From IMG/VR virus record IMGVR_UViG_3300006790_000002, positions 1 through 53,910 of that record: a DNA stretch of 53,910 nt. One strand, 5' to 3'. This stretch comes from a virus (lineage: Duplodnaviria; Caudoviricetes). Position numbers and translations under genes: made by a program. This document shows, piece by piece, positions 1-53,910 of the stretch. Numbering within the stretch: position 1 is the first letter of the stretch; every line of letters starts with the position of its first letter. The notes under the pieces are model-generated. The model did no database searches. It had not been told where the DNA came from and saw only the letters and a program-made list of their open reading frames with translations.

Positions 1-123
1 AAAATACTGTACGCCTGTACAGTGTTTGTCATGCAACCACTACCAACGTAGTTGATTGACGCTTTTTCTGGGGTTGGGTTGACATGGCAGTACGGTTTTG
101 ATACCTTGGTATGACAGAGATGA
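1..123. repeat. Terminal direct repeat, copy 1 (circularisation overlap)
   Basis: Bases 1-123 are identical to 53788-53910. Confidence 0.97.
79..107 (+). promoter_or_regulatory. Sigma70-type promoter for the replication operon
   Basis: TTGACA (79-84), 17-bp spacer, TACCTT (102-107) with extended -10 TG at 99-100; lies upstream of ORF 355 and the primase-helicase. Confidence 0.55.
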
Positions 124-354
124 CACCCCCCTACCTGGGTTGAATCCCTGTATTTTGTCACAGTAACAGAGTAGCCAGTACTTACATGCCACAGCTAAAT
201 ACCTGTAATCTCTTGTCTGTCAATCTATCTATTAGCAGAGAAAGGTAGGAAAAAACTATTAGGTGGAATCAATCTCACAACCTACCAGATAGGTAGATAG
301 ATTCATTCCCTAAAAGTTTTCTGCACACACCTGTCAACCAACATTGGAGCCCAA

Positions 355-774
355 ATGACCGAACTACAGGACCGATTGTCCACCCTTGCCAACGACCTCT
401 CGAATGAGCTTGGAGTCTCTCGACTCGAAGTCACCGTGCTTGCTCTGGAGTACATCTCCAAAGGCACAAAAGACTGGCCGCTACTTATGACATCCTTCTC
501 TTCGTCGGTTCCTCAGCCCGAGGGGTTGGACACTTCCGACTACCCATCTTCCGCTACCGTTCTCAAGGTTGCCATGCAGATGGGAGACTATGGTTTTTCG
601 CTGGACCACCTGATCGATGCGGTCGGTCCTGATATGATCATCCGGCCGAAGGCTTACAAGAACCAACTGTCTCGTCTCCTTCAGAGCCACGGCTTCTTCC
701 AGAAGCAGGTAAGGCAAGAAGGAAAACGTCCTCTCCTCTGGTTCCACCCCGAGCGCTGCGGCATCTCTAACTAA
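355..774 (+). CDS. Hypothetical protein, 139 aa
   Basis: GGAG SD upstream; first ORF of the co-oriented replication operon. Confidence 0.75.
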   Translation: MTELQDRLSTLANDLSNELGVSRLEVTVLALEYISKGTKDWPLLMTSFSSSVPQPEGLDTSDYPSSATVLKVAMQMGDYGFSLDHLIDAVGPDMIIRPKAYKNQLSRLLQSHGFFQKQVRQEGKRPLLWFHPERCGISN

Positions 775-835
775 AAGAAAACCTCGCCTTCCGCCGGAGT
801 CAAGTAGCGGAAGACGAGGAGATCAGGAGTCAAGC

Positions 836-3118
836 ATGAATGAAATAACGTGGCTACCCTGGAACATGAGTCTATTCCGAGGTGGCTTCACTACTGTACG
901 TCCGTCCAGTATCCTTGTCAAGCAAGTCAGTCAACTTGAGAAGTTCTTCACGGATCCTCCCTGGCGTCAACGAGAGTTCCCAAAGAACAAACTGCACTGC
1001 TGGTCGCCTGCGCTGTTCCCTGCCCAGGGAGATAAGTGCAAACGCGCCAACGAGAATGTTGTCGGGATCTCTGCAATCGTCTTCGACTACGACCATCCCA
1101 AGTGGAGCGCGGAGCGAATGGCCGAACATCTCCGTTCGCTGGAGATCGCCTTCTGCGTCTACACCACTTGGTCGCACACGGACGAAGAGCCAAGATACCG
1201 CGTGGTAGTTTTCCTGTCCCGGCGAGTCAGCCCCAAAGAGTTCACGAAGGTTCGGGAGGAATGCCTCGCGCTAATCGGATACACGGAAGGAGTAGACACT
1301 GGATGCAGTGACCTCGCGAGACTCTACGCCATGCCCGTTCGAAGAACTGGTGCTTCCTTTCAGAGTTTCTTAGAGGTATCATCTACTCCCTTGTGTGTGG
1401 ATTCATTGATGACTGATACTAAAGAAACAGGCGAGGTAGAGTCTTCAGCTTCAGGCGGACTTCTACTTGCTCCCTCCACTGTTCTTGTTCTCTCCGAAGA
1501 CGGACAGGACAAAGCTCCCGTCGAAGACCTGCTGCTCCTTGGTGCTGCAAAGCACAAGTGTGCATGTCCCTTCCAAGAAGATGCCTCGTTCGGTAGCGCG
1601 TTCTTGCGCGTGATGAATGACGGACGCGCCTTCTTGATGTGTACAAGCGAGAGGCATGACCACGACAAGTCCCAGTTCTGGCTCAAAGGATCCAAGGGCA
1701 AAGGGGAAGGGGGAAAGAAGAAAACCCGCGGCGCTGCTCACTCCGTGCTCAAACGCAAGGAACTCCTCGCTGAGGTGCCCGAGAAGCTCAGGTTCTACAT
1801 TGACTCCAACATCGTGTTCAACGCTCCTCAGAACGTCTTCTACCGCCGTTCTCAGGGTGGCTGGCAGGTAGGTTCTCCTCTCCGCAAGGATGGAATCTTC
1901 AATCATCTCATCGGCAAGTTGTCCGATGGTCTCGATGGAAGTCACGTCAACGCGATGCTCGACCACATTCTTTCTCGCCAAGTCTACGGATTCACCTGCG
2001 ACTCCTCTCGTGGTCCTACCATCTATGAAGACGGCATTGGCGCCATGCTCAATCTCTACGCTCGCCCGGAGATTCGTCCGCTCGAAGGCAAGTTCGATCG
2101 CATCTCTCAGATCATCGATGTGCTCTGCGATGGAGATGAGAAGGCTGTGAACTGGCTGATGCACTGGTGTGCTTCTCTCGTTCAGCAGCCCGAGCGTCGT
2201 TCCATGGTGGCAGTTCTTTGCATGTCTCCTCAGCAAGGTGTGGGTAAGTCGATGTTCGGCAGACTCCTCTCTGCTGCTGTCGGAGAACGCAACAGCGCGA
2301 TTGTCTCCAACCGAGCCCTGAAGGATTCCTTCAACGCAAGCTACGTCACGAAGCTACTGGTCCTCGCTGACGAGGTTGCGGTGTCTGGTTCCCGGGATGC
2401 TGACTCTGTCATCCCTGCACTCAAGGCATACATCACGGATGACCGGGTTCCCTGTCGCGCTCCCTATGCTGCCCGGACGGAAGTCGAGAACCGAATGACC
2501 TGGTGGCTCACTTCCAACGACCGACGCCCTCTCATGCTGGAGAAGGATGACCGTAGGTTCACGGTCCTTGTGCCCGGGAAGTGTGATTGGGAATACCGCA
2601 AGATGCTCTCCGGTTGCTTCAATCCGAAGACAGGCAAGTACTCCAAATCTTTCGCCCTGGAAGTTAGAGCATTCGCTCACCATCTCCATGCGATGGAAGT
2701 CGACTACTACTTGATCTCTCGTCCCTTCGCTGCTCCTGCTCGTAAGCTCTTGCAGGATGCATCTCGCGGAAGCGTTGATCACTTCGTGGATCTCATTGCA
2801 GAAGTCGGAGCCGCTGCTGCTTTGGCTGACTATCCCCCTGGTCCAGACTTCATGGGAGTTCAGGTTCCCGACTCCGTCTACTCTCGGGGAGTCATCCCCT
2901 GCGAACTCATCTATGGATCCTACCGAACATGGTGTGAGCGAAACGGACGACGAGACATCCGACCAGAGTCAACTCTTCGTCTGGCGCTCATCGCCATCAC
3001 CTCGGTACATGCCAAGTGGATTATGATTGGAGGAAAGAAACTCCAAGCTTACATGGGTCTCCCTGCCCAGAAGGAAGAAGAGAAAGTCATTGAGATGCCC
3101 GGTGCTGGAATCTCGTAA
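836..3118 (+). CDS. Primase-polymerase / SF3 helicase fusion (NrS-1-like architecture)
   Basis: N-terminal VFDYD, YTTWSH and PRYRVV prim-pol motifs; Cys/His cluster in the linker; C-terminal Walker A QQGVGKS, Walker B LVLADE, motif C LTSN and DDRRF; AGGAG SD. Confidence 0.88.
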   Translation: MNEITWLPWNMSLFRGGFTTVRPSSILVKQVSQLEKFFTDPPWRQREFPKNKLHCWSPALFPAQGDKCKRANENVVGISAIVFDYDHPKWSAERMAEHLRSLEIAFCVYTTWSHTDEEPRYRVVVFLSRRVSPKEFTKVREECLALIGYTEGVDTGCSDLARLYAMPVRRTGASFQSFLEVSSTPLCVDSLMTDTKETGEVESSASGGLLLAPSTVLVLSEDGQDKAPVEDLLLLGAAKHKCACPFQEDASFGSAFLRVMNDGRAFLMCTSERHDHDKSQFWLKGSKGKGEGGKKKTRGAAHSVLKRKELLAEVPEKLRFYIDSNIVFNAPQNVFYRRSQGGWQVGSPLRKDGIFNHLIGKLSDGLDGSHVNAMLDHILSRQVYGFTCDSSRGPTIYEDGIGAMLNLYARPEIRPLEGKFDRISQIIDVLCDGDEKAVNWLMHWCASLVQQPERRSMVAVLCMSPQQGVGKSMFGRLLSAAVGERNSAIVSNRALKDSFNASYVTKLLVLADEVAVSGSRDADSVIPALKAYITDDRVPCRAPYAARTEVENRMTWWLTSNDRRPLMLEKDDRRFTVLVPGKCDWEYRKMLSGCFNPKTGKYSKSFALEVRAFAHHLHAMEVDYYLISRPFAAPARKLLQDASRGSVDHFVDLIAEVGAAAALADYPPGPDFMGVQVPDSVYSRGVIPCELIYGSYRTWCERNGRRDIRPESTLRLALIAITSVHAKWIMIGGKKLQAYMGLPAQKEEEKVIEMPGAGIS

Positions 3119-3142
3119 ACATAAAACAAAGGAGACAAGACG

Positions 3143-4786
3143 ATGGAGAACAGGCCGTTCGTCTTTTGCAGAAGTGTGCCCGAAGGTGCTGAGGATATCC
3201 CTGGCATCTGGGAGAACAAGAACGGAACGTATCGCGTTCCACTGAACGCCCATTCAGTTCTGGGTTGGGAGTCACCCATCCCGAAGGAAGTCAACGACGA
3301 GGTAGTTTCCGCTTTCCTCGCCAGTCCGCTACTTCTGGACAACTTGAATGGATTCGCGAAGGAGCACCAGCGTCGGATGCTCAGGAAGGCTTTCGCTGTT
3401 CCTGGCTCACACGGCTGGGCTCCCCCAGGTGCAGGGAAAACTCTCGTCGGTCTCGTTTACGCTTTGGGCGTAGCACCGATGGGAGTAAAGCTTATCGTTA
3501 CAAAAGCCGCTGCTCGTGGAACGTGGGCCGAACAATGCGAGAGATACACAGTTCTCGAACCCGAACTGCTAACTGGTCAGACGGCAAGAACTATCCCCAG
3601 GGATCCAACCAAGTTGTACATAACTGCCTGGGAGACAATCAAGTACTGGGCCGAAGCTATCGTAAAGGTGCGACCCGCAGTTGCTGTATGGGATGAGATT
3701 CACTGGCTGCGTCGACCTAAGCATACCAAAGCTACCGTGATGCCCGATGGCTCAGTTCGCTTTGATGGTCTGGGCAACAGCCTGGACTCTGCCCGGAAGA
3801 TTGCTGCTGTCACGGAAAGACGACTTGCTCTAACCGCCACCCCTGTGCCCGGGAGGGTGAGAGACCTATGGACACAGTTGGACATCATCGAGCCCTGGCA
3901 GTGGGGAAGCTTCCACCAGTTTGGTTTACGCTACTGCGCTGGCCAGCACAATGGTTACGGCTACGAGTACTTGGGAAAGAGTAACGTTGAGGAACTCGGA
4001 ACTCGCCTGAGAGAGATCAAGGTTCGCGTCTCCCGAGATGAAGTCAACAAGCATCTGCCCAAGAAGAGACGAGAGGTTGTTCGCTTAGAAGTATCTGAGC
4101 AAGACAAGCCTGCGGCGATGAAGCGGGAACTTGCCCGAGCAAAGAAGAATCTCAAGGGCGGAGGAGAAGAGGCCCGAGAGAGTTACTTCGAGGCTCTCCT
4201 CATGGAAGCTGCATCTCGCAAACACTCTTACGTTCAGGAGCGAGTTCTCACTGCCCTGAAGTGCAGGCAGAAAGTCACGGTGTTCTCAGGACGACGCATC
4301 GACTGCGAACGCCTCGCTACCAAACTCAAGAAGATCACTGACACCATTCCCGGCTGTGGGATGTGGTGGGCTCACGGAGGAACAGATCCTTCTGAGCGAG
4401 ACAAGATCCGCCACACTTATATGGATCACCCTGGGCCATGTCTGCTCGTCGGAACCGGAGATGCCTGGGGAGAAAGCGTGGACCTCCAAGACACAGACCT
4501 GGCGCTCATCGCTATGCTGCCCTGGACTCCAGACAAAGTCATCCAGTGGGAAGGACGTTTCTCCCGACTGGGCCAGAAGCGTGCGGTGCTCGTGTCCTAT
4601 GTGATTGCCCGGACGACTGCGGATGAAGACGTTGCGGACACTCTCCTGGACAAGCTGCCGCATGTCGGAGAGATCGCAGAAGATGGAGCAGCGGAAGAAA
4701 TCGAGAACGCGCTGGGGGGAGTTGATAACTCCGAAGGCGCAGCAGAACGTTTGCTCCAACGTGTGGCTCAGTTGACATCCCCTTGA
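3143..4786 (+). CDS. SF2 (SNF2-like) DExH helicase
   Basis: PGAGKT (motif I), WDEIH (II), ALTATP (III), QWEGRFSRLGQ (VI). Confidence 0.9.
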   Translation: MENRPFVFCRSVPEGAEDIPGIWENKNGTYRVPLNAHSVLGWESPIPKEVNDEVVSAFLASPLLLDNLNGFAKEHQRRMLRKAFAVPGSHGWAPPGAGKTLVGLVYALGVAPMGVKLIVTKAAARGTWAEQCERYTVLEPELLTGQTARTIPRDPTKLYITAWETIKYWAEAIVKVRPAVAVWDEIHWLRRPKHTKATVMPDGSVRFDGLGNSLDSARKIAAVTERRLALTATPVPGRVRDLWTQLDIIEPWQWGSFHQFGLRYCAGQHNGYGYEYLGKSNVEELGTRLREIKVRVSRDEVNKHLPKKRREVVRLEVSEQDKPAAMKRELARAKKNLKGGGEEARESYFEALLMEAASRKHSYVQERVLTALKCRQKVTVFSGRRIDCERLATKLKKITDTIPGCGMWWAHGGTDPSERDKIRHTYMDHPGPCLLVGTGDAWGESVDLQDTDLALIAMLPWTPDKVIQWEGRFSRLGQKRAVLVSYVIARTTADEDVADTLLDKLPHVGEIAEDGAAEEIENALGGVDNSEGAAERLLQRVAQLTSP

Positions 4787-4796
4787 CATTTGATCC

Positions 4797-4824
4797 TTGC
4801 AGAGCACAACCACTTGGCTATAAT
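4797..4824 (+). promoter_or_regulatory. Internal sigma70-like promoter upstream of the recombination module
   Basis: TTGCAG, 16-bp spacer, perfect TATAAT at 4819-4824, then GAGGAG SD and ATG at 4840. Confidence 0.5.
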
Positions 4825-4839
4825 AGAGGAGAACAGGCA

Positions 4840-5655
4840 ATGAAACTCTTAGACGCTGGCCCTTCTGAAAGAGGGTGGCACCGAATCCAAACAGTCATCC
4901 GATGTCCCAGGCTCTTCGCCTGGAGAGAGATCGGAGGCAAACGATTCAAGGTGTCGGCTCCATTAGTGAACGGATCTTTGATCCACGTTGCTCTTGCTCA
5001 TCACTACCAACGCCTCAAAGAAAAACAGACCGGAGGGAATCCAGATGATTGGCTCTTGCCAGAAGATGCAATCGTCGCCCTTGCTGAGAAGAACGCAGAA
5101 GAGTCTCCCTTGTGGATGTCTGCAATCCCTCAGATTCAAGATGCCTACTTCGCCTATCGGCACAACTGGCATTTCGAAGAATGGAAGGTTCTCGATGTCG
5201 AGCATCAACTTAGAGCCCGGTTGGGAGAGAAGAAGCATCTCTACACCCAGCGAGCAGATCTCATCATCGAAGACGCGAACGGAAGAGTTTGGATCGTTGA
5301 TCACAAGTCGGCTTACCGACTCAACTCTAAAACTCTTCGGCAGCACATTCTCGATGGACAGTTCATCGGGTATCAACTTTTCGGGAAGGCTCGGTACGGT
5401 TCTAAGTTCGCGGGAGTTCTCGTGAACCGAATCAAACTCTCACCTCCCTTCGACTTTGACCGTCGTCCTCTCGAACCCGCGCCTCGCGCGTTGAAGCATT
5501 TCGTTCAAGTCATCGAAGAGGGAGAACGCAAGATCTCTCTCTTTGAAGGGAAGCCCATCGAGGAATGGCCCATGGCTCTCAACAACCAAACCTGCTTCGG
5601 CAAGTACGGACAGTGTGACGCATACGACCTGTGCCGATTCGGAGATGAAGGATGA
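4840..5655 (+). CDS. PD-(D/E)XK exonuclease, Cas4/AddB-like with probable 4Fe-4S cluster
   Basis: CPR near the N-terminus; GSLIH, VE, RADLI, IVDHKS and QFIGY motifs; C-terminal C-x6-C-x5-C. Start moved to ATG 4840 on SD evidence. Confidence 0.85.
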   Translation: MKLLDAGPSERGWHRIQTVIRCPRLFAWREIGGKRFKVSAPLVNGSLIHVALAHHYQRLKEKQTGGNPDDWLLPEDAIVALAEKNAEESPLWMSAIPQIQDAYFAYRHNWHFEEWKVLDVEHQLRARLGEKKHLYTQRADLIIEDANGRVWIVDHKSAYRLNSKTLRQHILDGQFIGYQLFGKARYGSKFAGVLVNRIKLSPPFDFDRRPLEPAPRALKHFVQVIEEGERKISLFEGKPIEEWPMALNNQTCFGKYGQCDAYDLCRFGDEG

Positions 5656-5861
5656 TTCTTCTCAAAGTCACCGACGAAGAGAAGAAGGTTGTTCTTGAAG
5701 CCCTTCACTTTCTCGCAAGAGAACTCGACGACATGATCAAGACCTACAGCGATGCAGAGACTGAAAGAGAAATCGAGAAACTGAAACTCTTGGATCAGAT
5801 CATAGATGTGATTCAACTAACTGATCGACCTGAGTTGACCGATCAAAAACCTGTGTGTTAG
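5652..5861 (+). CDS. Small hypothetical helical protein, 69 aa
   Basis: ATGA overlap with the upstream gene; in operon. Confidence 0.7.
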   Translation: MILLKVTDEEKKVVLEALHFLARELDDMIKTYSDAETEREIEKLKLLDQIIDVIQLTDRPELTDQKPVC

Positions 5862-5898
5862 CTTTCGTGAACCAACAAGTGTGTGTTTGGAGAAATCA

Positions 5899-6855
5899 AT
5901 GTCTACTAAGAATGGATCTAATGGGTCCAATGGCCGAAGCAGTTCGCCTGCTGGGGGCGTATTCATCTGCCTCTACGGCCCAAGTAAAGCCGGAAAAACA
6001 ATCGCCTCCGCAGCAGCAGGAGCAACGGGAGTCTTCATTGGAGATCCCGCTGGTCTTCTCTCAGCCCAGAGATTCCTTGGGCTTGAGAAGCTGAACATCG
6101 CTCCGGCGAAGATTGTTCCAGAAGCGACGGCGGCGATTGAAGCCGTTGTTTCCAAGGGAGCGAAAGTTCCTTCTATCGTTATCGATGACTTCTCTTTGAT
6201 GGTTGAGTCTACAATCAACGAGTACGAATCCTCCAAGGGTCGAGGCGGAATGTGGTCCGCTCTTACGCGAGATGTCCTCGCGTGTCGAGACGCCGCTCGC
6301 GCGGCTACTGCCCAGGGGATGGTTGTAATCTTCAACTGTCATGAACAGCCTCCACGGACCAGCAGCGGTAAGTTCGTTCGCGGTGGTCCTTCACTGCCTG
6401 GCCAGCTTCCAGAAAAGTTTAGTGGCATGGTCGACGTGATTGGCCGAGCAATGTTCGAGCCTACCGCTGCCCCGTGGAAATACCAACTCTGCTTCAAACC
6501 CCAGGCCGACTATGTCTCTGGAGATCGACTTTCCGTGTTCCCGGGAATGGCTCCGATGAATGTCGCTGAGGGACTTCGAGCAGCGGGATACTTGATTCCC
6601 TACCCCAAGGGACTTGAGTGGATCGACAAAGTTGCCCAGGGAGTTTGCGATGAGATCCTCAAAGCAGGAATCGAGAACTGGTCAGACGTTCTCCAGAAAG
6701 CTGTCGAGAAACTCAAGGGCAAGCGAGAGATCGCTCACATTCGCTGGGCTCTCCAGGATGGTCTGCATCGTGCAACCATCAAACATTACGAAGCCGTCGA
6801 GGCACTTGATCTGTTCTCGCGACCGATCGAAGACGAAGAGGCTTTATTCATTTAG
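5899..6855 (+). CDS. AAA_24 / Sak4-like ATPase (ssDNA-annealing recombinase candidate)
   Basis: Walker A YGPSKAGKT, SIVIDDFS, VIFNCHE; lies between the exonuclease and SSB, the usual Sak4 context; start at ATG 5899 after GGAG. Confidence 0.75.
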   Translation: MSTKNGSNGSNGRSSSPAGGVFICLYGPSKAGKTIASAAAGATGVFIGDPAGLLSAQRFLGLEKLNIAPAKIVPEATAAIEAVVSKGAKVPSIVIDDFSLMVESTINEYESSKGRGGMWSALTRDVLACRDAARAATAQGMVVIFNCHEQPPRTSSGKFVRGGPSLPGQLPEKFSGMVDVIGRAMFEPTAAPWKYQLCFKPQADYVSGDRLSVFPGMAPMNVAEGLRAAGYLIPYPKGLEWIDKVAQGVCDEILKAGIENWSDVLQKAVEKLKGKREIAHIRWALQDGLHRATIKHYEAVEALDLFSRPIEDEEALFI

Positions 6856-6974
6856 TGGATCGGGGGTAGCCAGGTTTTTTCCTTTGTACCAGTGGCGCTA
6901 CCTCCGATCCCATCTCTCCCACTCGCGTGTGTGTTGTGGGTTTTCACCCCCAGACTTTGACATAGGAGTCATAA

Positions 6975-7511
6975 ATGTCTGTAACTATCGAACTTGATTT
7001 CACCGGTCACTCCCCCGCGGGTGCTGGTATTGGTTACCTCGAAACTGGCCTGCACTCGGCTCAGATCTTGGAGTTTCGTCACTACGAAGATTCCAACCGA
7101 TTGCTGGTCTACATGATCACGGAGGGCGTCCGTCACAAGGACAGCTTCTCCCTGAGCCCCAAAGCTATGCCTTTCCTCATGGGCTTCCTGGTTTCGGCTG
7201 GAGTTCCTGAGAGCAAGCTGAAAGGAAAGACTAAGTTTCCCTTCGACAAGCTTGCCGGAAAGTCCGTGTACTTCAACTACACCGCTCCCACCATGGGTGC
7301 GAACGGTCGTCCTGTTGAGGGAAGTTACGCTGACTACCGCTACATCAACGAGAACTACTTCAACCAGATGAAGAAGGCCCAATCCGCTCCGGCTCCTGCT
7401 GACTTCAAAGTCGAGGCCGAGCCAGCCCCTGCCGCACAGCCTGTGTCAAATGGCGCGGCTCCAGTTGCTAAGACCTCATCTTCCGATGAGTTCGAGTTCC
7501 TGATGGATTGA
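6975..7511 (+). CDS. Putative ssDNA-binding protein
   Basis: Follows the Sak4-like gene; beta-rich core, Ala/Pro linker and acidic-aromatic C-terminal tail SSSDEFEFLMD. Confidence 0.7.
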   Translation: MSVTIELDFTGHSPAGAGIGYLETGLHSAQILEFRHYEDSNRLLVYMITEGVRHKDSFSLSPKAMPFLMGFLVSAGVPESKLKGKTKFPFDKLAGKSVYFNYTAPTMGANGRPVEGSYADYRYINENYFNQMKKAQSAPAPADFKVEAEPAPAAQPVSNGAAPVAKTSSSDEFEFLMD

Positions 7512-7736
7512 CCAGTGCCCTTCGGGGCGTGAGCGGCGGAGCAGGGAGGCATGTCCGCGGTCTAACAGATGTCTCAACTTTTTTTATCTTTCTTGGAAAT
7601 TAATCTCCTCCTTGACCGTGTACATAGTGAGGGAGGACTACCAGCGATCTTCTTCCCTCAAGGGGAGGAGTGGTTACCTCCGGCCCCTTCCCCCTTTCGT
7701 AGTGGTGCGGGGGAGGGGGCACCTTCCCCAGAACTT

Positions 7737-10247
7737 ATGCTTTACCCAATCTGCGAAAACTGCGCCCTCAACACGGGCGATGCCACTCCGGTACTATCTG
7801 AAACGCACGATGATGATCGCGTGATCATTCTGGGAGATTCTCCCGGTATGCACGAGGTAGTCGAAGGCCGTCCCTTTGTTGGCCCGGCTGGGCTTGAACT
7901 CCAGTCTGCGCTGAACGCGCTGAATGTGCCCAGGGATAGATGCTACATCGCCAATGCTGTGCGCTGTCGTCCTCCGAAGAATGACTTGGAGACAGTAAAT
8001 ATAAAGGTTTCTCGAATCAACCGAAGGAGAGAGAAACTCGCTAAAGAAAACGGAACGGAGGCTGTCCGGCTGCTCCGTCCTCTTGATGCCTGCAAGACGT
8101 TGCTACTTGAAGAGCTTCGACTTTCCGGAATCAAGAAGGTCATCTGTTTAGGGAAAAATGCCGCCAGAGCAATCCGTGGTGGAGATGTCTCCATCATGAA
8201 CATTCGAGGCGGGTGCGAACTTGTCGAGGCACCCTGGGATCCTGAAGTAACTCTGGAGGTGGCGTATACCATGCATCCTTCCTGGGTTATCCGGCAGGCT
8301 GCTTACCGCGAAGTCTTTCGCCATGACCTGCGAAAAGCATTTCGCTTCTTCTCGGGCAACCTGGACTGGCCCGAACCAAAGATCACTCGCACCAACGAGG
8401 TGGAGGTTCTTGAGCGGTTCCTTGCCCGGTGGAGGGCGAACAAGACTCCCGTCGCCTATGACTTGGAGACTGACGGGATTGATCCAATGACCGCTAACGT
8501 GCGCTGCGTAGGTTTGGGCAATGAAGAAGAAGCGTTAGTTGTGGAAATCTTGAGCATCGATGGGACTTCTTTAGCGACTCCGGATCAAGTTGTTCTTCTC
8601 CAAAACTCACTAAAGAAGTTCTTCCTCGATCCGCAGGTTCCTTTACTCGGACACAACGCAGGACAGTACGACCGGCTCTGTGTGGAGTCATGGCTGGGCA
8701 TCACCCCAAACCTGACTTGCGATACCATTCTCCTGCACTTGCTCGCAGACAACGAACTCCCTCACAACCTGGGCTTTGTCGGTTCTTTCTACACGGACAA
8801 TCCCGAAGCCTGGAAAGCAGACCACACGGCAGTTGAGGCAAAGACCGACGAGGAGCTTCATATCTACTGTGGCAAGGATGTTTGCGTCACGGCTCGCATC
8901 GCGCAGCCTCTTGCCCGGGATGTGAGGAAGCGTCGCCAACAGCACCTTCTTCCACGAGAGCACATGCTTCAATCTCTGGGCGCTACGATGGAGAGAGTCG
9001 GCATGGGAGTCGACTTGGCCAAGGCTACTGAACACTTGATCAGACTGGACACGGAGGCAAAGATCCATCTCCGCAGATGCCAGGATCTCGTCGGTGAGGG
9101 ATTCAATCCGCAAAGCACTCGTCAGATGGCGAACCTTCTCTTCACGGAGTGGGGCTTGGCTCCCCATCACTACTCGGAGAAGACGGGAGATCCCTCTACG
9201 GATGACGAAACTCTCCGCACAATGATCGTTCATTACGGCTTGGACGAGGAGCGAGTTTCAGTGTTGCGCTCAGTGAGGACTTATCGCAAAGTCACCAAAC
9301 TCCTGGGCACCTACATCCGACCCCTGATCCAGAAACAGATCACGAGAATCCATCCCAGCTACAACCGTCTCCCAGCTACGGGCAGATACTCTTCGAGCAA
9401 TCCGAACGCTCAGAATATCCCGTACAGTCTGCGGGACATCTTTGTTGCCCGGGAGGGGTGTGTTCTGGTTGGCGCTGACATGGACCAGCTTGAGCTTCGC
9501 TTGATCGCTGAAGAGGCCAAGGCAAAGCATTCACTCCGAGTTATTCGAGAAGGACTCGACCCACACAACGAGACGATGGAGATCGTATATGGCAAAGGGA
9601 TATGGAAACTCGAAGGAGCCCCCAGTGATCGTAAGGAGAAAGGCAAGGGCACCTTCAAAGCCACCCGTGACATCACGAAAAACACACGCTACGCTTGGCA
9701 GTACGCTGCTTCAACTAAGCGAATCCACGAACAAATCGTCTCGGTCGAAGACGACGAAGGGAACCTCCTCTACTCGCACCTCACGGTCGAAGACGTTCGG
9801 CAAGTAGTCGAAGGTCTCAAGCGAGCAGATCCAGAGATCCCTCGCTGGTGGAGGATGATCGAAACTCGCTACCGGAAAGAAGGCTTCATTGGAGATTCTC
9901 TCTGGGATCGTCGTCGCTACTTCAGGAATGAAGACAAGATCAACGAGCTTGTAAACCACCCCATCCAGTCTGGAGGAGTGGTGATCGTCAATGAGGCGAT
10001 GCTTGAGTTGATCTACGGAGTCCAGGATTGGTTTGCTACAGAAGCGATCGATCCTCCCAACCAAACACTCCCGGTAGAGTGGCTGATCAATCACGGCCAC
10101 GATGCTCTCTATTTAGAGGTGCCCGAGAGTGAAGCAGAGTTTGCTGCGGAAGTTCTGGAAAAAGCCATGAACAGACGCAGGAAAGTGAACCCGCTCCTCG
10201 ATTACACCGCTGCTGCGGACATCGGTAATCGGTGGAGTGAGGTGTAA
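7737..10247 (+). CDS. Family A DNA polymerase with N-terminal family-4 uracil-DNA glycosylase-like domain and 3'-5' exonuclease
   Basis: UDG: CENC, GDSPG..E..EGRPFVG.AG, NAVRCRPP, CLG, HPS. Exonuclease: YDLET, GHNAGQYD, YCGKD. Polymerase: TGRYSS, ADMDQLELR, RDITKNTRYAWQY, HDALY. Start uncertain (7569 vs 7737). Confidence 0.93.
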   Translation: MLYPICENCALNTGDATPVLSETHDDDRVIILGDSPGMHEVVEGRPFVGPAGLELQSALNALNVPRDRCYIANAVRCRPPKNDLETVNIKVSRINRRREKLAKENGTEAVRLLRPLDACKTLLLEELRLSGIKKVICLGKNAARAIRGGDVSIMNIRGGCELVEAPWDPEVTLEVAYTMHPSWVIRQAAYREVFRHDLRKAFRFFSGNLDWPEPKITRTNEVEVLERFLARWRANKTPVAYDLETDGIDPMTANVRCVGLGNEEEALVVEILSIDGTSLATPDQVVLLQNSLKKFFLDPQVPLLGHNAGQYDRLCVESWLGITPNLTCDTILLHLLADNELPHNLGFVGSFYTDNPEAWKADHTAVEAKTDEELHIYCGKDVCVTARIAQPLARDVRKRRQQHLLPREHMLQSLGATMERVGMGVDLAKATEHLIRLDTEAKIHLRRCQDLVGEGFNPQSTRQMANLLFTEWGLAPHHYSEKTGDPSTDDETLRTMIVHYGLDEERVSVLRSVRTYRKVTKLLGTYIRPLIQKQITRIHPSYNRLPATGRYSSSNPNAQNIPYSLRDIFVAREGCVLVGADMDQLELRLIAEEAKAKHSLRVIREGLDPHNETMEIVYGKGIWKLEGAPSDRKEKGKGTFKATRDITKNTRYAWQYAASTKRIHEQIVSVEDDEGNLLYSHLTVEDVRQVVEGLKRADPEIPRWWRMIETRYRKEGFIGDSLWDRRRYFRNEDKINELVNHPIQSGGVVIVNEAMLELIYGVQDWFATEAIDPPNQTLPVEWLINHGHDALYLEVPESEAEFAAEVLEKAMNRRRKVNPLLDYTAAADIGNRWSEV

Positions 10248-10266
10248 GGCAACAACAGGAGTCATC

Positions 10267-10506
10267 ATGCCTAACAGTAAAATAAGTCCCGAAGAGTTCA
10301 TCACCGCCTGGCAGTCGAGCCAGACTTTAGCAGAAGTCACTCGTAAGCTCGGTATGTCCAACACGCAGGCCAAGAGGACTGCACTCAACACGCGAGCAGC
10401 GAACTACCGCAAGAAGGGAGTGGCCTTGAAGAAGTTCAAGAAACGAGAGCGCCAGGGACATGACTGGAAGTATCTCGCCTACCTCGCAGACGAGGCACTG
10501 AAATGA
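10267..10506 (+). CDS. Small basic protein, probable HTH DNA-binding
   Basis: AGGAG SD; QTLAEVTRKLGMS helix-turn-helix-like segment; Lys/Arg-rich. Confidence 0.65.
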   Translation: MPNSKISPEEFITAWQSSQTLAEVTRKLGMSNTQAKRTALNTRAANYRKKGVALKKFKKRERQGHDWKYLAYLADEALK

Positions 10507-11012
10507 GTCAAGTGATTAGGATCTTCTACGCCCACCCATCAGGGGAGGACAAGAAGACCATTGCGAAGCAAAGCATTCGCATTAGAGAGTTAGTCCGCGG
10601 TCGGGGAGATCGTGTGGGTAAGGATCTGAGAGTTTCTGTCATCTCGGGAAGGGACGACTTTCGGATCAACTGCCGGGGAGATTGGAGCGTATGGGCCAAG
10701 AGTGTAGTGAAGAGAGAGCACGCAATCACTCGAAAGCCATACTACGACTTCATCGTGATCCCCAGCACAACAGTAGGCAGGGCGACCGCACAGATTGTTG
10801 GTTTGGCGGTCAAACGTGGTCGTCCTGTCTTTCTGTTGACCACTGACCAGGACAAGGATCGACTTGAGAGAGTCACTCAAGTCTATCCGTTCGATGTAGA
10901 CGACTGGCAGGGAGGCTTTCGTTGTGAGGGCCCCCCTTCCCCCAAGGAGCCCGGGGAGGGTTCGGAACAGCTTGAACTCCCGTTGGAGTTGAAGGGAAAT
11001 CCTAATGGGTAA
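10503..11012 (+). CDS. Hypothetical protein with nucleoside 2-deoxyribosyltransferase-like pattern
   Basis: IFYAHP ... DFIVIP...GRATAQIVGLAVKRGRPVFLL; ATGA coupling with the upstream gene. Confidence 0.55.
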   Translation: MSQVIRIFYAHPSGEDKKTIAKQSIRIRELVRGRGDRVGKDLRVSVISGRDDFRINCRGDWSVWAKSVVKREHAITRKPYYDFIVIPSTTVGRATAQIVGLAVKRGRPVFLLTTDQDKDRLERVTQVYPFDVDDWQGGFRCEGPPSPKEPGEGSEQLELPLELKGNPNG

Positions 11013-11262
11013 AACACCTATAGACATTCAGACATTAGCGAACGTTCGGACAGACTGCGGGCCGATCATCACCAAGCTTCTATCGACCGGAATGTCCTAC
11101 GAACTGATCGCAGTAAAGATGGGCGAACATCTCGCTGGGACGAATCCCAGTGTTCAGAGTCTTGTTCGCTGGAAAAAGGGAGTAAGCATCCCCACCCGGG
11201 CAAACGGAGCCGCATTGCTTCGCCTGTACTGGGAGATCTTCGGAGAGGAGGGAGAAGAATGA
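11005..11262 (+). CDS. Small HTH (Cro/XRE-like) protein
   Basis: GMSYELIAVKMG...SVQSLVRWKKGVSIP pattern. Confidence 0.65.
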   Translation: MGKTPIDIQTLANVRTDCGPIITKLLSTGMSYELIAVKMGEHLAGTNPSVQSLVRWKKGVSIPTRANGAALLRLYWEIFGEEGEE

Positions 11263-12581
11263 GTCACGTTGTACGATTGATCTCGAACATCAAGAGCCCG
11301 GATGGGACTCCCTATGAAGTACCCCTGGGCAAGAACACGGTCTTGATCGGAGCGAATGAAGCCGGAAAGAGTGCGATTGCAGAATCGGTCCAACTTGCCC
11401 GGACAGGTATGGCTTACGGTCTCCTCTACCGGGACAAGCCAATCAAAGACGGATCACTCTTGTCTGCTCTGATTCCAGACATCTCGAACTCCGCTATTGT
11501 CACGGCAGAGTTGAGCGACGGAGAGACTTCGTTCTGGGAACTGGAGAGGGGCAAACGGCCCAAGGGAGGAGGATTCAAAGGCTCGACCTTGTCTGTTGCG
11601 GAACTCCATTCTGTGATGGCGGGCAACGATGAGACCAAGGCGAAGTTCTTCTGGAGCAAGCTCTGCTCGAATGTTCCTCTCGGAGATCTCATGGGACTCA
11701 TCGACGAGGATCTCCACGAGGCCCTGGTTCTTGTGTGCCCGCTGGCAGATGGACGAGTCAATCTCGTAGATGCTCTCGCTCGTCTCGGTAAGATTCAGCG
11801 AGATCAATCCAGCACGATGAAGGCCGGACAGATTGCTCTGGAGTCCCTGGGATCTTTCCAAGAAGTCAGCGACGAGGAGTTGACCGGTGTTGCCAAGGGG
11901 CTATCTCGCGCACATCTTCGGGACCTGGTACAGACGATCTATCTCGACTATCGGGCAGATCCTACGCTCCAGGCTTCTCATGTCTTGCGTCATCTGGTTT
12001 CGCTTCTTGGAGGCCAGGATGCCATCAAGCGCATTCCTCCCACGGAAGAAGTGCAAGCTGAGTACGCGGAAGTGCTTCTGTCGAAGCGACTCTGTCGCGC
12101 TGCGATTGCTGCCCGGAATGGGGAGAAGCGTGCGAAGACTCTCCAGGAGTCACTGAAGCAACTCAAGTCAGCACTCATGGAAGTGATGTTCAAGATGATC
12201 GATGCTGCTTCTCGCAACTTCGCAGACGCTGTTAGCGTCTTTCTGCCCGAGGGGGAGAAGTTCGTGTTCGATGTGCAGGGAGATGTTCGACTTCGAATCG
12301 GCCTGGAACGAGACAACGAAACGCATACCGCCCTGTCAGGAAGCACTGAAGCTCGTCTGCTTGCAGCGATTGCTTCTGAGTTGGGAGGAAGCCAAGATCT
12401 GATCGTTGTGGATGATCGGATGTGGGATGCAGATACTCTGTCCCGGACCATGGGTGTGCTGGAGAAAGCTCGCTCTCAGGTAATCCTGATGACAACGCTA
12501 AAGCCAAAAGGGAGAAAGAAAGCAAACTGGACATACGTCGAGATTGCTCGATCTCCTGGTCATCCACTTGAGGTGAACTAA
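11259..12581 (+). CDS. Rad50/SMC-like ABC-type ATPase with short coiled coil
   Basis: Walker A GANEAGKS at the N-terminus; signature LSGSTE and Walker B LIVVDD at the C-terminus. Confidence 0.8.
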   Translation: MSHVVRLISNIKSPDGTPYEVPLGKNTVLIGANEAGKSAIAESVQLARTGMAYGLLYRDKPIKDGSLLSALIPDISNSAIVTAELSDGETSFWELERGKRPKGGGFKGSTLSVAELHSVMAGNDETKAKFFWSKLCSNVPLGDLMGLIDEDLHEALVLVCPLADGRVNLVDALARLGKIQRDQSSTMKAGQIALESLGSFQEVSDEELTGVAKGLSRAHLRDLVQTIYLDYRADPTLQASHVLRHLVSLLGGQDAIKRIPPTEEVQAEYAEVLLSKRLCRAAIAARNGEKRAKTLQESLKQLKSALMEVMFKMIDAASRNFADAVSVFLPEGEKFVFDVQGDVRLRIGLERDNETHTALSGSTEARLLAAIASELGGSQDLIVVDDRMWDADTLSRTMGVLEKARSQVILMTTLKPKGRKKANWTYVEIARSPGHPLEVN

Positions 12582-12805
12582 GACTTCTTCTTGCCTGCGG
12601 CTGCCATCTTCTGGAACTTGGCTTTGCCATACTTCTTCCGGCCGATGGCGGCTGCAACGGCACCCGGATCTTCCGCACCGCTCGCTTCTATGCTCTTCTC
12701 CAGGGCTTTGAAGCGCTTACCCTCTCCGGGCTTCGAGGTCTTCTTGGCTTTCTCGTAGGCTTTTTTCGCGGCTTTCTTCCGCATGTCTTTGAGATTTCCG
12801 GGCAT
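12578..12805 (-). CDS. Small Lys-rich late protein carrying the shared helix tag
   Basis: AGGAG SD; begins MPGNLKDMRKKAAKKAY; last gene of the late block. Confidence 0.8.
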   Translation of the reverse strand: MPGNLKDMRKKAAKKAYEKAKKTSKPGEGKRFKALEKSIEASGAEDPGAVAAAIGRKKYGKAKFQKMAAAGKKKS

Positions 12806-12899
12806 CGTGTTCTCCTAAAAATAGTGGTGGGGGAGGAGAAGAATAAACAGGCACATCTTCTCTAAGGGCCCAACGCCTCATCTCCCCCACCACCCTATC

Positions 12900-13097
12900 T
12901 CATTCGGCTGCTTCTTCTTCGGGCGCTGGTTCTTCAACTGGCTCCGAGACGGGAGCAGCTTCTTCTACTTCTGGAGCAACTTCTTGCTCTTCTCCCAAGA
13001 AGTGGCAGGTGCCCAGGGATGAAGAGACGATGATTGCGCCTCCTGCAAGGGCGACCTTGAGGTTCAGCTTCTCTTTGATTTCTTTCAGTTTGCTCAT
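12900..13097 (-). CDS. Small membrane or lipoprotein-like protein with acidic tail (possible lysis accessory)
   Basis: Basic N-terminus, hydrophobic stretch ending LGTC, Glu/Pro/Ala tail; directly downstream of the endolysin candidate. Confidence 0.55.
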   Translation of the reverse strand: MSKLKEIKEKLNLKVALAGGAIIVSSSLGTCHFLGEEQEVAPEVEEAAPVSEPVEEPAPEEEAAE

Positions 13098-13099
13098 GA

Positions 13100-13693
13100 C
13101 TACCACTCCGTGATGAGGGTGTAAGTGAAGGTAGGTGCCCAGGTGGGGTGAGTTTCGATCTGTTTGTGGCACAAGGCGATCAACTCATCAAAGTCCTTAC
13201 TTCGGGCAAAGACCTGACAACCAGCAGACCACTTATCTACCTGAGTAGAGTTAGCGCCAGCTTTGTGGATGTTGCATCCGAAGAACCCTTCCTGGATAGT
13301 GTCGGGATCCATGTCATGGACGTTGTCTCTATTTCCGTCCCGGTAGACTTGGATCTTCCCGTTTCGTTGGCAAAGAGCCTCGTACTTGCCCGCGTGGAGA
13401 TCTAACTTGTAGACAGATCTGTACTGCCCGGGGACGACGATCGCGGTTCCTGCTTCATTGCCGTAGACTTCTGGATTCTTCAGGCAGAACTCACCGGGGT
13501 CAGTAGTCGCAGCCCAGTACTTCACAGTCCACGGGCCATCCTCTTCCTCACGGTAAGCACAGCAGATGAAGTCGTTGAAGCTATTCCCGTTCTGGTTCGC
13601 CCGGATCCCGATGATGTTCAGGTTGTAGGCGTACCCACCATCGAAGATCCGATAGCCGAACTTCTGGACCTGCTTCAGTAGTTCTGGAATCAT
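13100..13693 (-). CDS. Putative endolysin, L,D-transpeptidase (YkuD)-like Cys/His enzyme
   Basis: LNIIGIR, ATTDPG, PGQY and NIHKAG...WSAGCQV (H-x13-S-x-G-C). Confidence 0.65.
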   Translation of the reverse strand: MIPELLKQVQKFGYRIFDGGYAYNLNIIGIRANQNGNSFNDFICCAYREEEDGPWTVKYWAATTDPGEFCLKNPEVYGNEAGTAIVVPGQYRSVYKLDLHAGKYEALCQRNGKIQVYRDGNRDNVHDMDPDTIQEGFFGCNIHKAGANSTQVDKWSAGCQVFARSKDFDELIALCHKQIETHPTWAPTFTYTLITEW

Positions 13694-13917
13694 CGTGCTT
13701 TGATCTCTTGGACTTTCTGGAACATGAGATCGCATAGAAGGTCAACAGCGAATCCAATGACTCTTTCCTCTTGCCGTTCATTGAGAATCGGGAAGTTGAC
13801 ATGCTCATTGATGAACGTGACAACCCACTTCCGTTTCTTCTTACCCGATCCGGGCTCGGGGAACAGGTCTTCAGCCATCAAGATTGCCTGTTGAAGGATT
13901 TTTCCTCGGTTCTTCAT
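13690..13917 (-). CDS. Small hypothetical protein in the lysis region
   Basis: ATGA overlaps on both sides; AEDLF..GSGKKK pattern resembles the soluble part of LL-H-type holins, but no clear transmembrane helix. Confidence 0.6.
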   Translation of the reverse strand: MKNRGKILQQAILMAEDLFPEPGSGKKKRKWVVTFINEHVNFPILNERQEERVIGFAVDLLCDLMFQKVQEIKAR

Positions 13918-14198
13918 TTCTTCTCCATCTTCTTCTTGGCACTCTCACGAACAGCAGATCTCTTCTTGCCCTCGTGTAGGCCGTGTTTCGCAAACTGTTT
14001 TCCCTGAGAGGTAGCTTCTCGCTTCTTCTTGTTTGCCGCAGCGAGTTTCTTCTTACCTTTCTTGGTAGACTTCAGAGCTTGGATGGTCTTCTTAGGCGCA
14101 TAGACCTCTCCGGTATCCCCGCTCTTCTTGCCCGAGGGGGTGGTCCATTCTTGCTTGGTCCAGGTATCCAGAGACTTTTGGGTCTTAGTCTTCGCCAT
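13914..14198 (-). CDS. Small basic protein (second half of a DUF5872-like family, from recollection)
   Basis: QKSLDTWTKQEW..SG...TGEVY.PKK pattern; TGATG coupling with the upstream gene. Confidence 0.7.
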   Translation of the reverse strand: MAKTKTQKSLDTWTKQEWTTPSGKKSGDTGEVYAPKKTIQALKSTKKGKKKLAAANKKKREATSQGKQFAKHGLHEGKKRSAVRESAKKKMEKK

Positions 14199-14428
14199 CA
14201 GTTCTTGTAGCCTCCGCCCGCTTCTTTGTACTGCTTCGCGAGCATCTGAGCCTTACGGGCAGACCACTGTCCGGGCTTACCGCCCTTACTTCCGGCTTTG
14301 ATCTTCTCAAAAAGACGCTTACGGAGTCCGGGCTTAGTGTAGTTCCCGGACTCATTCACTCGGCTCTCGCCCTTCTTGTAAGCCTTCTTTGCGGCTTTCT
14401 TCCGCATCTTTTTGAGTTTAGTAGGCAT
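14198..14428 (-). CDS. Small basic protein (first half of a DUF5872-like family) with N-terminal helix tag
   Basis: NYTKPGLRKRL..IKAGSKGGKPGQWSARKAQMLAKQYK.AGGGY. Confidence 0.75.
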   Translation of the reverse strand: MPTKLKKMRKKAAKKAYKKGESRVNESGNYTKPGLRKRLFEKIKAGSKGGKPGQWSARKAQMLAKQYKEAGGGYKN

Positions 14429-14687
14429 CTCCGCCCTTCTTCTTGCCCATTGCTTTCTTCGCGGCGTCTTTCCTCATCTTCTTGAGGTCGTAGTCTTTCT
14501 TGCCATTCTTCTTCATAGATTTCATTGCGTTCTCTTTCGCATCGCCAGAGAGTTCTTCCAAGTGAAATAGAGGAACAGACGATTCTGTGTGTGTCTTGCC
14601 CGAGTGGAGACTCCCGTCGGGCATCTTGTGGTACCCGCCCTTGTGGAGAGTTCCGTCTTTCTTGTAATGGGGTACGCCTTCTGCCAT
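14418..14687 (-). CDS. Small His/Lys-rich protein with C-terminal helix tag
   Basis: HYKKDG..HKGGYHKMPDGSLHSGKTH; AGGAG SD. Confidence 0.75.
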   Translation of the reverse strand: MAEGVPHYKKDGTLHKGGYHKMPDGSLHSGKTHTESSVPLFHLEELSGDAKENAMKSMKKNGKKDYDLKKMRKDAAKKAMGKKKGGDAY

Positions 14688-14696
14688 GATCTTCTC

Positions 14697-15005
14697 CTAC
14701 CACTTCACGCGATTTGCCCAGTAAGCTGCGCTCATCTTGCCTTTCTTGATGTTCTTCTGGTGTCGAGACTTGAAGCTCTTACGCTTCTTCTTCATGCGCT
14801 CTGATTCTCCAGCCTTGGGCTTTCCTGCCGTGCTGGCTCCTTGCTCTCCAAAGCGAATCAGTTTGACCTTGTCGCCCTCTTTCGCCATGACCATGTGACT
14901 CTTCTTAGGATGGTCCGGAGTTCTCTTAGGCTTGTTGAAGCCTTTGAGTCCGTGCTTCTTCATGGCATTTCGGGCAGCCTTGAGGCGGCTTTCTTTCATA
15001 CTCAT
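14697..15005 (-). CDS. Small basic protein
   Basis: KKSHMV...KLIRFGEQG...RKSFKSRH...SAAYWANRVKW, a pattern I recall from conserved small viral proteins. Confidence 0.75.
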   Translation of the reverse strand: MSMKESRLKAARNAMKKHGLKGFNKPKRTPDHPKKSHMVMAKEGDKVKLIRFGEQGASTAGKPKAGESERMKKKRKSFKSRHQKNIKKGKMSAAYWANRVKW

Positions 15006-15160
15006 TCGACTGCCTTTAGTACTCGCTCAAAAAGTTCTTCATATTTCCTGGTCATCTTAGTGAGTTGCATGCCCATCTTCTTATTCTGGTAGATGAGGTA
15101 GAAGATAAACATGCCGGTGATACCGAGGTCAATGAGTTGTGCTATGAACTCGGATTCCAC
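15002..15160 (-). CDS. Putative holin-like single-TM protein, 52 aa (not in the ORF track)
   Basis: GTG start after GGAGGT; MESEFIAQLIDLGITGMFIFYLIYQNKKMGMQLTKMTRKYEELFERVLKAVE; ATGA overlap with the next gene. Confidence 0.6.
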   Translation of the reverse strand: MESEFIAQLIDLGITGMFIFYLIYQNKKMGMQLTKMTRKYEELFERVLKAVE

Positions 15161-15352
15161 CTAAACCTCCATAAGAACCGCGAGAGCTTGAACCAAGACT
15201 ACAGCCGCGATGATCACCCCTTGGGCTTTGTGGAGTTCTTTCTTGAGGAGTTGGATGTCATCTCGAATCGAGGACATCTCGTTCTCTACATGTTCCATTC
15301 GTTGGCCCAGGACGGCTACGTCGGTTTCAAGCTGTCGTACTCGCTGCTCCAT
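15161..15352 (-). CDS. Coiled-coil protein with C-terminal TM helix (XhlA-like lysis accessory)
   Basis: Heptad N-terminus followed by GVIIAAVVLVQALAVLM. Confidence 0.6.
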   Translation of the reverse strand: MEQRVRQLETDVAVLGQRMEHVENEMSSIRDDIQLLKKELHKAQGVIIAAVVLVQALAVLMEV

Positions 15353-15361
15353 CGTTCACCC

Positions 15362-15640
15362 CTACATTGCACCGCGCAGATACCACAGCTTCTCGTCGGA
15401 TGCAGCATCGGTGAACGAATAGATATTGTGGACGTGAATCTCCATATCCACATCTTCTGGGGCAGAGCCCAGGAGATTGGACACGCGAGTAGCCGTTGCC
15501 TCTACAGCGACAAAGTTCGAGTAAGAAGCCGCTTTGGAGGTTGTCCCCATCTCGACTCCCCACAAGTTACCGGCTTGTACGTCGGCCACAATGTCGTCAG
15601 CAGCCTGAGTGCTGGATGTCTCAAACATAACTATGTCCAT
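15362..15640 (-). CDS. Hypothetical protein, 92 aa (possible tail-fibre accessory)
   Basis: Tightly packed after the tail-fibre candidate; GGAG SD. Confidence 0.6.
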   Translation of the reverse strand: MDIVMFETSSTQAADDIVADVQAGNLWGVEMGTTSKAASYSNFVAVEATATRVSNLLGSAPEDVDMEIHVHNIYSFTDAASDEKLWYLRGAM

Positions 15641-15643
15641 GGT

Positions 15644-16615
15644 CTACTCCGGCGTGAAGTCTTCGCGGTTTGATAGAGGCTGAATGAGGTACCGTAACCT
15701 GCGTACTCTTAGGCTATACACCGAGCCACTCGTGTTGTTGAAAGCACAGAATCCAATAGCGATGTGGACGTAGCGGTCGTTAGCACCAGTAAACTGGGTT
15801 GCGTTGTTGCCGTTGGTTCCGATAGCGGAGCCTAAGAATCTCGCTCGTGGATTCGTAGTCGCGTAAGAACCGCCGTGGATGAAGCATCGATCAACGCTGT
15901 TGCGGCTTGTCGCCCCGAAGGTTGCTTGGAAGATGATGGCGTTGTGGTCAACGTCACGCTGGGGCGAAAACTGACACTTCCAGGTTGCACCTGTAGTTGA
16001 CGCCTGGTTTCCGCCAGTCATATACCCAGCCTTGTAGAGGCCAGCGCTTGTCGTCCCCGTGGGATCTGAGGTCTGGTTCTTGTAGACCCGAGCCATTGCC
16101 CATTCGAGAGTCGCGTTCGGCATTACAGGCGTACCGCCTTGATCGGTCGCGTAATGGACAAAGCCGACACCGATCTGCCCATATTGGCCGTAGCCAAAAG
16201 TGCTCTCGCTACCTACGGGCCCGGTGATGGGGATGTCGTCGCACAGAAGCTCAACCTTGATCGAGAACTGCTCAGGGTAGAGTTGGTTCGGAGTAACTCC
16301 AGAAGGCTCTGCCAAACCACACTCCTCATAGGGCTTCAAGTGTGCCTTTGCGATGTAGAGTGTTCCCTTCAACGTACCGGGCTGCATCTGCTTTGCGCCC
16401 GTGTTGGGATTGTCGTAAGTCAGCACCGTACCGTCGGAGGAGATCGTGCCGAGGCGTGCGGGGCCCGTGGGTTGATCAACTCGTTGCCAGAGACTGGCGT
16501 CATGGATGTCGAGTTCGGTCCAGTCGCGGTATGGATTTCCACCACCACCGCCGCCGCCTGCATCAGGAGCAGGGACAGTTCTTCCGCCAGAAGGTGCTGG
16601 GATTGTTCTTGCCAT
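15644..16615 (-). CDS. Putative tail fibre / receptor-binding protein
   Basis: Short N-terminal arm, poly-Gly hinge, Thr/Gly/aromatic beta-rich body. Confidence 0.5.
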   Translation of the reverse strand: MARTIPAPSGGRTVPAPDAGGGGGGGNPYRDWTELDIHDASLWQRVDQPTGPARLGTISSDGTVLTYDNPNTGAKQMQPGTLKGTLYIAKAHLKPYEECGLAEPSGVTPNQLYPEQFSIKVELLCDDIPITGPVGSESTFGYGQYGQIGVGFVHYATDQGGTPVMPNATLEWAMARVYKNQTSDPTGTTSAGLYKAGYMTGGNQASTTGATWKCQFSPQRDVDHNAIIFQATFGATSRNSVDRCFIHGGSYATTNPRARFLGSAIGTNGNNATQFTGANDRYVHIAIGFCAFNNTSGSVYSLRVRRLRYLIQPLSNREDFTPE

Positions 16616-16956
16616 TACGATTTCCTCATCGACTTTCTCTTATTCGCTTTGATCGACATCGAGATTTTCTTCTTGATTTCCTTTATATCAGACCGGTCAT
16701 CGTCCCAGTAGTTCTCATTCTCTTTCGCCTCTTGGGCAACTACTCGATCTCCGTTCTTGGCATGTCCGCTGGGAGAATGCAGTTCCTTGCCATCTCCCTT
16801 CTTGACCCGACCTTCCTTCTCGGCTTTTCTTCTTTGTCGATTCCTGTCGTTCTTCTTTCGAACGGCTTCAGGATTCTTCTTCTGCTGTTTGTACTCGCAA
16901 GCGTAATCTCTTTTCTTCGAGCCATTGTGACTCGGACAACTGCTGGAACCATTCAT
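16615..16956 (-). CDS. Basic protein resembling small phage HNH proteins, active site degenerate
   Basis: KRDY..EY....PE..KK..RNR.RR....G.VKKGDGK pattern, but the D-H...N motif is altered. Confidence 0.5.
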   Translation of the reverse strand: MNGSSSCPSHNGSKKRDYACEYKQQKKNPEAVRKKNDRNRQRRKAEKEGRVKKGDGKELHSPSGHAKNGDRVVAQEAKENENYWDDDRSDIKEIKKKISMSIKANKRKSMRKS

Positions 16957-18218
16957 TGCATGAACTCCCCTGTAAGAGGATTACGGTATCTTTTCGGAAG
17001 TCGAGTTCTCTGAATCTCAGTCTGAGGACGAGCTTGAGGAGTAGGCTCAGGCTGAGTTTGCATAGTCGGCTCTTCTGCCCGGGGGGATGGAGTGGGTTCA
17101 GGAGCAGTGGTTGGAGTAGGCGCTGGCTCGGAAGTGCGTGGCTCCCGTTGGACATTCGGGATCTCAAAGACGCGAGCAACCCGTCGGTTGTACTCATCCT
17201 CGTCGATAAGCCCTCTCTCTTTCATCTGGGCCAAACGACTTACTCCGCCTCGTTGTCTCGCCACCCTGTTTGAGAGTTCTACCGCAGTCTCATATCGTCC
17301 GAGTCCTTCTGCGATTTCTGCCCTTTCTTCGGAGGATAGTTCGTCAAGGATGGCGGCGTCTCTTCCAGGATATCCAAGCTGTGAGGGACCGGGCGCAAGA
17401 AGAGCCCCGAGATCCTGAAAACCTGATGTTCCAGCGAAAGCTTTATCTGGAATCACTCGATCGTAGAGTTTGTTCAATGCTTCGGTAGGCTTAGTTCCCA
17501 TCAACTGGACAGCAGCTTCATCGATGGTTCCTCCCGAGCGAAGAACTGCATCGATCATGTCTGCATCTGCTTCTCGGACATCTCCGAGCATGGCTTCTCT
17601 TCCCCGACGGAAAGCGGCCCCTCCAGCGTGTCCTCGAATCTCAGCTAAGTAGTCTTCAGCAGATCTTGCCCTCTGTTCTCTGGAAGGTCCCGTGAAGAAT
17701 CTTGAACCTGCTTCTATTCCTCGAAGAATAGCCGGACCTGCGAGCATCCCCGCCGTCCCCACACCGGGCATGCCAGTAATGTTCCGCTTTCGACTTTCGC
17801 TGGCCAGTCCCTCTGCTTCTTCGAAGCTCTGGGCTGGACCCTCATCTGCTCTTCGACCATACGAGGTTCGAAGATTACTCTCGGGCATGTAGTCCCCGGA
17901 TGCTGCGAGTACTCGAAACCCGAAAGATCCAGGCTGGAAGGGGTCCTGCCCTTGGAGAAGTTGTTGGACATCTCCCCGAGTGATCTCATCATAGTTGGGA
18001 AAGACATCCCAAACGCGAGACGGACGGTAGCCAGACAAGACTCGTCTCCTCTCCGCCGGATCGGTAGGAAGAGAAGAAAAGTCGAACCCTGCCGCCGATC
18101 CGTACATATACAGAGCCGCAAGATCTTTTAGCTGCTCCTCCGAGAGAAACGAGTGCTCTCCTTTAGAGAGAGCAACTCGTGTGTCCGGAGACTCGCGTCG
18201 TGAACGCCTCTCTGCCAT
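16953..18218 (-). CDS. Hypothetical virion-associated protein, 421 aa, with Pro/Thr/Glu-rich tail
   Basis: Long ORF in the late operon; EPAPTPTTAPEPTP low-complexity C-terminus. Confidence 0.7.
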   Translation of the reverse strand: MAERRSRRESPDTRVALSKGEHSFLSEEQLKDLAALYMYGSAAGFDFSSLPTDPAERRRVLSGYRPSRVWDVFPNYDEITRGDVQQLLQGQDPFQPGSFGFRVLAASGDYMPESNLRTSYGRRADEGPAQSFEEAEGLASESRKRNITGMPGVGTAGMLAGPAILRGIEAGSRFFTGPSREQRARSAEDYLAEIRGHAGGAAFRRGREAMLGDVREADADMIDAVLRSGGTIDEAAVQLMGTKPTEALNKLYDRVIPDKAFAGTSGFQDLGALLAPGPSQLGYPGRDAAILDELSSEERAEIAEGLGRYETAVELSNRVARQRGGVSRLAQMKERGLIDEDEYNRRVARVFEIPNVQREPRTSEPAPTPTTAPEPTPSPRAEEPTMQTQPEPTPQARPQTEIQRTRLPKRYRNPLTGEFMQ

Positions 18219-18227
18219 TGAACCCCC

Positions 18228-18581
18228 TTAGTTGGCGGGCTCAATATCGAGAGAGATGTTGATGAGCCCTGAGCCAGTGACGTCTACAAAGAGAGTTCCT
18301 GTAGATCCGGCAGTGGCCGAAGCTGGAATCTCATAGAAGATTCCGGGATCTTCTTCCTGGTCGAGTGGAGTCGCTGTGGCACTATAAGCAAGCACGGTAG
18401 CAAAGCCCGTTCCGGCGGAGGTTTCTCCGACAGATAGGGTGACATTGCCTCCGCCTGCTGCGCTACAACGGGCACGACGAATCCAGCCACGGATAGGCAT
18501 ATTGGCAATCTGGATTTCTCCATCACCAATACGGCCACCCGAGCCTCGAATCCAGGTTTTCTTACTTACTGCTCCAGCCAT
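18228..18581 (-). CDS. Small beta-rich structural protein
   Basis: Gly/Thr/Ala-rich, alternating hydrophobic strands; start at ATG 18581. Confidence 0.65.
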   Translation of the reverse strand: MAGAVSKKTWIRGSGGRIGDGEIQIANMPIRGWIRRARCSAAGGGNVTLSVGETSAGTGFATVLAYSATATPLDQEEDPGIFYEIPASATAGSTGTLFVDVTGSGLINISLDIEPAN

Positions 18582-18589
18582 CAGGCCCC

Positions 18590-19048
18590 CTACGCAAGCG
18601 TAACGACGCCGCCGATTTGGAGGTTGATGAAGAGAACACCGTCCTCGTCGTCTTGCACCAAGCACACACCGACAACGCGGTCAACGGTTCCGACAGCAGG
18701 GCCGTACGATCCGTCATCTTGAAGGTAGACGGGATCTCCAGCAGGAATGTTGAGTCCCGTGGCTGACGTGTCCAAGCTAGAGAGGATTGCCCAGGGAAGG
18801 ACGACTCCGTACTTTCCAGCAGGCACTGCGTGGCGGGTGATGAACAGTGGGACAGCGCCGTTCTCAGGAGCAGAGGCGTCCACGTCGGTAGCAGTCATGT
18901 TCAAAGACTGGCCCGTGGGAGCAGAGGCAGCGACCTTCACGAGCGTGTTGGCTGCGATGGCGGCTCCGGTCCCGTTGTACATAAGAATGCCTTCAGCGTG
19001 CGGGATGTTCCGGGCAGGCTGGATGGACTTTTGCTTCATGACTGGCAT
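18590..19048 (-). CDS. Capsid decoration/cement-like protein (DUF2190-like)
   Basis: AIAANTLVK...AGDPVYL..DG......VVGVC pattern; AGGAG SD. Confidence 0.55.
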   Translation of the reverse strand: MPVMKQKSIQPARNIPHAEGILMYNGTGAAIAANTLVKVAASAPTGQSLNMTATDVDASAPENGAVPLFITRHAVPAGKYGVVLPWAILSSLDTSATGLNIPAGDPVYLQDDGSYGPAVGTVDRVVGVCLVQDDEDGVLFINLQIGGVVTLA

Positions 19049-19142
19049 TGTTTACTCTCCTAATGCGTGAGTCTTCTCAAACTATCTTCAGTGAGGACTT
19101 CTGCTCTTCGCAGAAGTTATTGGAATCTTACTTTGCGCGAGA

Positions 19143-22100
19143 TCATTTGTCGAGGATGCTTCTCATTCCTCTCTGCTCGACCTTGCGCTGGAGCGTTTCT
19201 CCCAGACCCTCGATTCTTCCGCCGCTGTAAGGCTCGAAGGTTGGAGGCGCCGACTTGATGAACTCGGTGAACTCCCTTCGGATGTCCCGCATGCGTCCAT
19301 CTACTTCGTCCTGGATGTTGAATGGAGACTCTCGCATGAAACCAGTCAGTCGCTTGGTTGCAGCGATGAATCCTTTTCGGAATCCCTGTTCCCACTCGGG
19401 AGAGGTGGTTGCTCCAATCCAAGCGGTAGCCTGAGTAGACCCGATCGGAAGCATTCGCCATGCCATGTAAGTGGCAATCGGAACTTGGCTTCGACCAGTT
19501 TCCGGATCTTCTCGAAGCTGGGAGCTTAGGCCCGGGATGGTGCGCCAAACTGTCTCTTCTTCTGGGCTGATGCTCCGGAAAGAGCCTCGCACTTGGTAAT
19601 CCAGATCTGCATTCATCGTAGAGAGCAGGGCACGCATCGACATCTCTAATGGAGGAGAAGCTGCGCCCAAGATTGGCTCGAAGAATCGAGCACCGACATC
19701 TGAAGGAGCGTTGAATCCTGCCCCGAAAGAAGAGGTTCCCGGAAGCTTCCCGAGCATCATGCCGACTCCGGTAAACAAAGCAGTGGTCATGTCAAACATG
19801 TCCATGCCTGTGTGCTGGGGAGCCAAAATCATGGCATGTGTGTAGTCTTTTCCGGTGATCTCTTTGTACCGTTGACGGCGAACTGGATCGAAAGGAATGA
19901 CGCCGAACTTCGGTCGAGTATCTGCCCAGGAGGGATAGAGTTCCCGAGCCACGGCATCCACTTTCTCGTTCATGCTCATGCCTTCGTAAGTGCCATCCTG
20001 GTAGAAGAAGTTTGGCAAGTTCGGGAAGATGAGCAAGTTCTGTCGAAGTCGAGCCAGACGACTGTCGCCCGTCAGGGCTTTACGAGCCAACTCGCTGTTA
20101 TTGCGAACGAAAGGCTCAAGGAGAGTTGAGCCCATCTGCTTCATGGACAGACGGTAGAATCTCCAGAAAGGAACGAAGCGAGTCATGATCATTGCTTCGG
20201 TCTCAGAGATTCCGTGCTTCCAATCATAGAGAGCACGGTCAACTGTCTTCTTGGCTTCCTGGCGACTCATTCCTCGCTGGAGGCTGTCGAGATACAGGCC
20301 CATTCGCTGACGGTCTTGGACCATCGAAGCATGGTTGTAGATCAGTCCCTGCCACTCCTTGAAGAAGTTCGGCATCGACTTCTCACCTTGGGCCGCTGCC
20401 CGGGAGAAGGTGTCGAGGAGTTCTTCGCGAACGAACGTATCGTTGATTCCATCTTCCAGGGCATAGCGACGAGCCTGATCGAAGGTGATCACGTCACCGT
20501 TCTTTGTGATGAACTCTCCCTTCTCGCCTTTGTAGATTCGAGCGAGATGCGGGTTCAAGAACGTGTCTACCATGCCCGGGAGGGCGACTCCCTTTCCAGA
20601 CTTTCCTGCAACTCGCTCCGCCATGAACAGCGTCTTCTCTTGCAGACCTCGTCCGAAGAACGGGATGTTCGTCATTCCGTTGACGAAGCTGAGAGATCCT
20701 GCCCGAGCTATACCAACTTCCTGCCACATCTGCACGAAGTCACCGAACATGTTGTTTGTCCAGTATCGAGGGTTCGGAGCGAGGAGACCCGTAACAGCAG
20801 ATCCTTTCCACAACCGGAGGTAATCATCGACCATACCCAGGGCCGCGTTCTTGCCAGTGACCTGTCTCGGGAACGGATCGAACTCTTTGGCGATTCTTCC
20901 TGCAAGAACATCCAAAGATCGGATCAGGTTCTCAGGAGCATAGCTTCCGGCTCCGATCTCCACGAGTCTCTTCGAGCGAGCTTCTTTGGCGGAAGAGACA
21001 ATCGGTACTCCTCGGGCAGCCTGGAAGTCTTTCTGAGTGAACGGCATACCCAAACGGTTGAGGTTCTGGATTGCCTTGTCGATGTCTCCGACATCCTCAA
21101 AGGACTCTCCTGCCAAGAGACGGTTGATGTCTGCTGCCTCTTCCGGACTGAATGTTCCGAAAGACTTCGCCATACGATTCTTCAGCGTGCTGAGAGTCGC
21201 GGAAGTCACGAGGCCAGAGCTGGCGAATGCGTAAGCACGAGCTACGTCGTACTCGGTGTTGCCGATGATTGCGTAAGTCGCCTTCCGCATCTTCTCGGCA
21301 AAGCCCACGTCGATGACTTCTCCAAGAGTGTTCTTGGTAGGACCAAAGCCCGGAGATTCATCTAAGTACTTCTTCGCAAGTCCCATCAAGAGAGGACCTG
21401 CTTCCTTAGCGACTGCGGTAACTTCGCCTCGTGGAACCCACATACGAGAGACAGATACCAAGCTGATCGGTGCGCCCGTGATTGCAGACACGGGCTTGAA
21501 TCCTTCCTTTGCCATCTCATCTGTTAGACGAGCAACAGCATCTTTCATCTCATCAAGGAACTCTTCAGTGAGTCCTTCTTTGAGTTTGCCTTCTGCCTTT
21601 AGGCTTTCGATCCGAGCAACGAGACCGTCTTCCAGATCTTGAATCTCTTTAGACCTGGAGGCTTCCGCCCGAGCCAGCCGAGCTTGTTCGACCGGATCGA
21701 TTCGAGTGTCTGCCAGGATTCCAAGCTTTCCTTTCTGGTAAGGAGTGCCCATGCCACTGGCGACTGACCAGCGGGAAGGACCAGTAGGAAGCTGAAGATC
21801 TCCCTGGAAGTCCAGGATTCCAAGAAGCTTCTCCTCCGCAGTCTCACCAAAGCCATCGGCCTTGGCCCACTGGAGAAGTTCTTGTTTGCCCTCTGCGAGC
21901 AGGAGTTCTGTCTGCTTGAATGCCTCTTCGAGTTGATCGCCTACCAGTCCGATTCGGTCTTCGATGTTGAAGCCCGGGATCATGCCAGAGGCTTCCTGGA
22001 ATCCATTCGACATGCTCCGAAGGGTACCTCCAGCAAACCTTCGAATCAGAGACTTGCTGCTCTTCTTCTCGATGCCGATGTCTCGCCAAGCTTCGTTGAC

Positions 22101-25100
22101 GGCTCGACCCCAGGCTACATCATCGGTGAACAGTCTCTGAGCTTGACCTGTTCGAATCAGACTCTGAATCTCTTCTTGTAGAGCAGAAGCTTCTCGAAGA
22201 TCGAGGCTAATGTCAGACCCTTCGGTCTTCACTCTTTCCAGAAGTTTTCTGAGGGGAGGAGAAGCCTTTGTGATCTCGGCAAGATTCTTAGGTCCGCCAA
22301 GCTCAGAAGCCAATCCCTTCATGAGTTTGTCTGCGTCAACCTGTAAGGTTGCTTGTTCGCCTCTCCTGCCCGGGATGAGTTTAGTCGCAGACTTCATCAG
22401 GTTACGGTAGGCACGAGCAACCTGGCCCTCGTCGAGTTTCGTTCCGAAACTCCGGAGTGCGTTCCAATCTGAATCCGCGATTGCCTTCATGCTCTTCGCA
22501 ATCTGCTTAGGCGTCTTGAATCCGACGACTCCAAGGTTTTCGAGTCCTGCTTTGTGCAGATTCTCCAGACCAGAAGCTACGTCATCGATGCTCTTTGCAT
22601 AGATCTCTCGCATGAGAGCGCGTTGGCTGGCCTTCTGTTCTGCCTTGAAGACTTCTTCTCCCTTCTTGGCGAACTTCCGAGAAAGCTTGTCGAAGTCCTT
22701 CTGCGAAACTCCGGCTGCTTTTGTTGCTTCTTTGTACTTCTTAGACGCCTCTGCGAGCTTTTCTTCTGCCCTCTGGAACCTCTTTACTCGATCAGCAGCA
22801 CCGCCTAATCGAAGATGTGCAGCCCGTTCTTTGCCCAGGTCTTGTATTCTACGCAACTCGACGATCTGCTCCATGAGTCCGCCTTCAGCAGCGACTACTT
22901 TGTGCATCTCCTCGAACTCTTTGATCTTAGATCGGATGTTTCTGGCTGCATTCTCGGGCAGTCGATACGGATGGACGTACTCTTCAATCTCTCCGCTCTT
23001 GCCTTTGACCTGAAGAACAATCTGATTGTCGTTGCCCTTAGACAATCGTCCGGACTTTGGCCCTCGAATGCGGATGCCTTCTACTGTGCGGATGACGGAT
23101 CCACCCGCAGGAGTAGGAAGTCGGACCTTCTGTCCATAGATTGGAATGGAGAAAGGCTCTGAAGTCTCAGTGACTGCCCGGGAGAGGCGGTTGCCTTTCG
23201 TAGAGAGAACTTCCCACCCAACTCGAAGACCGCCGCCTTTTCGTTGGGCTTCTTCGATTCCCAAGAATCCTTCTTGGAGAGTGTTGAAGATCTCGCCAAG
23301 CTCGTTGGCTTTCTTATCGTAGTCCGACAGGAGTTTGTTGTACTCCTTGCTGTTCCGGATTGCCTTCTCTTGCTTCTTAGCCAGAGAAGCTGCTCGCTCT
23401 AACTGCCTCGCGGCTCGCTCATCGATTGGAACGCCTCGTTCCGTTCGGATCTTTGCAGCATCTTCTGGTGACAAACCAAGAGCTTCGAGGAAAAGATTCT
23501 TCTCTCCTTCTACGAGTTCTCGCTCAGTATAGGCTGCCCAGAGTTCGTGCTCAGCTACTCGGGCTTCTTGAAGCTCGACCATGGCTTTCTGCTCGGCAGT
23601 CGTTGCAGACTCTGCGAACTCATCGAGTTCTTTGCGGAGTCTTTCTGCCTCTTCGCGAGCCGCTCCTGCCGTTTCGTACATGTCGTCGTAGCCTTTCATG
23701 CCACTTCCGGAGGCTCGACGAGTAGCAGACATCTGCTGGAAACGGGTGATTGCTGGCGTGTTTACAGCCAACATCAGGGCTCGATCATAGTCGTCCAGAG
23801 CCCGCTGGGCTTTGGCCATACTCAATCCATCGTCGAACTCTTGCTGAAGTTCTCGAAGACGATTTGCTGCTCTCCGAGTTCGCCTACCTGCCTGGGCAAG
23901 CTTTGCTGCTTTTACTGGACCACTGGCAGGCAGGGTCAGGAGAGTAACGATGTCCGGTTCCAGGACAATCAAGCTTAGGACTCCAACCCCTGCGACGGTT
24001 TTCGCAAACGTGCTGGTCTCTCCGCCTGGTTCTACTCCGTCAATCCTTCGGGCAATGTCACCGATGTGCTCGGTGATCTCGTCTCCTGCCCGGATGGCTT
24101 CGACCCACTCTTCGCTTCCGATCTCGTGACCTCCGAAGATCTTAGGCGTGAAGAAAGTCGACGGAGCGAATCGACCGAAACGAGAGAGGAGTCCCTCGGA
24201 GGACATCGTGACTGGGTTGACGACGGGGTTTAGCCGACTTGCCTGTGCTCCATAGCCACTGCCCGGGACTTGAGCACCGATCCTTCCGTAAGTAGTAGGA
24301 GCCGCGATTGCTCGGATGAACTTAGTTCCGAAGGCTGCATCTGCGATGTCTTTGGTGATGTCTCGGTCGAAAGCATCCGTGTAGAACATCCGACCACCGG
24401 AGTTCATGAACACACCCATGGAGTTCAGGGCTCGTTGGTCGATCAGCTTGTTGAGTTCTTCTGCTTCTTCCGGAGACAGATCCGAAGGAGATCTTCCTTC
24501 CCGGAGAAGATCTTCCGTAAACTGAGTTTTCCAGTACTCACGAGTCTGCCGAAACATCTTGTGCGTATCGAGAACAATGTCGCCTCGGATCTCTCGTGAG
24601 TTCAGCGGAATCTGCGAGACCATCGCTTTCTGGATTGCGCTTTCCGGAGAAAGCTCACGAGCAACTTCTCCTTCGATTGTCTTCTGCCCGAACCAAGAAG
24701 CGCCTCCTTGGTTTCTCGCTGAAGCTCTTCCTGCCCGCCAGACAGTATTCACATCTCCTGCTTCTTCGGGAGACAAGAGTCCTTCCGTCACCAGGCGATT
24801 GACCTCAATGGGAGATGGTTGCCAACCTTCCGGAGGGTCGTTTGAGTCTAAGTAGACATCAGGTGATTCGCGCTCTTGTTCCTCTCGCGTACTCCAGGGC
24901 CTATCGAGAGGAACGGGAGTTGTACCCACAGTCTGCCGAAGAGGAGCGTAGAACTCCGTCCCCCTCTGCTGCGCTCTGGCCGGTCCGGCTCGCCTCTTTG
25001 CCCGGGAGATGTCGATCTGCTGCTGTACAACAGGGCTTCGATCTCGGATCGCGCTTCGGGCGTCATACCCTAAGTAAGCAGCAGGATCGATGTCCTCTCC

Positions 25101-25244
25101 AGCCAAAGCAGCACCCCGGTCCTGGACCGCAGGAGGCTGCGGAGCCTGGAACGAGATGGTCTCTTCTTCCTGTTCCTGGGACTCAGGCGTCTCCTCTTCT
25201 TGATCTTCGAGGAGTACAGAAGTTTGCTGCTCTGGAGTTGCCAT
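19143..25244 (-). CDS. Large internal virion (ejection) protein, 2033 aa
   Basis: Largest ORF, last of three ejection-like genes after the nozzle; helical/coiled-coil; C-terminal RY.TNN..GD...W and FVPFWRF patterns typical of podovirus internal proteins. Confidence 0.7.
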   Translation of the reverse strand: MATPEQQTSVLLEDQEEETPESQEQEEETISFQAPQPPAVQDRGAALAGEDIDPAAYLGYDARSAIRDRSPVVQQQIDISRAKRRAGPARAQQRGTEFYAPLRQTVGTTPVPLDRPWSTREEQERESPDVYLDSNDPPEGWQPSPIEVNRLVTEGLLSPEEAGDVNTVWRAGRASARNQGGASWFGQKTIEGEVARELSPESAIQKAMVSQIPLNSREIRGDIVLDTHKMFRQTREYWKTQFTEDLLREGRSPSDLSPEEAEELNKLIDQRALNSMGVFMNSGGRMFYTDAFDRDITKDIADAAFGTKFIRAIAAPTTYGRIGAQVPGSGYGAQASRLNPVVNPVTMSSEGLLSRFGRFAPSTFFTPKIFGGHEIGSEEWVEAIRAGDEITEHIGDIARRIDGVEPGGETSTFAKTVAGVGVLSLIVLEPDIVTLLTLPASGPVKAAKLAQAGRRTRRAANRLRELQQEFDDGLSMAKAQRALDDYDRALMLAVNTPAITRFQQMSATRRASGSGMKGYDDMYETAGAAREEAERLRKELDEFAESATTAEQKAMVELQEARVAEHELWAAYTERELVEGEKNLFLEALGLSPEDAAKIRTERGVPIDERAARQLERAASLAKKQEKAIRNSKEYNKLLSDYDKKANELGEIFNTLQEGFLGIEEAQRKGGGLRVGWEVLSTKGNRLSRAVTETSEPFSIPIYGQKVRLPTPAGGSVIRTVEGIRIRGPKSGRLSKGNDNQIVLQVKGKSGEIEEYVHPYRLPENAARNIRSKIKEFEEMHKVVAAEGGLMEQIVELRRIQDLGKERAAHLRLGGAADRVKRFQRAEEKLAEASKKYKEATKAAGVSQKDFDKLSRKFAKKGEEVFKAEQKASQRALMREIYAKSIDDVASGLENLHKAGLENLGVVGFKTPKQIAKSMKAIADSDWNALRSFGTKLDEGQVARAYRNLMKSATKLIPGRRGEQATLQVDADKLMKGLASELGGPKNLAEITKASPPLRKLLERVKTEGSDISLDLREASALQEEIQSLIRTGQAQRLFTDDVAWGRAVNEAWRDIGIEKKSSKSLIRRFAGGTLRSMSNGFQEASGMIPGFNIEDRIGLVGDQLEEAFKQTELLLAEGKQELLQWAKADGFGETAEEKLLGILDFQGDLQLPTGPSRWSVASGMGTPYQKGKLGILADTRIDPVEQARLARAEASRSKEIQDLEDGLVARIESLKAEGKLKEGLTEEFLDEMKDAVARLTDEMAKEGFKPVSAITGAPISLVSVSRMWVPRGEVTAVAKEAGPLLMGLAKKYLDESPGFGPTKNTLGEVIDVGFAEKMRKATYAIIGNTEYDVARAYAFASSGLVTSATLSTLKNRMAKSFGTFSPEEAADINRLLAGESFEDVGDIDKAIQNLNRLGMPFTQKDFQAARGVPIVSSAKEARSKRLVEIGAGSYAPENLIRSLDVLAGRIAKEFDPFPRQVTGKNAALGMVDDYLRLWKGSAVTGLLAPNPRYWTNNMFGDFVQMWQEVGIARAGSLSFVNGMTNIPFFGRGLQEKTLFMAERVAGKSGKGVALPGMVDTFLNPHLARIYKGEKGEFITKNGDVITFDQARRYALEDGINDTFVREELLDTFSRAAAQGEKSMPNFFKEWQGLIYNHASMVQDRQRMGLYLDSLQRGMSRQEAKKTVDRALYDWKHGISETEAMIMTRFVPFWRFYRLSMKQMGSTLLEPFVRNNSELARKALTGDSRLARLRQNLLIFPNLPNFFYQDGTYEGMSMNEKVDAVARELYPSWADTRPKFGVIPFDPVRRQRYKEITGKDYTHAMILAPQHTGMDMFDMTTALFTGVGMMLGKLPGTSSFGAGFNAPSDVGARFFEPILGAASPPLEMSMRALLSTMNADLDYQVRGSFRSISPEEETVWRTIPGLSSQLREDPETGRSQVPIATYMAWRMLPIGSTQATAWIGATTSPEWEQGFRKGFIAATKRLTGFMRESPFNIQDEVDGRMRDIRREFTEFIKSAPPTFEPYSGGRIEGLGETLQRKVEQRGMRSILDK

Positions 25245-25255
25245 GTTTTACCTTC

Positions 25256-28072
25256 TTATGGTCGACCCGGAATACTCTGTAGAACTCCCTGGATGTTTCT
25301 GAGAGCCGCCAACCCTTCTGAGTCGTCTTTCTTTTTCTGAGTCTGCGGTCCCGTGCTGACTGCTGCTTGTCCAGCACCAGGAACGGCGGCAGCGTTTGCA
25401 CTCATATTCAGGGCTGCTTTCTCTTCTGAGGTAAGAGGTCTCGGAGTCATCTTTGCGGCAACCGCTTCTTGGGCGGCTTGGTCTAAGCTCGCAGCGCTCG
25501 CAGCATCTGCCCTCTCGCGGGCTGCTTTACGAGTTTTGCCTGTCACGTCTTCACGAGCTTCTCGATTCTCGGCTGAAGAGGGTGCTTGCTTAGAAGTCCC
25601 TGGCTCTGGACCAGCACCTGCGGGCTCAGACTGTTGAAGCTCATCTGGCTGCTCAGAGGTTTGAAGCTCTGGCACTTCCGGCGCAGTCTCCTCGGGTTCA
25701 GTCGTAGCGAGTGCTGACTCCAGGGAAATATCGTCGGCTCCACTGGCCCGGATGATTGCTTCGTTTCGAGCTTGTTGGCCAAGCCTTCCAGAAGCGTAGT
25801 CTCTCTGGTACTGCTCTTCTTCTGCGGCAACGTCTGATTCTGGCAGTTCTGGAAGCTCTGGGACATCCGGAGAAGTCTCAGGCTCAGGAAGCTCGTTTGG
25901 CCGCAGTGATTGCTCTGGAGGAGGCGGCGGAAGTTCGGTCTCCGATTCTCCGGGAGGAGGCTCTTCTATTGGAGGTCCGCCTGCAAAAGAGCCGAGAATG
26001 TCTTTTGGGATTTCCGGTTCTCCAGTAGAAGATCGAACCTCTTCCGGCTCTAAAACCGTTGGCTCCGCAGGAGCACCGGGAGCGGCTGCTGCCGCAGCAC
26101 CTCCAGGAAGAGGAACTCCAGCCATCCCCGCTACCTCCCGGGCCACGCTTCCCAAAACTCCTGGATCAGCATCCTCGTCAGCAGGAGTAGCGCCTCCTGC
26201 CAGTCGGTCTCGTGCTCTTTGTACAAGAGGCCGAGCACGCTCTGGGATCTCTTCTCCGAATGCTTTTTCAAGAATCGAGTAGTAAGCTCCTGGTTGGCTG
26301 TCAGTTACGCGAATCTCGCGACCTCGCCTCATGAAGCGAACTGTCCCATCGGGATCGAGCGTATAGTTATACACGCCGTCAGTTCCAGTTCTTGGCTCGC
26401 CTTCGGCTGGCATTCCTGCTGCTTCTTCTGCACCAGGCGCATCAGGAGCAAAGGGAACAAGTTCTCCTTCTCGTCCTTCTGCTGTTTCGAAGAGTCGTCC
26501 CTCTTGCCCAGGCTGAACGAACAGTCCTGTCTGCCCGATGGGGAGAGTACGGCCCTGGGAATCTGCCATACGCTGCATGGCTCGTACTGTTCCCTCGGAA
26601 GGAAGACCCTCGTCTCCTGGACGGCGACGTACTCCTTCTGGAGCAGCCTCGGGTGCAGCTTCTGGGGCAGCAGCTTCTGGAGCGGGAGCAGCAGCTTCTT
26701 CGGGAGCTTGCCCAGGGATCTCGGGCTCAGGGGGAGCAACAACTCCGGCTTCTACTTCTGCTTCTGTTTCCTGAACACCCTGTTCGATTGCTTCTCGAAT
26801 CTCTTCAGGAGAATCGGGAGCAGGCAGGAAGTTAGGGTTTCCTGCCTCTCGCGCAACTTGTGCGTACTCGTTGGGATTGAAGATACGAGTGATCAGTGCT
26901 TTCAGCCAACGGCCGGGAGACCCTGCTGGCTGGTTGCCATCAATGATGCGGTAGGCATCTCGGATGTCGTCCATCTTACGGAGTTGTCCGACTTCGCCTT
27001 CATAGTTCTGCGTGACTCGTTGGAGAACCTCACGAGGAGGTCCGGTGTATCCGAACTCCTTAGCGGCTTCCATAAACGCTGGACTGGCAAGGATGTCCGC
27101 AACATGCTGCACGTCTGATTTCCAGTAGTCAACGCCCTCGGGGAGCTTGATCATGTCGTTGACGATCTGTCGCATCTGCTTTGCGGCTTCAGTCTCAGGC
27201 AGACCTTCCAGACGCTCAAGACCAACAGCCTGACGGAGCATCGCATCGTCTCCACCGAGGACTGCGCTCTGGATCTTGTTGAGGAAATCCCTCTGTGCTC
27301 CAGTCATTCCTCCGTACTGGGAAAGAAGCTCGTTCGAAGCAGCCCGAACTCGGTTGTTTGCTCGATCAATCTTCTGGAGATTTAGCTGAACATCCGAGTC
27401 TACTTCATCGAAGATTCTTCCAAGCTCACTCCGTCGAGAAGGATCTAATGCGCTTGTTCCCTTAGTGATCAAGAGTTCTCTAAGTTGATTCGCATCGAGT
27501 CCTGCCTCATCTGCCGCGAAAGTAAGAAGTGCGGCTCGTTCTGCATTAGTAGAGGTGTCTGCCATCCCCGCATAAATAGCTTCAGCCAGGGAATCCGGAT
27601 CCGACTGCTGCAAGGAAGCGATCTGACGAATCTCTGATTGAATATCCGGAAACTTAGAAAGAGGTTCTTCGTAGATCTCGTCTTGCGCTGTAGACCTCTC
27701 CACCAAGGCATCATCAAGAACATCACCAAGCTCGGTGACTTTGGCCCGGTTGACTCCTGATCGGCCTGAGATGTCTCCTTTGTACAGCCCGAAGATGGCC
27801 TCAATGATCGGAGACATCTTGGGAGTAGAGGCTGTGGCAAGATCATCGGCTGCGTCATTGATCGACTGAAGGTACTTGAGTGCTGCTTCCTGACGATCTC
27901 GAAGATCCGGTGCTGTCTCCAAAGTCAATCCTCGGGCTCCTACACGAAGAGCCCGCTGGTAGTTTCGGTACTGCTCCTGGTCCTGTGCGCGGTCTTCCAG
28001 CATCTTAGCGAGTTCTGGATTGTCTTCTACGATCCGGTACAGGAGAGCCAGATTCCTATCGTTTTCAGCCAT
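25256..28072 (-). CDS. Internal virion (ejection) protein, 938 aa
   Basis: Helical N-terminal half, long acidic Pro/Glu/Ala disordered C-terminal half; position in the ejection cluster. Confidence 0.65.
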   Translation of the reverse strand: MAENDRNLALLYRIVEDNPELAKMLEDRAQDQEQYRNYQRALRVGARGLTLETAPDLRDRQEAALKYLQSINDAADDLATASTPKMSPIIEAIFGLYKGDISGRSGVNRAKVTELGDVLDDALVERSTAQDEIYEEPLSKFPDIQSEIRQIASLQQSDPDSLAEAIYAGMADTSTNAERAALLTFAADEAGLDANQLRELLITKGTSALDPSRRSELGRIFDEVDSDVQLNLQKIDRANNRVRAASNELLSQYGGMTGAQRDFLNKIQSAVLGGDDAMLRQAVGLERLEGLPETEAAKQMRQIVNDMIKLPEGVDYWKSDVQHVADILASPAFMEAAKEFGYTGPPREVLQRVTQNYEGEVGQLRKMDDIRDAYRIIDGNQPAGSPGRWLKALITRIFNPNEYAQVAREAGNPNFLPAPDSPEEIREAIEQGVQETEAEVEAGVVAPPEPEIPGQAPEEAAAPAPEAAAPEAAPEAAPEGVRRRPGDEGLPSEGTVRAMQRMADSQGRTLPIGQTGLFVQPGQEGRLFETAEGREGELVPFAPDAPGAEEAAGMPAEGEPRTGTDGVYNYTLDPDGTVRFMRRGREIRVTDSQPGAYYSILEKAFGEEIPERARPLVQRARDRLAGGATPADEDADPGVLGSVAREVAGMAGVPLPGGAAAAAAPGAPAEPTVLEPEEVRSSTGEPEIPKDILGSFAGGPPIEEPPPGESETELPPPPPEQSLRPNELPEPETSPDVPELPELPESDVAAEEEQYQRDYASGRLGQQARNEAIIRASGADDISLESALATTEPEETAPEVPELQTSEQPDELQQSEPAGAGPEPGTSKQAPSSAENREAREDVTGKTRKAARERADAASAASLDQAAQEAVAAKMTPRPLTSEEKAALNMSANAAAVPGAGQAAVSTGPQTQKKKDDSEGLAALRNIQGVLQSIPGRP

Positions 28073-28080
28073 GATATTTC

Positions 28081-28842
28081 CTACAGCAGATGAGATTGTG
28101 CTTCGAGGAGAGCAGGATTTTCCTGTCCCATCTTTCTACCTCGCCAAGCAAAGTAGCGGAAGAGAGGACGGAGGGGAACCTTTGCCCAGGGGTTGTGGCA
28201 GAGCCACACTGAGATCCCGGGTCCGTTCTTGATGTAGAACGATCGGAACCACTTCGGAGCACCGAACAGGATGTAAGTTCGACAGTCTCTCCACTGCCCG
28301 GGGAGGACTTCACGAGCAACCCAGCACATCATTATCATCATTTGAGCGATGCCTGCTGCTGCTTCTGCTCCTCCTCCTGAACCCTGCTGGCCTGCGACGG
28401 CTCCTTCGAGAGCCTTTCCGCCTCCGGAAGTAAGCTTGCTGATCGTTTCGATAGCCTCATCTCGCTGCTTGTTCAGAGCGTCCATCGTCTCTTGACGACG
28501 TTGTTCTGCCATCTGCGCTGCTTGAGCGTTGATTGCAACCTGGGCCTGAGTCCCGGCTTCTGCCGCTCCTTGTGCTGCGCCCATGAGAGCTTTAGCAGCC
28601 TGGCCTCCCATCATGCCTCCGGCTCCGCCGAAAGCCATCTCTGCTACATCGCCTACAGCAGCGGCTGCTTGCTGTTGAGCAGCATCCGTAGCACCTCGCA
28701 TGGCCTGCTGCTTCTGGGCTTGAGTGGGACCGAGAGTTCCTTCTTTGAGAGCTTCTGTTTGCTTTCGGAGTTGCCGGTTGGCTTCGACCATGGATTTGAA
28801 GCCAGATCCGACGTAATCAGTAACCTTTTTATCTTCTGCCAT
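28081..28842 (-). CDS. Small ejection-type protein with C-terminal CWVARE (CFI-box-CTERM-like) domain
   Basis: Ala/Gln/Gly-rich helical body; C-terminal CWVAREV...W...R......AP.WF..FY...G..I..W. Confidence 0.6.
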   Translation of the reverse strand: MAEDKKVTDYVGSGFKSMVEANRQLRKQTEALKEGTLGPTQAQKQQAMRGATDAAQQQAAAAVGDVAEMAFGGAGGMMGGQAAKALMGAAQGAAEAGTQAQVAINAQAAQMAEQRRQETMDALNKQRDEAIETISKLTSGGGKALEGAVAGQQGSGGGAEAAAGIAQMMIMMCWVAREVLPGQWRDCRTYILFGAPKWFRSFYIKNGPGISVWLCHNPWAKVPLRPLFRYFAWRGRKMGQENPALLEAQSHLL

Positions 28843-28851
28843 GAGAAACTC

Positions 28852-29586
28852 CTATCTAAACACTACATAGTTCATATTACGAACTCGAACACGGCAGTGC
28901 GTGTTTGAACTCTCATCTGGGAAGTAATCTGGTCCACCTCCCGTTCCGTTGTAGCCGGGATCGACTGCGATCCGGAGGCTGGCAGTGTTCCAGCCTTCGG
29001 TCAGACCGGTTGCCAAGTGGTGTCCTGCCCAGTGGCGATCATAAGTGCCAGTGGTGTCAGAGGCATTGAAGAACTTCGTGGGCACTGTAAGGATTCGATT
29101 GGCGATTCTTCCGTCGTTGAGAAAAAACCGCAGTCTTGCGGGCAAGTAATTTGCCGGGTGAGAGGCATGATCGTCTAAGTCAAACTGCTGGGCAGAAACG
29201 AAAACTTGCCAAGAGAACATTACGAAAGACGGATCGAACGGCAGATAGAAAGAAACAGAAGCTCCAGGAATCACCTGGTACAGCGGATTCATCCGACGCT
29301 TCTGTGCAATCGTTCCACTATCTTCTGCGATATTCCAAGCAGGGAACAACTCGCCAAAGTAGTCGAGACTCAGCGTTCCGCCTTCTGTCTTTCCTCGGGA
29401 CAGGGCACCGTGCTGAATCTGAGAGCGGTCGATGCTCACAGAGCCCGCCAGATTGGCAACATCCAAATGTCCGTTGATGATCTCGGCAGAAGTAGTGCCC
29501 GTGACAGTCGGACTGTAGAACCGATCTTCTACATCGTCTCCATTGGAAGTTCCGGCCGCGATTGGTGGAATAGCAACGTTTGGCAT
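28852..29586 (-). CDS. Tail protein (paralog 3)
   Basis: Similar size and layout to the two upstream genes. Confidence 0.65.
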   Translation of the reverse strand: MPNVAIPPIAAGTSNGDDVEDRFYSPTVTGTTSAEIINGHLDVANLAGSVSIDRSQIQHGALSRGKTEGGTLSLDYFGELFPAWNIAEDSGTIAQKRRMNPLYQVIPGASVSFYLPFDPSFVMFSWQVFVSAQQFDLDDHASHPANYLPARLRFFLNDGRIANRILTVPTKFFNASDTTGTYDRHWAGHHLATGLTEGWNTASLRIAVDPGYNGTGGGPDYFPDESSNTHCRVRVRNMNYVVFR

Positions 29587-29594
29587 AGATCCTC

Positions 29595-30308
29595 CTATGT
29601 GTGGGTCGATTGTAGAACGATAGCGGTCAAAGTTCGAGAAAGAAGCGTAGCGATTGGATTCTGGGGAGGGGTCACGAGAATGCCCTTGTGAACGGCGACC
29701 TGGACTCGAACCTTGCTAATCGTGTTGCCCGTAAGATCCGCAGCAGTGATGCAGGTTCTGATCGGAACCTTCATGTTGATCTGACGAGAGTTTGCTTCGG
29801 CAGCTCCTCCGGTGATCTGAGCAGAAATGAACCTCTCAGTCCGAGTGATCGTTTCCCAAGATGTTCCGTTATAAGCCTGGATGCGGAAAGCAACTCCATC
29901 GTGATCACTGTAGAGCGTAGTAGTACGTCGGACGTGCTGGACATACAGATCCGCCAAGACAAAGACGGCCTGCGCTTGCCCGGTAGAGAGATTGTAAGTA
30001 GCGCCGAAGTCAACTTCTAAGTCGGTACCTCCTCCGGTTTCTCCATTAGAGTCGACGACTGCCCATCCTCCAGGCCAAGGAGAGTTTACGAAGGTGTACT
30101 GGCCGCCTGCGTCCTGTGCAGTTTGCCCTCGGAACAGCACCAAAGAAGGCAGATGGCTGGAGTTGAATGCTCCTGGAGCGATTGCATCTTCTTCTACATC
30201 ATTGATTGCTGCTTGAAGAGAACCTGTTCCAGTAGAAAAGCGGTTGTTCAGAGAGTCTGTGGTAAACGCTTCTTGCGGGTCAATCGGATCGAAAGAAATC
30301 TCAGCCAT
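29595..30308 (-). CDS. Tail protein (paralog 2)
   Basis: Short helical N-terminus (LNNRF), then beta-sandwich ending RTLTAIVL. Confidence 0.65.
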   Translation of the reverse strand: MAEISFDPIDPQEAFTTDSLNNRFSTGTGSLQAAINDVEEDAIAPGAFNSSHLPSLVLFRGQTAQDAGGQYTFVNSPWPGGWAVVDSNGETGGGTDLEVDFGATYNLSTGQAQAVFVLADLYVQHVRRTTTLYSDHDGVAFRIQAYNGTSWETITRTERFISAQITGGAAEANSRQINMKVPIRTCITAADLTGNTISKVRVQVAVHKGILVTPPQNPIATLLSRTLTAIVLQSTHT

Positions 30309-30309
30309 G

Positions 30310-31017
30310 CTATCTCCTCATCTCCAGGGCCATAAGCTCTCGACAGGATGCGTAGAATCCTCTTGGAGAGATTTCCTGAGTACCTCCAGTCTTATCCACG
30401 ACCACACCTGTGGTGCGAGCCACGATCTCAATCGTGTGCTGCCCGGTAGTTATGGGAAAGACGAGACTGGTAACTACGGGCATCATCGGCTGCCTAAGCC
30501 CAGAGAAGGAGTCGTTATCGACCTCTACTCCTCCGACAATCGACTCGGGCACAACGTAGTTGTCGATGCGAATAGCCACCTGCACGTCTACGAAATAGGA
30601 ACCGGTCCAGATGGTCCCAGTATCGTCGGGTAAACCAGAAGTTCCATCGACTGGACCTTGAATGATCTGACAAGATCCATGAATCCACAAGAGACAGTTC
30701 GGAGAGGTAAACGTCAGGGTGCAGTCATCAAGCGGAGTCCATACTGGTCGAGCAGAAATAAGCTGGTCTTGCGGAGATCCTCCTGTCACAGGCTGAGGCC
30801 AATCTGATCCTCGCTGGACGAATGCTCCTGCTGAGTGCCAGGCATAGGCCGCATCCTTCTCTAAAGAAGTCGTGGCAACGATGGCATTCTCTTTCCAGTT
30901 GTGCTCGTTGAGTTGTCCTCCAAGCTCGTCTGCGAACTCCTTGAAGTTCGCATTTACATCTTCGAGATCAACAACCTGAGTGTTCCTCACTCGGTACTTA
31001 GGATACTTCCAACTCAT
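30310..31017 (-). CDS. Tail protein (paralog 1)
   Basis: VDLEDVNANF N-terminal anchor, GQHTIEI strand, ends RELMALEMRR. Confidence 0.65.
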   Translation of the reverse strand: MSWKYPKYRVRNTQVVDLEDVNANFKEFADELGGQLNEHNWKENAIVATTSLEKDAAYAWHSAGAFVQRGSDWPQPVTGGSPQDQLISARPVWTPLDDCTLTFTSPNCLLWIHGSCQIIQGPVDGTSGLPDDTGTIWTGSYFVDVQVAIRIDNYVVPESIVGGVEVDNDSFSGLRQPMMPVVTSLVFPITTGQHTIEIVARTTGVVVDKTGGTQEISPRGFYASCRELMALEMRR

Positions 31018-33173
31018 TTCGGATAACTCCTGAAGGTATCTGGATGTGGAACCTCGTCGAAGGACATTCCGATAAAGTCCCAGAACCCCGGATTAGCGTC
31101 ATCTCCGAAAAGCTCTTTGCTCAGAGTAATGTTCAGGCGAAACACTTCACAAGAAGGAATCGCAACATCTACCCGAGTCCAGTAAGGGCGGCGCTTTTCC
31201 CAGACCCAAGGGTTTCCTTCTGGATCATTCCCTCCGTAGATTGCACTTCCCCAGAACGGAGGAACATCGTCAGTCGGGTGGAGAGGTGCGGTCTCCGTGT
31301 AGATAACTTTCGACTTCCAGTCTCGTTGGATTTCGATGTTTATGGTGCCCGAGGACATTTCCCGGAACCAGAAGTAGATCGTAGTAGGACTTCCGCGCTT
31401 TCCTGCAAAGCCTGAACGGAGCCAACAAGTCTGGATCCTTGCTGCCCGGGGAGTTGGATTCCAGGACTGGACTTCATGGTCTAAGAGCCAAACACCTTGA
31501 AGATCGTTTAGATTTCCGACAACTCGCGAGGTTCCTGCTGTGAGCATGTAGGTTCGGTGATCTTGAGTTACGCACACATCTGCTGCTTTGACCTCAGTCC
31601 TTCGAGCCCAACCTTGGCCGTCGAACTCCCAGCAAACATTGTTCTGGAGAGATCCTTCCATCGGAACCCAGCAACGATACCTCTTCTCTCGGACATCAAC
31701 CGCAGCCGCAGATTGGAGAGCACGGGACCGGGTGATCTTACGAAGCTCGGCGGATATTGGACGAGAAACAAGCTGGACCGTAAGACCGTCTCCCGATCCC
31801 GTACAACTGTAAAAGCCTTCTCGTCCAAGCCAGATGGCCTGTCCATTGGGCAGAGTCTTGATCGAAGAAGGGGCAACGCATCCGATCGTAGGATGCAGAG
31901 TCTTCGTCTGGAAGCCTTCTCCTCCGAAAGAGATCACGATCAAGAAGGTGGTGTTCTCCGTAAAAACAAGCAGACCGTCCTGGATCTGGCACATGCCAGT
32001 GATCTCGGCTCCCCGAGGATCTGGATAGATCTCTTCGTTTTCGAGGAATGTTCCCCACCTACCGGGCAATGACGGGTGCAGCTTGCCCGGCTCGTCTTCA
32101 AAGTTAGCTGCCCAGCCGCGACCGAAAGCAAGCGTGTAGAGCTTGAATGGAGTCACTGCGACTGGATTCTTGGGCTCTGACAGCAGCAGAGAATCTGGAA
32201 TGTTGTCGGGGAATCCCGTTCCGATGTTATCTGGCATCGTAGAAGCAGACAGGAAACCGCCCGAGAAGTAGTTCCTCATCTCAAACAGATCGAGAGTTCC
32301 TGAGTTCAGGACATCGCGAGTTCTCGATAAGATACGACCAACAGTTCCTTGAGGTCCAGTATCAATGCCTGTCCAGAAGAGAACTTTGAGTTCCTCATCA
32401 GGCGTGTCCGAAGATTGGCTGCCTGGGATAACGACTGTAGAGCTTCTGCCCGAAAGGGGAGAAAGGTTGCCCCAGAGATCGATCCACTGAACAGCGCACT
32501 GGTAGCCTGCCTCTGCGGTACGAGCCAAGTTGGTTGTAGATACCGAATCCAGGGCCAAGCTTCCGACTCGTCCGTTTCCTGCCCAGGTGGGTAGATTTCC
32601 TCCATCGTGGTCATAGAAAAGAGTGCCTGAAGAGTCAGGACCCATGCCCGAGGGGGAGTCTGGAGCCGTGGCATAGCCCAGAGGTAGGACAGTGTCGCCA
32701 TCGTAGAAGAACGCTCGGGAAGACTCTCCTGCCGGAATGATCACGATTCCGTTTGGAGTCGACTCGAACTGGCAGGGAAAGCGAGGCTTGGAGTCAAAGC
32801 CGATGTTTGCCTGAAGGTCTGCTGTAGCTGCGGGGCCAACCAGGATATCCCAGACATCGTTTGGAGTGGCAGATCCCGCTTCCCATCCTTCGAAGACCTT
32901 GATCTCATTCGAATCTTGAATGAGAAGAATGTCTTTCTCGCCCTCTGGACCAAGACGAGCATGAAAGATGCCCTTCAGGTTGTTGTAGGTCGGAAAGCCA
33001 TTGCCGTAATCAGGAACGTAAGGCGCAGGCCCCCATACAGATCGAAGTGTTCCTTCTTCTGTGAGGAACATGTTTTCGATCCGAGACCCGACAGTCTCAG
33101 GCAGGATCAGTTGTCCCGCTTCTACCCGAATCGGGAGGACATCAGATTTCTGACGAAACCGAGTATCTGCCAT
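31014..33173 (-). CDS. Tail nozzle / DNA stabilisation protein (P22 gp10 / T7 gp12-like)
   Basis: About 720 aa, beta-propeller-like repeats (ITG...LLVF.E, IGCVAP.SI, AIWLGREGFY); follows the adaptor gene. Confidence 0.75.
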   Translation of the reverse strand: MADTRFRQKSDVLPIRVEAGQLILPETVGSRIENMFLTEEGTLRSVWGPAPYVPDYGNGFPTYNNLKGIFHARLGPEGEKDILLIQDSNEIKVFEGWEAGSATPNDVWDILVGPAATADLQANIGFDSKPRFPCQFESTPNGIVIIPAGESSRAFFYDGDTVLPLGYATAPDSPSGMGPDSSGTLFYDHDGGNLPTWAGNGRVGSLALDSVSTTNLARTAEAGYQCAVQWIDLWGNLSPLSGRSSTVVIPGSQSSDTPDEELKVLFWTGIDTGPQGTVGRILSRTRDVLNSGTLDLFEMRNYFSGGFLSASTMPDNIGTGFPDNIPDSLLLSEPKNPVAVTPFKLYTLAFGRGWAANFEDEPGKLHPSLPGRWGTFLENEEIYPDPRGAEITGMCQIQDGLLVFTENTTFLIVISFGGEGFQTKTLHPTIGCVAPSSIKTLPNGQAIWLGREGFYSCTGSGDGLTVQLVSRPISAELRKITRSRALQSAAAVDVREKRYRCWVPMEGSLQNNVCWEFDGQGWARRTEVKAADVCVTQDHRTYMLTAGTSRVVGNLNDLQGVWLLDHEVQSWNPTPRAARIQTCWLRSGFAGKRGSPTTIYFWFREMSSGTINIEIQRDWKSKVIYTETAPLHPTDDVPPFWGSAIYGGNDPEGNPWVWEKRRPYWTRVDVAIPSCEVFRLNITLSKELFGDDANPGFWDFIGMSFDEVPHPDTFRSYPK

Positions 33174-33189
33174 GAACTCTCCCTATGGA

Positions 33190-33492
33190 CTATTTGGCCT
33201 CAGCGACCTTTGATGCCCGGGAGTTCTTCTTCACAGGTTTCTTTGTTTCGACTTTGGGCTCATGGCTTCCGTCGGGAGCCCACACGAGCTTCCAAGACAT
33301 CATCTCTTCTGACGCCTCGTCGAATCGCTCAAAGGTTAGGCCATAACGACGGAAGAGGCCTTTGACCTTTCCAGCCTCTGTGATCCGAGCCAGGCAAACA
33401 ACCTGCTCGACTTCTCCTGCTCGTGGGCGTTCATAAACTGCTCCCGTGATGATTCGCACGGGAGTAAGGACTGTATCGTCTGTTTTTGCCAT
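33190..33492 (-). CDS. Hypothetical protein
   Basis: AAGGAG SD before ATG 33492; basic C-terminal tail. Confidence 0.65.
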   Translation of the reverse strand: MAKTDDTVLTPVRIITGAVYERPRAGEVEQVVCLARITEAGKVKGLFRRYGLTFERFDEASEEMMSWKLVWAPDGSHEPKVETKKPVKKNSRASKVAEAK

Positions 33493-33506
33493 CTGTTGGG
33501 CTCCTT

Positions 33507-35063
33507 TCAGGAAGATGGGAGATTGTACCATCGACGCCAAGCGCGTCTCGTATCAATAATACGACCGGAACGTGCTGGCCTCTTCATTAGAGTTTCTCCA
33601 GGATAACGCAAGTCTCCGTACCGTTTGGTAAGGGTAAACAGCGCTTCTCGAAATCTTCCAATGGCTCGGTCAGCAAGTTCGATGTTTCCTTGTGCTTCGT
33701 ACAAGAAGCCAAGTGCCCGGTAGAGAAGAACGTCCATTCCGTCGTGATGAATCTCTGGAACGTCCTGGTCATCCTTCAGCATTTCGGGTCTAAGCAGGCA
33801 GCGAACGTCTACCTGGTATCGCTCGTTGGGACGAGGGTACATGCGGATGGATTGGTAGCCGTGGACTTCTCGCAGGCGACGATGGTAGTCCGGGAGGATC
33901 TGCCCGTTGTCGATCAGAGTGGTGGTGAACCCATCAATCTCTGCGATGAGAATGAACGCATCGGGAGTTTCCTGCTCGACGGCTCCAGGGAACTGGTTTG
34001 GAAGAGCACCATAAGCAGCAGCGTCGACGGTAACTCGACGACGGTAGATTCGTTTGCGCCATCCTGCCCGGTGGTATCGGCGATCTCCGGACCTTCCGAA
34101 TCCCTGCATGTAGTGGATGTCGGGAGTCGTCAGTTGGATTGCGGCTCCTGCATCAGCATTTGTCGTAGTGATCGAAACGATTGGGCTTGGAGCAGACTCC
34201 CACAAGGGCTCAAGGCGAGAAGGAGCCGTCTGGGCAGCGGAATATGGCTGTGCGGGTCCGAAGTTTCGGAAGTCACCATCACGGTGTCCCCAAGCGTAGG
34301 TAAAGCAATACTCAAACTGTCCTGCAGGATCGGGTCCCTGCCAAGCGCCTGCACCTCCGGCAACGAGAGTCGCCACTGGAGCAGAAGTCGGACTTTCGAT
34401 CTGTCGATGGTATCGACGGAAGGCAACGCGAGGCAAACCTCCGACTGTCGTCTGAGGAGAATCTGCCAAGGAGAGATACTCGGCTTCCATCTGCCCGACA
34501 ATGTCGAGAGGCCAGTTCTGGTTCTGTTTGAACAGGCGGATCGAGTTGACCTGAATCACGTTGTCTGGAAGATAGTAGTCCTCGAAGTAGATTCTCCACC
34601 CCATCAAAGTGTCGGTGAAGTTGTTCCAAGGTTGAAAGAGTGAGATGTACTGAACGTTCGTATCGGTCCAGATGTCTCGAATCATTCTACGATGCTGCGT
34701 CCCACTGGGATCCGTGATGAGGATCATCCGACCGTTCCATCGTCCAGTCGTGTCCCAGGGGATCAAGCCGCCCGTAGTTGTAGGAAGATCTCGCTTGAGA
34801 ACCCAAGCGTCGGTCGATACCACGGAAACAGTGTCTGCGGGAGATGCTGGATTGAGATCTCGAATCGCTGTGGTATCTGGGGTGTCGTCTTCGATTGTTG
34901 CGAAGCCAACTCGTTTTTCAAAAAACAAGAATGGGGCCTCTTGCACTAACTGGAAGTAGGCCCGGTTGATGAACTCGTTAGCACGAGTCTTGGCGTCTTC
35001 TGACTGCTTGGGAGCCCAATCAGCCTGGGAAAACATTGCTGATCTAATCTCTCCAAGATTCAT
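33507..35063 (-). CDS. Head-tail adaptor (T7 gp11 / P22 gp4-like) with inserted domains
   Basis: MNLGEIR...EFINRAY N-terminal helices and MYPRP...DDQDVPEI..DG.DVLLYRAL C-terminal helices typical of podoviral adaptors. Confidence 0.7.
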   Translation of the reverse strand: MNLGEIRSAMFSQADWAPKQSEDAKTRANEFINRAYFQLVQEAPFLFFEKRVGFATIEDDTPDTTAIRDLNPASPADTVSVVSTDAWVLKRDLPTTTGGLIPWDTTGRWNGRMILITDPSGTQHRRMIRDIWTDTNVQYISLFQPWNNFTDTLMGWRIYFEDYYLPDNVIQVNSIRLFKQNQNWPLDIVGQMEAEYLSLADSPQTTVGGLPRVAFRRYHRQIESPTSAPVATLVAGGAGAWQGPDPAGQFEYCFTYAWGHRDGDFRNFGPAQPYSAAQTAPSRLEPLWESAPSPIVSITTTNADAGAAIQLTTPDIHYMQGFGRSGDRRYHRAGWRKRIYRRRVTVDAAAYGALPNQFPGAVEQETPDAFILIAEIDGFTTTLIDNGQILPDYHRRLREVHGYQSIRMYPRPNERYQVDVRCLLRPEMLKDDQDVPEIHHDGMDVLLYRALGFLYEAQGNIELADRAIGRFREALFTLTKRYGDLRYPGETLMKRPARSGRIIDTRRAWRRWYNLPSS

Positions 35064-35083
35064 GACGCACTCCTATTAGGGTA

Positions 35084-35108
35084 GGCACCCCCCCGAAGAG
35101 GGGTGCCA
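35084..35108 (-). terminator. GC-rich hairpin after the capsid genes (attenuator or stabiliser)
   Basis: GGCACCCC...GGGGTGCC stem; no clear U-tract. Confidence 0.45.
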
Positions 35109-35134
35109 CCTAAGTTTACTACAGTTCGGTTGGA

Positions 35135-35650
35135 TTAGCCGACGCAGTTGATGAAGCACTGCACCTCGTCGGTAGCCGCTCCGTTCGCGGAGGCCCAGCC
35201 GAATCCGCTCTCAACAGAGGTAGCTGCACCTGCGGTGTAGCGCATTGCGGTTCCAGCATCGGTCGAATCAACAACGATAACCTCGTTGACATCGATTGTT
35301 CCAGTGCCCGCGATGACTCCGCAGACTCCCTTTTTCAGGATGAAGCCGTAGCCATTGTCACCGATAGGGGTGACACAAACTCCAACGACACCATTCACAC
35401 CCGTAGTAGTGGGTGCTGGGATAACATCGGCATACGTCAGGGCAGCAGTTCCCGCACCGCGAGCAACAACCATGCCCGCAGTCAGGGCACCGTTTGCCTT
35501 GACGTAAATCCAAGTTTGCTCACCTGCATTCGCAGTTGGCACTACCAACTCGAACCCCAAAGGAGCCAGTTGAGAAGCGTCATCTGCACCAGCAGAACTC
35601 TCATTCGTAACAGTGGTTGGTGAAATACCAGCCGCAGTTGTAATAGCCAT
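35135..35650 (-). CDS. Capsid decoration/cement protein
   Basis: Immediately after the major capsid gene; APLG...WIYVKA...GVC..I....YGFI..KG pattern. Confidence 0.65.
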   Translation of the reverse strand: MAITTAAGISPTTVTNESSAGADDASQLAPLGFELVVPTANAGEQTWIYVKANGALTAGMVVARGAGTAALTYADVIPAPTTTGVNGVVGVCVTPIGDNGYGFILKKGVCGVIAGTGTIDVNEVIVVDSTDAGTAMRYTAGAATSVESGFGWASANGAATDEVQCFINCVG

Positions 35651-35676
35651 GATAAGTCTCCTTAAGACTATGGGGT

Positions 35677-36756
35677 TTATGGGGTAGCGCCGCCGGTAAC
35701 GACACCGTTAGCACGAAGCTGGTCACAGTACATTCCCATGTTGAGGACGTACTCGTAACGCCACATGTCCTGCTCGGGGATACGAATAGGACCGCGAACG
35801 GCGAAGTCGCCCTTGGTCTCCATGTTCGAATCGTGTCCGAGGGTGTACATGTGCCAAGTATCGGTCTTCATCATGTAGACGACGCCGTTGTTGGCTCCAC
35901 CAGTGCTGAACTGAGTGAGGTCGATGGACTGCTCAAGGAAGAAGTCTGCCTCAAGGAAGGGGATTCCCTGACGAAGTTGCTTCGGAGCCTTGTCGCCCTC
36001 AACTCGCATCACGCGAACCTGATCGTCGAGATCCTCGATGTAGTTGAGGTACGAGCCCTCATCACCGAGAAGCAGATCGACAGGACCGCTGGCCTTGGAT
36101 CCCTGACGGGAAGCCTGGTAGTAGACCTGACGCATGGTCGAACGACCATCGGTAGCGAAGGACGAGATCTGACCGTACTGGTTGTACCAACCCGTGGTGG
36201 TTCCCTTGTTCAGACCGAAGATGCTGTTAGCAGCAGCAACCTGGGCAGCCTGGGTCAGGAACTCGAAAGCACCGGTACGAGCAGCAGCGAGGCCGGGGTT
36301 GTAGGTTGAATCACCGTTCAGGGTGAGGAAACCACCAACGCCCGTTCCGTTTCCGGATCCAAGCTGATCAGCAATACGCTCGTGGAAGTCGGACAGAGCC
36401 AACTCGGGGTACGCCTTGATGATCTTGGCCAGATCGTTCTCGCCATTGGCCTCTGCGAGGTCCTTGCCGGGGACGTCAAACGCGTAGATCAGGCGGGGAG
36501 CATAGGAGCTTCCGCGCTGGGCAGATTGGGTACGACCACCAGCGATCACTTCGGATCCAGTGGTAACTTGGGTGACGGTTCCAGGACCGCCGGAAACAAC
36601 CACAAACTCGCGATACGGGCCCTTGAGTGTAGCTCGGTCCACGTTGCCCCGCTTCACAACCCGCTCCATGAGGGGATGCCAGAGGGAGAACAGTTCCGAG
36701 TACCCAGGAGCAAGATCTTGCAGTGCGGTTGCGACTACATCAGGACTGATTGCCAT
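35677..36756 (-). CDS. Major capsid protein (HK97 fold expected)
   Basis: 359 aa between scaffold and decoration genes; GAGG SD; C-terminal MGMYCDQLRANGVVTG. Confidence 0.82.
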   Translation of the reverse strand: MAISPDVVATALQDLAPGYSELFSLWHPLMERVVKRGNVDRATLKGPYREFVVVSGGPGTVTQVTTGSEVIAGGRTQSAQRGSSYAPRLIYAFDVPGKDLAEANGENDLAKIIKAYPELALSDFHERIADQLGSGNGTGVGGFLTLNGDSTYNPGLAAARTGAFEFLTQAAQVAAANSIFGLNKGTTTGWYNQYGQISSFATDGRSTMRQVYYQASRQGSKASGPVDLLLGDEGSYLNYIEDLDDQVRVMRVEGDKAPKQLRQGIPFLEADFFLEQSIDLTQFSTGGANNGVVYMMKTDTWHMYTLGHDSNMETKGDFAVRGPIRIPEQDMWRYEYVLNMGMYCDQLRANGVVTGGATP

Positions 36757-36801
36757 CTTACTTTTCCTCTATGGGTGACGGGGGTTGAGGGGTGAACCTC
36801 G

Positions 36802-37743
36802 CTATCTCCTGCCCCCACCATGCACAGAGAATGCACGACGAGCAGCAAGAAGTCTCATTTCATCTAACGAACCGCTATCATTGATCGACTTTTTGGCAAC
36901 TTGAGGCCGGGACGATCGAGTAGCACCGTTCGTAATCTTAGCTCCTGCGCGAGGAGCCTTTGCCTTAGCTTCGGCCTTTGCTTGGGCTTCTGCCGCAGCA
37001 ATCTCTTCAGGAGTAGGACCGGTGGGTTGGGCTCTGACTTCTTCAAGCTCGGCGTGTGCCTTCGCCAACTTGAGTGCATATTGGTCTGAGACACCATCCG
37101 TTTTCGCTTGGATAGCAATCTCGACCGCTGATTCTGGCAGATCGATCAACTCAGCAGCAACGTAGGCATCCCACATTCCGCCATGAGTGTCGTCCTCTGC
37201 CAGGAACTCTGCAAACACTGACAACTTCTCTTTGTTCTCAGCAAGATCTGCGTGGTCTTTCCAGAATCGATCAACGTACTCTCCGACAGCTTGTTCTTCT
37301 GTCGTAGCCATTGTCTTTTCAAGATCAGAATAAGCAAGGTTGCGCTCGTCGAGTTGGCGCTGGAGATCCTCAAGCTGTGAGGTCATCTGCCCGATGCGAG
37401 GATCTTCGTCTTCCGAAAGCATTGCAGCGTACATTGAACGAAGCGTTGCAATCTCTTCTGCCTTTTCGGCGTAGCTCTTCTCGTAGTAGTCAGACACACC
37501 TTGGGCAGTTGTCCGATAGCTCTCAGGAAGAGAGTCAATCGTTCCGTCCCAAGAGTTCCACTCAACTTCCGGGAACGGGTCGTCTGCCCGAGTGGGTGCA
37601 GGGGCGCCTGCGGGGACTGCCGCTGCTCCCCCACCCGAAGAACTTGCTTGCTCCGCCGGGGCCTGGGAGGGCTCCGGTGAAGCAGCGACAGCCGTCTCTG
37701 CGACGGGTGCGGCTGCTGCTGGTGCTGCGACTTCTTCGCTCAC
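36802..37743 (-). CDS. Capsid scaffolding protein
   Basis: Acidic disordered N-terminus, central coiled coil, basic C-terminal helix; directly upstream of the major capsid gene. Confidence 0.75.
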   Translation of the reverse strand: MSEEVAAPAAAAPVAETAVAASPEPSQAPAEQASSSGGGAAAVPAGAPAPTRADDPFPEVEWNSWDGTIDSLPESYRTTAQGVSDYYEKSYAEKAEEIATLRSMYAAMLSEDEDPRIGQMTSQLEDLQRQLDERNLAYSDLEKTMATTEEQAVGEYVDRFWKDHADLAENKEKLSVFAEFLAEDDTHGGMWDAYVAAELIDLPESAVEIAIQAKTDGVSDQYALKLAKAHAELEEVRAQPTGPTPEEIAAAEAQAKAEAKAKAPRAGAKITNGATRSSRPQVAKKSINDSGSLDEMRLLAARRAFSVHGGGRR

Positions 37744-38093
37744 ATTCCTTCCATTGCTTTAGAGGCGGCGTTGTTCCGCATAGAAACGAGATCCATGACC
37801 ATTGGGGGCTCTTCGGCTCCCATCATGTCCTCCATTCCCATCTCCATCTCGCCGTCTTTCTTCTTCAACTCGTAGCCGTACTCGTCAAACCAAGCCATGA
37901 GCTTATCTGGATCGGCGCCATGCTCTTTGATGGCAGCAGCCATAGCTTCTGTGGGAGAGGCAAAATCAGTGCTCTCCTCAACTTCGATATCCACGTCAAT
38001 GTCGGGCTTGTCAGCAGACTCCTCTTCGGGAGCCTCCTCTTCCATCATGCCCTCTTCCTCTTCTTCCATGAACGCGGGTTTATCTTCAGCCAT
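37740..38093 (-). CDS. Small very acidic Met/Glu-rich protein with C-terminal helix tag
   Basis: GGAG SD; ends DLVSMRNNAASKAMEGM. Confidence 0.7.
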   Translation of the reverse strand: MAEDKPAFMEEEEEGMMEEEAPEEESADKPDIDVDIEVEESTDFASPTEAMAAAIKEHGADPDKLMAWFDEYGYELKKKDGEMEMGMEDMMGAEEPPMVMDLVSMRNNAASKAMEGM

Positions 38094-38173
38094 GAGATTC
38101 TCCAAATGTGCTCAGGTTTTACCTGAGCCGGATACGATAGTCAAGAAAAGCATATTCTGGTAAGAAGCTTTAT

Positions 38174-38605
38174 TCAAGTCGTGACCTGGATCTTAGTTTC
38201 GCCGTTCTTGAGCGCTTTCTTGTGAGCGTTTACTTTCCGAGTGTGATTTTTGCGATCCTCGAAATCTCGGAATCCAAGTTTCTTGGCTGTTCGGTCTGCT
38301 TGGTTGCGAACTGAATCGTAGTGGTTGATCCACTTGGGGTCATCTTTACTGACGATCTCACGATCTTTGCGGCGGCTAAAGTACGCCCGCTCTTCTTCCG
38401 GAGAGGAGAAGTTCTGCCCGATCTGGTCGATATGCAGAGTCTTGGAGGGCATTGGTCCGACAATCGCAGGTGCCTTTCGAATCAGTGTTGTGGCTTTCTC
38501 ATTGCACACCGGACAATAGAGACCGTCTTGCTTGAGATACTCACTCGCCTTCATCATGTCTTCGAACTCGCCGCACGAGTCACATCGTCCGTTGTATGTA
38601 GGCAT
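38174..38605 (-). CDS. FmdB-like zinc-ribbon protein
   Basis: MPTY..RCDSCG...CPVC. Confidence 0.75.
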   Translation of the reverse strand: MPTYNGRCDSCGEFEDMMKASEYLKQDGLYCPVCNEKATTLIRKAPAIVGPMPSKTLHIDQIGQNFSSPEEERAYFSRRKDREIVSKDDPKWINHYDSVRNQADRTAKKLGFRDFEDRKNHTRKVNAHKKALKNGETKIQVTT

Positions 38606-40458
38606 TACTGATTCCTTGGAATGTTTGGATCGAGATCAAACGGAGCGCCACCGAATCCAGTCAGAGGACTGGCCTCTCCACCACCCGGGCCAAAGCCTGC
38701 GGGATTGGGAGGAAGCATCGGCTCAGTCTCAGGGGGCAGAGCACCACTTGCAATGGTGTCTTGTCCACCGGGAGCGGGAGGCTGCGCTAAACTCGCTTGC
38801 GCCTGGGCGGCCTGCTGCTGCGCTTGGGCAGCTTCTTGTTCAAGCTGCTCTGAACTCTTGAGGACATCCTGCATCTGTAGTAGCTCGCAGAGCTTACGAA
38901 TGAGGGTGTTCTGATCAACCTGTGAGTTCTCTTGGAGAAGCGGGAAGAACTGCTGCAAGTTCCTAAGTTGGACCAGCCGGTTGTTTTCGGTGGGAGCGTA
39001 TGGAACAGCTTCATAGTCATACTCCAAAGGTTCCTCGCCGCGACTTGCGAGAATCTCGCGAGCCATCATAGATGCCCGGGTGATCTCGACGACTTCTGCA
39101 TTAGGCAGCATGCGAACAGGAAGAATCTCGTCGTCTGCGAGAAACTCCTCGTAGAGCCCGATGATGGTTTGTGATTGCCAACCGATCAGGTCGTAGATTT
39201 CTTTCTGCCGACGACCGTTGCGAGTCCTTGTCGCAGTATCTGCGAGGGCGACTTCAGTTGCCACGTCAGACACACCGACCACTCCCCGAGAGTATTGTGG
39301 AATACCCAAGATAAACTCGATGATCTGGATGCATCGGTCTCGGGTAGCGATGAACTCCGGCGAGAGGCTTGGGGTTTGGGTGTGTCCGATGATGTCCTGG
39401 ATCGAGGCATTTGCTTTTCCTGCCACCTCTACGATTGAGCCCGGAGAGGTTGCGGTACGCAGTTGATTGCGAATGTGCTCGGGATTGTCTACCAGCCCGG
39501 AGTTGAGCATGGTGATCGGAATCGCCGTCTGGGCAAACCAGAGCATCAGCGTGTCCAACTCATTCAAGCGCTCAAGGATTGGCTGGATCAGAGTCACGTC
39601 ACTCAGACCGCCGATGTCCTGCAAGTTGTCGTTGAACGACAGACGGTAGAAAGGATTGCGAGCGAATCGGTAGGGAAGCTCGCCAGCAAACAACGGCTCC
39701 TCCTGCTCTTCCAGGTAGTGGTAGTAGCGACCTTCGCCCGAGAAGTCGTAGATCTCATAGACCGTGACCCACTCGAACACCTCTTTGGAAGAGTCGTTCA
39801 TGAGGGACTGATCTTTCAGACGGTCTCGCAGCCACTCTGGATAGGCACCGAACTGGGCCTTCTCCGCGACTTCTGGATCGTAGGGACGGTCACTCTTGTT
39901 TCCTTTGCCCTTGATGCGGGCATTGAAATCCTCCCGAGTGAGAACCGTGACTTCAATCAGATACCGAATGTCCTCCCAACGCTCGGCAGCGAGATCAAAC
40001 CAAACATGACGGAGATCCACAACAAGGAAGTCGGGAGAGCGTTTACGAAAGTTCCAAACCACTTTGACGAAAGAACGTGGGTAGACGCTCGCCATCGTAG
40101 CTGCTCGCCATAGAATCCGATGAATGCCCGAACGACGGAAGGTGTCATTGATCAGTGCCTCTCGATATTTTGCAGGCTCGTGAAGGTGCTTGCGTCGTGC
40201 GTTGACAGTAACTTCTGGATTGTTCGGACAGATGTTCGCGACCATCGTGTCCACGAATGCATAAGGGTAGTTGGTCTCCAGAGACAAATCGTCCGTGGAG
40301 TCCGCAGGACTTCCAGCACCCTGGGGAAGATCTTGGGTGTAGCTGCTTGACGCATCACTCGTGTACCAGCAGCGGACCTTGTCCCACTCTCGCTGGTCAA
40401 TGAAAGACCGACTCTTGTGGGTATCAATCAGTCCCATCATTTGTTTCTTGGTCAACAT
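38605..40458 (-). CDS. Portal protein
   Basis: 617 aa downstream of the terminase; NY....VDT...I....P, PF...F......GLSD...I.P...LNE and ATEV motifs; Gln/Pro-rich C-terminal tail. Confidence 0.85.
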   Translation of the reverse strand: MLTKKQMMGLIDTHKSRSFIDQREWDKVRCWYTSDASSSYTQDLPQGAGSPADSTDDLSLETNYPYAFVDTMVANICPNNPEVTVNARRKHLHEPAKYREALINDTFRRSGIHRILWRAATMASVYPRSFVKVVWNFRKRSPDFLVVDLRHVWFDLAAERWEDIRYLIEVTVLTREDFNARIKGKGNKSDRPYDPEVAEKAQFGAYPEWLRDRLKDQSLMNDSSKEVFEWVTVYEIYDFSGEGRYYHYLEEQEEPLFAGELPYRFARNPFYRLSFNDNLQDIGGLSDVTLIQPILERLNELDTLMLWFAQTAIPITMLNSGLVDNPEHIRNQLRTATSPGSIVEVAGKANASIQDIIGHTQTPSLSPEFIATRDRCIQIIEFILGIPQYSRGVVGVSDVATEVALADTATRTRNGRRQKEIYDLIGWQSQTIIGLYEEFLADDEILPVRMLPNAEVVEITRASMMAREILASRGEEPLEYDYEAVPYAPTENNRLVQLRNLQQFFPLLQENSQVDQNTLIRKLCELLQMQDVLKSSEQLEQEAAQAQQQAAQAQASLAQPPAPGGQDTIASGALPPETEPMLPPNPAGFGPGGGEASPLTGFGGAPFDLDPNIPRNQ

Positions 40459-40703
40459 TAGGCTTCTTCCTCTTGGTACTCTGCTGGATTCTGGATGGGG
40501 AGGGTTTCATCAAGTGGCTCTTGCTGCGGAGGAGGAGGTGCCTCCGGCAATGCGCCTTCACTAAGATCAACTCGTGATGGCTCCATGGCTTCGCGTGTCC
40601 TTCGTTGGATCTGCCCGAGAGCATAGGAGCGCAGCATACTGAGCGCGGTCTCCGGAGTGAGATCATCCGGCTTCATGATTGGAGGAGCTTCATCGGCTGC
40701 CAT
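40458..40703 (-). CDS. Small hypothetical protein
   Basis: Coupled to the portal start (TAATG); start 40703 or 40712. Confidence 0.55.
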   Translation of the reverse strand: MAADEAPPIMKPDDLTPETALSMLRSYALGQIQRRTREAMEPSRVDLSEGALPEAPPPPQQEPLDETLPIQNPAEYQEEEA

Positions 40704-40932
40704 CGAACTCAAAGACCTCTTTTAGAGTGATACCCGTGCTCGCCTGGATTGGGCCCAGGGTGATGAGCGAAAACAACTCTTCAATAACAGGTCCGACTTC
40801 GGCCCAGTCCATTTGGACACTTCCATACTGGGCAAAGAAGCTCATCGGAATCGTGAGCTTCAATCCGGGAGCGAGATCTACGACCGCAGTATCGCGAGCC
40901 GGATCTCGATAGATCTCAGGTGCCTGTGTCAT
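40690..40932 (-). CDS. Small hypothetical protein, 80 aa
   Basis: ATGA overlap with the terminase stop. Confidence 0.6.
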   Translation of the reverse strand: MTQAPEIYRDPARDTAVVDLAPGLKLTIPMSFFAQYGSVQMDWAEVGPVIEELFSLITLGPIQASTGITLKEVFEFDGSR

Positions 40933-42632
40933 CTTTTTCTCCTCCGAACCGATCTATATGTTGGGCGAGATCGAGTCGGCGCTTTGTCTTCTACGAGCTT
41001 CTTACGATATCGCTCTTGATCATCGTAACTCATCCCGGTGAACATGAGGAGATTCGTTTCTTGTACTCTCGCTCCGGGCTTATCGCGGACTGGCAGGTAA
41101 CGAGCACCGACAACCGCCATCAGCAGAGCCGAAACCTTATCCCAGTGGTGCCGATCCCGTCTTCTGCCCGAGGATGAACCTCTAAGAATCTCTGAGGCAG
41201 CCGATTCCTCGGTGCGTTTGTCATTCTTGTACGTTTGTAGCTGTTGGAGCGTATCTCGGTCGTTCAGGACCAACTCATCCATCAATCCGTCAATCAGCCA
41301 GCCAGTTGCTTGGTCAAGAGACTTGGATGTGCTGGTAAAGCCCGGTTTGAACTTGGCTTCGTAGTAGAGGTTCGAATAATCGCGGTCATTCAGCAGAGCG
41401 AGGACGGATTGCCCGACACCATTGGACTCAACGCAGATCAGAGCCTTGTTGTACCGGTTTGCCACCCGGAGAAGCTGATTTGTGAAGGACAATGGGTCCA
41501 TGTGCTCCGCGAAACACGCAACTTGTGTCCATTCGCCGCGCCAACACTTCAAAACCTGGAAAGCAGCGTGGTCTCGGGCCGCATATCCACTCGGATCGAC
41601 TCCAATCGCGTAAATCGCGCCCTCTTGAGGCGGTTCGTACTCCTGATAAGGCCCAGTCCAGGGCTCAAGCTCCCGATTCATGCTCTTTTTGAGCGCATGT
41701 TCGGGAATCGCAGCGTTTGTGGACGCAATCCAGCAAGAAATGTCGTCGAACGGGTACATCACGCCGAACATTTCGGGATTTCGCCGGACTTCAGGGTCCG
41801 TATCCATGATGAATCGCCGGAATGTGAGGTTATCCGTCGTCAAACCCTGGGATCCGTAGCGATTTAGGAGGTCAATCTCCTGATTCGTGGGCACAAAGTC
41901 CTTCGGAGTGGCACGAGCGTTCAGTTTTCCATCCCAAAACGGAAAAAATACCGCTTTGTGGCGACCCGCGCCCTTTTTCGCCATGACATAGTGCTCGTGC
42001 CAGGCGCAGTTACGCTCCCAGGGAGTTGCCTCATAGATGACGAGGGCGTTCTGCCTGTTGATGAGCGACGGATTGATGAGAAACATCGATCCGTTGAAGT
42101 CTGACCAAAGATGGCACTCGGAAGCATGGAAAGAATCAGGAGACTGCCCAACGCCAACCGCGCCCGATTCTGCCGACAAGACACGCATTTTGCCGCCTTG
42201 TAGGGGATCAAAGGTAAGCTGACGACTCTCACGAGTCGCGAGGGTCTTTGACCGTAGCTGTTCTGGCCACCGTTGGTGTAGATGATGAACCCTCTTGTGG
42301 AGGTAGTCGGCCCTGTCCCTATTGTCTGCGATGCAGACATGGTCCCAGCCCGGGATGTAGGCAGCTTTGCAGTAAGCCGCGTACTCGCTGGTCAGGGATT
42401 TACCAGCCTGACGGTAGGCAAGCAAAGTCAAAAACTGAGTTTCGCCTGAAGGGAGCCTGGGAGGGTTCGACATGTAGTCGAGCACAACCGACTGTAATGT
42501 ATGGGTTATTCGAGTCGGATCGAACTTAGCGAATCGACCAGTCTTCTGGTCATGCACTTCGCCAAATGCAGGAAGAGCGTGCGCCGGAGAACGGAGCGTG
42601 TTGAGTAGCTGCGCTGCCGATGCTTGACTCAT
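40929..42632 (-). CDS. terL: Terminase large subunit
   Basis: Walker A YRQAGKS, Walker B FHASE, coupling motif YEATP, RNase H-like IGVDPS, VESNGVG, HWDKVSAL. Confidence 0.92.
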   Translation of the reverse strand: MSQASAAQLLNTLRSPAHALPAFGEVHDQKTGRFAKFDPTRITHTLQSVVLDYMSNPPRLPSGETQFLTLLAYRQAGKSLTSEYAAYCKAAYIPGWDHVCIADNRDRADYLHKRVHHLHQRWPEQLRSKTLATRESRQLTFDPLQGGKMRVLSAESGAVGVGQSPDSFHASECHLWSDFNGSMFLINPSLINRQNALVIYEATPWERNCAWHEHYVMAKKGAGRHKAVFFPFWDGKLNARATPKDFVPTNQEIDLLNRYGSQGLTTDNLTFRRFIMDTDPEVRRNPEMFGVMYPFDDISCWIASTNAAIPEHALKKSMNRELEPWTGPYQEYEPPQEGAIYAIGVDPSGYAARDHAAFQVLKCWRGEWTQVACFAEHMDPLSFTNQLLRVANRYNKALICVESNGVGQSVLALLNDRDYSNLYYEAKFKPGFTSTSKSLDQATGWLIDGLMDELVLNDRDTLQQLQTYKNDKRTEESAASEILRGSSSGRRRDRHHWDKVSALLMAVVGARYLPVRDKPGARVQETNLLMFTGMSYDDQERYRKKLVEDKAPTRSRPTYRSVRRRKR

Positions 42633-45007
42633 AGGTTCTCTTCGTCTCTTTCTCGACTACTCATCAACGCTCTCCGGGCCGCATTCTCTCTAAGTCGGGC
42701 AGGAGCAGTTGTCGGTTGAGCGAGGATTTCTTGGAGTTCTCGATCAAACTCCTGCATCTCGGGCATGTCATCAAGGCCCTGGACACTTGGATCGAGACCT
42801 ACTCCACGAGTCTCCTCTCGCTCTCCTCGAAGAGCACGGCCTCCCCTCTGTAGAGCACGACCTCCTGCTGCGAGCAGTTCAGCGCCGGGATGCACTCCGC
42901 GCTCTCCATAGCCTGGGAGGGTTTGTGCGAGCATTTGAGGAACTTCAAGCAACTCGCCGGTCTCTTTGGCTACTGTTCCACCATAGCGTTGAGTTCCTTC
43001 CAACAGGCCATGGCGTCCGATCTCGCCAGCAAGACGGCCACCCTCGTAGGCAGTTCCTGCAACACCCGCGAGATACCCCAACCTTGCGAGAGCAGCTTTT
43101 GCCCTTGCGAGCTTTGAGGCTACTTGCCTCGCCTCTGGTGTGCCCGGGTCTGCGGCTGCGAGTTGCTGTTCAGCATCCTGAATCTCCTTTTGGATTCTTT
43201 GGATCCTCTCCTGCTCCTGCATGGACTCTATGTACTCTTCGCCCATTGGCGCTGGAGTCCTTGCGGGTGCTGAAGCCTTTCGGGATCGCCGCACCTCTGC
43301 GAGTTCGGCTTGTGCTTCTTCGAGTTGTCTGCGGACCCTTTGCTGATACTCTTCGTCGCCACCTCCGTGCTTTAGGTTGTACTTTGCTATAAGAATCTGC
43401 TCTTTGAGTTCTTCTATCTTGGTCGCTTCAGGAACAGGGGCCAGGGAGGGATGGAAGTTCCGCCTTTCGAGTTGCTCATTGTAAGAACCGGGGGCATACG
43501 GGTCGTCAAAATCTGGACGCTGACGCACTCGCTCGATCTCAACATCCAGCTCTTCTCGTGAGATTCGAGGAGAATCGACGTATCTCCCAAACGCCTGGTG
43601 GATGCCCATTGGTTCGTCAGTGTCGATACGAAAGTTTGGATCCGTATGAAGCTTGATCTCTTCTGTCAGACCCTCAAGGATGTTATTCCGAGTTCGGGCT
43701 CGAAGCTCGTTTGCCTCCATAGAATCATGTGCTCTGTCAATGAGGTATGGAAGCTCCTCGTCCGTTACTCGTCTTGGAATGTTCTCGCCGCTCGGAATGT
43801 TTCGACTTACTTGTCGGACTTGTTCATCAGAAACACCCTCTGGTTGCAGCAACACTTTTCCTGCGGGATCAAACAGAGGGAGATTCATTTCTTCTGCCAG
43901 AATCACTGCTGTCCTTTCCGGCATTTTTTGAAGTTGTCGAAACCGAGGGGCTTCTTCCAGATTGGGTCTTGCGGTGACTATTGTGTCGAAGTCATTTCGA
44001 CTGTGCTGATACGGGTCAACCACGATTCCTACGATGCGAGGCTTTTGGATGAGGGCCTCATTATGGCCCGGCTGCCCCGCATACGGTCTCCACTGGTAGA
44101 GTTCCCCACTCGCGCCCATCTCTTCGAGGATCTCCTCAGATCCTTCGAACGAGTGTTGTCTCCTGAACTCTGCCCTCCGGGCATCCGTCATAAAGGTGTC
44201 TTCATCGAGAACTGGATCCATTAGCGCTGTAGTCATCGATTGGGGACTACCCGTGTAGGAGTTGATGTCCATGTTAGCGATGAACGACGGCTCTCCTTCA
44301 AGGATAAAACCGACTTCGAGACCACCCCCGAGAATCCTCTGAAAAAGGGTGCCCATGCCACTCGGGTCGTCTCTCAGATAGGCTGATGCGGAAAGGGCAC
44401 CATCAACTACACCTCTGGGACTTGCAGCAAGAGGGATTGGGTCGGCTGTCCAGTGGACAAATGAGAGCTTGTCTAAGAACTCAGGATCAACATTCTTCTT
44501 CCAAGCGTTCACTGCCTGTGAACTGCCGGGAGCACTCTCGCGATGGAATCCAGTCGTGTCCGCTTGTGGTACTCCCAAAGGTTGCCGAACTTCATCTGCG
44601 TATGCTGCGAGACGAGGACTCTGGATCGCTTGAGAATAATGGACTGCTGCATCTATTCGCTGGTTTGCTGCTTGGGCGGCCCGTACACGTTCTTTAAGCT
44701 CTTTACGAGCGATCACCGCCTCACGATTCGACTCATCGACGGGCAACTTCAAGTATCCGGCAAGATCTTCGGGATCCCCTATGATTGCGCCCATCTGCAC
44801 TGGATCGGACAGGACTTGCTGGAAAGACTGACCCGTAGCCTCAGAATACATCTTGAGCGTGTTCAGGACTTCCTTGTAGGCAGCAGAGCCCGGGAGAAGA
44901 ACGATTCCGGCCCTCTCCAGTACTTTCTGGAATCTGCTCTCCTCGTCCCTCGCCATTGCCCTTTCAGCGGCTTCTCGGCGCATCGTCGCTCTTCGATCTT
45001 CTGCCAC
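42629..45007 (-). CDS. 792-aa protein with two copies of the helix tag and a candidate ADP-ribosyltransferase-like domain
   Basis: FVHW (H185), LSASAY (S206/S208), VGFILEG, HNEAL (E317) then IVGIVV; coiled coil and Gly-rich amphipathic C-terminal part. CDS is solid, function is inferred. Confidence 0.6.
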   Translation of the reverse strand: MAEDRRATMRREAAERAMARDEESRFQKVLERAGIVLLPGSAAYKEVLNTLKMYSEATGQSFQQVLSDPVQMGAIIGDPEDLAGYLKLPVDESNREAVIARKELKERVRAAQAANQRIDAAVHYSQAIQSPRLAAYADEVRQPLGVPQADTTGFHRESAPGSSQAVNAWKKNVDPEFLDKLSFVHWTADPIPLAASPRGVVDGALSASAYLRDDPSGMGTLFQRILGGGLEVGFILEGEPSFIANMDINSYTGSPQSMTTALMDPVLDEDTFMTDARRAEFRRQHSFEGSEEILEEMGASGELYQWRPYAGQPGHNEALIQKPRIVGIVVDPYQHSRNDFDTIVTARPNLEEAPRFRQLQKMPERTAVILAEEMNLPLFDPAGKVLLQPEGVSDEQVRQVSRNIPSGENIPRRVTDEELPYLIDRAHDSMEANELRARTRNNILEGLTEEIKLHTDPNFRIDTDEPMGIHQAFGRYVDSPRISREELDVEIERVRQRPDFDDPYAPGSYNEQLERRNFHPSLAPVPEATKIEELKEQILIAKYNLKHGGGDEEYQQRVRRQLEEAQAELAEVRRSRKASAPARTPAPMGEEYIESMQEQERIQRIQKEIQDAEQQLAAADPGTPEARQVASKLARAKAALARLGYLAGVAGTAYEGGRLAGEIGRHGLLEGTQRYGGTVAKETGELLEVPQMLAQTLPGYGERGVHPGAELLAAGGRALQRGGRALRGEREETRGVGLDPSVQGLDDMPEMQEFDRELQEILAQPTTAPARLRENAARRALMSSRERDEENL

Positions 45008-45009
45008 AA

Positions 45010-45654
45010 CTACTCTCCAGTTCTCCGACGGATGATCTCTTCGAAGTACGGCGTCGTCATCAGCCCACGACGCTCTTCGGAAGTAAGCTGACGAGGCGGA
45101 TAGTCTATCTCACGCGAGAGCCGTTCCTGCTCCTCCGAACGTGACTTAATCCGAGGATCACGCATCGCCCGCTCCATCTCAGCCCGGGAGGTCTGGAGAC
45201 TCCTCCGTGTTTCAGGAACAGTATCGGGCTTTTCAGCAGAAGCCGGTTCACGCGACATTCGTGTGAGATCATCAATGCGACTTGTGATAGATTGCTGCTC
45301 TTCCGGAGTGTAACCTCGACCTTCCCTCCGAGCGGTTTCCCCGTACTTCTCGTTCATTCTGTTAACATCGTCATACCCACCCATGATTGCTTCATGTTGT
45401 TTCCTCTCTGCGCGGATGCCTGCGTACCGGGGGTCGGGTACGTCTTTTGGCTCGGAAGGCCCCAGGGGTTTCAGTGCAGGACCAGTGGTAGGAGTGGCGC
45501 CGATCAGTCGATTCGGCTCGTCAAACTGCCGTCGGGCTGCTTCCCTTCGAAGAGCGGCTCGGGCTCCTACAAGGTCAGGATTCCGGGCTTGAGCAGACTC
45601 CGCAGTTAGTGGTTCTCTTGTGTACATTCTTCTTCTTCGATCCTGATCGGCCAT
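45010..45654 (-). CDS. Charged helical hypothetical protein with helix tag
   Basis: GGAG SD; ALRREAARRQF at residues 34-44. Confidence 0.7.
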   Translation of the reverse strand: MADQDRRRRMYTREPLTAESAQARNPDLVGARAALRREAARRQFDEPNRLIGATPTTGPALKPLGPSEPKDVPDPRYAGIRAERKQHEAIMGGYDDVNRMNEKYGETARREGRGYTPEEQQSITSRIDDLTRMSREPASAEKPDTVPETRRSLQTSRAEMERAMRDPRIKSRSEEQERLSREIDYPPRQLTSEERRGLMTTPYFEEIIRRRTGE

Positions 45655-45656
45655 GG

Positions 45657-46148
45657 TTATTCTCCCTGGGCTTTCTTACGAGGTGAGGTGATTGCATCTC
45701 TAACGTCCAGGACTTCAGGCTGCATAGCTTCCTCCCCTCCTGCGAGTTGAATCAACTGCTCTACATAGTTGACCTGAACGTTCTGCTGGTTCTTTGGACC
45801 GTTTGCCACGATGCAAGTGTACATAAGTTCGGCCCACTTTCGTAGTTCTGCCGACTGTCCCGCCTTGATTTCTCCGCGAGCTACTGATAGACATACTGTC
45901 GTCGCGAAATCGACCACTCCGTTCGTGCTGTGAAGATGCGGAGCGGCTTTCGCCAGAAACGTAGCAGGCAACGACTCGTCATTCACCAAGGCTTGGATCC
46001 GTAACTCCTCCAGAGCCTCGGGACTTAGCAGGCTTTGGTTGTCATCAGGAACAGATGTAATCTTCGATAATGCAGTTTCTTCCTGGCTTTTCGTTGATTC
46101 CTTTGCGCCCTCTTCAAGCCCAGGAGTAGTTGTATCGTCATTCGTCAT
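45657..46148 (-). CDS. Possible terminase small subunit
   Basis: 163 aa, helical with C-terminal QQNVQVNY strand; upstream of terL; assignment mostly by position. Confidence 0.4.
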   Translation of the reverse strand: MTNDDTTTPGLEEGAKESTKSQEETALSKITSVPDDNQSLLSPEALEELRIQALVNDESLPATFLAKAAPHLHSTNGVVDFATTVCLSVARGEIKAGQSAELRKWAELMYTCIVANGPKNQQNVQVNYVEQLIQLAGGEEAMQPEVLDVRDAITSPRKKAQGE

Positions 46149-47041
46149 AGCTTCAATCTCCCTTGGTACTCGAACCCACGGCCCTCATCCCGATTTCTAA
46201 TCCGCTCCCCGCGATCCGGGTACTTCTCTATTCCTATCACATTCCACCATACATTCCCCAGCGAGGAATCACGATGCATCTGCTTCTTCTCTGGGAGCGA
46301 CTTGTGATACCGCTCTTTCTCCTCCACGCTCCTAAATACTGGAGAATACTCGGGAAGTCTGCGTGGAACCGGATGCGGCCTCTTCCCCAGCTTCAACAGA
46401 GTCTGCACGTAGGTCGTATCGTACAACTCCCTCCGGGCATGACGCAGCTTCGTCCCCTCATCCAAAAGTGCCCTGGCGTGCGCTCGTGTTCTCACGATTG
46501 GCGTCAAGTTTGTAGAAAGTGCCCAGAGCGCGAAGGACGAAGTGTGCATCAACACCTTTATGAACTCGCTCCTCGCACCCTCCCATCCGGGCACTAACTC
46601 TTCCAACACCTCGTCCCCGAGCCCTAACAGCCACCACTGGAACGCACTCGTGTGAATCTTCGGCGCTCGCGTAGCGATCCCCTGGAAAAACCTTCGAGGT
46701 ACGTTTCCGGCTCCCTGGCCCAGGGTGAAGGTCGCAACCTCATACGGAGTAGGAGGTTCCTCCAACCCGAACGCACGAAACGCATGATCGCTCCACTGAC
46801 TGTGCGCCACACCCATCGTCTTACTAAACACGTTCTCACGAAAGCTCGGCAGGTAGCACATCCGCTTCCTGATCTGGAAGATCATCTTGTTTGCCCGGAG
46901 AGGGGCAGTAGTCTGCGTCTCCATAATCGGAGGACACAATCCCAGGGCATACAGCACATGCTGGAACTTTGCTCTCTCAGGAAGATGCGTGTTCCCAAAC
47001 TGAGGCAACTTGAGCAGTTCTAACCACGAGTCCGTCCGCAT
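46145..47041 (-). CDS. Hypothetical basic protein, first gene of the late block
   Basis: 298-aa ORF; ATGA overlap with the next gene. Confidence 0.7.
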   Translation of the reverse strand: MRTDSWLELLKLPQFGNTHLPERAKFQHVLYALGLCPPIMETQTTAPLRANKMIFQIRKRMCYLPSFRENVFSKTMGVAHSQWSDHAFRAFGLEEPPTPYEVATFTLGQGAGNVPRRFFQGIATRAPKIHTSAFQWWLLGLGDEVLEELVPGWEGARSEFIKVLMHTSSFALWALSTNLTPIVRTRAHARALLDEGTKLRHARRELYDTTYVQTLLKLGKRPHPVPRRLPEYSPVFRSVEEKERYHKSLPEKKQMHRDSSLGNVWWNVIGIEKYPDRGERIRNRDEGRGFEYQGRLKL

Positions 47042-47383
47042 AAGTGGATCATAACTTGGTAGACGTTAGTGGACACTCAAAAATGGGTCGCGCGTGAAAG
47101 AGGGGGTACACCGGAAACGAAGTTCCGCTAAAGAGGGGATGGCTCTGCTGAGCGGAGCGAAGCAGGGAACCAGTTCCTCGGCAGCGGTGCGAGCGCAGCG
47201 AGCACGAGCGCGTCAGCCCTTGCTGCGCGCGGGCCGAGCCACAGTGGCGAGGCGAAGCCCCCCCCTTCGGGGGGGGCTGTCTCGAAGTCGACCGCGGAGC
47301 GTTACGTAAATCTCGCGAAATATTTTTAGGCGTAAATGTAACGCTGGCGAGTTACGCCTAACTCCCCGCGAGCGACTTAGCCG

Positions 47384-47411
47384 TTGACATTCTCTTGACA
47401 AGGATTATAGT
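47384..47411 (+). promoter_or_regulatory. Early sigma70-type promoter
   Basis: TTGACA (47384-89), 16 bp, TATAGT (47406-11); a second TG-n-TATATT at 47429-37; upstream of the first early gene. Confidence 0.6.
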
Positions 47412-47492
47412 CGCGTGCTGGTTACTTGTGTTATATTGAAAGAGTCAAAGGGGAGAGGCCCTGGCGACATTTCAAAACAAAGGAAGTAGAAA

Positions 47493-48023
47493 ATGTCCGA
47501 GTCCAAGAAAGTAGAAACCATCCTCAACGCTACCAACCAGGAAGTGCTCTCGCTCCCGTTGCGCTCGGCCGTCAAGGGCGGAAAATCCGTCAAAGTCGAC
47601 GGAATGGCAAAAGCCAAGAACGCGCGTCTGTTCGATTGGCGCACCGACTACACGCGGAAAAACCTTATGGGCACTTTGACCAAAGGCTACCGAAAGGAGT
47701 TCGACGGTTCCCTTCTCCGCATCGTGAGTGAAACTACCGGCGAGCAGGTTTTCTCACTGTGCCTGACGACGGTCGGAGAGACCGAGATTCTGCGAGTTCA
47801 GAAGGACTTCATCGAGGCGGGCGAGGGCGTTCTCTCCGCCGAGGCAGAAGCCGAGCGGCAACGACGCCTTATCCTTCGCGAGTGCCTTGGCAAAATGTCC
47901 GGTGCTGTCGAGTTGGGCCTAACTTACGCGCAGGTCGAGAAGGCTATGGTCAAGAAAGGCGAGTTTGCCGCGGAGGTTATCGCCGAGGCCGTCCAGGTCC
48001 TGAAGGACCGAGAGGCCAAGTAG
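47493..48023 (+). CDS. First early gene, hypothetical, 176 aa
   Basis: AACAAAGGA SD; followed by a terminator. Confidence 0.8.
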   Translation: MSESKKVETILNATNQEVLSLPLRSAVKGGKSVKVDGMAKAKNARLFDWRTDYTRKNLMGTLTKGYRKEFDGSLLRIVSETTGEQVFSLCLTTVGETEILRVQKDFIEAGEGVLSAEAEAERQRRLILRECLGKMSGAVELGLTYAQVEKAMVKKGEFAAEVIAEAVQVLKDREAK

Positions 48024-48047
48024 CCTCCGGCCAGACAGGCCAAAAGC

Positions 48048-48079
48048 GCTCCAGGGGACTTGTCTCCTGGGGCCTTTTT
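48048..48079 (+). terminator. Rho-independent terminator
   Basis: GCTCCAGGGGA-CTTG-TCTCCTGGGGC stem followed by CTTTTT. Confidence 0.75.
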
Positions 48080-48217
48080 GCGTCTTGAGCTTTTTGGCTC
48101 ACTTCACGGAACGTGTTGTGAGCCGTGTCCCCTACGGGGACAGCCCCTCACCTTGCGACGCTACCGCGACTTGTTGACAGCGGTTTTCTTTCCACAACTG
48201 ACTATCAGGTAAATATC

Positions 48218-48328
48218 ATGCAACTATCAGTGTTCCTCATCTTTGTTTCTTTCCTCTCAGCCGTTGCTTGGTTTGGCGAGCAACGCGAGAACAACCGACC
48301 CTCCCCCTCCCCCACAAAGGACAACTAA
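48218..48328 (+). CDS. Tiny membrane peptide, 36 aa
   Basis: AGGT SD; MQLSVFLIFVSFLSAVAWF hydrophobic helix. Confidence 0.4.
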   Translation: MQLSVFLIFVSFLSAVAWFGEQRENNRPSPSPTKDN

Positions 48329-48330
48329 CC

Positions 48331-48513
48331 ATGACCCGTAAACACTTCATCGCTATCGCTGAGATCTTGGACACAACTTCCCTTTCGGATGATGCCCGCA
48401 GGATTCTCGCTATCAAGTTCGCCAACATGTTCTCGCAAGAGAACCCGAACTTTGACTCTTCCCGATTCTACAAAGCTGCCGGACTTCAGAACCGCGCACC
48501 TGACTGGAGGTAA
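48331..48513 (+). CDS. Conserved small early phage protein
   Basis: MTRKHF..IA.......F...NPNFD..RF..A pattern that I recall from many phages; ACAAAGGA SD. Confidence 0.75.
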   Translation: MTRKHFIAIAEILDTTSLSDDARRILAIKFANMFSQENPNFDSSRFYKAAGLQNRAPDWR

Positions 48514-48516
48514 ACA

Positions 48517-48984
48517 ATGAACATCTTCATCCTTTCCGCTCACCCGGTTCTCGCTGCCGAGGACTTGTGCGACAAGCACATCGTCAAGATGTGTCTTGAG
48601 ACCGCACAGCTACTTAGCACTGCCGCTCGGGCTCACGGTGCCGACTGCGACGAACTGTACAAGTCGACGCACGTCAACCACCCGTGTTCTGTCTGGGCTC
48701 GCACTTCCCGCGCAAACTACCGCTGGTTACTTCTGCACGGTGACGCTATCGGACACGAGTATGGAAGGCGCTACGGTAGGATTCACAAATCTGCCTGGGT
48801 CATCCAACGCGCTCGGGACTTCCTGACACTTCTGCCCGACACGCCGATGACGCCTTTCGCTTTGGCTATGCCTGACCAGTACAAGTCAAGTTGCCCTGTG
48901 TCCTCTTATCGCCGCTACTACCGCTGCGAGAAGTCAGACATTGCTCAGTGGAAGCATTCCCGAACTCCCTCATGGTGGGTATGA
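48517..48984 (+). CDS. Pyrimidine-dimer DNA glycosylase / endonuclease V-like (DenV-like) protein
   Basis: MNIF.L....AA...CDKH.VKM.LE.AQLL, H.NHPC..W, EY..RYG..H. Confidence 0.82.
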   Translation: MNIFILSAHPVLAAEDLCDKHIVKMCLETAQLLSTAARAHGADCDELYKSTHVNHPCSVWARTSRANYRWLLLHGDAIGHEYGRRYGRIHKSAWVIQRARDFLTLLPDTPMTPFALAMPDQYKSSCPVSSYRRYYRCEKSDIAQWKHSRTPSWWV

Positions 48985-49073
48985 CACCGACGAAACTTCC
49001 CGGGTTCTTCAGCCCGGGGAGTTTAGCCGGTAGCATGTCGCTGCTGGAAACCACAAACAAAGGAAACAGAGAA

Positions 49074-50249
49074 ATGGATTTCTCGAAAATGAATGTGTTG
49101 TTCGAAACGCTCGATATGGCGTTGAACTCTAAACCCTCGCAGCCAGTTCTTATCTGGGGCATGGACGGATGCGGCAAGTCGCGCGGAGTCGAAAGCTACA
49201 TCCGCCAGAACATGTCAAATGCCGACGGGTCAGATGTGAAGTACTGGTTCCTCAACGGAAACTCCATGGACACCACGGACATTCCGGGTCTCTTTGCCCG
49301 GGGAGAAGATGGCGAATGGGGACGTGTTCCAGTTCTGCGAGCCATCAAAGAGGCTGTGGAAGAACAGGCAAAGGGGAACCAATACGTGTTCATCTTTGAA
49401 GAGTTCACGACGATGAACAAAGCCGTCATGGCTCCGTTCCTCTCACTTGTCTCCGAGAAAGTTGCGGGAGACTTGCGGCTCGACGAGAACCTGACTCACA
49501 TCATCGCGCTCGCTAACCCTCCCGAGATCGCGGTCAATCCGACGCATCTTGCTCCTCCGGTATCTACCCGGTTCTTGCACTTGCAGTGGAAGATGGACTT
49601 TGCTTACTGGTCGGAAAACATGATGGAAGGCAACTGGTTTCCAGGAACTCAAGAGGCAGCAGCAGATGTCATCTCCTACCTGGTCGGCAAGTGCAATCCT
49701 GACTCGCCAAGCTTTGACGAAACTTCCGGTTTCGCACAAGCTCCATCTCGTGAGTTCATGAACAAGACTCGGGGCAATCCTCGGACTTGGACGAATCTGA
49801 TCAAGGCGGATTCTACTGCCCGGGAGTGTGGCGCTTCCTTGCGTGCTCGCGAGATTATGTTCCGCGGCATGGTCGGTGAGGGCCTTGGGCGAGAATACGC
49901 TTCCTGGCTCCGGATGCAAGCGGACGGTCTGGACGTTATCGCTGCTTTGAAGGATCCCGCTTCTGTCGAGATACCGACTCGGACTGACCGGCAGTTTGCG
50001 TTCTTCAATGCTGTGGCTGCTCGTGTCTCGATGACGATGGACCCGGACGACTTCTACAACGCCTGGGAACTTCTCTCCAAGACGAACGACCGTGACTTGG
50101 CAGTTCTGCCCGCTCGCACATTGGGCAAGTTGCTCCAGAAGAAAGACGGCACAAAGCTCATGAAGAAGCGTGGACTTCATCCGACCGTGATGGAGTACGG
50201 CGAAATGCTCATGGGACTGAAAGCCATTCTTGCCGACATGAAGCAGTAG
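49074..50249 (+). CDS. MoxR-type AAA+ ATPase
   Basis: PVLIWG..GCGKS, FIFEEF (Walker B variant), ALANP, STRF, NPRTW; start 49074 after AACAAAGGA. Confidence 0.85.
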   Translation: MDFSKMNVLFETLDMALNSKPSQPVLIWGMDGCGKSRGVESYIRQNMSNADGSDVKYWFLNGNSMDTTDIPGLFARGEDGEWGRVPVLRAIKEAVEEQAKGNQYVFIFEEFTTMNKAVMAPFLSLVSEKVAGDLRLDENLTHIIALANPPEIAVNPTHLAPPVSTRFLHLQWKMDFAYWSENMMEGNWFPGTQEAAADVISYLVGKCNPDSPSFDETSGFAQAPSREFMNKTRGNPRTWTNLIKADSTARECGASLRAREIMFRGMVGEGLGREYASWLRMQADGLDVIAALKDPASVEIPTRTDRQFAFFNAVAARVSMTMDPDDFYNAWELLSKTNDRDLAVLPARTLGKLLQKKDGTKLMKKRGLHPTVMEYGEMLMGLKAILADMKQ

Positions 50250-50261
50250 GGGGACGGACTT

Positions 50262-51305
50262 ATGACTACCAAGTTTTACCCGCTCGTGTGGACGAAAGTC
50301 CGATGTCTCGGTGAGCACCATGCGGTGTTCTTGATGGAGACTGCTTCTGGCAAAAGGAGCCTGGCACTTCCTAAGCATAGGAGAGATTCCGAGAACTCCC
50401 TGGAGCGTGTGCAAGCGCTCCAGGTTCTTGCTCCGGAGTTTCGCTGTCGATGCTACGAGGTACTTTGCGCCTGGCGTGTCTACTGTAGTTGGACAGATGG
50501 GCAGATTCAGGCAATGCTCAAGTCTACCCTGCGAGATAGGCCAGAAGCGATTCCGCTCTTGAAAGCTATGCGGGAAGTATCCAGCAAGAAGACACGAGCA
50601 AACCTGCAAGTCAGCCCTTCAAACGTTCTTGCTCTCATCCCGAAAGAGTTGCGGATGTATGCGGAAGAAGCCCGTCAGAAGCGAGCCTATCGAGTTGACA
50701 AGAACAAGGACGAGTGGAGACGGACTATCTACCACACGGGCAACTGGGAGAAAGCTCTCCAGAAGTTGCCCAAGGGAGAGCGGACGTTCATACATTCTCG
50801 GAACTACCGAGACTCAAGTGTGCGGTCCCGGAAGCTCGCTGAATCGTTCAAGTCGCGATATGGGTTTGGCTTCCGAGAGAACCAAGGGGACTTTGTCGAT
50901 AAATGGTTCCGCAAGAGGTTAGCGCCTGCTGGCCTTGCGGGACAGGAGCATCGAACTGGAGCACTGAGAAGTAAGCCGTTCAACTTCATTCAAGATGTTC
51001 CCCATCGGCCCGACGGTACGAAATACGTATCTGCCCAGTACTGGATGCGGCACTGGTGGGATCACCAGTGGTTCCGGGAACTGTGCGAGTTCGGGTTTGC
51101 TCCTTCTTCCATCCCGCCTCAAGAAATGTGGATCCACAGGCGAGAAGGCGAGAAGGTGTTTCCGTCCCACCCGGCAACTGTCATCGGTGTGACTTTCAAA
51201 GGAACTACCTACTCTTGTTTCACAAAGTACTGGATTCGCATTGAGCGCGTCGCAGGCAACTGGCACTTTCGAGTATCTACCCACCCCATCACCACGCGGT
51301 ACTAA
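50262..51305 (+). CDS. Hypothetical Arg/Trp-rich protein, 347 aa
   Basis: Long ORF between the MoxR and VWA genes. Confidence 0.7.
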   Translation: MTTKFYPLVWTKVRCLGEHHAVFLMETASGKRSLALPKHRRDSENSLERVQALQVLAPEFRCRCYEVLCAWRVYCSWTDGQIQAMLKSTLRDRPEAIPLLKAMREVSSKKTRANLQVSPSNVLALIPKELRMYAEEARQKRAYRVDKNKDEWRRTIYHTGNWEKALQKLPKGERTFIHSRNYRDSSVRSRKLAESFKSRYGFGFRENQGDFVDKWFRKRLAPAGLAGQEHRTGALRSKPFNFIQDVPHRPDGTKYVSAQYWMRHWWDHQWFRELCEFGFAPSSIPPQEMWIHRREGEKVFPSHPATVIGVTFKGTTYSCFTKYWIRIERVAGNWHFRVSTHPITTRY

Positions 51306-51318
51306 CAAAGGAAAAACA

Positions 51319-52584
51319 ATGGAACTTACAGAACAGCAAATGTCGCAGGCCACCAAGGAGCTGCAACTTATCCGCCTCGGAGCTTTCGAGGTTTATCCCT
51401 CGATGGCTTCCGCCATCTTTGCCACTCAGCTTGTTGTCTCTCCGGAACTACGCGACAAGTCAGGAGCTTCCTGGTGTGTCGATGAGTTCTTCCGGGTCTA
51501 CGTTGACCCACGGGTTCTTATCGGCCCGGAGAAAGAGACAACTCTCCAGTCCATCGCTTCTCTCTTGCACGAGGTGCAGCATCCTCTGAGAAATCACTTT
51601 GAGCGGTTTCGTCTGATGCGCGAGAAGGATGGAACTCCTGTCAACCTCCGGAACGCAAATCTCGCTGCGGACATGGCGCTGAACAGTCAGGAGTTCCTGC
51701 GGAAGAATCTTCCCAAGAACTGCATCTTCCCAACTTCCTTCCCTTCCAAGAGAGGATACCCTCTCCCCTGGGGACAAACGACGGAGTACTACTATGAGAA
51801 CGCCCGCTTTCCAGAACAAGAGGAAGACGGAGAAAACTCGACATTCGGAGAAAGCGCCGATGCTGTCGGGGGAGAGAGATCCTGGGAACTTGGGCCTCCT
51901 TCAGAAGAGAATCCAGGATGCACGCAAGAAGACATCGAAGAGATCCAAGAAGCTTGCGCCCGGGAAGTTCGAGAGCAAGAGAAGAACGACCCGGGTTCTT
52001 TGCCCGGGGATCTCGTTGAGTGGGCAGGCGAGATTCTCGAACCTCCCAAAGTCGACTGGCGGGAAGTTTTCGCTCAACTCCTCAAGGAGTCGCAAGAGCG
52101 AACTATCGGAGCAAGCGCGTTTACCTTTGCCCGTCCGAACAAAAGAACTTCCGTACTCCATGACGACATTGTTCTTCCTGCGGTCTACGAGCCAACGCTG
52201 AATCCTGCCCTGGTGGTAGATTCATCTGGCTCGATGTCGGACGAGGACTTGAACCACTGCTTCAGCGAGATTGGGGAAGTTCTCCAGATGTCAGCTTCCG
52301 AGACATTCGTTGTGACAGGTGACACGAAAGTCGACTTTGCTGGTTACGTCCATGACGTTGCAGGCGTGGAGATCAAGTCGCGCGGTGGCACGAACATGAC
52401 TCCTCTCTTCCAGCGAGCAGTCCAGGAAGTTCCCGACTGTATCGTGGTGATGACTGACGGATGGTTCGACTTTCCTCGCGAGGCAGAACTTGACGGTATC
52501 CCGCTCATTGTGTGTCTTATCGGGAACTCGACTCGTCACTATTGTCCCAACTGGGTTGATGTCGTGGAGGTGAAAGATGACTGA
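51319..52584 (+). CDS. HExxH metallopeptidase plus VWA domain protein (DUF2201-like MoxR partner)
   Basis: LLHEVQH, N.AAD..N, P.VDWR, RPNKR; MIDAS DSSGSMS, GGT, TDG. Confidence 0.85.
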   Translation: MELTEQQMSQATKELQLIRLGAFEVYPSMASAIFATQLVVSPELRDKSGASWCVDEFFRVYVDPRVLIGPEKETTLQSIASLLHEVQHPLRNHFERFRLMREKDGTPVNLRNANLAADMALNSQEFLRKNLPKNCIFPTSFPSKRGYPLPWGQTTEYYYENARFPEQEEDGENSTFGESADAVGGERSWELGPPSEENPGCTQEDIEEIQEACAREVREQEKNDPGSLPGDLVEWAGEILEPPKVDWREVFAQLLKESQERTIGASAFTFARPNKRTSVLHDDIVLPAVYEPTLNPALVVDSSGSMSDEDLNHCFSEIGEVLQMSASETFVVTGDTKVDFAGYVHDVAGVEIKSRGGTNMTPLFQRAVQEVPDCIVVMTDGWFDFPREAELDGIPLIVCLIGNSTRHYCPNWVDVVEVKDD

Positions 52585-52690
52585 TTGGGAAGAATGGCTG
52601 GCAGAACAATCTTGCTACGACCCATGTTTTCAGGAGTTGTCTATCCTTGCGATACTTCTCCTTCCGACCTTCTCACCTGGAGAAGCTTGA
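52577..52690 (+). CDS. Possible tiny protein, 37 aa (not in the ORF track)
   Basis: GGAGGTG SD; overlaps the VWA stop; MTDWEEWLAEQSCYDPCFQELSILAILLLPTFSPGEA. Confidence 0.35.
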   Translation: MTDWEEWLAEQSCYDPCFQELSILAILLLPTFSPGEA

Positions 52691-52766
52691 GTCTCCCTCT
52701 AACTTCCGGGTTCTTGCCCGGAGGTTAGCTGGTGCAATCAAGCGCCCGCTCAACAAAGGAAATATC

Positions 52767-53591
52767 ATGAGCATCGAAAAGTCAGTAAAGTACAACGGTA
52801 TCACAGTCTTCTGGAGCCTCACGGATGGAACGTCCATCTCGAAACTCCGCGACGGGTTCGATCTTATCGGTCGGCAAGATTTGCTTCCGGATACTCAGAA
52901 CGTAGCTCAAGCTCTGCGCCGTGCGATTCAGCAGAACTTCCCGACCCGCAACAAGATCATTCGTCCCTTGAAGGGAGGTATCGGTTTCGCGGTTGTCCAC
53001 GAGGAAGAAACTATCGACGAGAACAACAACCGCAAACTCGTTCACGAGGAAGAACTCCGCGTTGTCTACTCGGGATGCATTCTCTCCAACCCGTGTGATC
53101 ATCCTAAGATGGATGCCATCGAGGAAGCGTTTCGTGTCGAGCGGCAACAAGTGACTGCTGCCAAGTTGGGAGGAATCCTGGTCAAGGCTTGCAACGGACT
53201 TTCGGGAATCCCGCTCCGTCCGCGTGGTGGGTTCTACTGGATTCCGAACTCGAAAGCTGACGAGTGGGAATCAATCGTCAATGTCATCGAGCAGGCAAAT
53301 CCGAGTAACCGTGTGTGGCGCATGAAGACTACAACTGACAACGAGACAGTTGACGCTGTCTGCGACTCGCTGGTGATTGAAGTCGAGAAGCAGTTGGAGA
53401 ACTTGTCCGAATCTATCCTGACGGAAGACTTGGGTAAGCGTGCTCTCAAGACGAAAGAGACGAACGCGCTGGAACTGAAAGCTCTCGTTTCGGAGTACGA
53501 ACAGATTCTTGGGAAGACGCTCACAAAGCTCCAGGAGAAAGCGGAAGAAGTTCACGCATCGGCCTCGGTCGCGTTACTTCAATGTCTGTGA
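52767..53591 (+). CDS. DUF6744/DUF3150-like early protein
   Basis: GITVFWSL, LRPRGGFYWIP, C-terminal coiled coil with YEQILG; AACAAAGGA SD. Confidence 0.6.
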   Translation: MSIEKSVKYNGITVFWSLTDGTSISKLRDGFDLIGRQDLLPDTQNVAQALRRAIQQNFPTRNKIIRPLKGGIGFAVVHEEETIDENNNRKLVHEEELRVVYSGCILSNPCDHPKMDAIEEAFRVERQQVTAAKLGGILVKACNGLSGIPLRPRGGFYWIPNSKADEWESIVNVIEQANPSNRVWRMKTTTDNETVDAVCDSLVIEVEKQLENLSESILTEDLGKRALKTKETNALELKALVSEYEQILGKTLTKLQEKAEEVHASASVALLQCL

Positions 53592-53663
53592 TGCCCGGGA
53601 CAGAGTTTGAGTTTATGTCAGTCATTCTTGTTCTGATGTTATTCGTTTCCTGCTTCTAAGCAC

Positions 53664-53695
53664 AAACCCTCGGGGGCAACTCCGAGGGTTTTTTT
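53664..53695 (+). terminator. Rho-independent terminator ending the early block
   Basis: AAACCCTCGGGG-GCAA-CTCCGAGGGTTT followed by TTTT. Confidence 0.85.
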
Positions 53696-53787
53696 CGTCT
53701 CGGGAAAAACATCTCCCGACATCTCGCGCGAGATCCTGACAAGGATCTCTTGCGAGATAGCCCTCCTTGCGACGCTACGCCGCTACG

Positions 53788-53910
53788 AAAATACTGTACG
53801 CCTGTACAGTGTTTGTCATGCAACCACTACCAACGTAGTTGATTGACGCTTTTTCTGGGGTTGGGTTGACATGGCAGTACGGTTTTGATACCTTGGTATG
53901 ACAGAGATGA
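53788..53910. repeat. Terminal direct repeat, copy 2
   Basis: Identical to 1-123. Confidence 0.97.

Follow-up and report, generated by a model that had tools for sequence, protein, structure and literature searches.

A strand-polarised, selected word in a family of uncultured phages: candidate recognition sites of a strand-specific nicking system

The word GCCCGGG, which is over-represented on one strand of a 53.9-kb phage genome, is a real, selected, one-strand signal and is common to a whole family of uncultured phages. In its wider form, TGCCC is extended by three purines, and the 7 nt behind them are poor in C. By analogy with phages whose DNA is known to be nicked, the forward copies of TGCCCRRR (dominantly TGCCCGGGR here) are tentatively read as recognition sites of a phage-specified, site- and strand-specific nicking system, the most likely of the readings weighed below. 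The window, i.e. the whole stretch of DNA analysed (53.9 kb), is a complete virus record. An early/replication arm converges with a late/structural arm headed by TerS-TerL, and the strand that carries the word (+) is the one that codes for the replication arm. The ends of the record carry an exact repeat:
1..123, no strand assigned, left copy of the 123-nt terminal repeat (true ends or assembly overlap)
53788..53910, no strand assigned, right copy of the 123-nt terminal repeat (true ends or assembly overlap)

Exact counting gave 29 copies of GCCCGGG on the + strand and three on the - strand. All 32 positions reported by the first-pass annotation were exact, and the recount added no further copy. 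A T was found at position -1 in 21/29 of the + strand copies and a purine at +7 in 27/29; the form TGCCCGGGR, which had been described as prevailing, accounted for 19/29. The copies are listed below (GCCCGGG unless stated otherwise):
2572..2578, + strand, TGCCCGGGA, inside the primase-helicase gene (+ gene)
3847..3853, + strand, TGCCCGGGA, inside the SNF2 helicase gene (+ gene)
8913..8919, + strand, PolA gene; relatives keep the position with GGG/AAG/GAG/AGG swaps
9447..9453, + strand, PolA gene; relatives keep the position (GGG/GAG/GGA)
10949..10955, + strand, AGCCCGGGG, ORF 10503-11012 (+ gene)
13426..13432, + strand, antisense to the endolysin-like gene 13100-13735; several relatives keep the position as TGCCCAGGG
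17077..17083, + strand, antisense to ORF 16953-18218
19530..19536, + strand, antisense to the 2033-aa gene (eight copies in that gene)
20398..20404, + strand, antisense to the 2033-aa gene
20574..20580, + strand, antisense to the 2033-aa gene
21972..21978, + strand, antisense to the 2033-aa gene
22368..22374, + strand, antisense to the 2033-aa gene
23176..23182, + strand, antisense to the 2033-aa gene
24261..24267, + strand, antisense to the 2033-aa gene
25000..25006, + strand, antisense to the 2033-aa gene
28296..28302, + strand, antisense to ORF 28081-28842
31444..31450, + strand, antisense to ORF 31014-33173
33215..33221, + strand, antisense to ORF 33190-33540
39074..39080, + strand, antisense to the portal gene 38605-40458
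42348..42354, + strand, antisense to the TerL gene; five relatives keep the position
43142..43148, + strand, antisense to the window-specific 792-aa ORF
44888..44894, + strand, antisense to the window-specific 792-aa ORF
45182..45188, + strand, antisense to the window-specific 214-aa ORF
49012..49018, + strand, AAA ATPase gene (+ gene); additional CCGGGTTCTT upstream
49296..49302, + strand, AAA ATPase gene; additional CCGGGTCTCT upstream
49818..49824, + strand, AAA ATPase gene
51958..51964, + strand, DUF2201/VWA gene
52002..52008, + strand, DUF2201/VWA gene; additional CCGGGTTCTT upstream
53593..53599, + strand, sole intergenic copy
11195..11201, - strand, reverse-orientation copy, chance level (three such copies vs 3.5 expected)
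26137..26143, - strand, reverse-orientation copy, chance level
38684..38690, - strand, reverse-orientation copy, chance level

Dinucleotide shuffles gave 6.0 +/- 2.5 copies for both strands summed, and 0/100 reached the observed 32. Codon usage was controlled with 2000 synonymous shuffles within genes. Under this null, 5.06 +/- 1.92 forward copies were expected (maximum 14) and 0/2000 shuffles reached 29; for the reverse orientation, 3.51 +/- 1.78 were expected and three observed. Permutation of codons within genes gave expectations of 4.26 forward and 3.32 reverse. Forward GCCCGGG is thus enriched about six-fold, and the reverse orientation is neither enriched nor avoided, so that both the excess and the strand asymmetry survive a codon-preserving null. 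The ratio of + to - strand copies was 10:1 in + genes, 18:2 in - genes and 1:0 between genes, which confirms that the polarity holds in both gene blocks. Copies occupy all three frames of both gene orientations, the encoded peptides differ, and in the window the copies are not part of any longer dispersed repeat. In a k-mer scan GCCCGGG was the most strand-skewed 7-mer of the window; among the 12 genomes tested it was the sole word to beat an all-k-mer maximum-statistic null (0/60 shuffles).

Sites are spread genome-wide with a mean spacing of 1.85 kb. All 3-kb bins are occupied, gaps fit random placement, and the polarity does not flip anywhere along the genome. Spacing is no more regular than random (CV 0.80 vs 0.95 +/- 0.16; 15% of random sets were equally even). 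The window holds 63 copies of the broad class TGCCCRRR as against 29 of the strict word. The broad class is also enriched in reverse, with 26 copies vs 9.1 expected in the window and 30 vs 10.9 in a relative (G009).

The skew is present in related phages: TGCCCRRR was forward-enriched in 16/19 whole relatives (z 6-20). Motif-bearing phages span 47-60% G+C, and the TGCCC stem is constant across them. The motif was absent from 9/9 genomes of a sister clade, as was a polarised word of any kind. Forward TGCCCRRR was kept at the aligned position in 96/212 site-relative pairs vs 830/3925 for control 8-mers (odds ratio 3.1), about twice the retention of controls, and reverse copies were kept in 20/76 pairs, no different from controls. 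Selection maintains the position of individual forward copies but not of reverse ones. Together, the shuffles, the two gene orientations, the relatives and the site retention support the earlier proposal of a directional signal, which acts at the DNA level and is not a codon effect.

The 3' half of the word varies by lineage, and the differences follow restriction-site avoidance. Re-spelling of this half implies a reader that accepts purines after TGCCC, and two kinds of selection on the same bases. The 7-nt tail 3' of 605 pooled forward sites is C-poor and G-rich; it is C-free in 36% of 606 forward sites, vs 13.5% among 6366 controls and 22% among 229 sites in reverse. The effect is present in both gene orientations, and in 69% of pooled forward sites the tail opens with G or A.

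Several genes are tied to the motif-bearing clades. The motif-less clade keeps SNF2, exonuclease, Sak4, PolA, TerL and portal. It is missing the primase-helicase and the other genes listed here, all of which are present in motif-bearing clades:
836..3118, + strand, fusion of AEP primase, zinc module and SF3 (D5-type) helicase, the candidate reader if the word serves priming
355-774, clade-linked gene
6975-7511, clade-linked gene
10503-11012, clade-linked gene
45657-46148, clade-linked gene
46145-47041, clade-linked gene
48891-50249, clade-linked gene
51241-52584, clade-linked gene
52647-53591, clade-linked gene
Restriction of the motif to clades with a particular phage gene set is consistent with a function that the phages encode themselves and that came or went with their genes.

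The closest precedent was missing from the translocases and nucleases listed in the first-pass annotation, whose directional signal otherwise stands: the strand-specific nick sites of tf and LUZ24-like phages. All copies of TACT/RTGMC in phage tf lie on one strand (14:0), across both gene arms, and each of them is nicked (PMC3517423). In phage Rembedalsseter, WACTRTGAC has 13 copies on one strand, each at a strand-specific drop in nanopore coverage, and 60 relatives are enriched in the word (PMC11780129). As in the window, an over-represented 8-9-nt word lies on one strand regardless of gene direction; a de novo scan of the tf genome returned its nick word as the top strand-skewed k-mer, as GCCCGGG was returned here. 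Relatives of tf and LUZ24-like phages carry the word with small variants and partly conserved positions, and conservation in the tf group is described as partial (PMC3517423). The tf genome is also built alike: two convergent arms, the late one led by TerS-TerL, a short terminal repeat, and a nick word on the strand that codes for the replication arm. That the T7 and NrS-1 primase words lack such a signature (counts below), and that a host signal failed its one available test, were also counted in favour of nicking. Packaged DNA would then carry localised single-strand interruptions on the + strand. Cutting of the DNA at the word, like any enzyme or purpose behind it, is inferred; in the published account, the role of phage nicks is described as unexplained for about 50 years (PMC11780129).

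The two systems also differ. Nicks are proven in tf and Rembedalsseter, whereas the window phage is covered here at the level of assembled contigs (24 public runs). TGCCCRRR is unrelated to WACTRTGAC, and tblastn of the window proteins against the tf genome gave zero matches at E <= 0.01. The primase of tf is annotated as DnaB-like and that of the window is of AEP type. The 29-63 copies in the window compare with 13-14 in tf and Rembedalsseter, i.e. 2-4 times the number in tf; the window word is more degenerate in its 3' half, and the C-poor 7-nt tail has no counterpart at the 14 tf sites. In tf the opposite strand is free of the word; in the window the strict word occurs on it at chance level, and the broad class shows the reverse excess given above, with copies that are not conserved. 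This excess counts against nicking, since a nickase would be expected to disfavour such copies. Searches of the window's unannotated genes in Pfam, PHROG and NCBIfam gave no nuclease match; a 298-aa late-operon protein has an all-helical fold with no PDB match. Phage T5, too, has nicks confined to one strand, and its consensus R/GCGCRGG differs from the clade's GCCCRGG at 1/7 positions (PMC3517423). However, GCGCRGG occurs 8:9 in the T5 genome, neither enriched nor polarised, so that the resemblance is probably a coincidence. A classic nicked phage without a polarised consensus also means that nicking need not leave such a signature and that the signature need not mean nicks.

It is possible, though rather doubtful, that the word instead provides oriented binding or loading sites for another phage protein that tracks DNA one way. 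A clade-specific small protein, the AAA/VWA/DUF6744 block or a factor for genome ejection or condensation could be such a reader; alternatively, the word could be a target of strand-specific modification whose frequency is maintained by selection. Several genes besides the primase follow motif presence, most of them without assignable function, and the enrichment of the broad class on both strands (window and G009) is what a duplex-binding protein with an orientation preference might give. Against this, no precedent was found in a literature search, and no individual protein is singled out by the sequences. Since the motif-less clade retains SNF2, exonuclease, Sak4, PolA, TerL and portal, these six make poor candidates. 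Among the readers proposed earlier, SNF2 is therefore unlikely, the 'SMC ATPase' comes down to sub-threshold P-loop matches, and packaging is weakly disfavoured by a terminase conserved in the motif-less clade.

A role as template recognition signal of the phage's own AEP primase-helicase, i.e. as sites for the lagging-strand priming suggested earlier, is judged possible but unlikely. The array would be a cis-acting priming code of about 30-60 oriented CYYGGGCA words on the - strand, with the G-poor stretch directly 5' of each. The primase would bind the word and, like the enzymes of pRN1 and NrS-1, start at the next template base; on the adjacent G-poor stretch it would make a short, purine-started, C-poor primer of about 7 nt. 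One strand would always be the lagging-strand template, as in rolling-circle or one-ended replication; lagging-strand initiation would be fixed to that strand and the genome would replicate in one direction. Sites would be maintained by selection and re-spelled per lineage to dodge host restriction enzymes. The 760-aa protein carries three parts that are invariant across 15 orthologues: AEP motifs (DxD 84-86, H114, D154), a zinc module of the form CxC..C..HxH (242-276) and an SF3 helicase. In structure comparisons it came closest to the NrS-1 C-terminal region (E 3e-18), poxvirus D5/E5 and the SaPI5 primase-helicase. AEP enzymes of the pRN1/NrS-1 class read defined template words and begin synthesis on the base just 5' of them (PMC8718748). 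The template words are GTG for pRN1 and TTTGGTTA / GTGR for NrS-1, and the AEP primase/SF3 helicase of the window phage is structurally related to these primase-polymerases. The C-poor, purine-started 7-nt tail fits this word-plus-adjacent-start geometry, and the 1.85-kb spacing and unflipped polarity are also in its favour. The primase-helicase was found in 16/17 motif-bearing genomes, the exception (G007) being a 66%-complete fragment without that region. A full-length match was found in 0/9 motif-less genomes, and no recognisable primase was found in a complete genome of that clade (G015). However, this co-occurrence amounts to one phylogenetic contrast, and other genes, several in number, are distributed likewise. 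T7 primase words are unpolarised in their genome (161:159), and the NrS-1 8-mer TTTGGTTA occurs 0:1 in its own genome, neither enriched nor polarised. Neutral sites bear no sign of replication asymmetry (strand effect GC -0.02, AT -0.03), sites are no more evenly spaced than random, and a literature search yielded no case of priming words arrayed genome-wide in one orientation.

Reading of the word by a host RecBCD/AddAB-type enzyme that enters the single free end of replicating or packaging concatemers is very improbable. As in lambdoid phages rich in Chi, such a word would protect the phage DNA or favour growth that depends on recombination. A G/C-rich, 8-nt word is typical of Chi sequences, and enrichment of one orientation with the other neutral is expected of a signal that works from one side only. 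Similar-sized precedents are phage LLS (20:3 Chi sites) and Pseudomonas phage MD8 (32:0), whose polarised, over-represented octamers have counts near the 29:3 of the window but are the host's known Chi (PMC12315714). In the same source, Chi-rich lambdoids are without a recombination module and have sites clustered near one end (PMC12315714). The window phage, by contrast, has its own exonuclease (phrog_1218, E 2e-24) and Sak4-like annealing protein (phrog_124, E 2e-10), and its sites are genome-wide, not concentrated towards the nuclease-open end. The constancy of the TGCCC stem over phages of 47-60% G+C and the lack of any polarised word in a sister clade with the same Rec genes also speak against a host reader. 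Homology junctions between relatives were no nearer the word than chance (median 761 bp vs 613 +/- 92). The only candidate host was a MAG (G022) linked by binning only, of which 353 kb of contigs were oriented by GC skew. On its G-rich vs C-rich strand, TGCCCRRR occurred 74:89 and GCCCGGG 68:53, both unpolarised, whereas the same method recovered polarity for GGGCAGGG (30:4) and CTGGTGG (75:29). Host Chi/KOPS mimicry, as suggested earlier, is thus unsupported in this binning-linked MAG; the KOPS-type GGGNAGGG showed no excess in the phages (6:7 in the window).

Strand-exclusive words are known from few cultured phages, as nick sites in tf/LUZ24-like and phiKMV-like phages and as Chi in some lambdoids. 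Such a signature is now seen in a large family of uncultured phages that is not related to any of those groups, with a different word at higher density. The C-poor tail, the positional selection on one orientation and the restriction-driven re-spelling of the 3' half are absent from the available portions of the accounts of known cases. Re-spelling by lineage is a natural mutagenesis series for defining recognition rules. If the primase were the reader, this would be a new principle of replication organisation, and the priming code would be the first genome-wide oriented primase recognition set described for any replicon. If nicks were confirmed, nicked genomes would be far commoner than is apparent from the few Pseudomonas and E. 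coli phages, and metagenomes could be screened for them by motif polarity.

The polarised GCCCGGG signal is genuine, departs strongly from chance and characterises a whole phage family. Exact counting gave 29 copies on the + strand of the window and three on the - strand (counts are written + strand:- strand below), and every coordinate in the first-pass annotation proved exact. Dinucleotide shuffles predicted 6.0 +/- 2.5 copies for both strands together. A codon-preserving null, named in the annotation as the check on the excess, was built from 2000 shuffles in which synonymous codons were exchanged within each gene. The forward excess survived it (29 observed vs 5.06 +/- 1.92 expected, maximum 14) and the reverse count was as expected (3 vs 3.51 +/- 1.78), so the forward orientation is about six-fold enriched and the reverse neither enriched nor avoided. 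A whole-codon permutation null gave 4.26 forward and 3.32 reverse copies. GCCCGGG was the most strand-skewed 7-mer of the window genome, and when the best-scoring 7- or 8-mer was taken from each of 60 shuffles, 0 of 60 reached its level. GCCCGGGR counted 27:1 and T preceded the word in 21 of the 29 copies; one-mismatch neighbours had no comparable skew. Copies were on average 1,855 nt apart, with no significant regularity of spacing in the window (CV 0.80 vs 0.95 +/- 0.16 for random positions). A dispersed-repeat origin was rejected, since the copies are not fragments of any longer repeat.

The window record (53,910 bases) is rated 100% complete and has an exact 123-nt direct terminal repeat. 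Replication genes occupy 355-12581 on the + strand. In circular form, the genome has one arm junction near 47.1-47.4 kb, where the arms diverge, and another near 12.6-13.1 kb, where they converge.

Features of the window (coordinates, strand, description)
836-3118, + strand, fusion of an AEP primase and a D5-type helicase
3143-4786, + strand, SNF2 helicase
4783-5655, + strand, exonuclease
5881-6855, + strand, Sak4-like annealing protein
7569-10247, + strand, family A polymerase, UDG-like domain at its N terminus
13100-47041, - strand, late genes (endolysin-like protein, 2033-aa protein, major head protein, portal, TerL)
Within 47.4-53.6 kb, + strand, AAA ATPase, DUF2201/VWA protein and DUF6744 protein
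48995-49021, 49279-49305 and 51985-52009, motif copies with an extra upstream element, all in the AAA/VWA gene block

The polarity had been claimed to be independent of gene direction, and this was borne out: GCCCGGG counted 10:1 in + strand genes, 18:2 in - strand genes and 1:0 in intergenic DNA. Copies lie in all three frames and encode differing peptides (among them PG, AR and SRA); together with the synonymous-shuffle null, this rules out a codon or peptide origin. The extra element (C)CCGGGTYCTYT was seen 3-14 nt upstream of GCCCGGG in three of the 29 copies, which form a near-tandem CCGGG...GCCCGGG arrangement.

Several other traits of the genome were recorded. In the polymerase, a uracil-DNA-glycosylase-superfamily domain (residues 80-244, E 1.5e-22) precedes the 3'-5' exonuclease and polymerase domains. 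The adjoining 178-aa protein (6975-7511) is kept in all motif-bearing clades and gave no significant PDB sequence match; it ends in an acidic SS.DDFDFLLD tail, reminiscent of those at the C terminus of single-strand-binding proteins from phages, T7 gp2.5 for example. The first product of the late operon, a 298-aa protein (46145-47041), was confidently modelled as all-helical (pLDDT 84, pTM 0.85), and no PDB structure matched this fold (lowest E 1.5). Two ORFs of 792 and 214 aa (42629-45654, - strand) containing three motif copies sit between TerL and the gene at 45657-46148, possibly a small terminase, which lies directly upstream of TerL in relatives. They had no match in Pfam, PHROG or NCBIfam, and comparison with 18 relatives revealed no homologue apart from one weak partial match in G003; they resemble an insertion into the packaging module that is specific to this lineage. 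No tRNA was found in the window, and no nucleotide match to it among GenBank phages. Among public sequencing runs, 24 shared words with the window: one, labelled marine metagenome, contained every word sampled and may be its source, two had shares of 0.28 and 0.22, and the remaining 21 had small shares; no inference on habitat was drawn from these runs. Best protein identities to cultured phages were 26% (PolA) and 24% (TerL); judged by sequence, no cultured phage is close to this one. Composition gave no direction of replication: the coding-strand effect dominates at 4-fold sites, with a DNA-strand effect of about -0.02 to -0.03.

Relatives were sought in IMG/VR by TerL search (130 confirmed stretches, 80 kept) and PolA search (62 confirmed stretches, 61 distinct loci). 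Twenty-five were compared, whole or to the contig end, after being put in window orientation: phage genomes G001-G020 and G023-G026, and C243, a phage contig of MAG G022. The closest hold GCCCGGG on the same strand (e.g. 17:2 in G001 and 48:18 in C243); others have no GCCCGGG, and GCCCGAG, GCCCAAG or TGCCCAGG on that strand instead. The skew was present separately within + genes and within - genes in every case checked (TGCCC in G004, 44:7 and 74:21, respectively). The TGCCC-type words of the relatives were not individually significant under the conservative all-k-mer null, and their support comes from a directed test in which TGCCC plus three purines (TGCCCRRR) was counted against 150 synonymous shuffles per genome. 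Forward enrichment was obtained in 16 of 19 genomes (z 6 to 20), so the skew that the first-pass annotation proposed to seek in related phages is indeed found there. TGCCCRRR counted 63:26 in the window (11.3:9.1 expected), 29:4 in G004 and 33:4 in G008. Reverse counts were mostly near expectation across the genomes tested; excess was clear in the window (z 6.5), G009 (6.8), G018 (4.5) and G003 (4.3), and modest in G002 (z 3.2). Other polarised words (TTCCATC 16:1 in G002, TGATAGT 15:0 in G005, GATGTCT 11:0 in G009) were not significant, being reached by the all-k-mer null in 7, 22 and 40 of 60 shuffles, respectively. Orientation blocks of the 9-mer in C243 were dismissed as noise because this contig is collinear with the window. 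The TerL match in C243 (locus L217, about 10940-13700) is interrupted after residue 170 by some 1.1 kb of additional DNA, its two parts lying at 50940-51449 and 52557-53702 of the 57-kb contig; an intron, an intein or a homing-endonuclease insertion is a possible cause.

In a sister clade of nine genomes (G014-G016, G019, G020 and G023-G026; TerL about 54% identical), forward TGCCCRRR was not enriched (0:9, 3:4, 5:13, 4:5, 4:5, 4:7, 4:2, 3:8 and 5:5), and pooled scanning that allowed for gene orientation found no DNA-strand-polarised word. Reverse counts were somewhat over the null in two members, G014 and G016 (z 3.4 and 3.2). Another, G015, has no recognisable primase; its replication arm encodes a DNA methyltransferase (L190:955-1503, - strand of the locus; phrog_111, E 1e-46).

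Site anatomy was studied on 605 forward sites pooled from the 16 enriched genomes. On the 5' side they show hardly any sequence preference. The 7 nt 3' of the word are C-poor (10-20% vs 26% background) and G-rich. Tails free of C followed 36% of 606 forward sites, compared with 22% of 229 reverse sites and, on each strand, 13.5-14% of some 6,400 controls. This held in + genes (49%) as well as in - genes (26%). No polarity flip was detected in 3-kb bins along any of 13 genomes. Alignment to eight relatives showed forward window TGCCCRRR kept in place in 96 of 212 site-relative pairs, vs 830 of 3,925 pairs for control 8-mers (odds ratio 3.1, p 3e-14), the pairs being non-independent through common ancestry; reverse copies were kept in 20 of 76 pairs, indistinguishable from controls. 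All eight copies in the 2033-aa gene lie where there is no nucleotide alignment even to the closest relative. Motif sites also arise in non-homologous DNA.

Ranked by precedent and anatomy, strand-specific nick sites would come first, as a tentative choice; a site for another polar reader is a lesser possibility, priming sites of the phage AEP primase-helicase are rather unlikely, and a host Chi-like signal is improbable. The remaining probability is kept for an explanation outside these four.

The precedent for nicking comes from two Pseudomonas phages. In tf, 14 nicks have been placed at TACT/RTGMC; 12 fall in the sense arm and two in the antisense arm, and every one is on the top strand (PMC3517423). 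Phage tf resembles the window in its two-arm plan, its terminal repeat (186 nt; tf record) and in having the nick word as its top strand-skewed k-mer (13:0 as a 7-mer, 14:0 as the consensus, in our scan), but differs in that no homologue of any window protein was found in it. Rembedalsseter is reported to have 13 copies on one strand, each at a strand-specific drop in nanopore coverage, with enrichment of the nick word in 60 relatives (PMC11780129). No nuclease candidate emerged from the window proteins, and profile searches with three unannotated proteins against PDB sequences gave nothing at E <= 0.1. For T5, two nicking genes, sciA and sciB, are mentioned in the part of the tf paper used here, which gives no such enzyme for tf itself (PMC3517423). 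Kinship with the T5 word was rejected: the quoted T5 consensus, one base from GCCCRGG, counts 8:9 in the T5 genome, so the resemblance is probably chance.

Priming sites would be read by the 760-aa primase-helicase, whose AEP, zinc-module and SF3 residues are invariant. Structures matched by its model are the C-terminal region of NrS-1 (E 3e-18), D5/E5 and the primase-helicase of SaPI5. AEP-type enzymes begin primers at the base 5' of the recognised template word (PMC8718748), and the C-poor tail, read on the - strand, fits such a start. Of 17 motif-bearing genomes, 16 encode the primase-helicase and the other is a fragment, and none of the nine motif-less genomes gave a full-length primase match (one, G019, has a 239-aa, 31%-identical match in opposite orientation). 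However, this co-occurrence is a single phylogenetic contrast, and eight other genes are distributed alike. Moreover, T7 primase words count 161:159 in T7 and the NrS-1 8-mer 0:1 in its own genome; both are unpolarised, unlike the window word. The 34%-identical primase of G003 was uninformative as a natural swap because it keeps all invariant residues.

Polarised Chi has precedents in LLS (20:3) and MD8 (32:0), phages described as without recombination genes and with Chi clustered near one end (PMC12315714); the window phage, in contrast, has recombination genes and its sites are not clustered near one end. Scanning 185,579 species genomes with a TerL profile turned up two loci and no prophage. 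The first, in a 'Myxococcales chromosome', is a 16.7-kb contig between 100-N spacers among small contigs, hence binned and not integrated, and was rejected as a prophage. The second is the whole 57-kb phage contig in the 'Proteobacteria' MAG G022, which was used as a weak host lead by orienting 353 kb of its contigs by GC-skew sign. The most skewed words, counted here as G-rich:C-rich strand, were GGGCAGGG (30:4) and CTGGTGG (75:29), the E. coli-type KOPS and Chi; their de novo recovery indicates that the method works, and makes it usable for words of these types in a fragmented MAG, with no closed genome needed. The proposed host Chi/KOPS mimicry found no backing in this weak lead, where the phage word is unpolarised (TGCCCRRR 74:89, GCCCGGG 68:53). 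The canonical words were not in excess in the phages. Recombination junctions at the word were rejected, homology junctions between relatives lying no nearer to it than expected by chance.

The 3' half of the word varies between lineages. CCCGGG is absent from G002, G004, G005, G012, G017 and G018 (7-12 expected from synonymous shuffles), and none of these six uses the GGG form. CCWGG counts 0 in G010 (79 expected) and 2 in G018 (93 expected); both are essentially without the AGG form because TGCCCAGG contains CCAGG. In the window lineage CCCGGG is in excess (37 vs 15 expected). Several purine variants are polarised at once in most genomes. The simplest reading of these sequences is that the reader would accept TGCCC plus purines, each lineage spelling the word around restriction sites to avoid; such variation would need no co-evolving reader. 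The lineage-specific avoidance of palindromes points to different restriction pressures, and hence, inside a single phage family, to hosts or strains that differ.

Follow-up and report, generated by a model that had tools for sequence, protein, structure and literature searches.

A short helix at the C-terminus of the scaffolding protein of an uncultured, podovirus-like marine phage recurs near the ends of a set of its other late proteins, where it may well act as a capsid-loading label that mimics the scaffold tail and packs these proteins into the procapsid lumen; we give this reading a probability of roughly 55%. Clade-wide conservation, a location at termini and on the late strand, modularity, a predicted tethered helix and weakly supported in silico docking to the capsid protein together fit a shared procapsid-binding label, and we infer that capsid loading is the best explanation for the tags. 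The window, which is the whole 53,910-nucleotide stretch that was analysed, was compared with 78 related IMG/VR loci whose major capsid proteins (MCPs) are 53-95% identical to that of the window. No cultured relatives were found: tblastn with MCP and portal gave no match, and the top match of the large terminase (TerL) was 23% identical. The features discussed below are as follows.

12578-12805, minus strand: 75-aa Lys-rich protein; N-terminal tag NLKDMRKKAAKKAY at 12755-12796, residue 8.
13914-14198, minus strand: 94-aa basic protein (phrog_14910); C-terminal extension SAVRESAKKKMEKK (AVRESAKKKM).
14198-14428, minus strand: 76-aa basic protein (phrog_17747); N-terminal tag KLKKMRKKAAKKAY at 14378-14419, residue 8.
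14418-14687, minus strand: 89-aa basic protein; C-terminal tag DLKKMRKDAAKKAM at 14448-14489, residue 71.
14697-15005, minus strand: 102-aa basic protein (phrog_7595); N-terminal tag-like helix SMKESRLKAARNAM at 14961-15002, residue 6.
35677-36756, minus strand: major capsid protein, 359 aa (phrog_9953, E 3.7e-8); proposed receptor.
36802-37743, minus strand: scaffolding protein, 313 aa, assigned by its position between portal and MCP and by an all-helical AF2 model; helix SLDEMRLLAARRAF at 36829-36870 (residues 292-305), followed by SVHGGGRR.
37740-38105, minus strand: acidic pre-scaffold protein, 121 aa; C-terminal tag DLVSMRNNAASKAM at 37752-37793.
38605-40458, minus strand: portal protein, 617 aa (phrog_332 and phrog_156); context gene and candidate alternative receptor.
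40929-42632, minus strand: large terminase, 567 aa (phrog_2); context gene.
42629-45007, minus strand: 792-aa protein tagged at both ends, RRATMRREAAERAM at 44954-44995 (N-terminal, residue 9) and APARLRENAARRAL at 42665-42706 (C-terminal, residue 772).
45010-45654, minus strand: 214-aa protein; degenerate motif ARAALRREAARRQF at 45523-45564, residue 35.

The first-pass annotation had listed nine peptides related by the strict pattern [LM]RxxAAxxA[MYFL], and translation of the minus strand returns all nine exactly at the coordinates above. Its view that the motif recurs beyond chance is borne out: the 57 curated window proteins (17,328 aa) hold 7 strict matches, against a mean of 0.043 and a maximum of 1 in 300 per-protein shuffles, and a looser pattern gives 9 matches against 0.063 in shuffled sequences. 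Among these 57 proteins none encoded by the plus-strand (replication and early) genes matches, and across six complete genomes all 22 strict matches (mean 0.42, maximum 2 in 200 shuffles) fall on the late strand, which contributes 70,235 aa as against 33,090 aa for the early strand, in agreement with the first-pass remark that the motif was not seen in early or replication proteins. The same 22 matches all lie within 40 residues of a terminus, so that the statement that the motif is always near a protein end holds for these genomes but not throughout the clade, where 15 of the 96 unique tags lie farther than 40 residues from either end. Carriers include both very acidic and very basic proteins, as had been noted.

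A weight matrix built only from the 39 unique scaffold tails of relatives, the tail of the window included, assigned at least 10 bits to six non-scaffold peptides of the window, compared with 0.61 in shuffled proteomes. As a non-circular test, the scaffold-tail-only profile was run on 2,436 six-frame ORFs from the six genomes, and returned 12 matches of at least 8 bits against none in reversed and none in shuffled sequences. These comprise the six scaffolds, five late-strand non-scaffold proteins and one match on the other strand, which is probably spurious. The consensus, h-x-x-[ML]-R-x-x-A-A-x-x-A-[LFM] (h, hydrophobic), spans ∼14 residues. Positions −4 and −1 relative to the Arg, which the search pattern left unconstrained, are mostly L, M or I, and this preference defines an i, i+3, i+4, i+7, i+8 face. 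The motif is a portable amphipathic helix in which one face is hydrophobic and Ala-rich and bears one invariant Arg.

MCP, portal and TerL were each identified by family, and the scaffold call rests on gene position and the helical model; searches of the window scaffold against Pfam gave only weak coiled-coil matches. In the AF2 model (mean pLDDT 78.5) a disordered stretch at residues 272-282 (pLDDT <50) precedes a lone, separate helix at 293-308 that covers the motif, which is thus predicted to form a C-terminal helix tethered by a disordered linker. The scaffold-tail motif is present in relaxed form in 76 of 77 homologues and in strict form in 52 of 77. A further conserved piece of the tail, xVHxGGRR, is missing from most other tags, and the tail may bind differently from them. 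The pre-scaffold gene is syntenic with that of the scaffold in 76 loci; its C-terminal tag is strict in 33 of the 76 and retains an AAxxA[h] core in 55, and in some clades the tail also carries the scaffold's KHxGG piece. No co-variation of tag and scaffold tail is visible in the relatives' loci: clades with the scaffold sequence LRxxVARxAL retain pre-scaffold tags of the AAKKAL type, and in L007, L011 and L015 the pre-scaffold tail has drifted to VVEKLG with the scaffold tail unchanged.

Across the clade, 118 unique motif contexts are on the strand of the capsid gene and 6 on the other. The 96 unique non-scaffold tags on the capsid-gene strand include 81 within 40 residues of a protein end, 44 near the N-terminus and 37 near the C-terminus. 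The relatives' tagged proteins mostly display no BLAST similarity to window proteins, and their genes cluster between terminase, portal and scaffold; gene maps place tagged genes on both sides of the terminase in the window and in relatives. The relative G006, whose MCP is 91% identical, has three strict matches, one of them internal, compared with nine motifs in the window. Homologous small proteins are tagged in some genomes and untagged in others. At the sequence level the tag behaves as a module that is gained and lost, and the untagged homologues in relatives indicate that it is dispensable for these small proteins.

The small basic proteins illustrate this modularity. The tag of the 75-aa protein scores 16.0 bits under the scaffold-tail matrix, and homologues in L034, L073 and G004 occupy the head module and keep an N-terminal tag, VRKKAAEKAM. 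The tag of the 76-aa protein is kept in G007 (97% identity), truncated in G010 and absent from eight more distant homologues, all six in the loci and those of G004 and G009, which start at around residue 20. The DNA of the 75-aa and 76-aa tags is nearly identical over ∼45 nt, and these two tags are therefore not independent inventions. The proposal of at least seven unrelated tagged proteins thus slightly overstates independence, and the 214-aa case is weak (below). In G007 and G010 the 89-aa protein retains its tag (SLKEMRNDAAKNAM and NLKEMREKAAKKAM, respectively) at ∼64-65% protein identity. The tag-like helix of the 102-aa protein scores 19.1 bits; its R..AA..A[IM] core is kept in G007 and G010, and distant homologues display a different N-terminal helix. 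The C-terminal extension of the 94-aa protein, already described as weaker, was left uncounted as a firm tag: among the homologues seen it is common only to the nearest relative, G007, while those in the six loci, G010, G004 and G009 end earlier. In G009 the N-terminal sequence KRTAAARKAL of a 101-aa basic protein precedes a stretch, KAKVK.TASGK.VSYGQAGKAKDG, that by eye is also present in an 84-aa ORF encoded by the cultured phage CRP-7; this ORF starts without the tag.

Beside the terminase, the 792-aa protein gave no match in family searches. Its N-terminal tag fits the pattern and receives no score under the scaffold-only matrix. Both end tags persist in its full-length L011 homologue (43% identity), and in other relatives the same slot holds different large proteins with N- and/or C-terminal tag variants. 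One database record of the 792-aa protein begins at residue 9, and with that start the tag would be the very N-terminus. The peptide of the 214-aa protein, in which the third Ala is replaced with Q, scores 3.7 bits and is at best a weak instance of the motif; no homologue of this protein was found in the 78 loci. In G002 one tagged protein resembles an HNH or endonuclease VII nuclease. Such a protein might function during packaging instead of being cargo.

The AF2 model of MCP (pLDDT 58) displays an N-terminal helix at residues 5-26 and a spine helix at 105-134, and the top PDB matches in a fold search were all HK97-fold capsids or encapsulins, each match being weak and none at E ≤ 0.001. The first 20 residues are 87% conserved, compared with 77% for the whole protein, and the N-arm helix (residues 5-26, within 36679-36756) is the best candidate for the tag site. 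A complex was predicted for MCP, with a 57-row alignment, and the pre-scaffold segment 82-121, with one of 29 rows. It scored 0.58 (runs 0.57, 0.58 and 0.58; best of three controls 0.00), reaching a mark that 58 of 80 solved complexes attained, as did 2 of 110 mismatched pairs; scores that reach the mark at ≤0.60 comprise only 7 of the 80 solved complexes plus both mismatched pairs. Contacts agreed between runs by at least 76% and partner pLDDT was at least 55, with no interface reported. These values weakly support in silico docking of the pre-scaffold tag on MCP.

Members of the clade append the scaffold-tail helix, through short flexible tethers, at either end of late proteins, in a changing set that includes the acidic pre-scaffold protein, large terminase-adjacent proteins (some tagged at both ends) and small basic proteins. 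In the proposed mechanism, during procapsid assembly the tag helices would bind the MCP inner face at a site of the kind that the scaffold tail uses, the N-arm helix being the best candidate, and the tagged proteins would thereby be incorporated in the procapsid lumen. Binding of the tags to the capsid protein is weakly suggested by the docking; a site shared with the scaffold tail, and retention of the tagged proteins in the virion with delivery into the host, would follow the same scheme. The procapsid loading by scaffold-tail mimicry put forward in the first-pass annotation is partly supported, by tags that are conserved, terminal, late-strand and modular, by the predicted tethered helix of the scaffold and, weakly, by the docking of one tag on MCP (0.58 versus 0.00).

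The receptor of such a procapsid label may be something other than MCP. An Ala-rich face (A at +3, +4 and +7) suits helix-helix packing, including with itself, and the helix could engage the scaffold core, the portal or another tag in an alanine-zipper, its carriers joining the assembly core, as T4 internal proteins do, with no coat contact. Tagged genes flank those for portal and terminase, and the docking is weak. The T4 capsid targeting sequence reportedly acts via the scaffolding core. It offers a precedent that, in the passages of PMC9024508 concerned with targeting, carries no claim of coat binding. Against this, the scaffold copy is placed where the scaffolds of other phages bind coat protein, and the MCP complex, the sole complex run, reached the mark while its controls scored 0.00; we consider a different receptor unlikely. 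It is also rather doubtful that the carriers are coat-binding helper or competing scaffolds, or assembly regulators, that exit with the scaffold. Such a role accords with the pre-scaffold synteny and the KHxGG piece common to both tails in some clades, with a double-tagged 792-aa protein that could cross-link coat subunits, and with CpmB, which in the part of PMC5644958 that concerns it is no cargo but a scaffold-tail mimic that alters assembly. As assembly factors, however, small basic proteins and a polyvalent-type domain would be odd, and a tagged set that varies so widely between close relatives (nine in the window, three in G006) is unexpected for core parts.

DNA binding is conceivable for several very basic carriers, one carrier is nuclease-like and most have no assigned function, as would be expected if the helix had a role unrelated to the capsid, for example in host-factor or nucleic-acid binding or as a signal for processing or turnover, that the scaffold merely shares. 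The occurrence of the motif in acidic and basic carriers alike, its centring on the head-assembly module and its lack in early-strand genes make this very improbable, and no prohead protease was found among the window proteins searched, a set covering part of the small ORFs. That the tags share no function and reflect only Ala/Lys/Arg-rich helical composition and a few local duplications is strongly disfavoured, despite a pattern defined post hoc, DNA common to two tags and some degenerate instances, by the composition-keeping shuffles (0.043 versus 7 and 0.42 versus 22 observed), the recovery of other proteins by the scaffold-only profile, the strong strand and terminus bias and conservation across MCP identities of 53-95%.

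The proposed capsid loading by a scaffold-tail copy has partial parallels. The 80alpha scaffold has a C-terminal helix-and-hook that binds next to the N-arm helix of the coat protein, and SaPI1 CpmB copies it, as set out in the sections of PMC5644958 on these proteins. The systems are alike in that the scaffold has a short amphipathic helix with a key Arg at its C-terminus, placed beside a coat N-arm helix (here as the candidate site), and in a second, otherwise unrelated protein that carries a copy of the tail, in CpmB with the same contacts. CpmB is encoded by a parasite of 80alpha and alters capsid size, whereas the phage described here encodes its copies itself, at the N- or C-terminus of many proteins and in a set that differs from relative to relative. 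The two motifs are not similar in sequence (RIIK versus RxxAAxxA[LFM]), and binding in 80alpha/CpmB is documented by cryo-EM and genetics, while here it is predicted, weakly.

For T4 internal proteins and P1 DarB, the targeting sections of PMC9024508 describe short terminal peptides that suffice to direct proteins, foreign ones included, to the head; the cargo includes internal proteins that are small and basic, as well as anti-defence proteins that are delivered along with the DNA. The phage described here likewise has short terminal peptides as candidate address labels and small basic proteins among the carriers. The T4 and P1 signals are N-terminal only and are not copies of a scaffold's coat-binding tail, in contrast to tags at either terminus. 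In T4 the prohead protease removes the targeting signal, a further difference given the search result above.

In P22, too, a C-terminal helical element of the scaffold, a helix-turn-helix, binds coat; the Pfam search detected no homology of the window scaffold to it. P22 scaffold fragments are used to load enzymes into P22 shells, and we know of no natural P22 cargo that bears the coat-binding element; the tags, if the capsid-loading reading is true, would be a natural version of this loading. Encapsulins also use short terminal peptides to dock cargo on the inner face of an HK97-fold shell, but these peptides are extended rather than helical and the shells have no portal, scaffold or DNA. Finally, polyvalent proteins are a class predicted to be injected with phage DNA (Iyer et al. 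2017, PMC5512222). Packaging of such proteins is itself mostly a prediction. The 102-aa domain also forms the C-terminus of large, multidomain polyvalent proteins, in fusions with Zeta_toxin, DUF5872 and DUF6782, which points to a cargo-type domain; in the window it instead stands alone as a small protein that has a tag-like helix of its own.

The helix that ends the 313-residue scaffold, with the pattern [LM]RxxAAxxA[MYFL], recurs as a tag on other late proteins of the same virus. The favoured explanation, to which we assign a probability of roughly 0.55, is that the tag is a shared procapsid-binding helix. The scaffold would hold the coat protein through its tail helix, while copies of that helix on flexible tethers would bring other late proteins into the shell during assembly. 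The window (53,910 bases) is one entire virus record, organized as follows.

355-12581, plus strand: early block, with a primase/helicase, a second helicase, an exonuclease, a Sak4-like annealing protein and a DNA polymerase
47041 down to 12578, minus strand: late block, a long set of late genes
Late block, minus strand: 298-residue and 163-residue ORFs, listed before the 214-residue (45010-45654) and 792-residue (42629-45007) proteins
40929-42632, minus strand: large terminase (TerL)
38605-40458, minus strand: portal
38174-38605, minus strand: 143-residue zinc-ribbon protein, between the portal and pre-scaffold genes
37740-38105, minus strand: 121-residue acidic pre-scaffold protein
36802-37743, minus strand: scaffold, 313 residues, between the portal and major capsid protein genes
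35677-36756, minus strand: major capsid protein (MCP; phrog_9953, E 3.7e-8)
Late block, minus strand: tail and internal-virion-like proteins, one of 2,033 residues
Late block, minus strand: holin-like small ORFs
15005-13914, minus strand: cluster of small basic proteins
13100-13735, minus strand: endolysin-like protein
12578-12805, minus strand: 75-residue basic protein, last in the late block

No tRNA genes were found in the window. The lineage is uncultured, as neither a DNA search with the capsid region nor tblastn with the MCP and portal returned a match in 50,697 GenBank phage records; the closest TerL match in that set, from Roseobacter phage CRP-7, is only 23% identical. The minus-strand order of portal, two small ORFs, scaffold and MCP is the same in relatives. 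Three further features of the late strand were recorded. The 143-residue protein matches a zinc ribbon at its N-terminus (PF09723, E 3.5e-6, under the curated cut-off) and has 76 locus ORFs as homologues; the tag is absent. The 2,033-residue protein (19143-25244, minus strand) is kept in relatives at 24-33% identity, carries no firm tag, and its sole family signal is a sub-threshold match to Phage_T7_Capsid assembly at residues 816-923 (E 0.0054). Four adjacent ORFs at 28081-31017 (minus strand) are alike in size (253, 244, 237 and 235 residues); the two that were searched gave no family match, and all four have homologues in relatives at ∼30% identity.

The nine peptides picked out in the first-pass annotation all lie where it placed them on the minus strand, close to the ends of real-looking ORFs, and no plus-strand gene is among the pattern matches, consistent with its view that early and replication proteins lack the motif. 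In 57 hand-curated window proteins (17,328 residues) the pattern [LM]R..AA..A[MYFL] occurs 7 times, compared with 0.043 times on average, and never more than once, in 300 per-protein shuffles. A looser pattern that admits the 102-residue and 214-residue peptides gives 9 matches versus 0.063 in shuffles. As the pattern had been defined after the fact, the scaffold tails of relatives (39 unique sequences) served as the sole input for building a profile and a weight matrix. The profile returned 12 matches of at least 8 bits among 2,436 six-frame ORFs from six complete genomes, and none in either reversed or shuffled sequences; these comprise six scaffolds, five other late-strand proteins and one match on the opposite strand that is probably spurious. 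With the matrix, six non-scaffold window peptides reached at least 10 bits, compared with 0.61 per shuffled proteome.

Scores of non-scaffold window peptides with the scaffold-only matrix (all carriers on the minus strand)
102-residue protein, 14697-15005: 19.1 bits
75-residue protein, 12578-12805: 16.0 bits
792-residue protein, 42629-45007, C-terminal tag: 14.3 bits
89-residue protein, 14418-14687: 11.1 bits
76-residue protein, 14198-14428: 11.1 bits
121-residue protein, 37740-38105: 10.1 bits

The next score, 9.7, comes from within an early helicase and is at chance level. Neither the N-terminal tag of the 792-residue protein nor the 214-residue peptide is picked up by the matrix. Based on the pattern counts and matrix scores together, the earlier claim of a tag on at least seven unrelated late proteins is firm for the scaffold and for six other proteins with seven tags between them, while the 214-residue peptide and the extension AVRESAKKKM of the 94-residue protein (13914-14198, minus strand) are weak. 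The start of the 792-residue protein is uncertain (44983-45007, minus strand): the longest frame opens at GTG, a database record at residue 9 (ATG), and if the latter is correct MRREAAERAM forms the first residues of the protein.

Conservation was assessed in relatives, comprising 78 loci retrieved from an IMG/VR scan with the MCP (53-95% identity) and ten whole records. The scaffold tail is retained as R..[AV][AS]..A[h], where h is a hydrophobic residue, in 76 of 77 homologues, and in the strict form R..AA..A[h] in 52 of 77. The gene directly upstream of the scaffold displays a strict C-terminal tag in 33 of 76 cases and the AAxxA[h] core in 55 of 76. The motif is also found, on the capsid-gene strand, in many ORFs of relatives that have no BLAST similarity to any window protein; in these it lies at residue 7-12 or near the C-terminus, and the ORFs are located mostly amid the terminase, portal and scaffold genes. 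Six complete genomes contain 22 strict matches (mean 0.42 and maximum 2 in 200 shuffles), all 22 on the late strand (70,235 residues of late versus 33,090 of early protein) and all within 40 residues of a terminus. Across all fetched DNA, 118 unique motif contexts are on the capsid-gene strand versus 6 on the other, the two strands holding comparable amounts of ORF. Of the 96 unique non-scaffold tags, 44 lie within 40 residues of the N-terminus and 37 within 40 residues of the C-terminus (81 in all), and 15 are internal. Positions −4 and −1 from the arginine, which the search pattern leaves unconstrained, are mostly L, M or I, placing the conserved residues on a single helix face. In CRP-7, the protein ends of 28 CDSs around the head module, read by eye, showed no tag.

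Comparison of relatives indicates that the tag behaves as a module, as judged from its sequence distribution. The 76-residue protein (phrog_17747) is tagged both in the window and in G007, a relative's whole record (97% identity), and has a shortened tag in G010, another such record, whereas its homologues in six of six loci and in records G004 and G009 lack the tag and start at about residue 20. The 75-residue homologue in G004 and in loci L034 and L073 is located in the head module rather than near the lysis genes, and opens with VRKKAAEKAM. The C-terminal tag of the 89-residue protein is kept in G007 and G010, while the remainder is only ∼64-65% identical. A basic protein of 101 residues in G009 has the N-terminal tag KRTAAARKAL followed by KAKVK.TASGK.VSYGQAGKAKDG, a stretch common, by eye, to an 84-residue ORF of CRP-7 that opens without a tag. 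Within the window, the DNA encoding the tags of the 75-residue (12737-12815) and 76-residue (14360-14438) proteins, both on the minus strand, is nearly identical over ∼45 nt, but beyond the tags the two proteins match different families or none, suggesting that a tag cassette was copied within the genome. Tag number also varies among close relatives, with nine motifs in the window versus three strict motifs, one of them internal, in G006, whose MCP is 91% identical.

Searches of Pfam and PHROGs returned nothing for most carriers in the window, and nothing for 10 tagged proteins of relatives except one HNH/endonuclease VII-like protein; a search of ESM Atlas with the 792-residue and 121-residue proteins turned up nothing of use (every score <0.9). 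The exception, a 122-residue protein of record G002 (25736-26104, equivalent to L084:6736-7104, minus strand), adjoins the portal gene and has the tag MRNGAARSAL (residue 33). With matches to the PHROG endonuclease VII (E 1.3e-8) and to HNH (Pfam E 5.9e-4, marginally below cut-off), it looks like a tagged nuclease. The domain of the 102-residue protein recurs in 512 longer proteins (E ≤ 1e-5), and two of six that were fetched are large multidomain proteins in which it is C-terminal, behind Zeta_toxin. P0051 combines Zeta_toxin with a sub-threshold match to DUF6782, and P0115 with one to DUF5872, both under curated cut-offs. The domain architecture fits the repertoire of polyvalent proteins, the 102-residue protein being alone among the carriers in this respect; polyvalent proteins are predicted, in excerpts of Iyer et al. 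(PMC5512222), to be injected together with the phage DNA. An N-terminal helix is general in the 102-residue family, the R..AA..A[MI] form occurring only in the window, G007 and G010.

The scaffold matched no Pfam or PHROG scaffold family, giving only sub-threshold coiled-coil matches. Its AlphaFold2 model (46-row alignment, mean pLDDT 78.5) is helical, with a long hairpin-like helix pair at 74-163, a segment under pLDDT 50 at 272-282 and a lone helix at 293-308 that spans the motif. The scaffold tail includes an additional xVHxGGRR piece that most other tags lack. The poorer MCP model (pLDDT 58, pTM 0.60) has its N-terminal helix at residues 5-26 and its spine helix at 105-134; the top PDB matches in a fold search were all HK97-fold capsids or encapsulins, albeit weak, none reaching E ≤ 0.001. 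The first 20 residues of the MCP are 87% conserved versus 77% overall. Conservation of this N-arm was considered as a sign of a site with several partners and set aside as not discriminating, as several other segments are equally conserved.

Docking of the tag on the MCP, proposed in the first-pass annotation, was weakly supported. Complex prediction with the MCP and residues 82-121 of the pre-scaffold protein, the one tag run, with alignments for both, scored 0.58 (0.57, 0.58, 0.58) versus 0.00 for the best of three controls, with contact agreement of at least 76% and partner pLDDT of at least 55. Among 80 solved complexes, 58 attain the mark used, as do 2 among 110 mismatched pairs; at scores of 0.60 or below, only 7 of the 80 solved complexes reach it, along with both mismatched pairs. 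The prediction returned no interface; it somewhat raises the odds that the MCP is the receptor, and has no bearing on the site. By inspection, the tags change jointly with both the scaffold tail and the MCP N-arm only in L072 (n=1), the most divergent locus (MCP 53% identical), where the scaffold tail reads MRQIVARSWR, the pre-scaffold tail MREKIKSTIH, and the N-arm, with ASTV in place of ATAL, departs from consensus along with both tails. This provides a single hint of possible co-variation.

Weak docking that gave no interface and the lack of clear co-variation between tags and scaffold tail weigh against the capsid-loading explanation, as do the untagged homologues, the internal tags and the scaffold's extra xVHxGGRR piece. 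Both main alternatives keep the idea of a procapsid label. It is unlikely that this label is read by a different receptor, such as the scaffold core, the portal or the tag itself through self-pairing. Less probable again is that the carriers are helper scaffolds that leave the shell rather than retained cargo. A membrane-binding helix, a Tat signal and a degradation tag were considered and set aside, because alanines rather than bulky hydrophobic residues dominate the helix face and because the motif is absent from early genes.

A wider version of the capsid-loading explanation is more tentative, and we consider it on balance doubtful. The coat-binding helix may be a portable cassette that can be placed at either end of almost any protein, providing a marine phage clade with a natural, evolvable address-label system that loads fast-changing effectors for co-injection with DNA, such that gain and loss of labels re-assorts the injected arsenal. 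As part of the same joint proposal, small basic proteins would be among the effectors, together with domains that in other phages are combined in giant polyvalent proteins.

The closest worked example is phage 80alpha, in which, according to excerpts of PMC5644958, the scaffold ends in an amphipathic helix and a hook that are positioned next to the N-arm helix of the coat protein; the SaPI1 protein CpmB mimics this helix and hook. Short terminal signals are able to load proteins into the heads of T4 and P1, as described in a portion of PMC9024508. The T4 capsid targeting sequence, however, is N-terminal and removed by the prohead protease, whereas tags here occupy both termini, and those window proteins that were searched yielded no prohead protease family. 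Encapsulins resemble the proposed system in logic only: these HK97-fold shells lack portal, terminase and scaffold, all of which are present in the window, and their targeting peptide is on cargo enzymes encoded in the same operon. A paper on how encapsulins and procapsids evolved (PMC13669383) draws only general comparisons between cargo and scaffold proteins. Searches of openly accessible full texts for scaffold tails, targeting to capsids, and cargo or ejection proteins returned the T4 and P1 signals and work on P22 ejection proteins, and no natural case of a phage that puts the tail of its scaffold to general use as a label.

The selection of head proteins in tailed phages is understood only for a few model phages. 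What would be new here is that a phage places copies of its scaffold tail at either terminus of many of its own proteins, with turnover between relatives. If correct, the proposal would supply a simple sequence rule with which packaged, and probably injected, proteins could be predicted from metagenomic phage genomes, and would render a set of dark-matter genes testable. It would also constitute a natural counterpart, in a real virus, of engineered P22 scaffold-fusion loading and encapsulin targeting peptides, and offer a 14-residue tag for loading capsid-like particles. As the motif is short, conserved and contains one invariant arginine, the hypothesis is testable with a handful of constructs.

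In CRP-7, a run of small lysine-rich ORFs (L095:2940-3586, plus strand) lies directly upstream of the terminase, after holin-like genes; these resemble the small basic proteins of the window in style and are untagged. Such proteins may be common in marine podoviruses.
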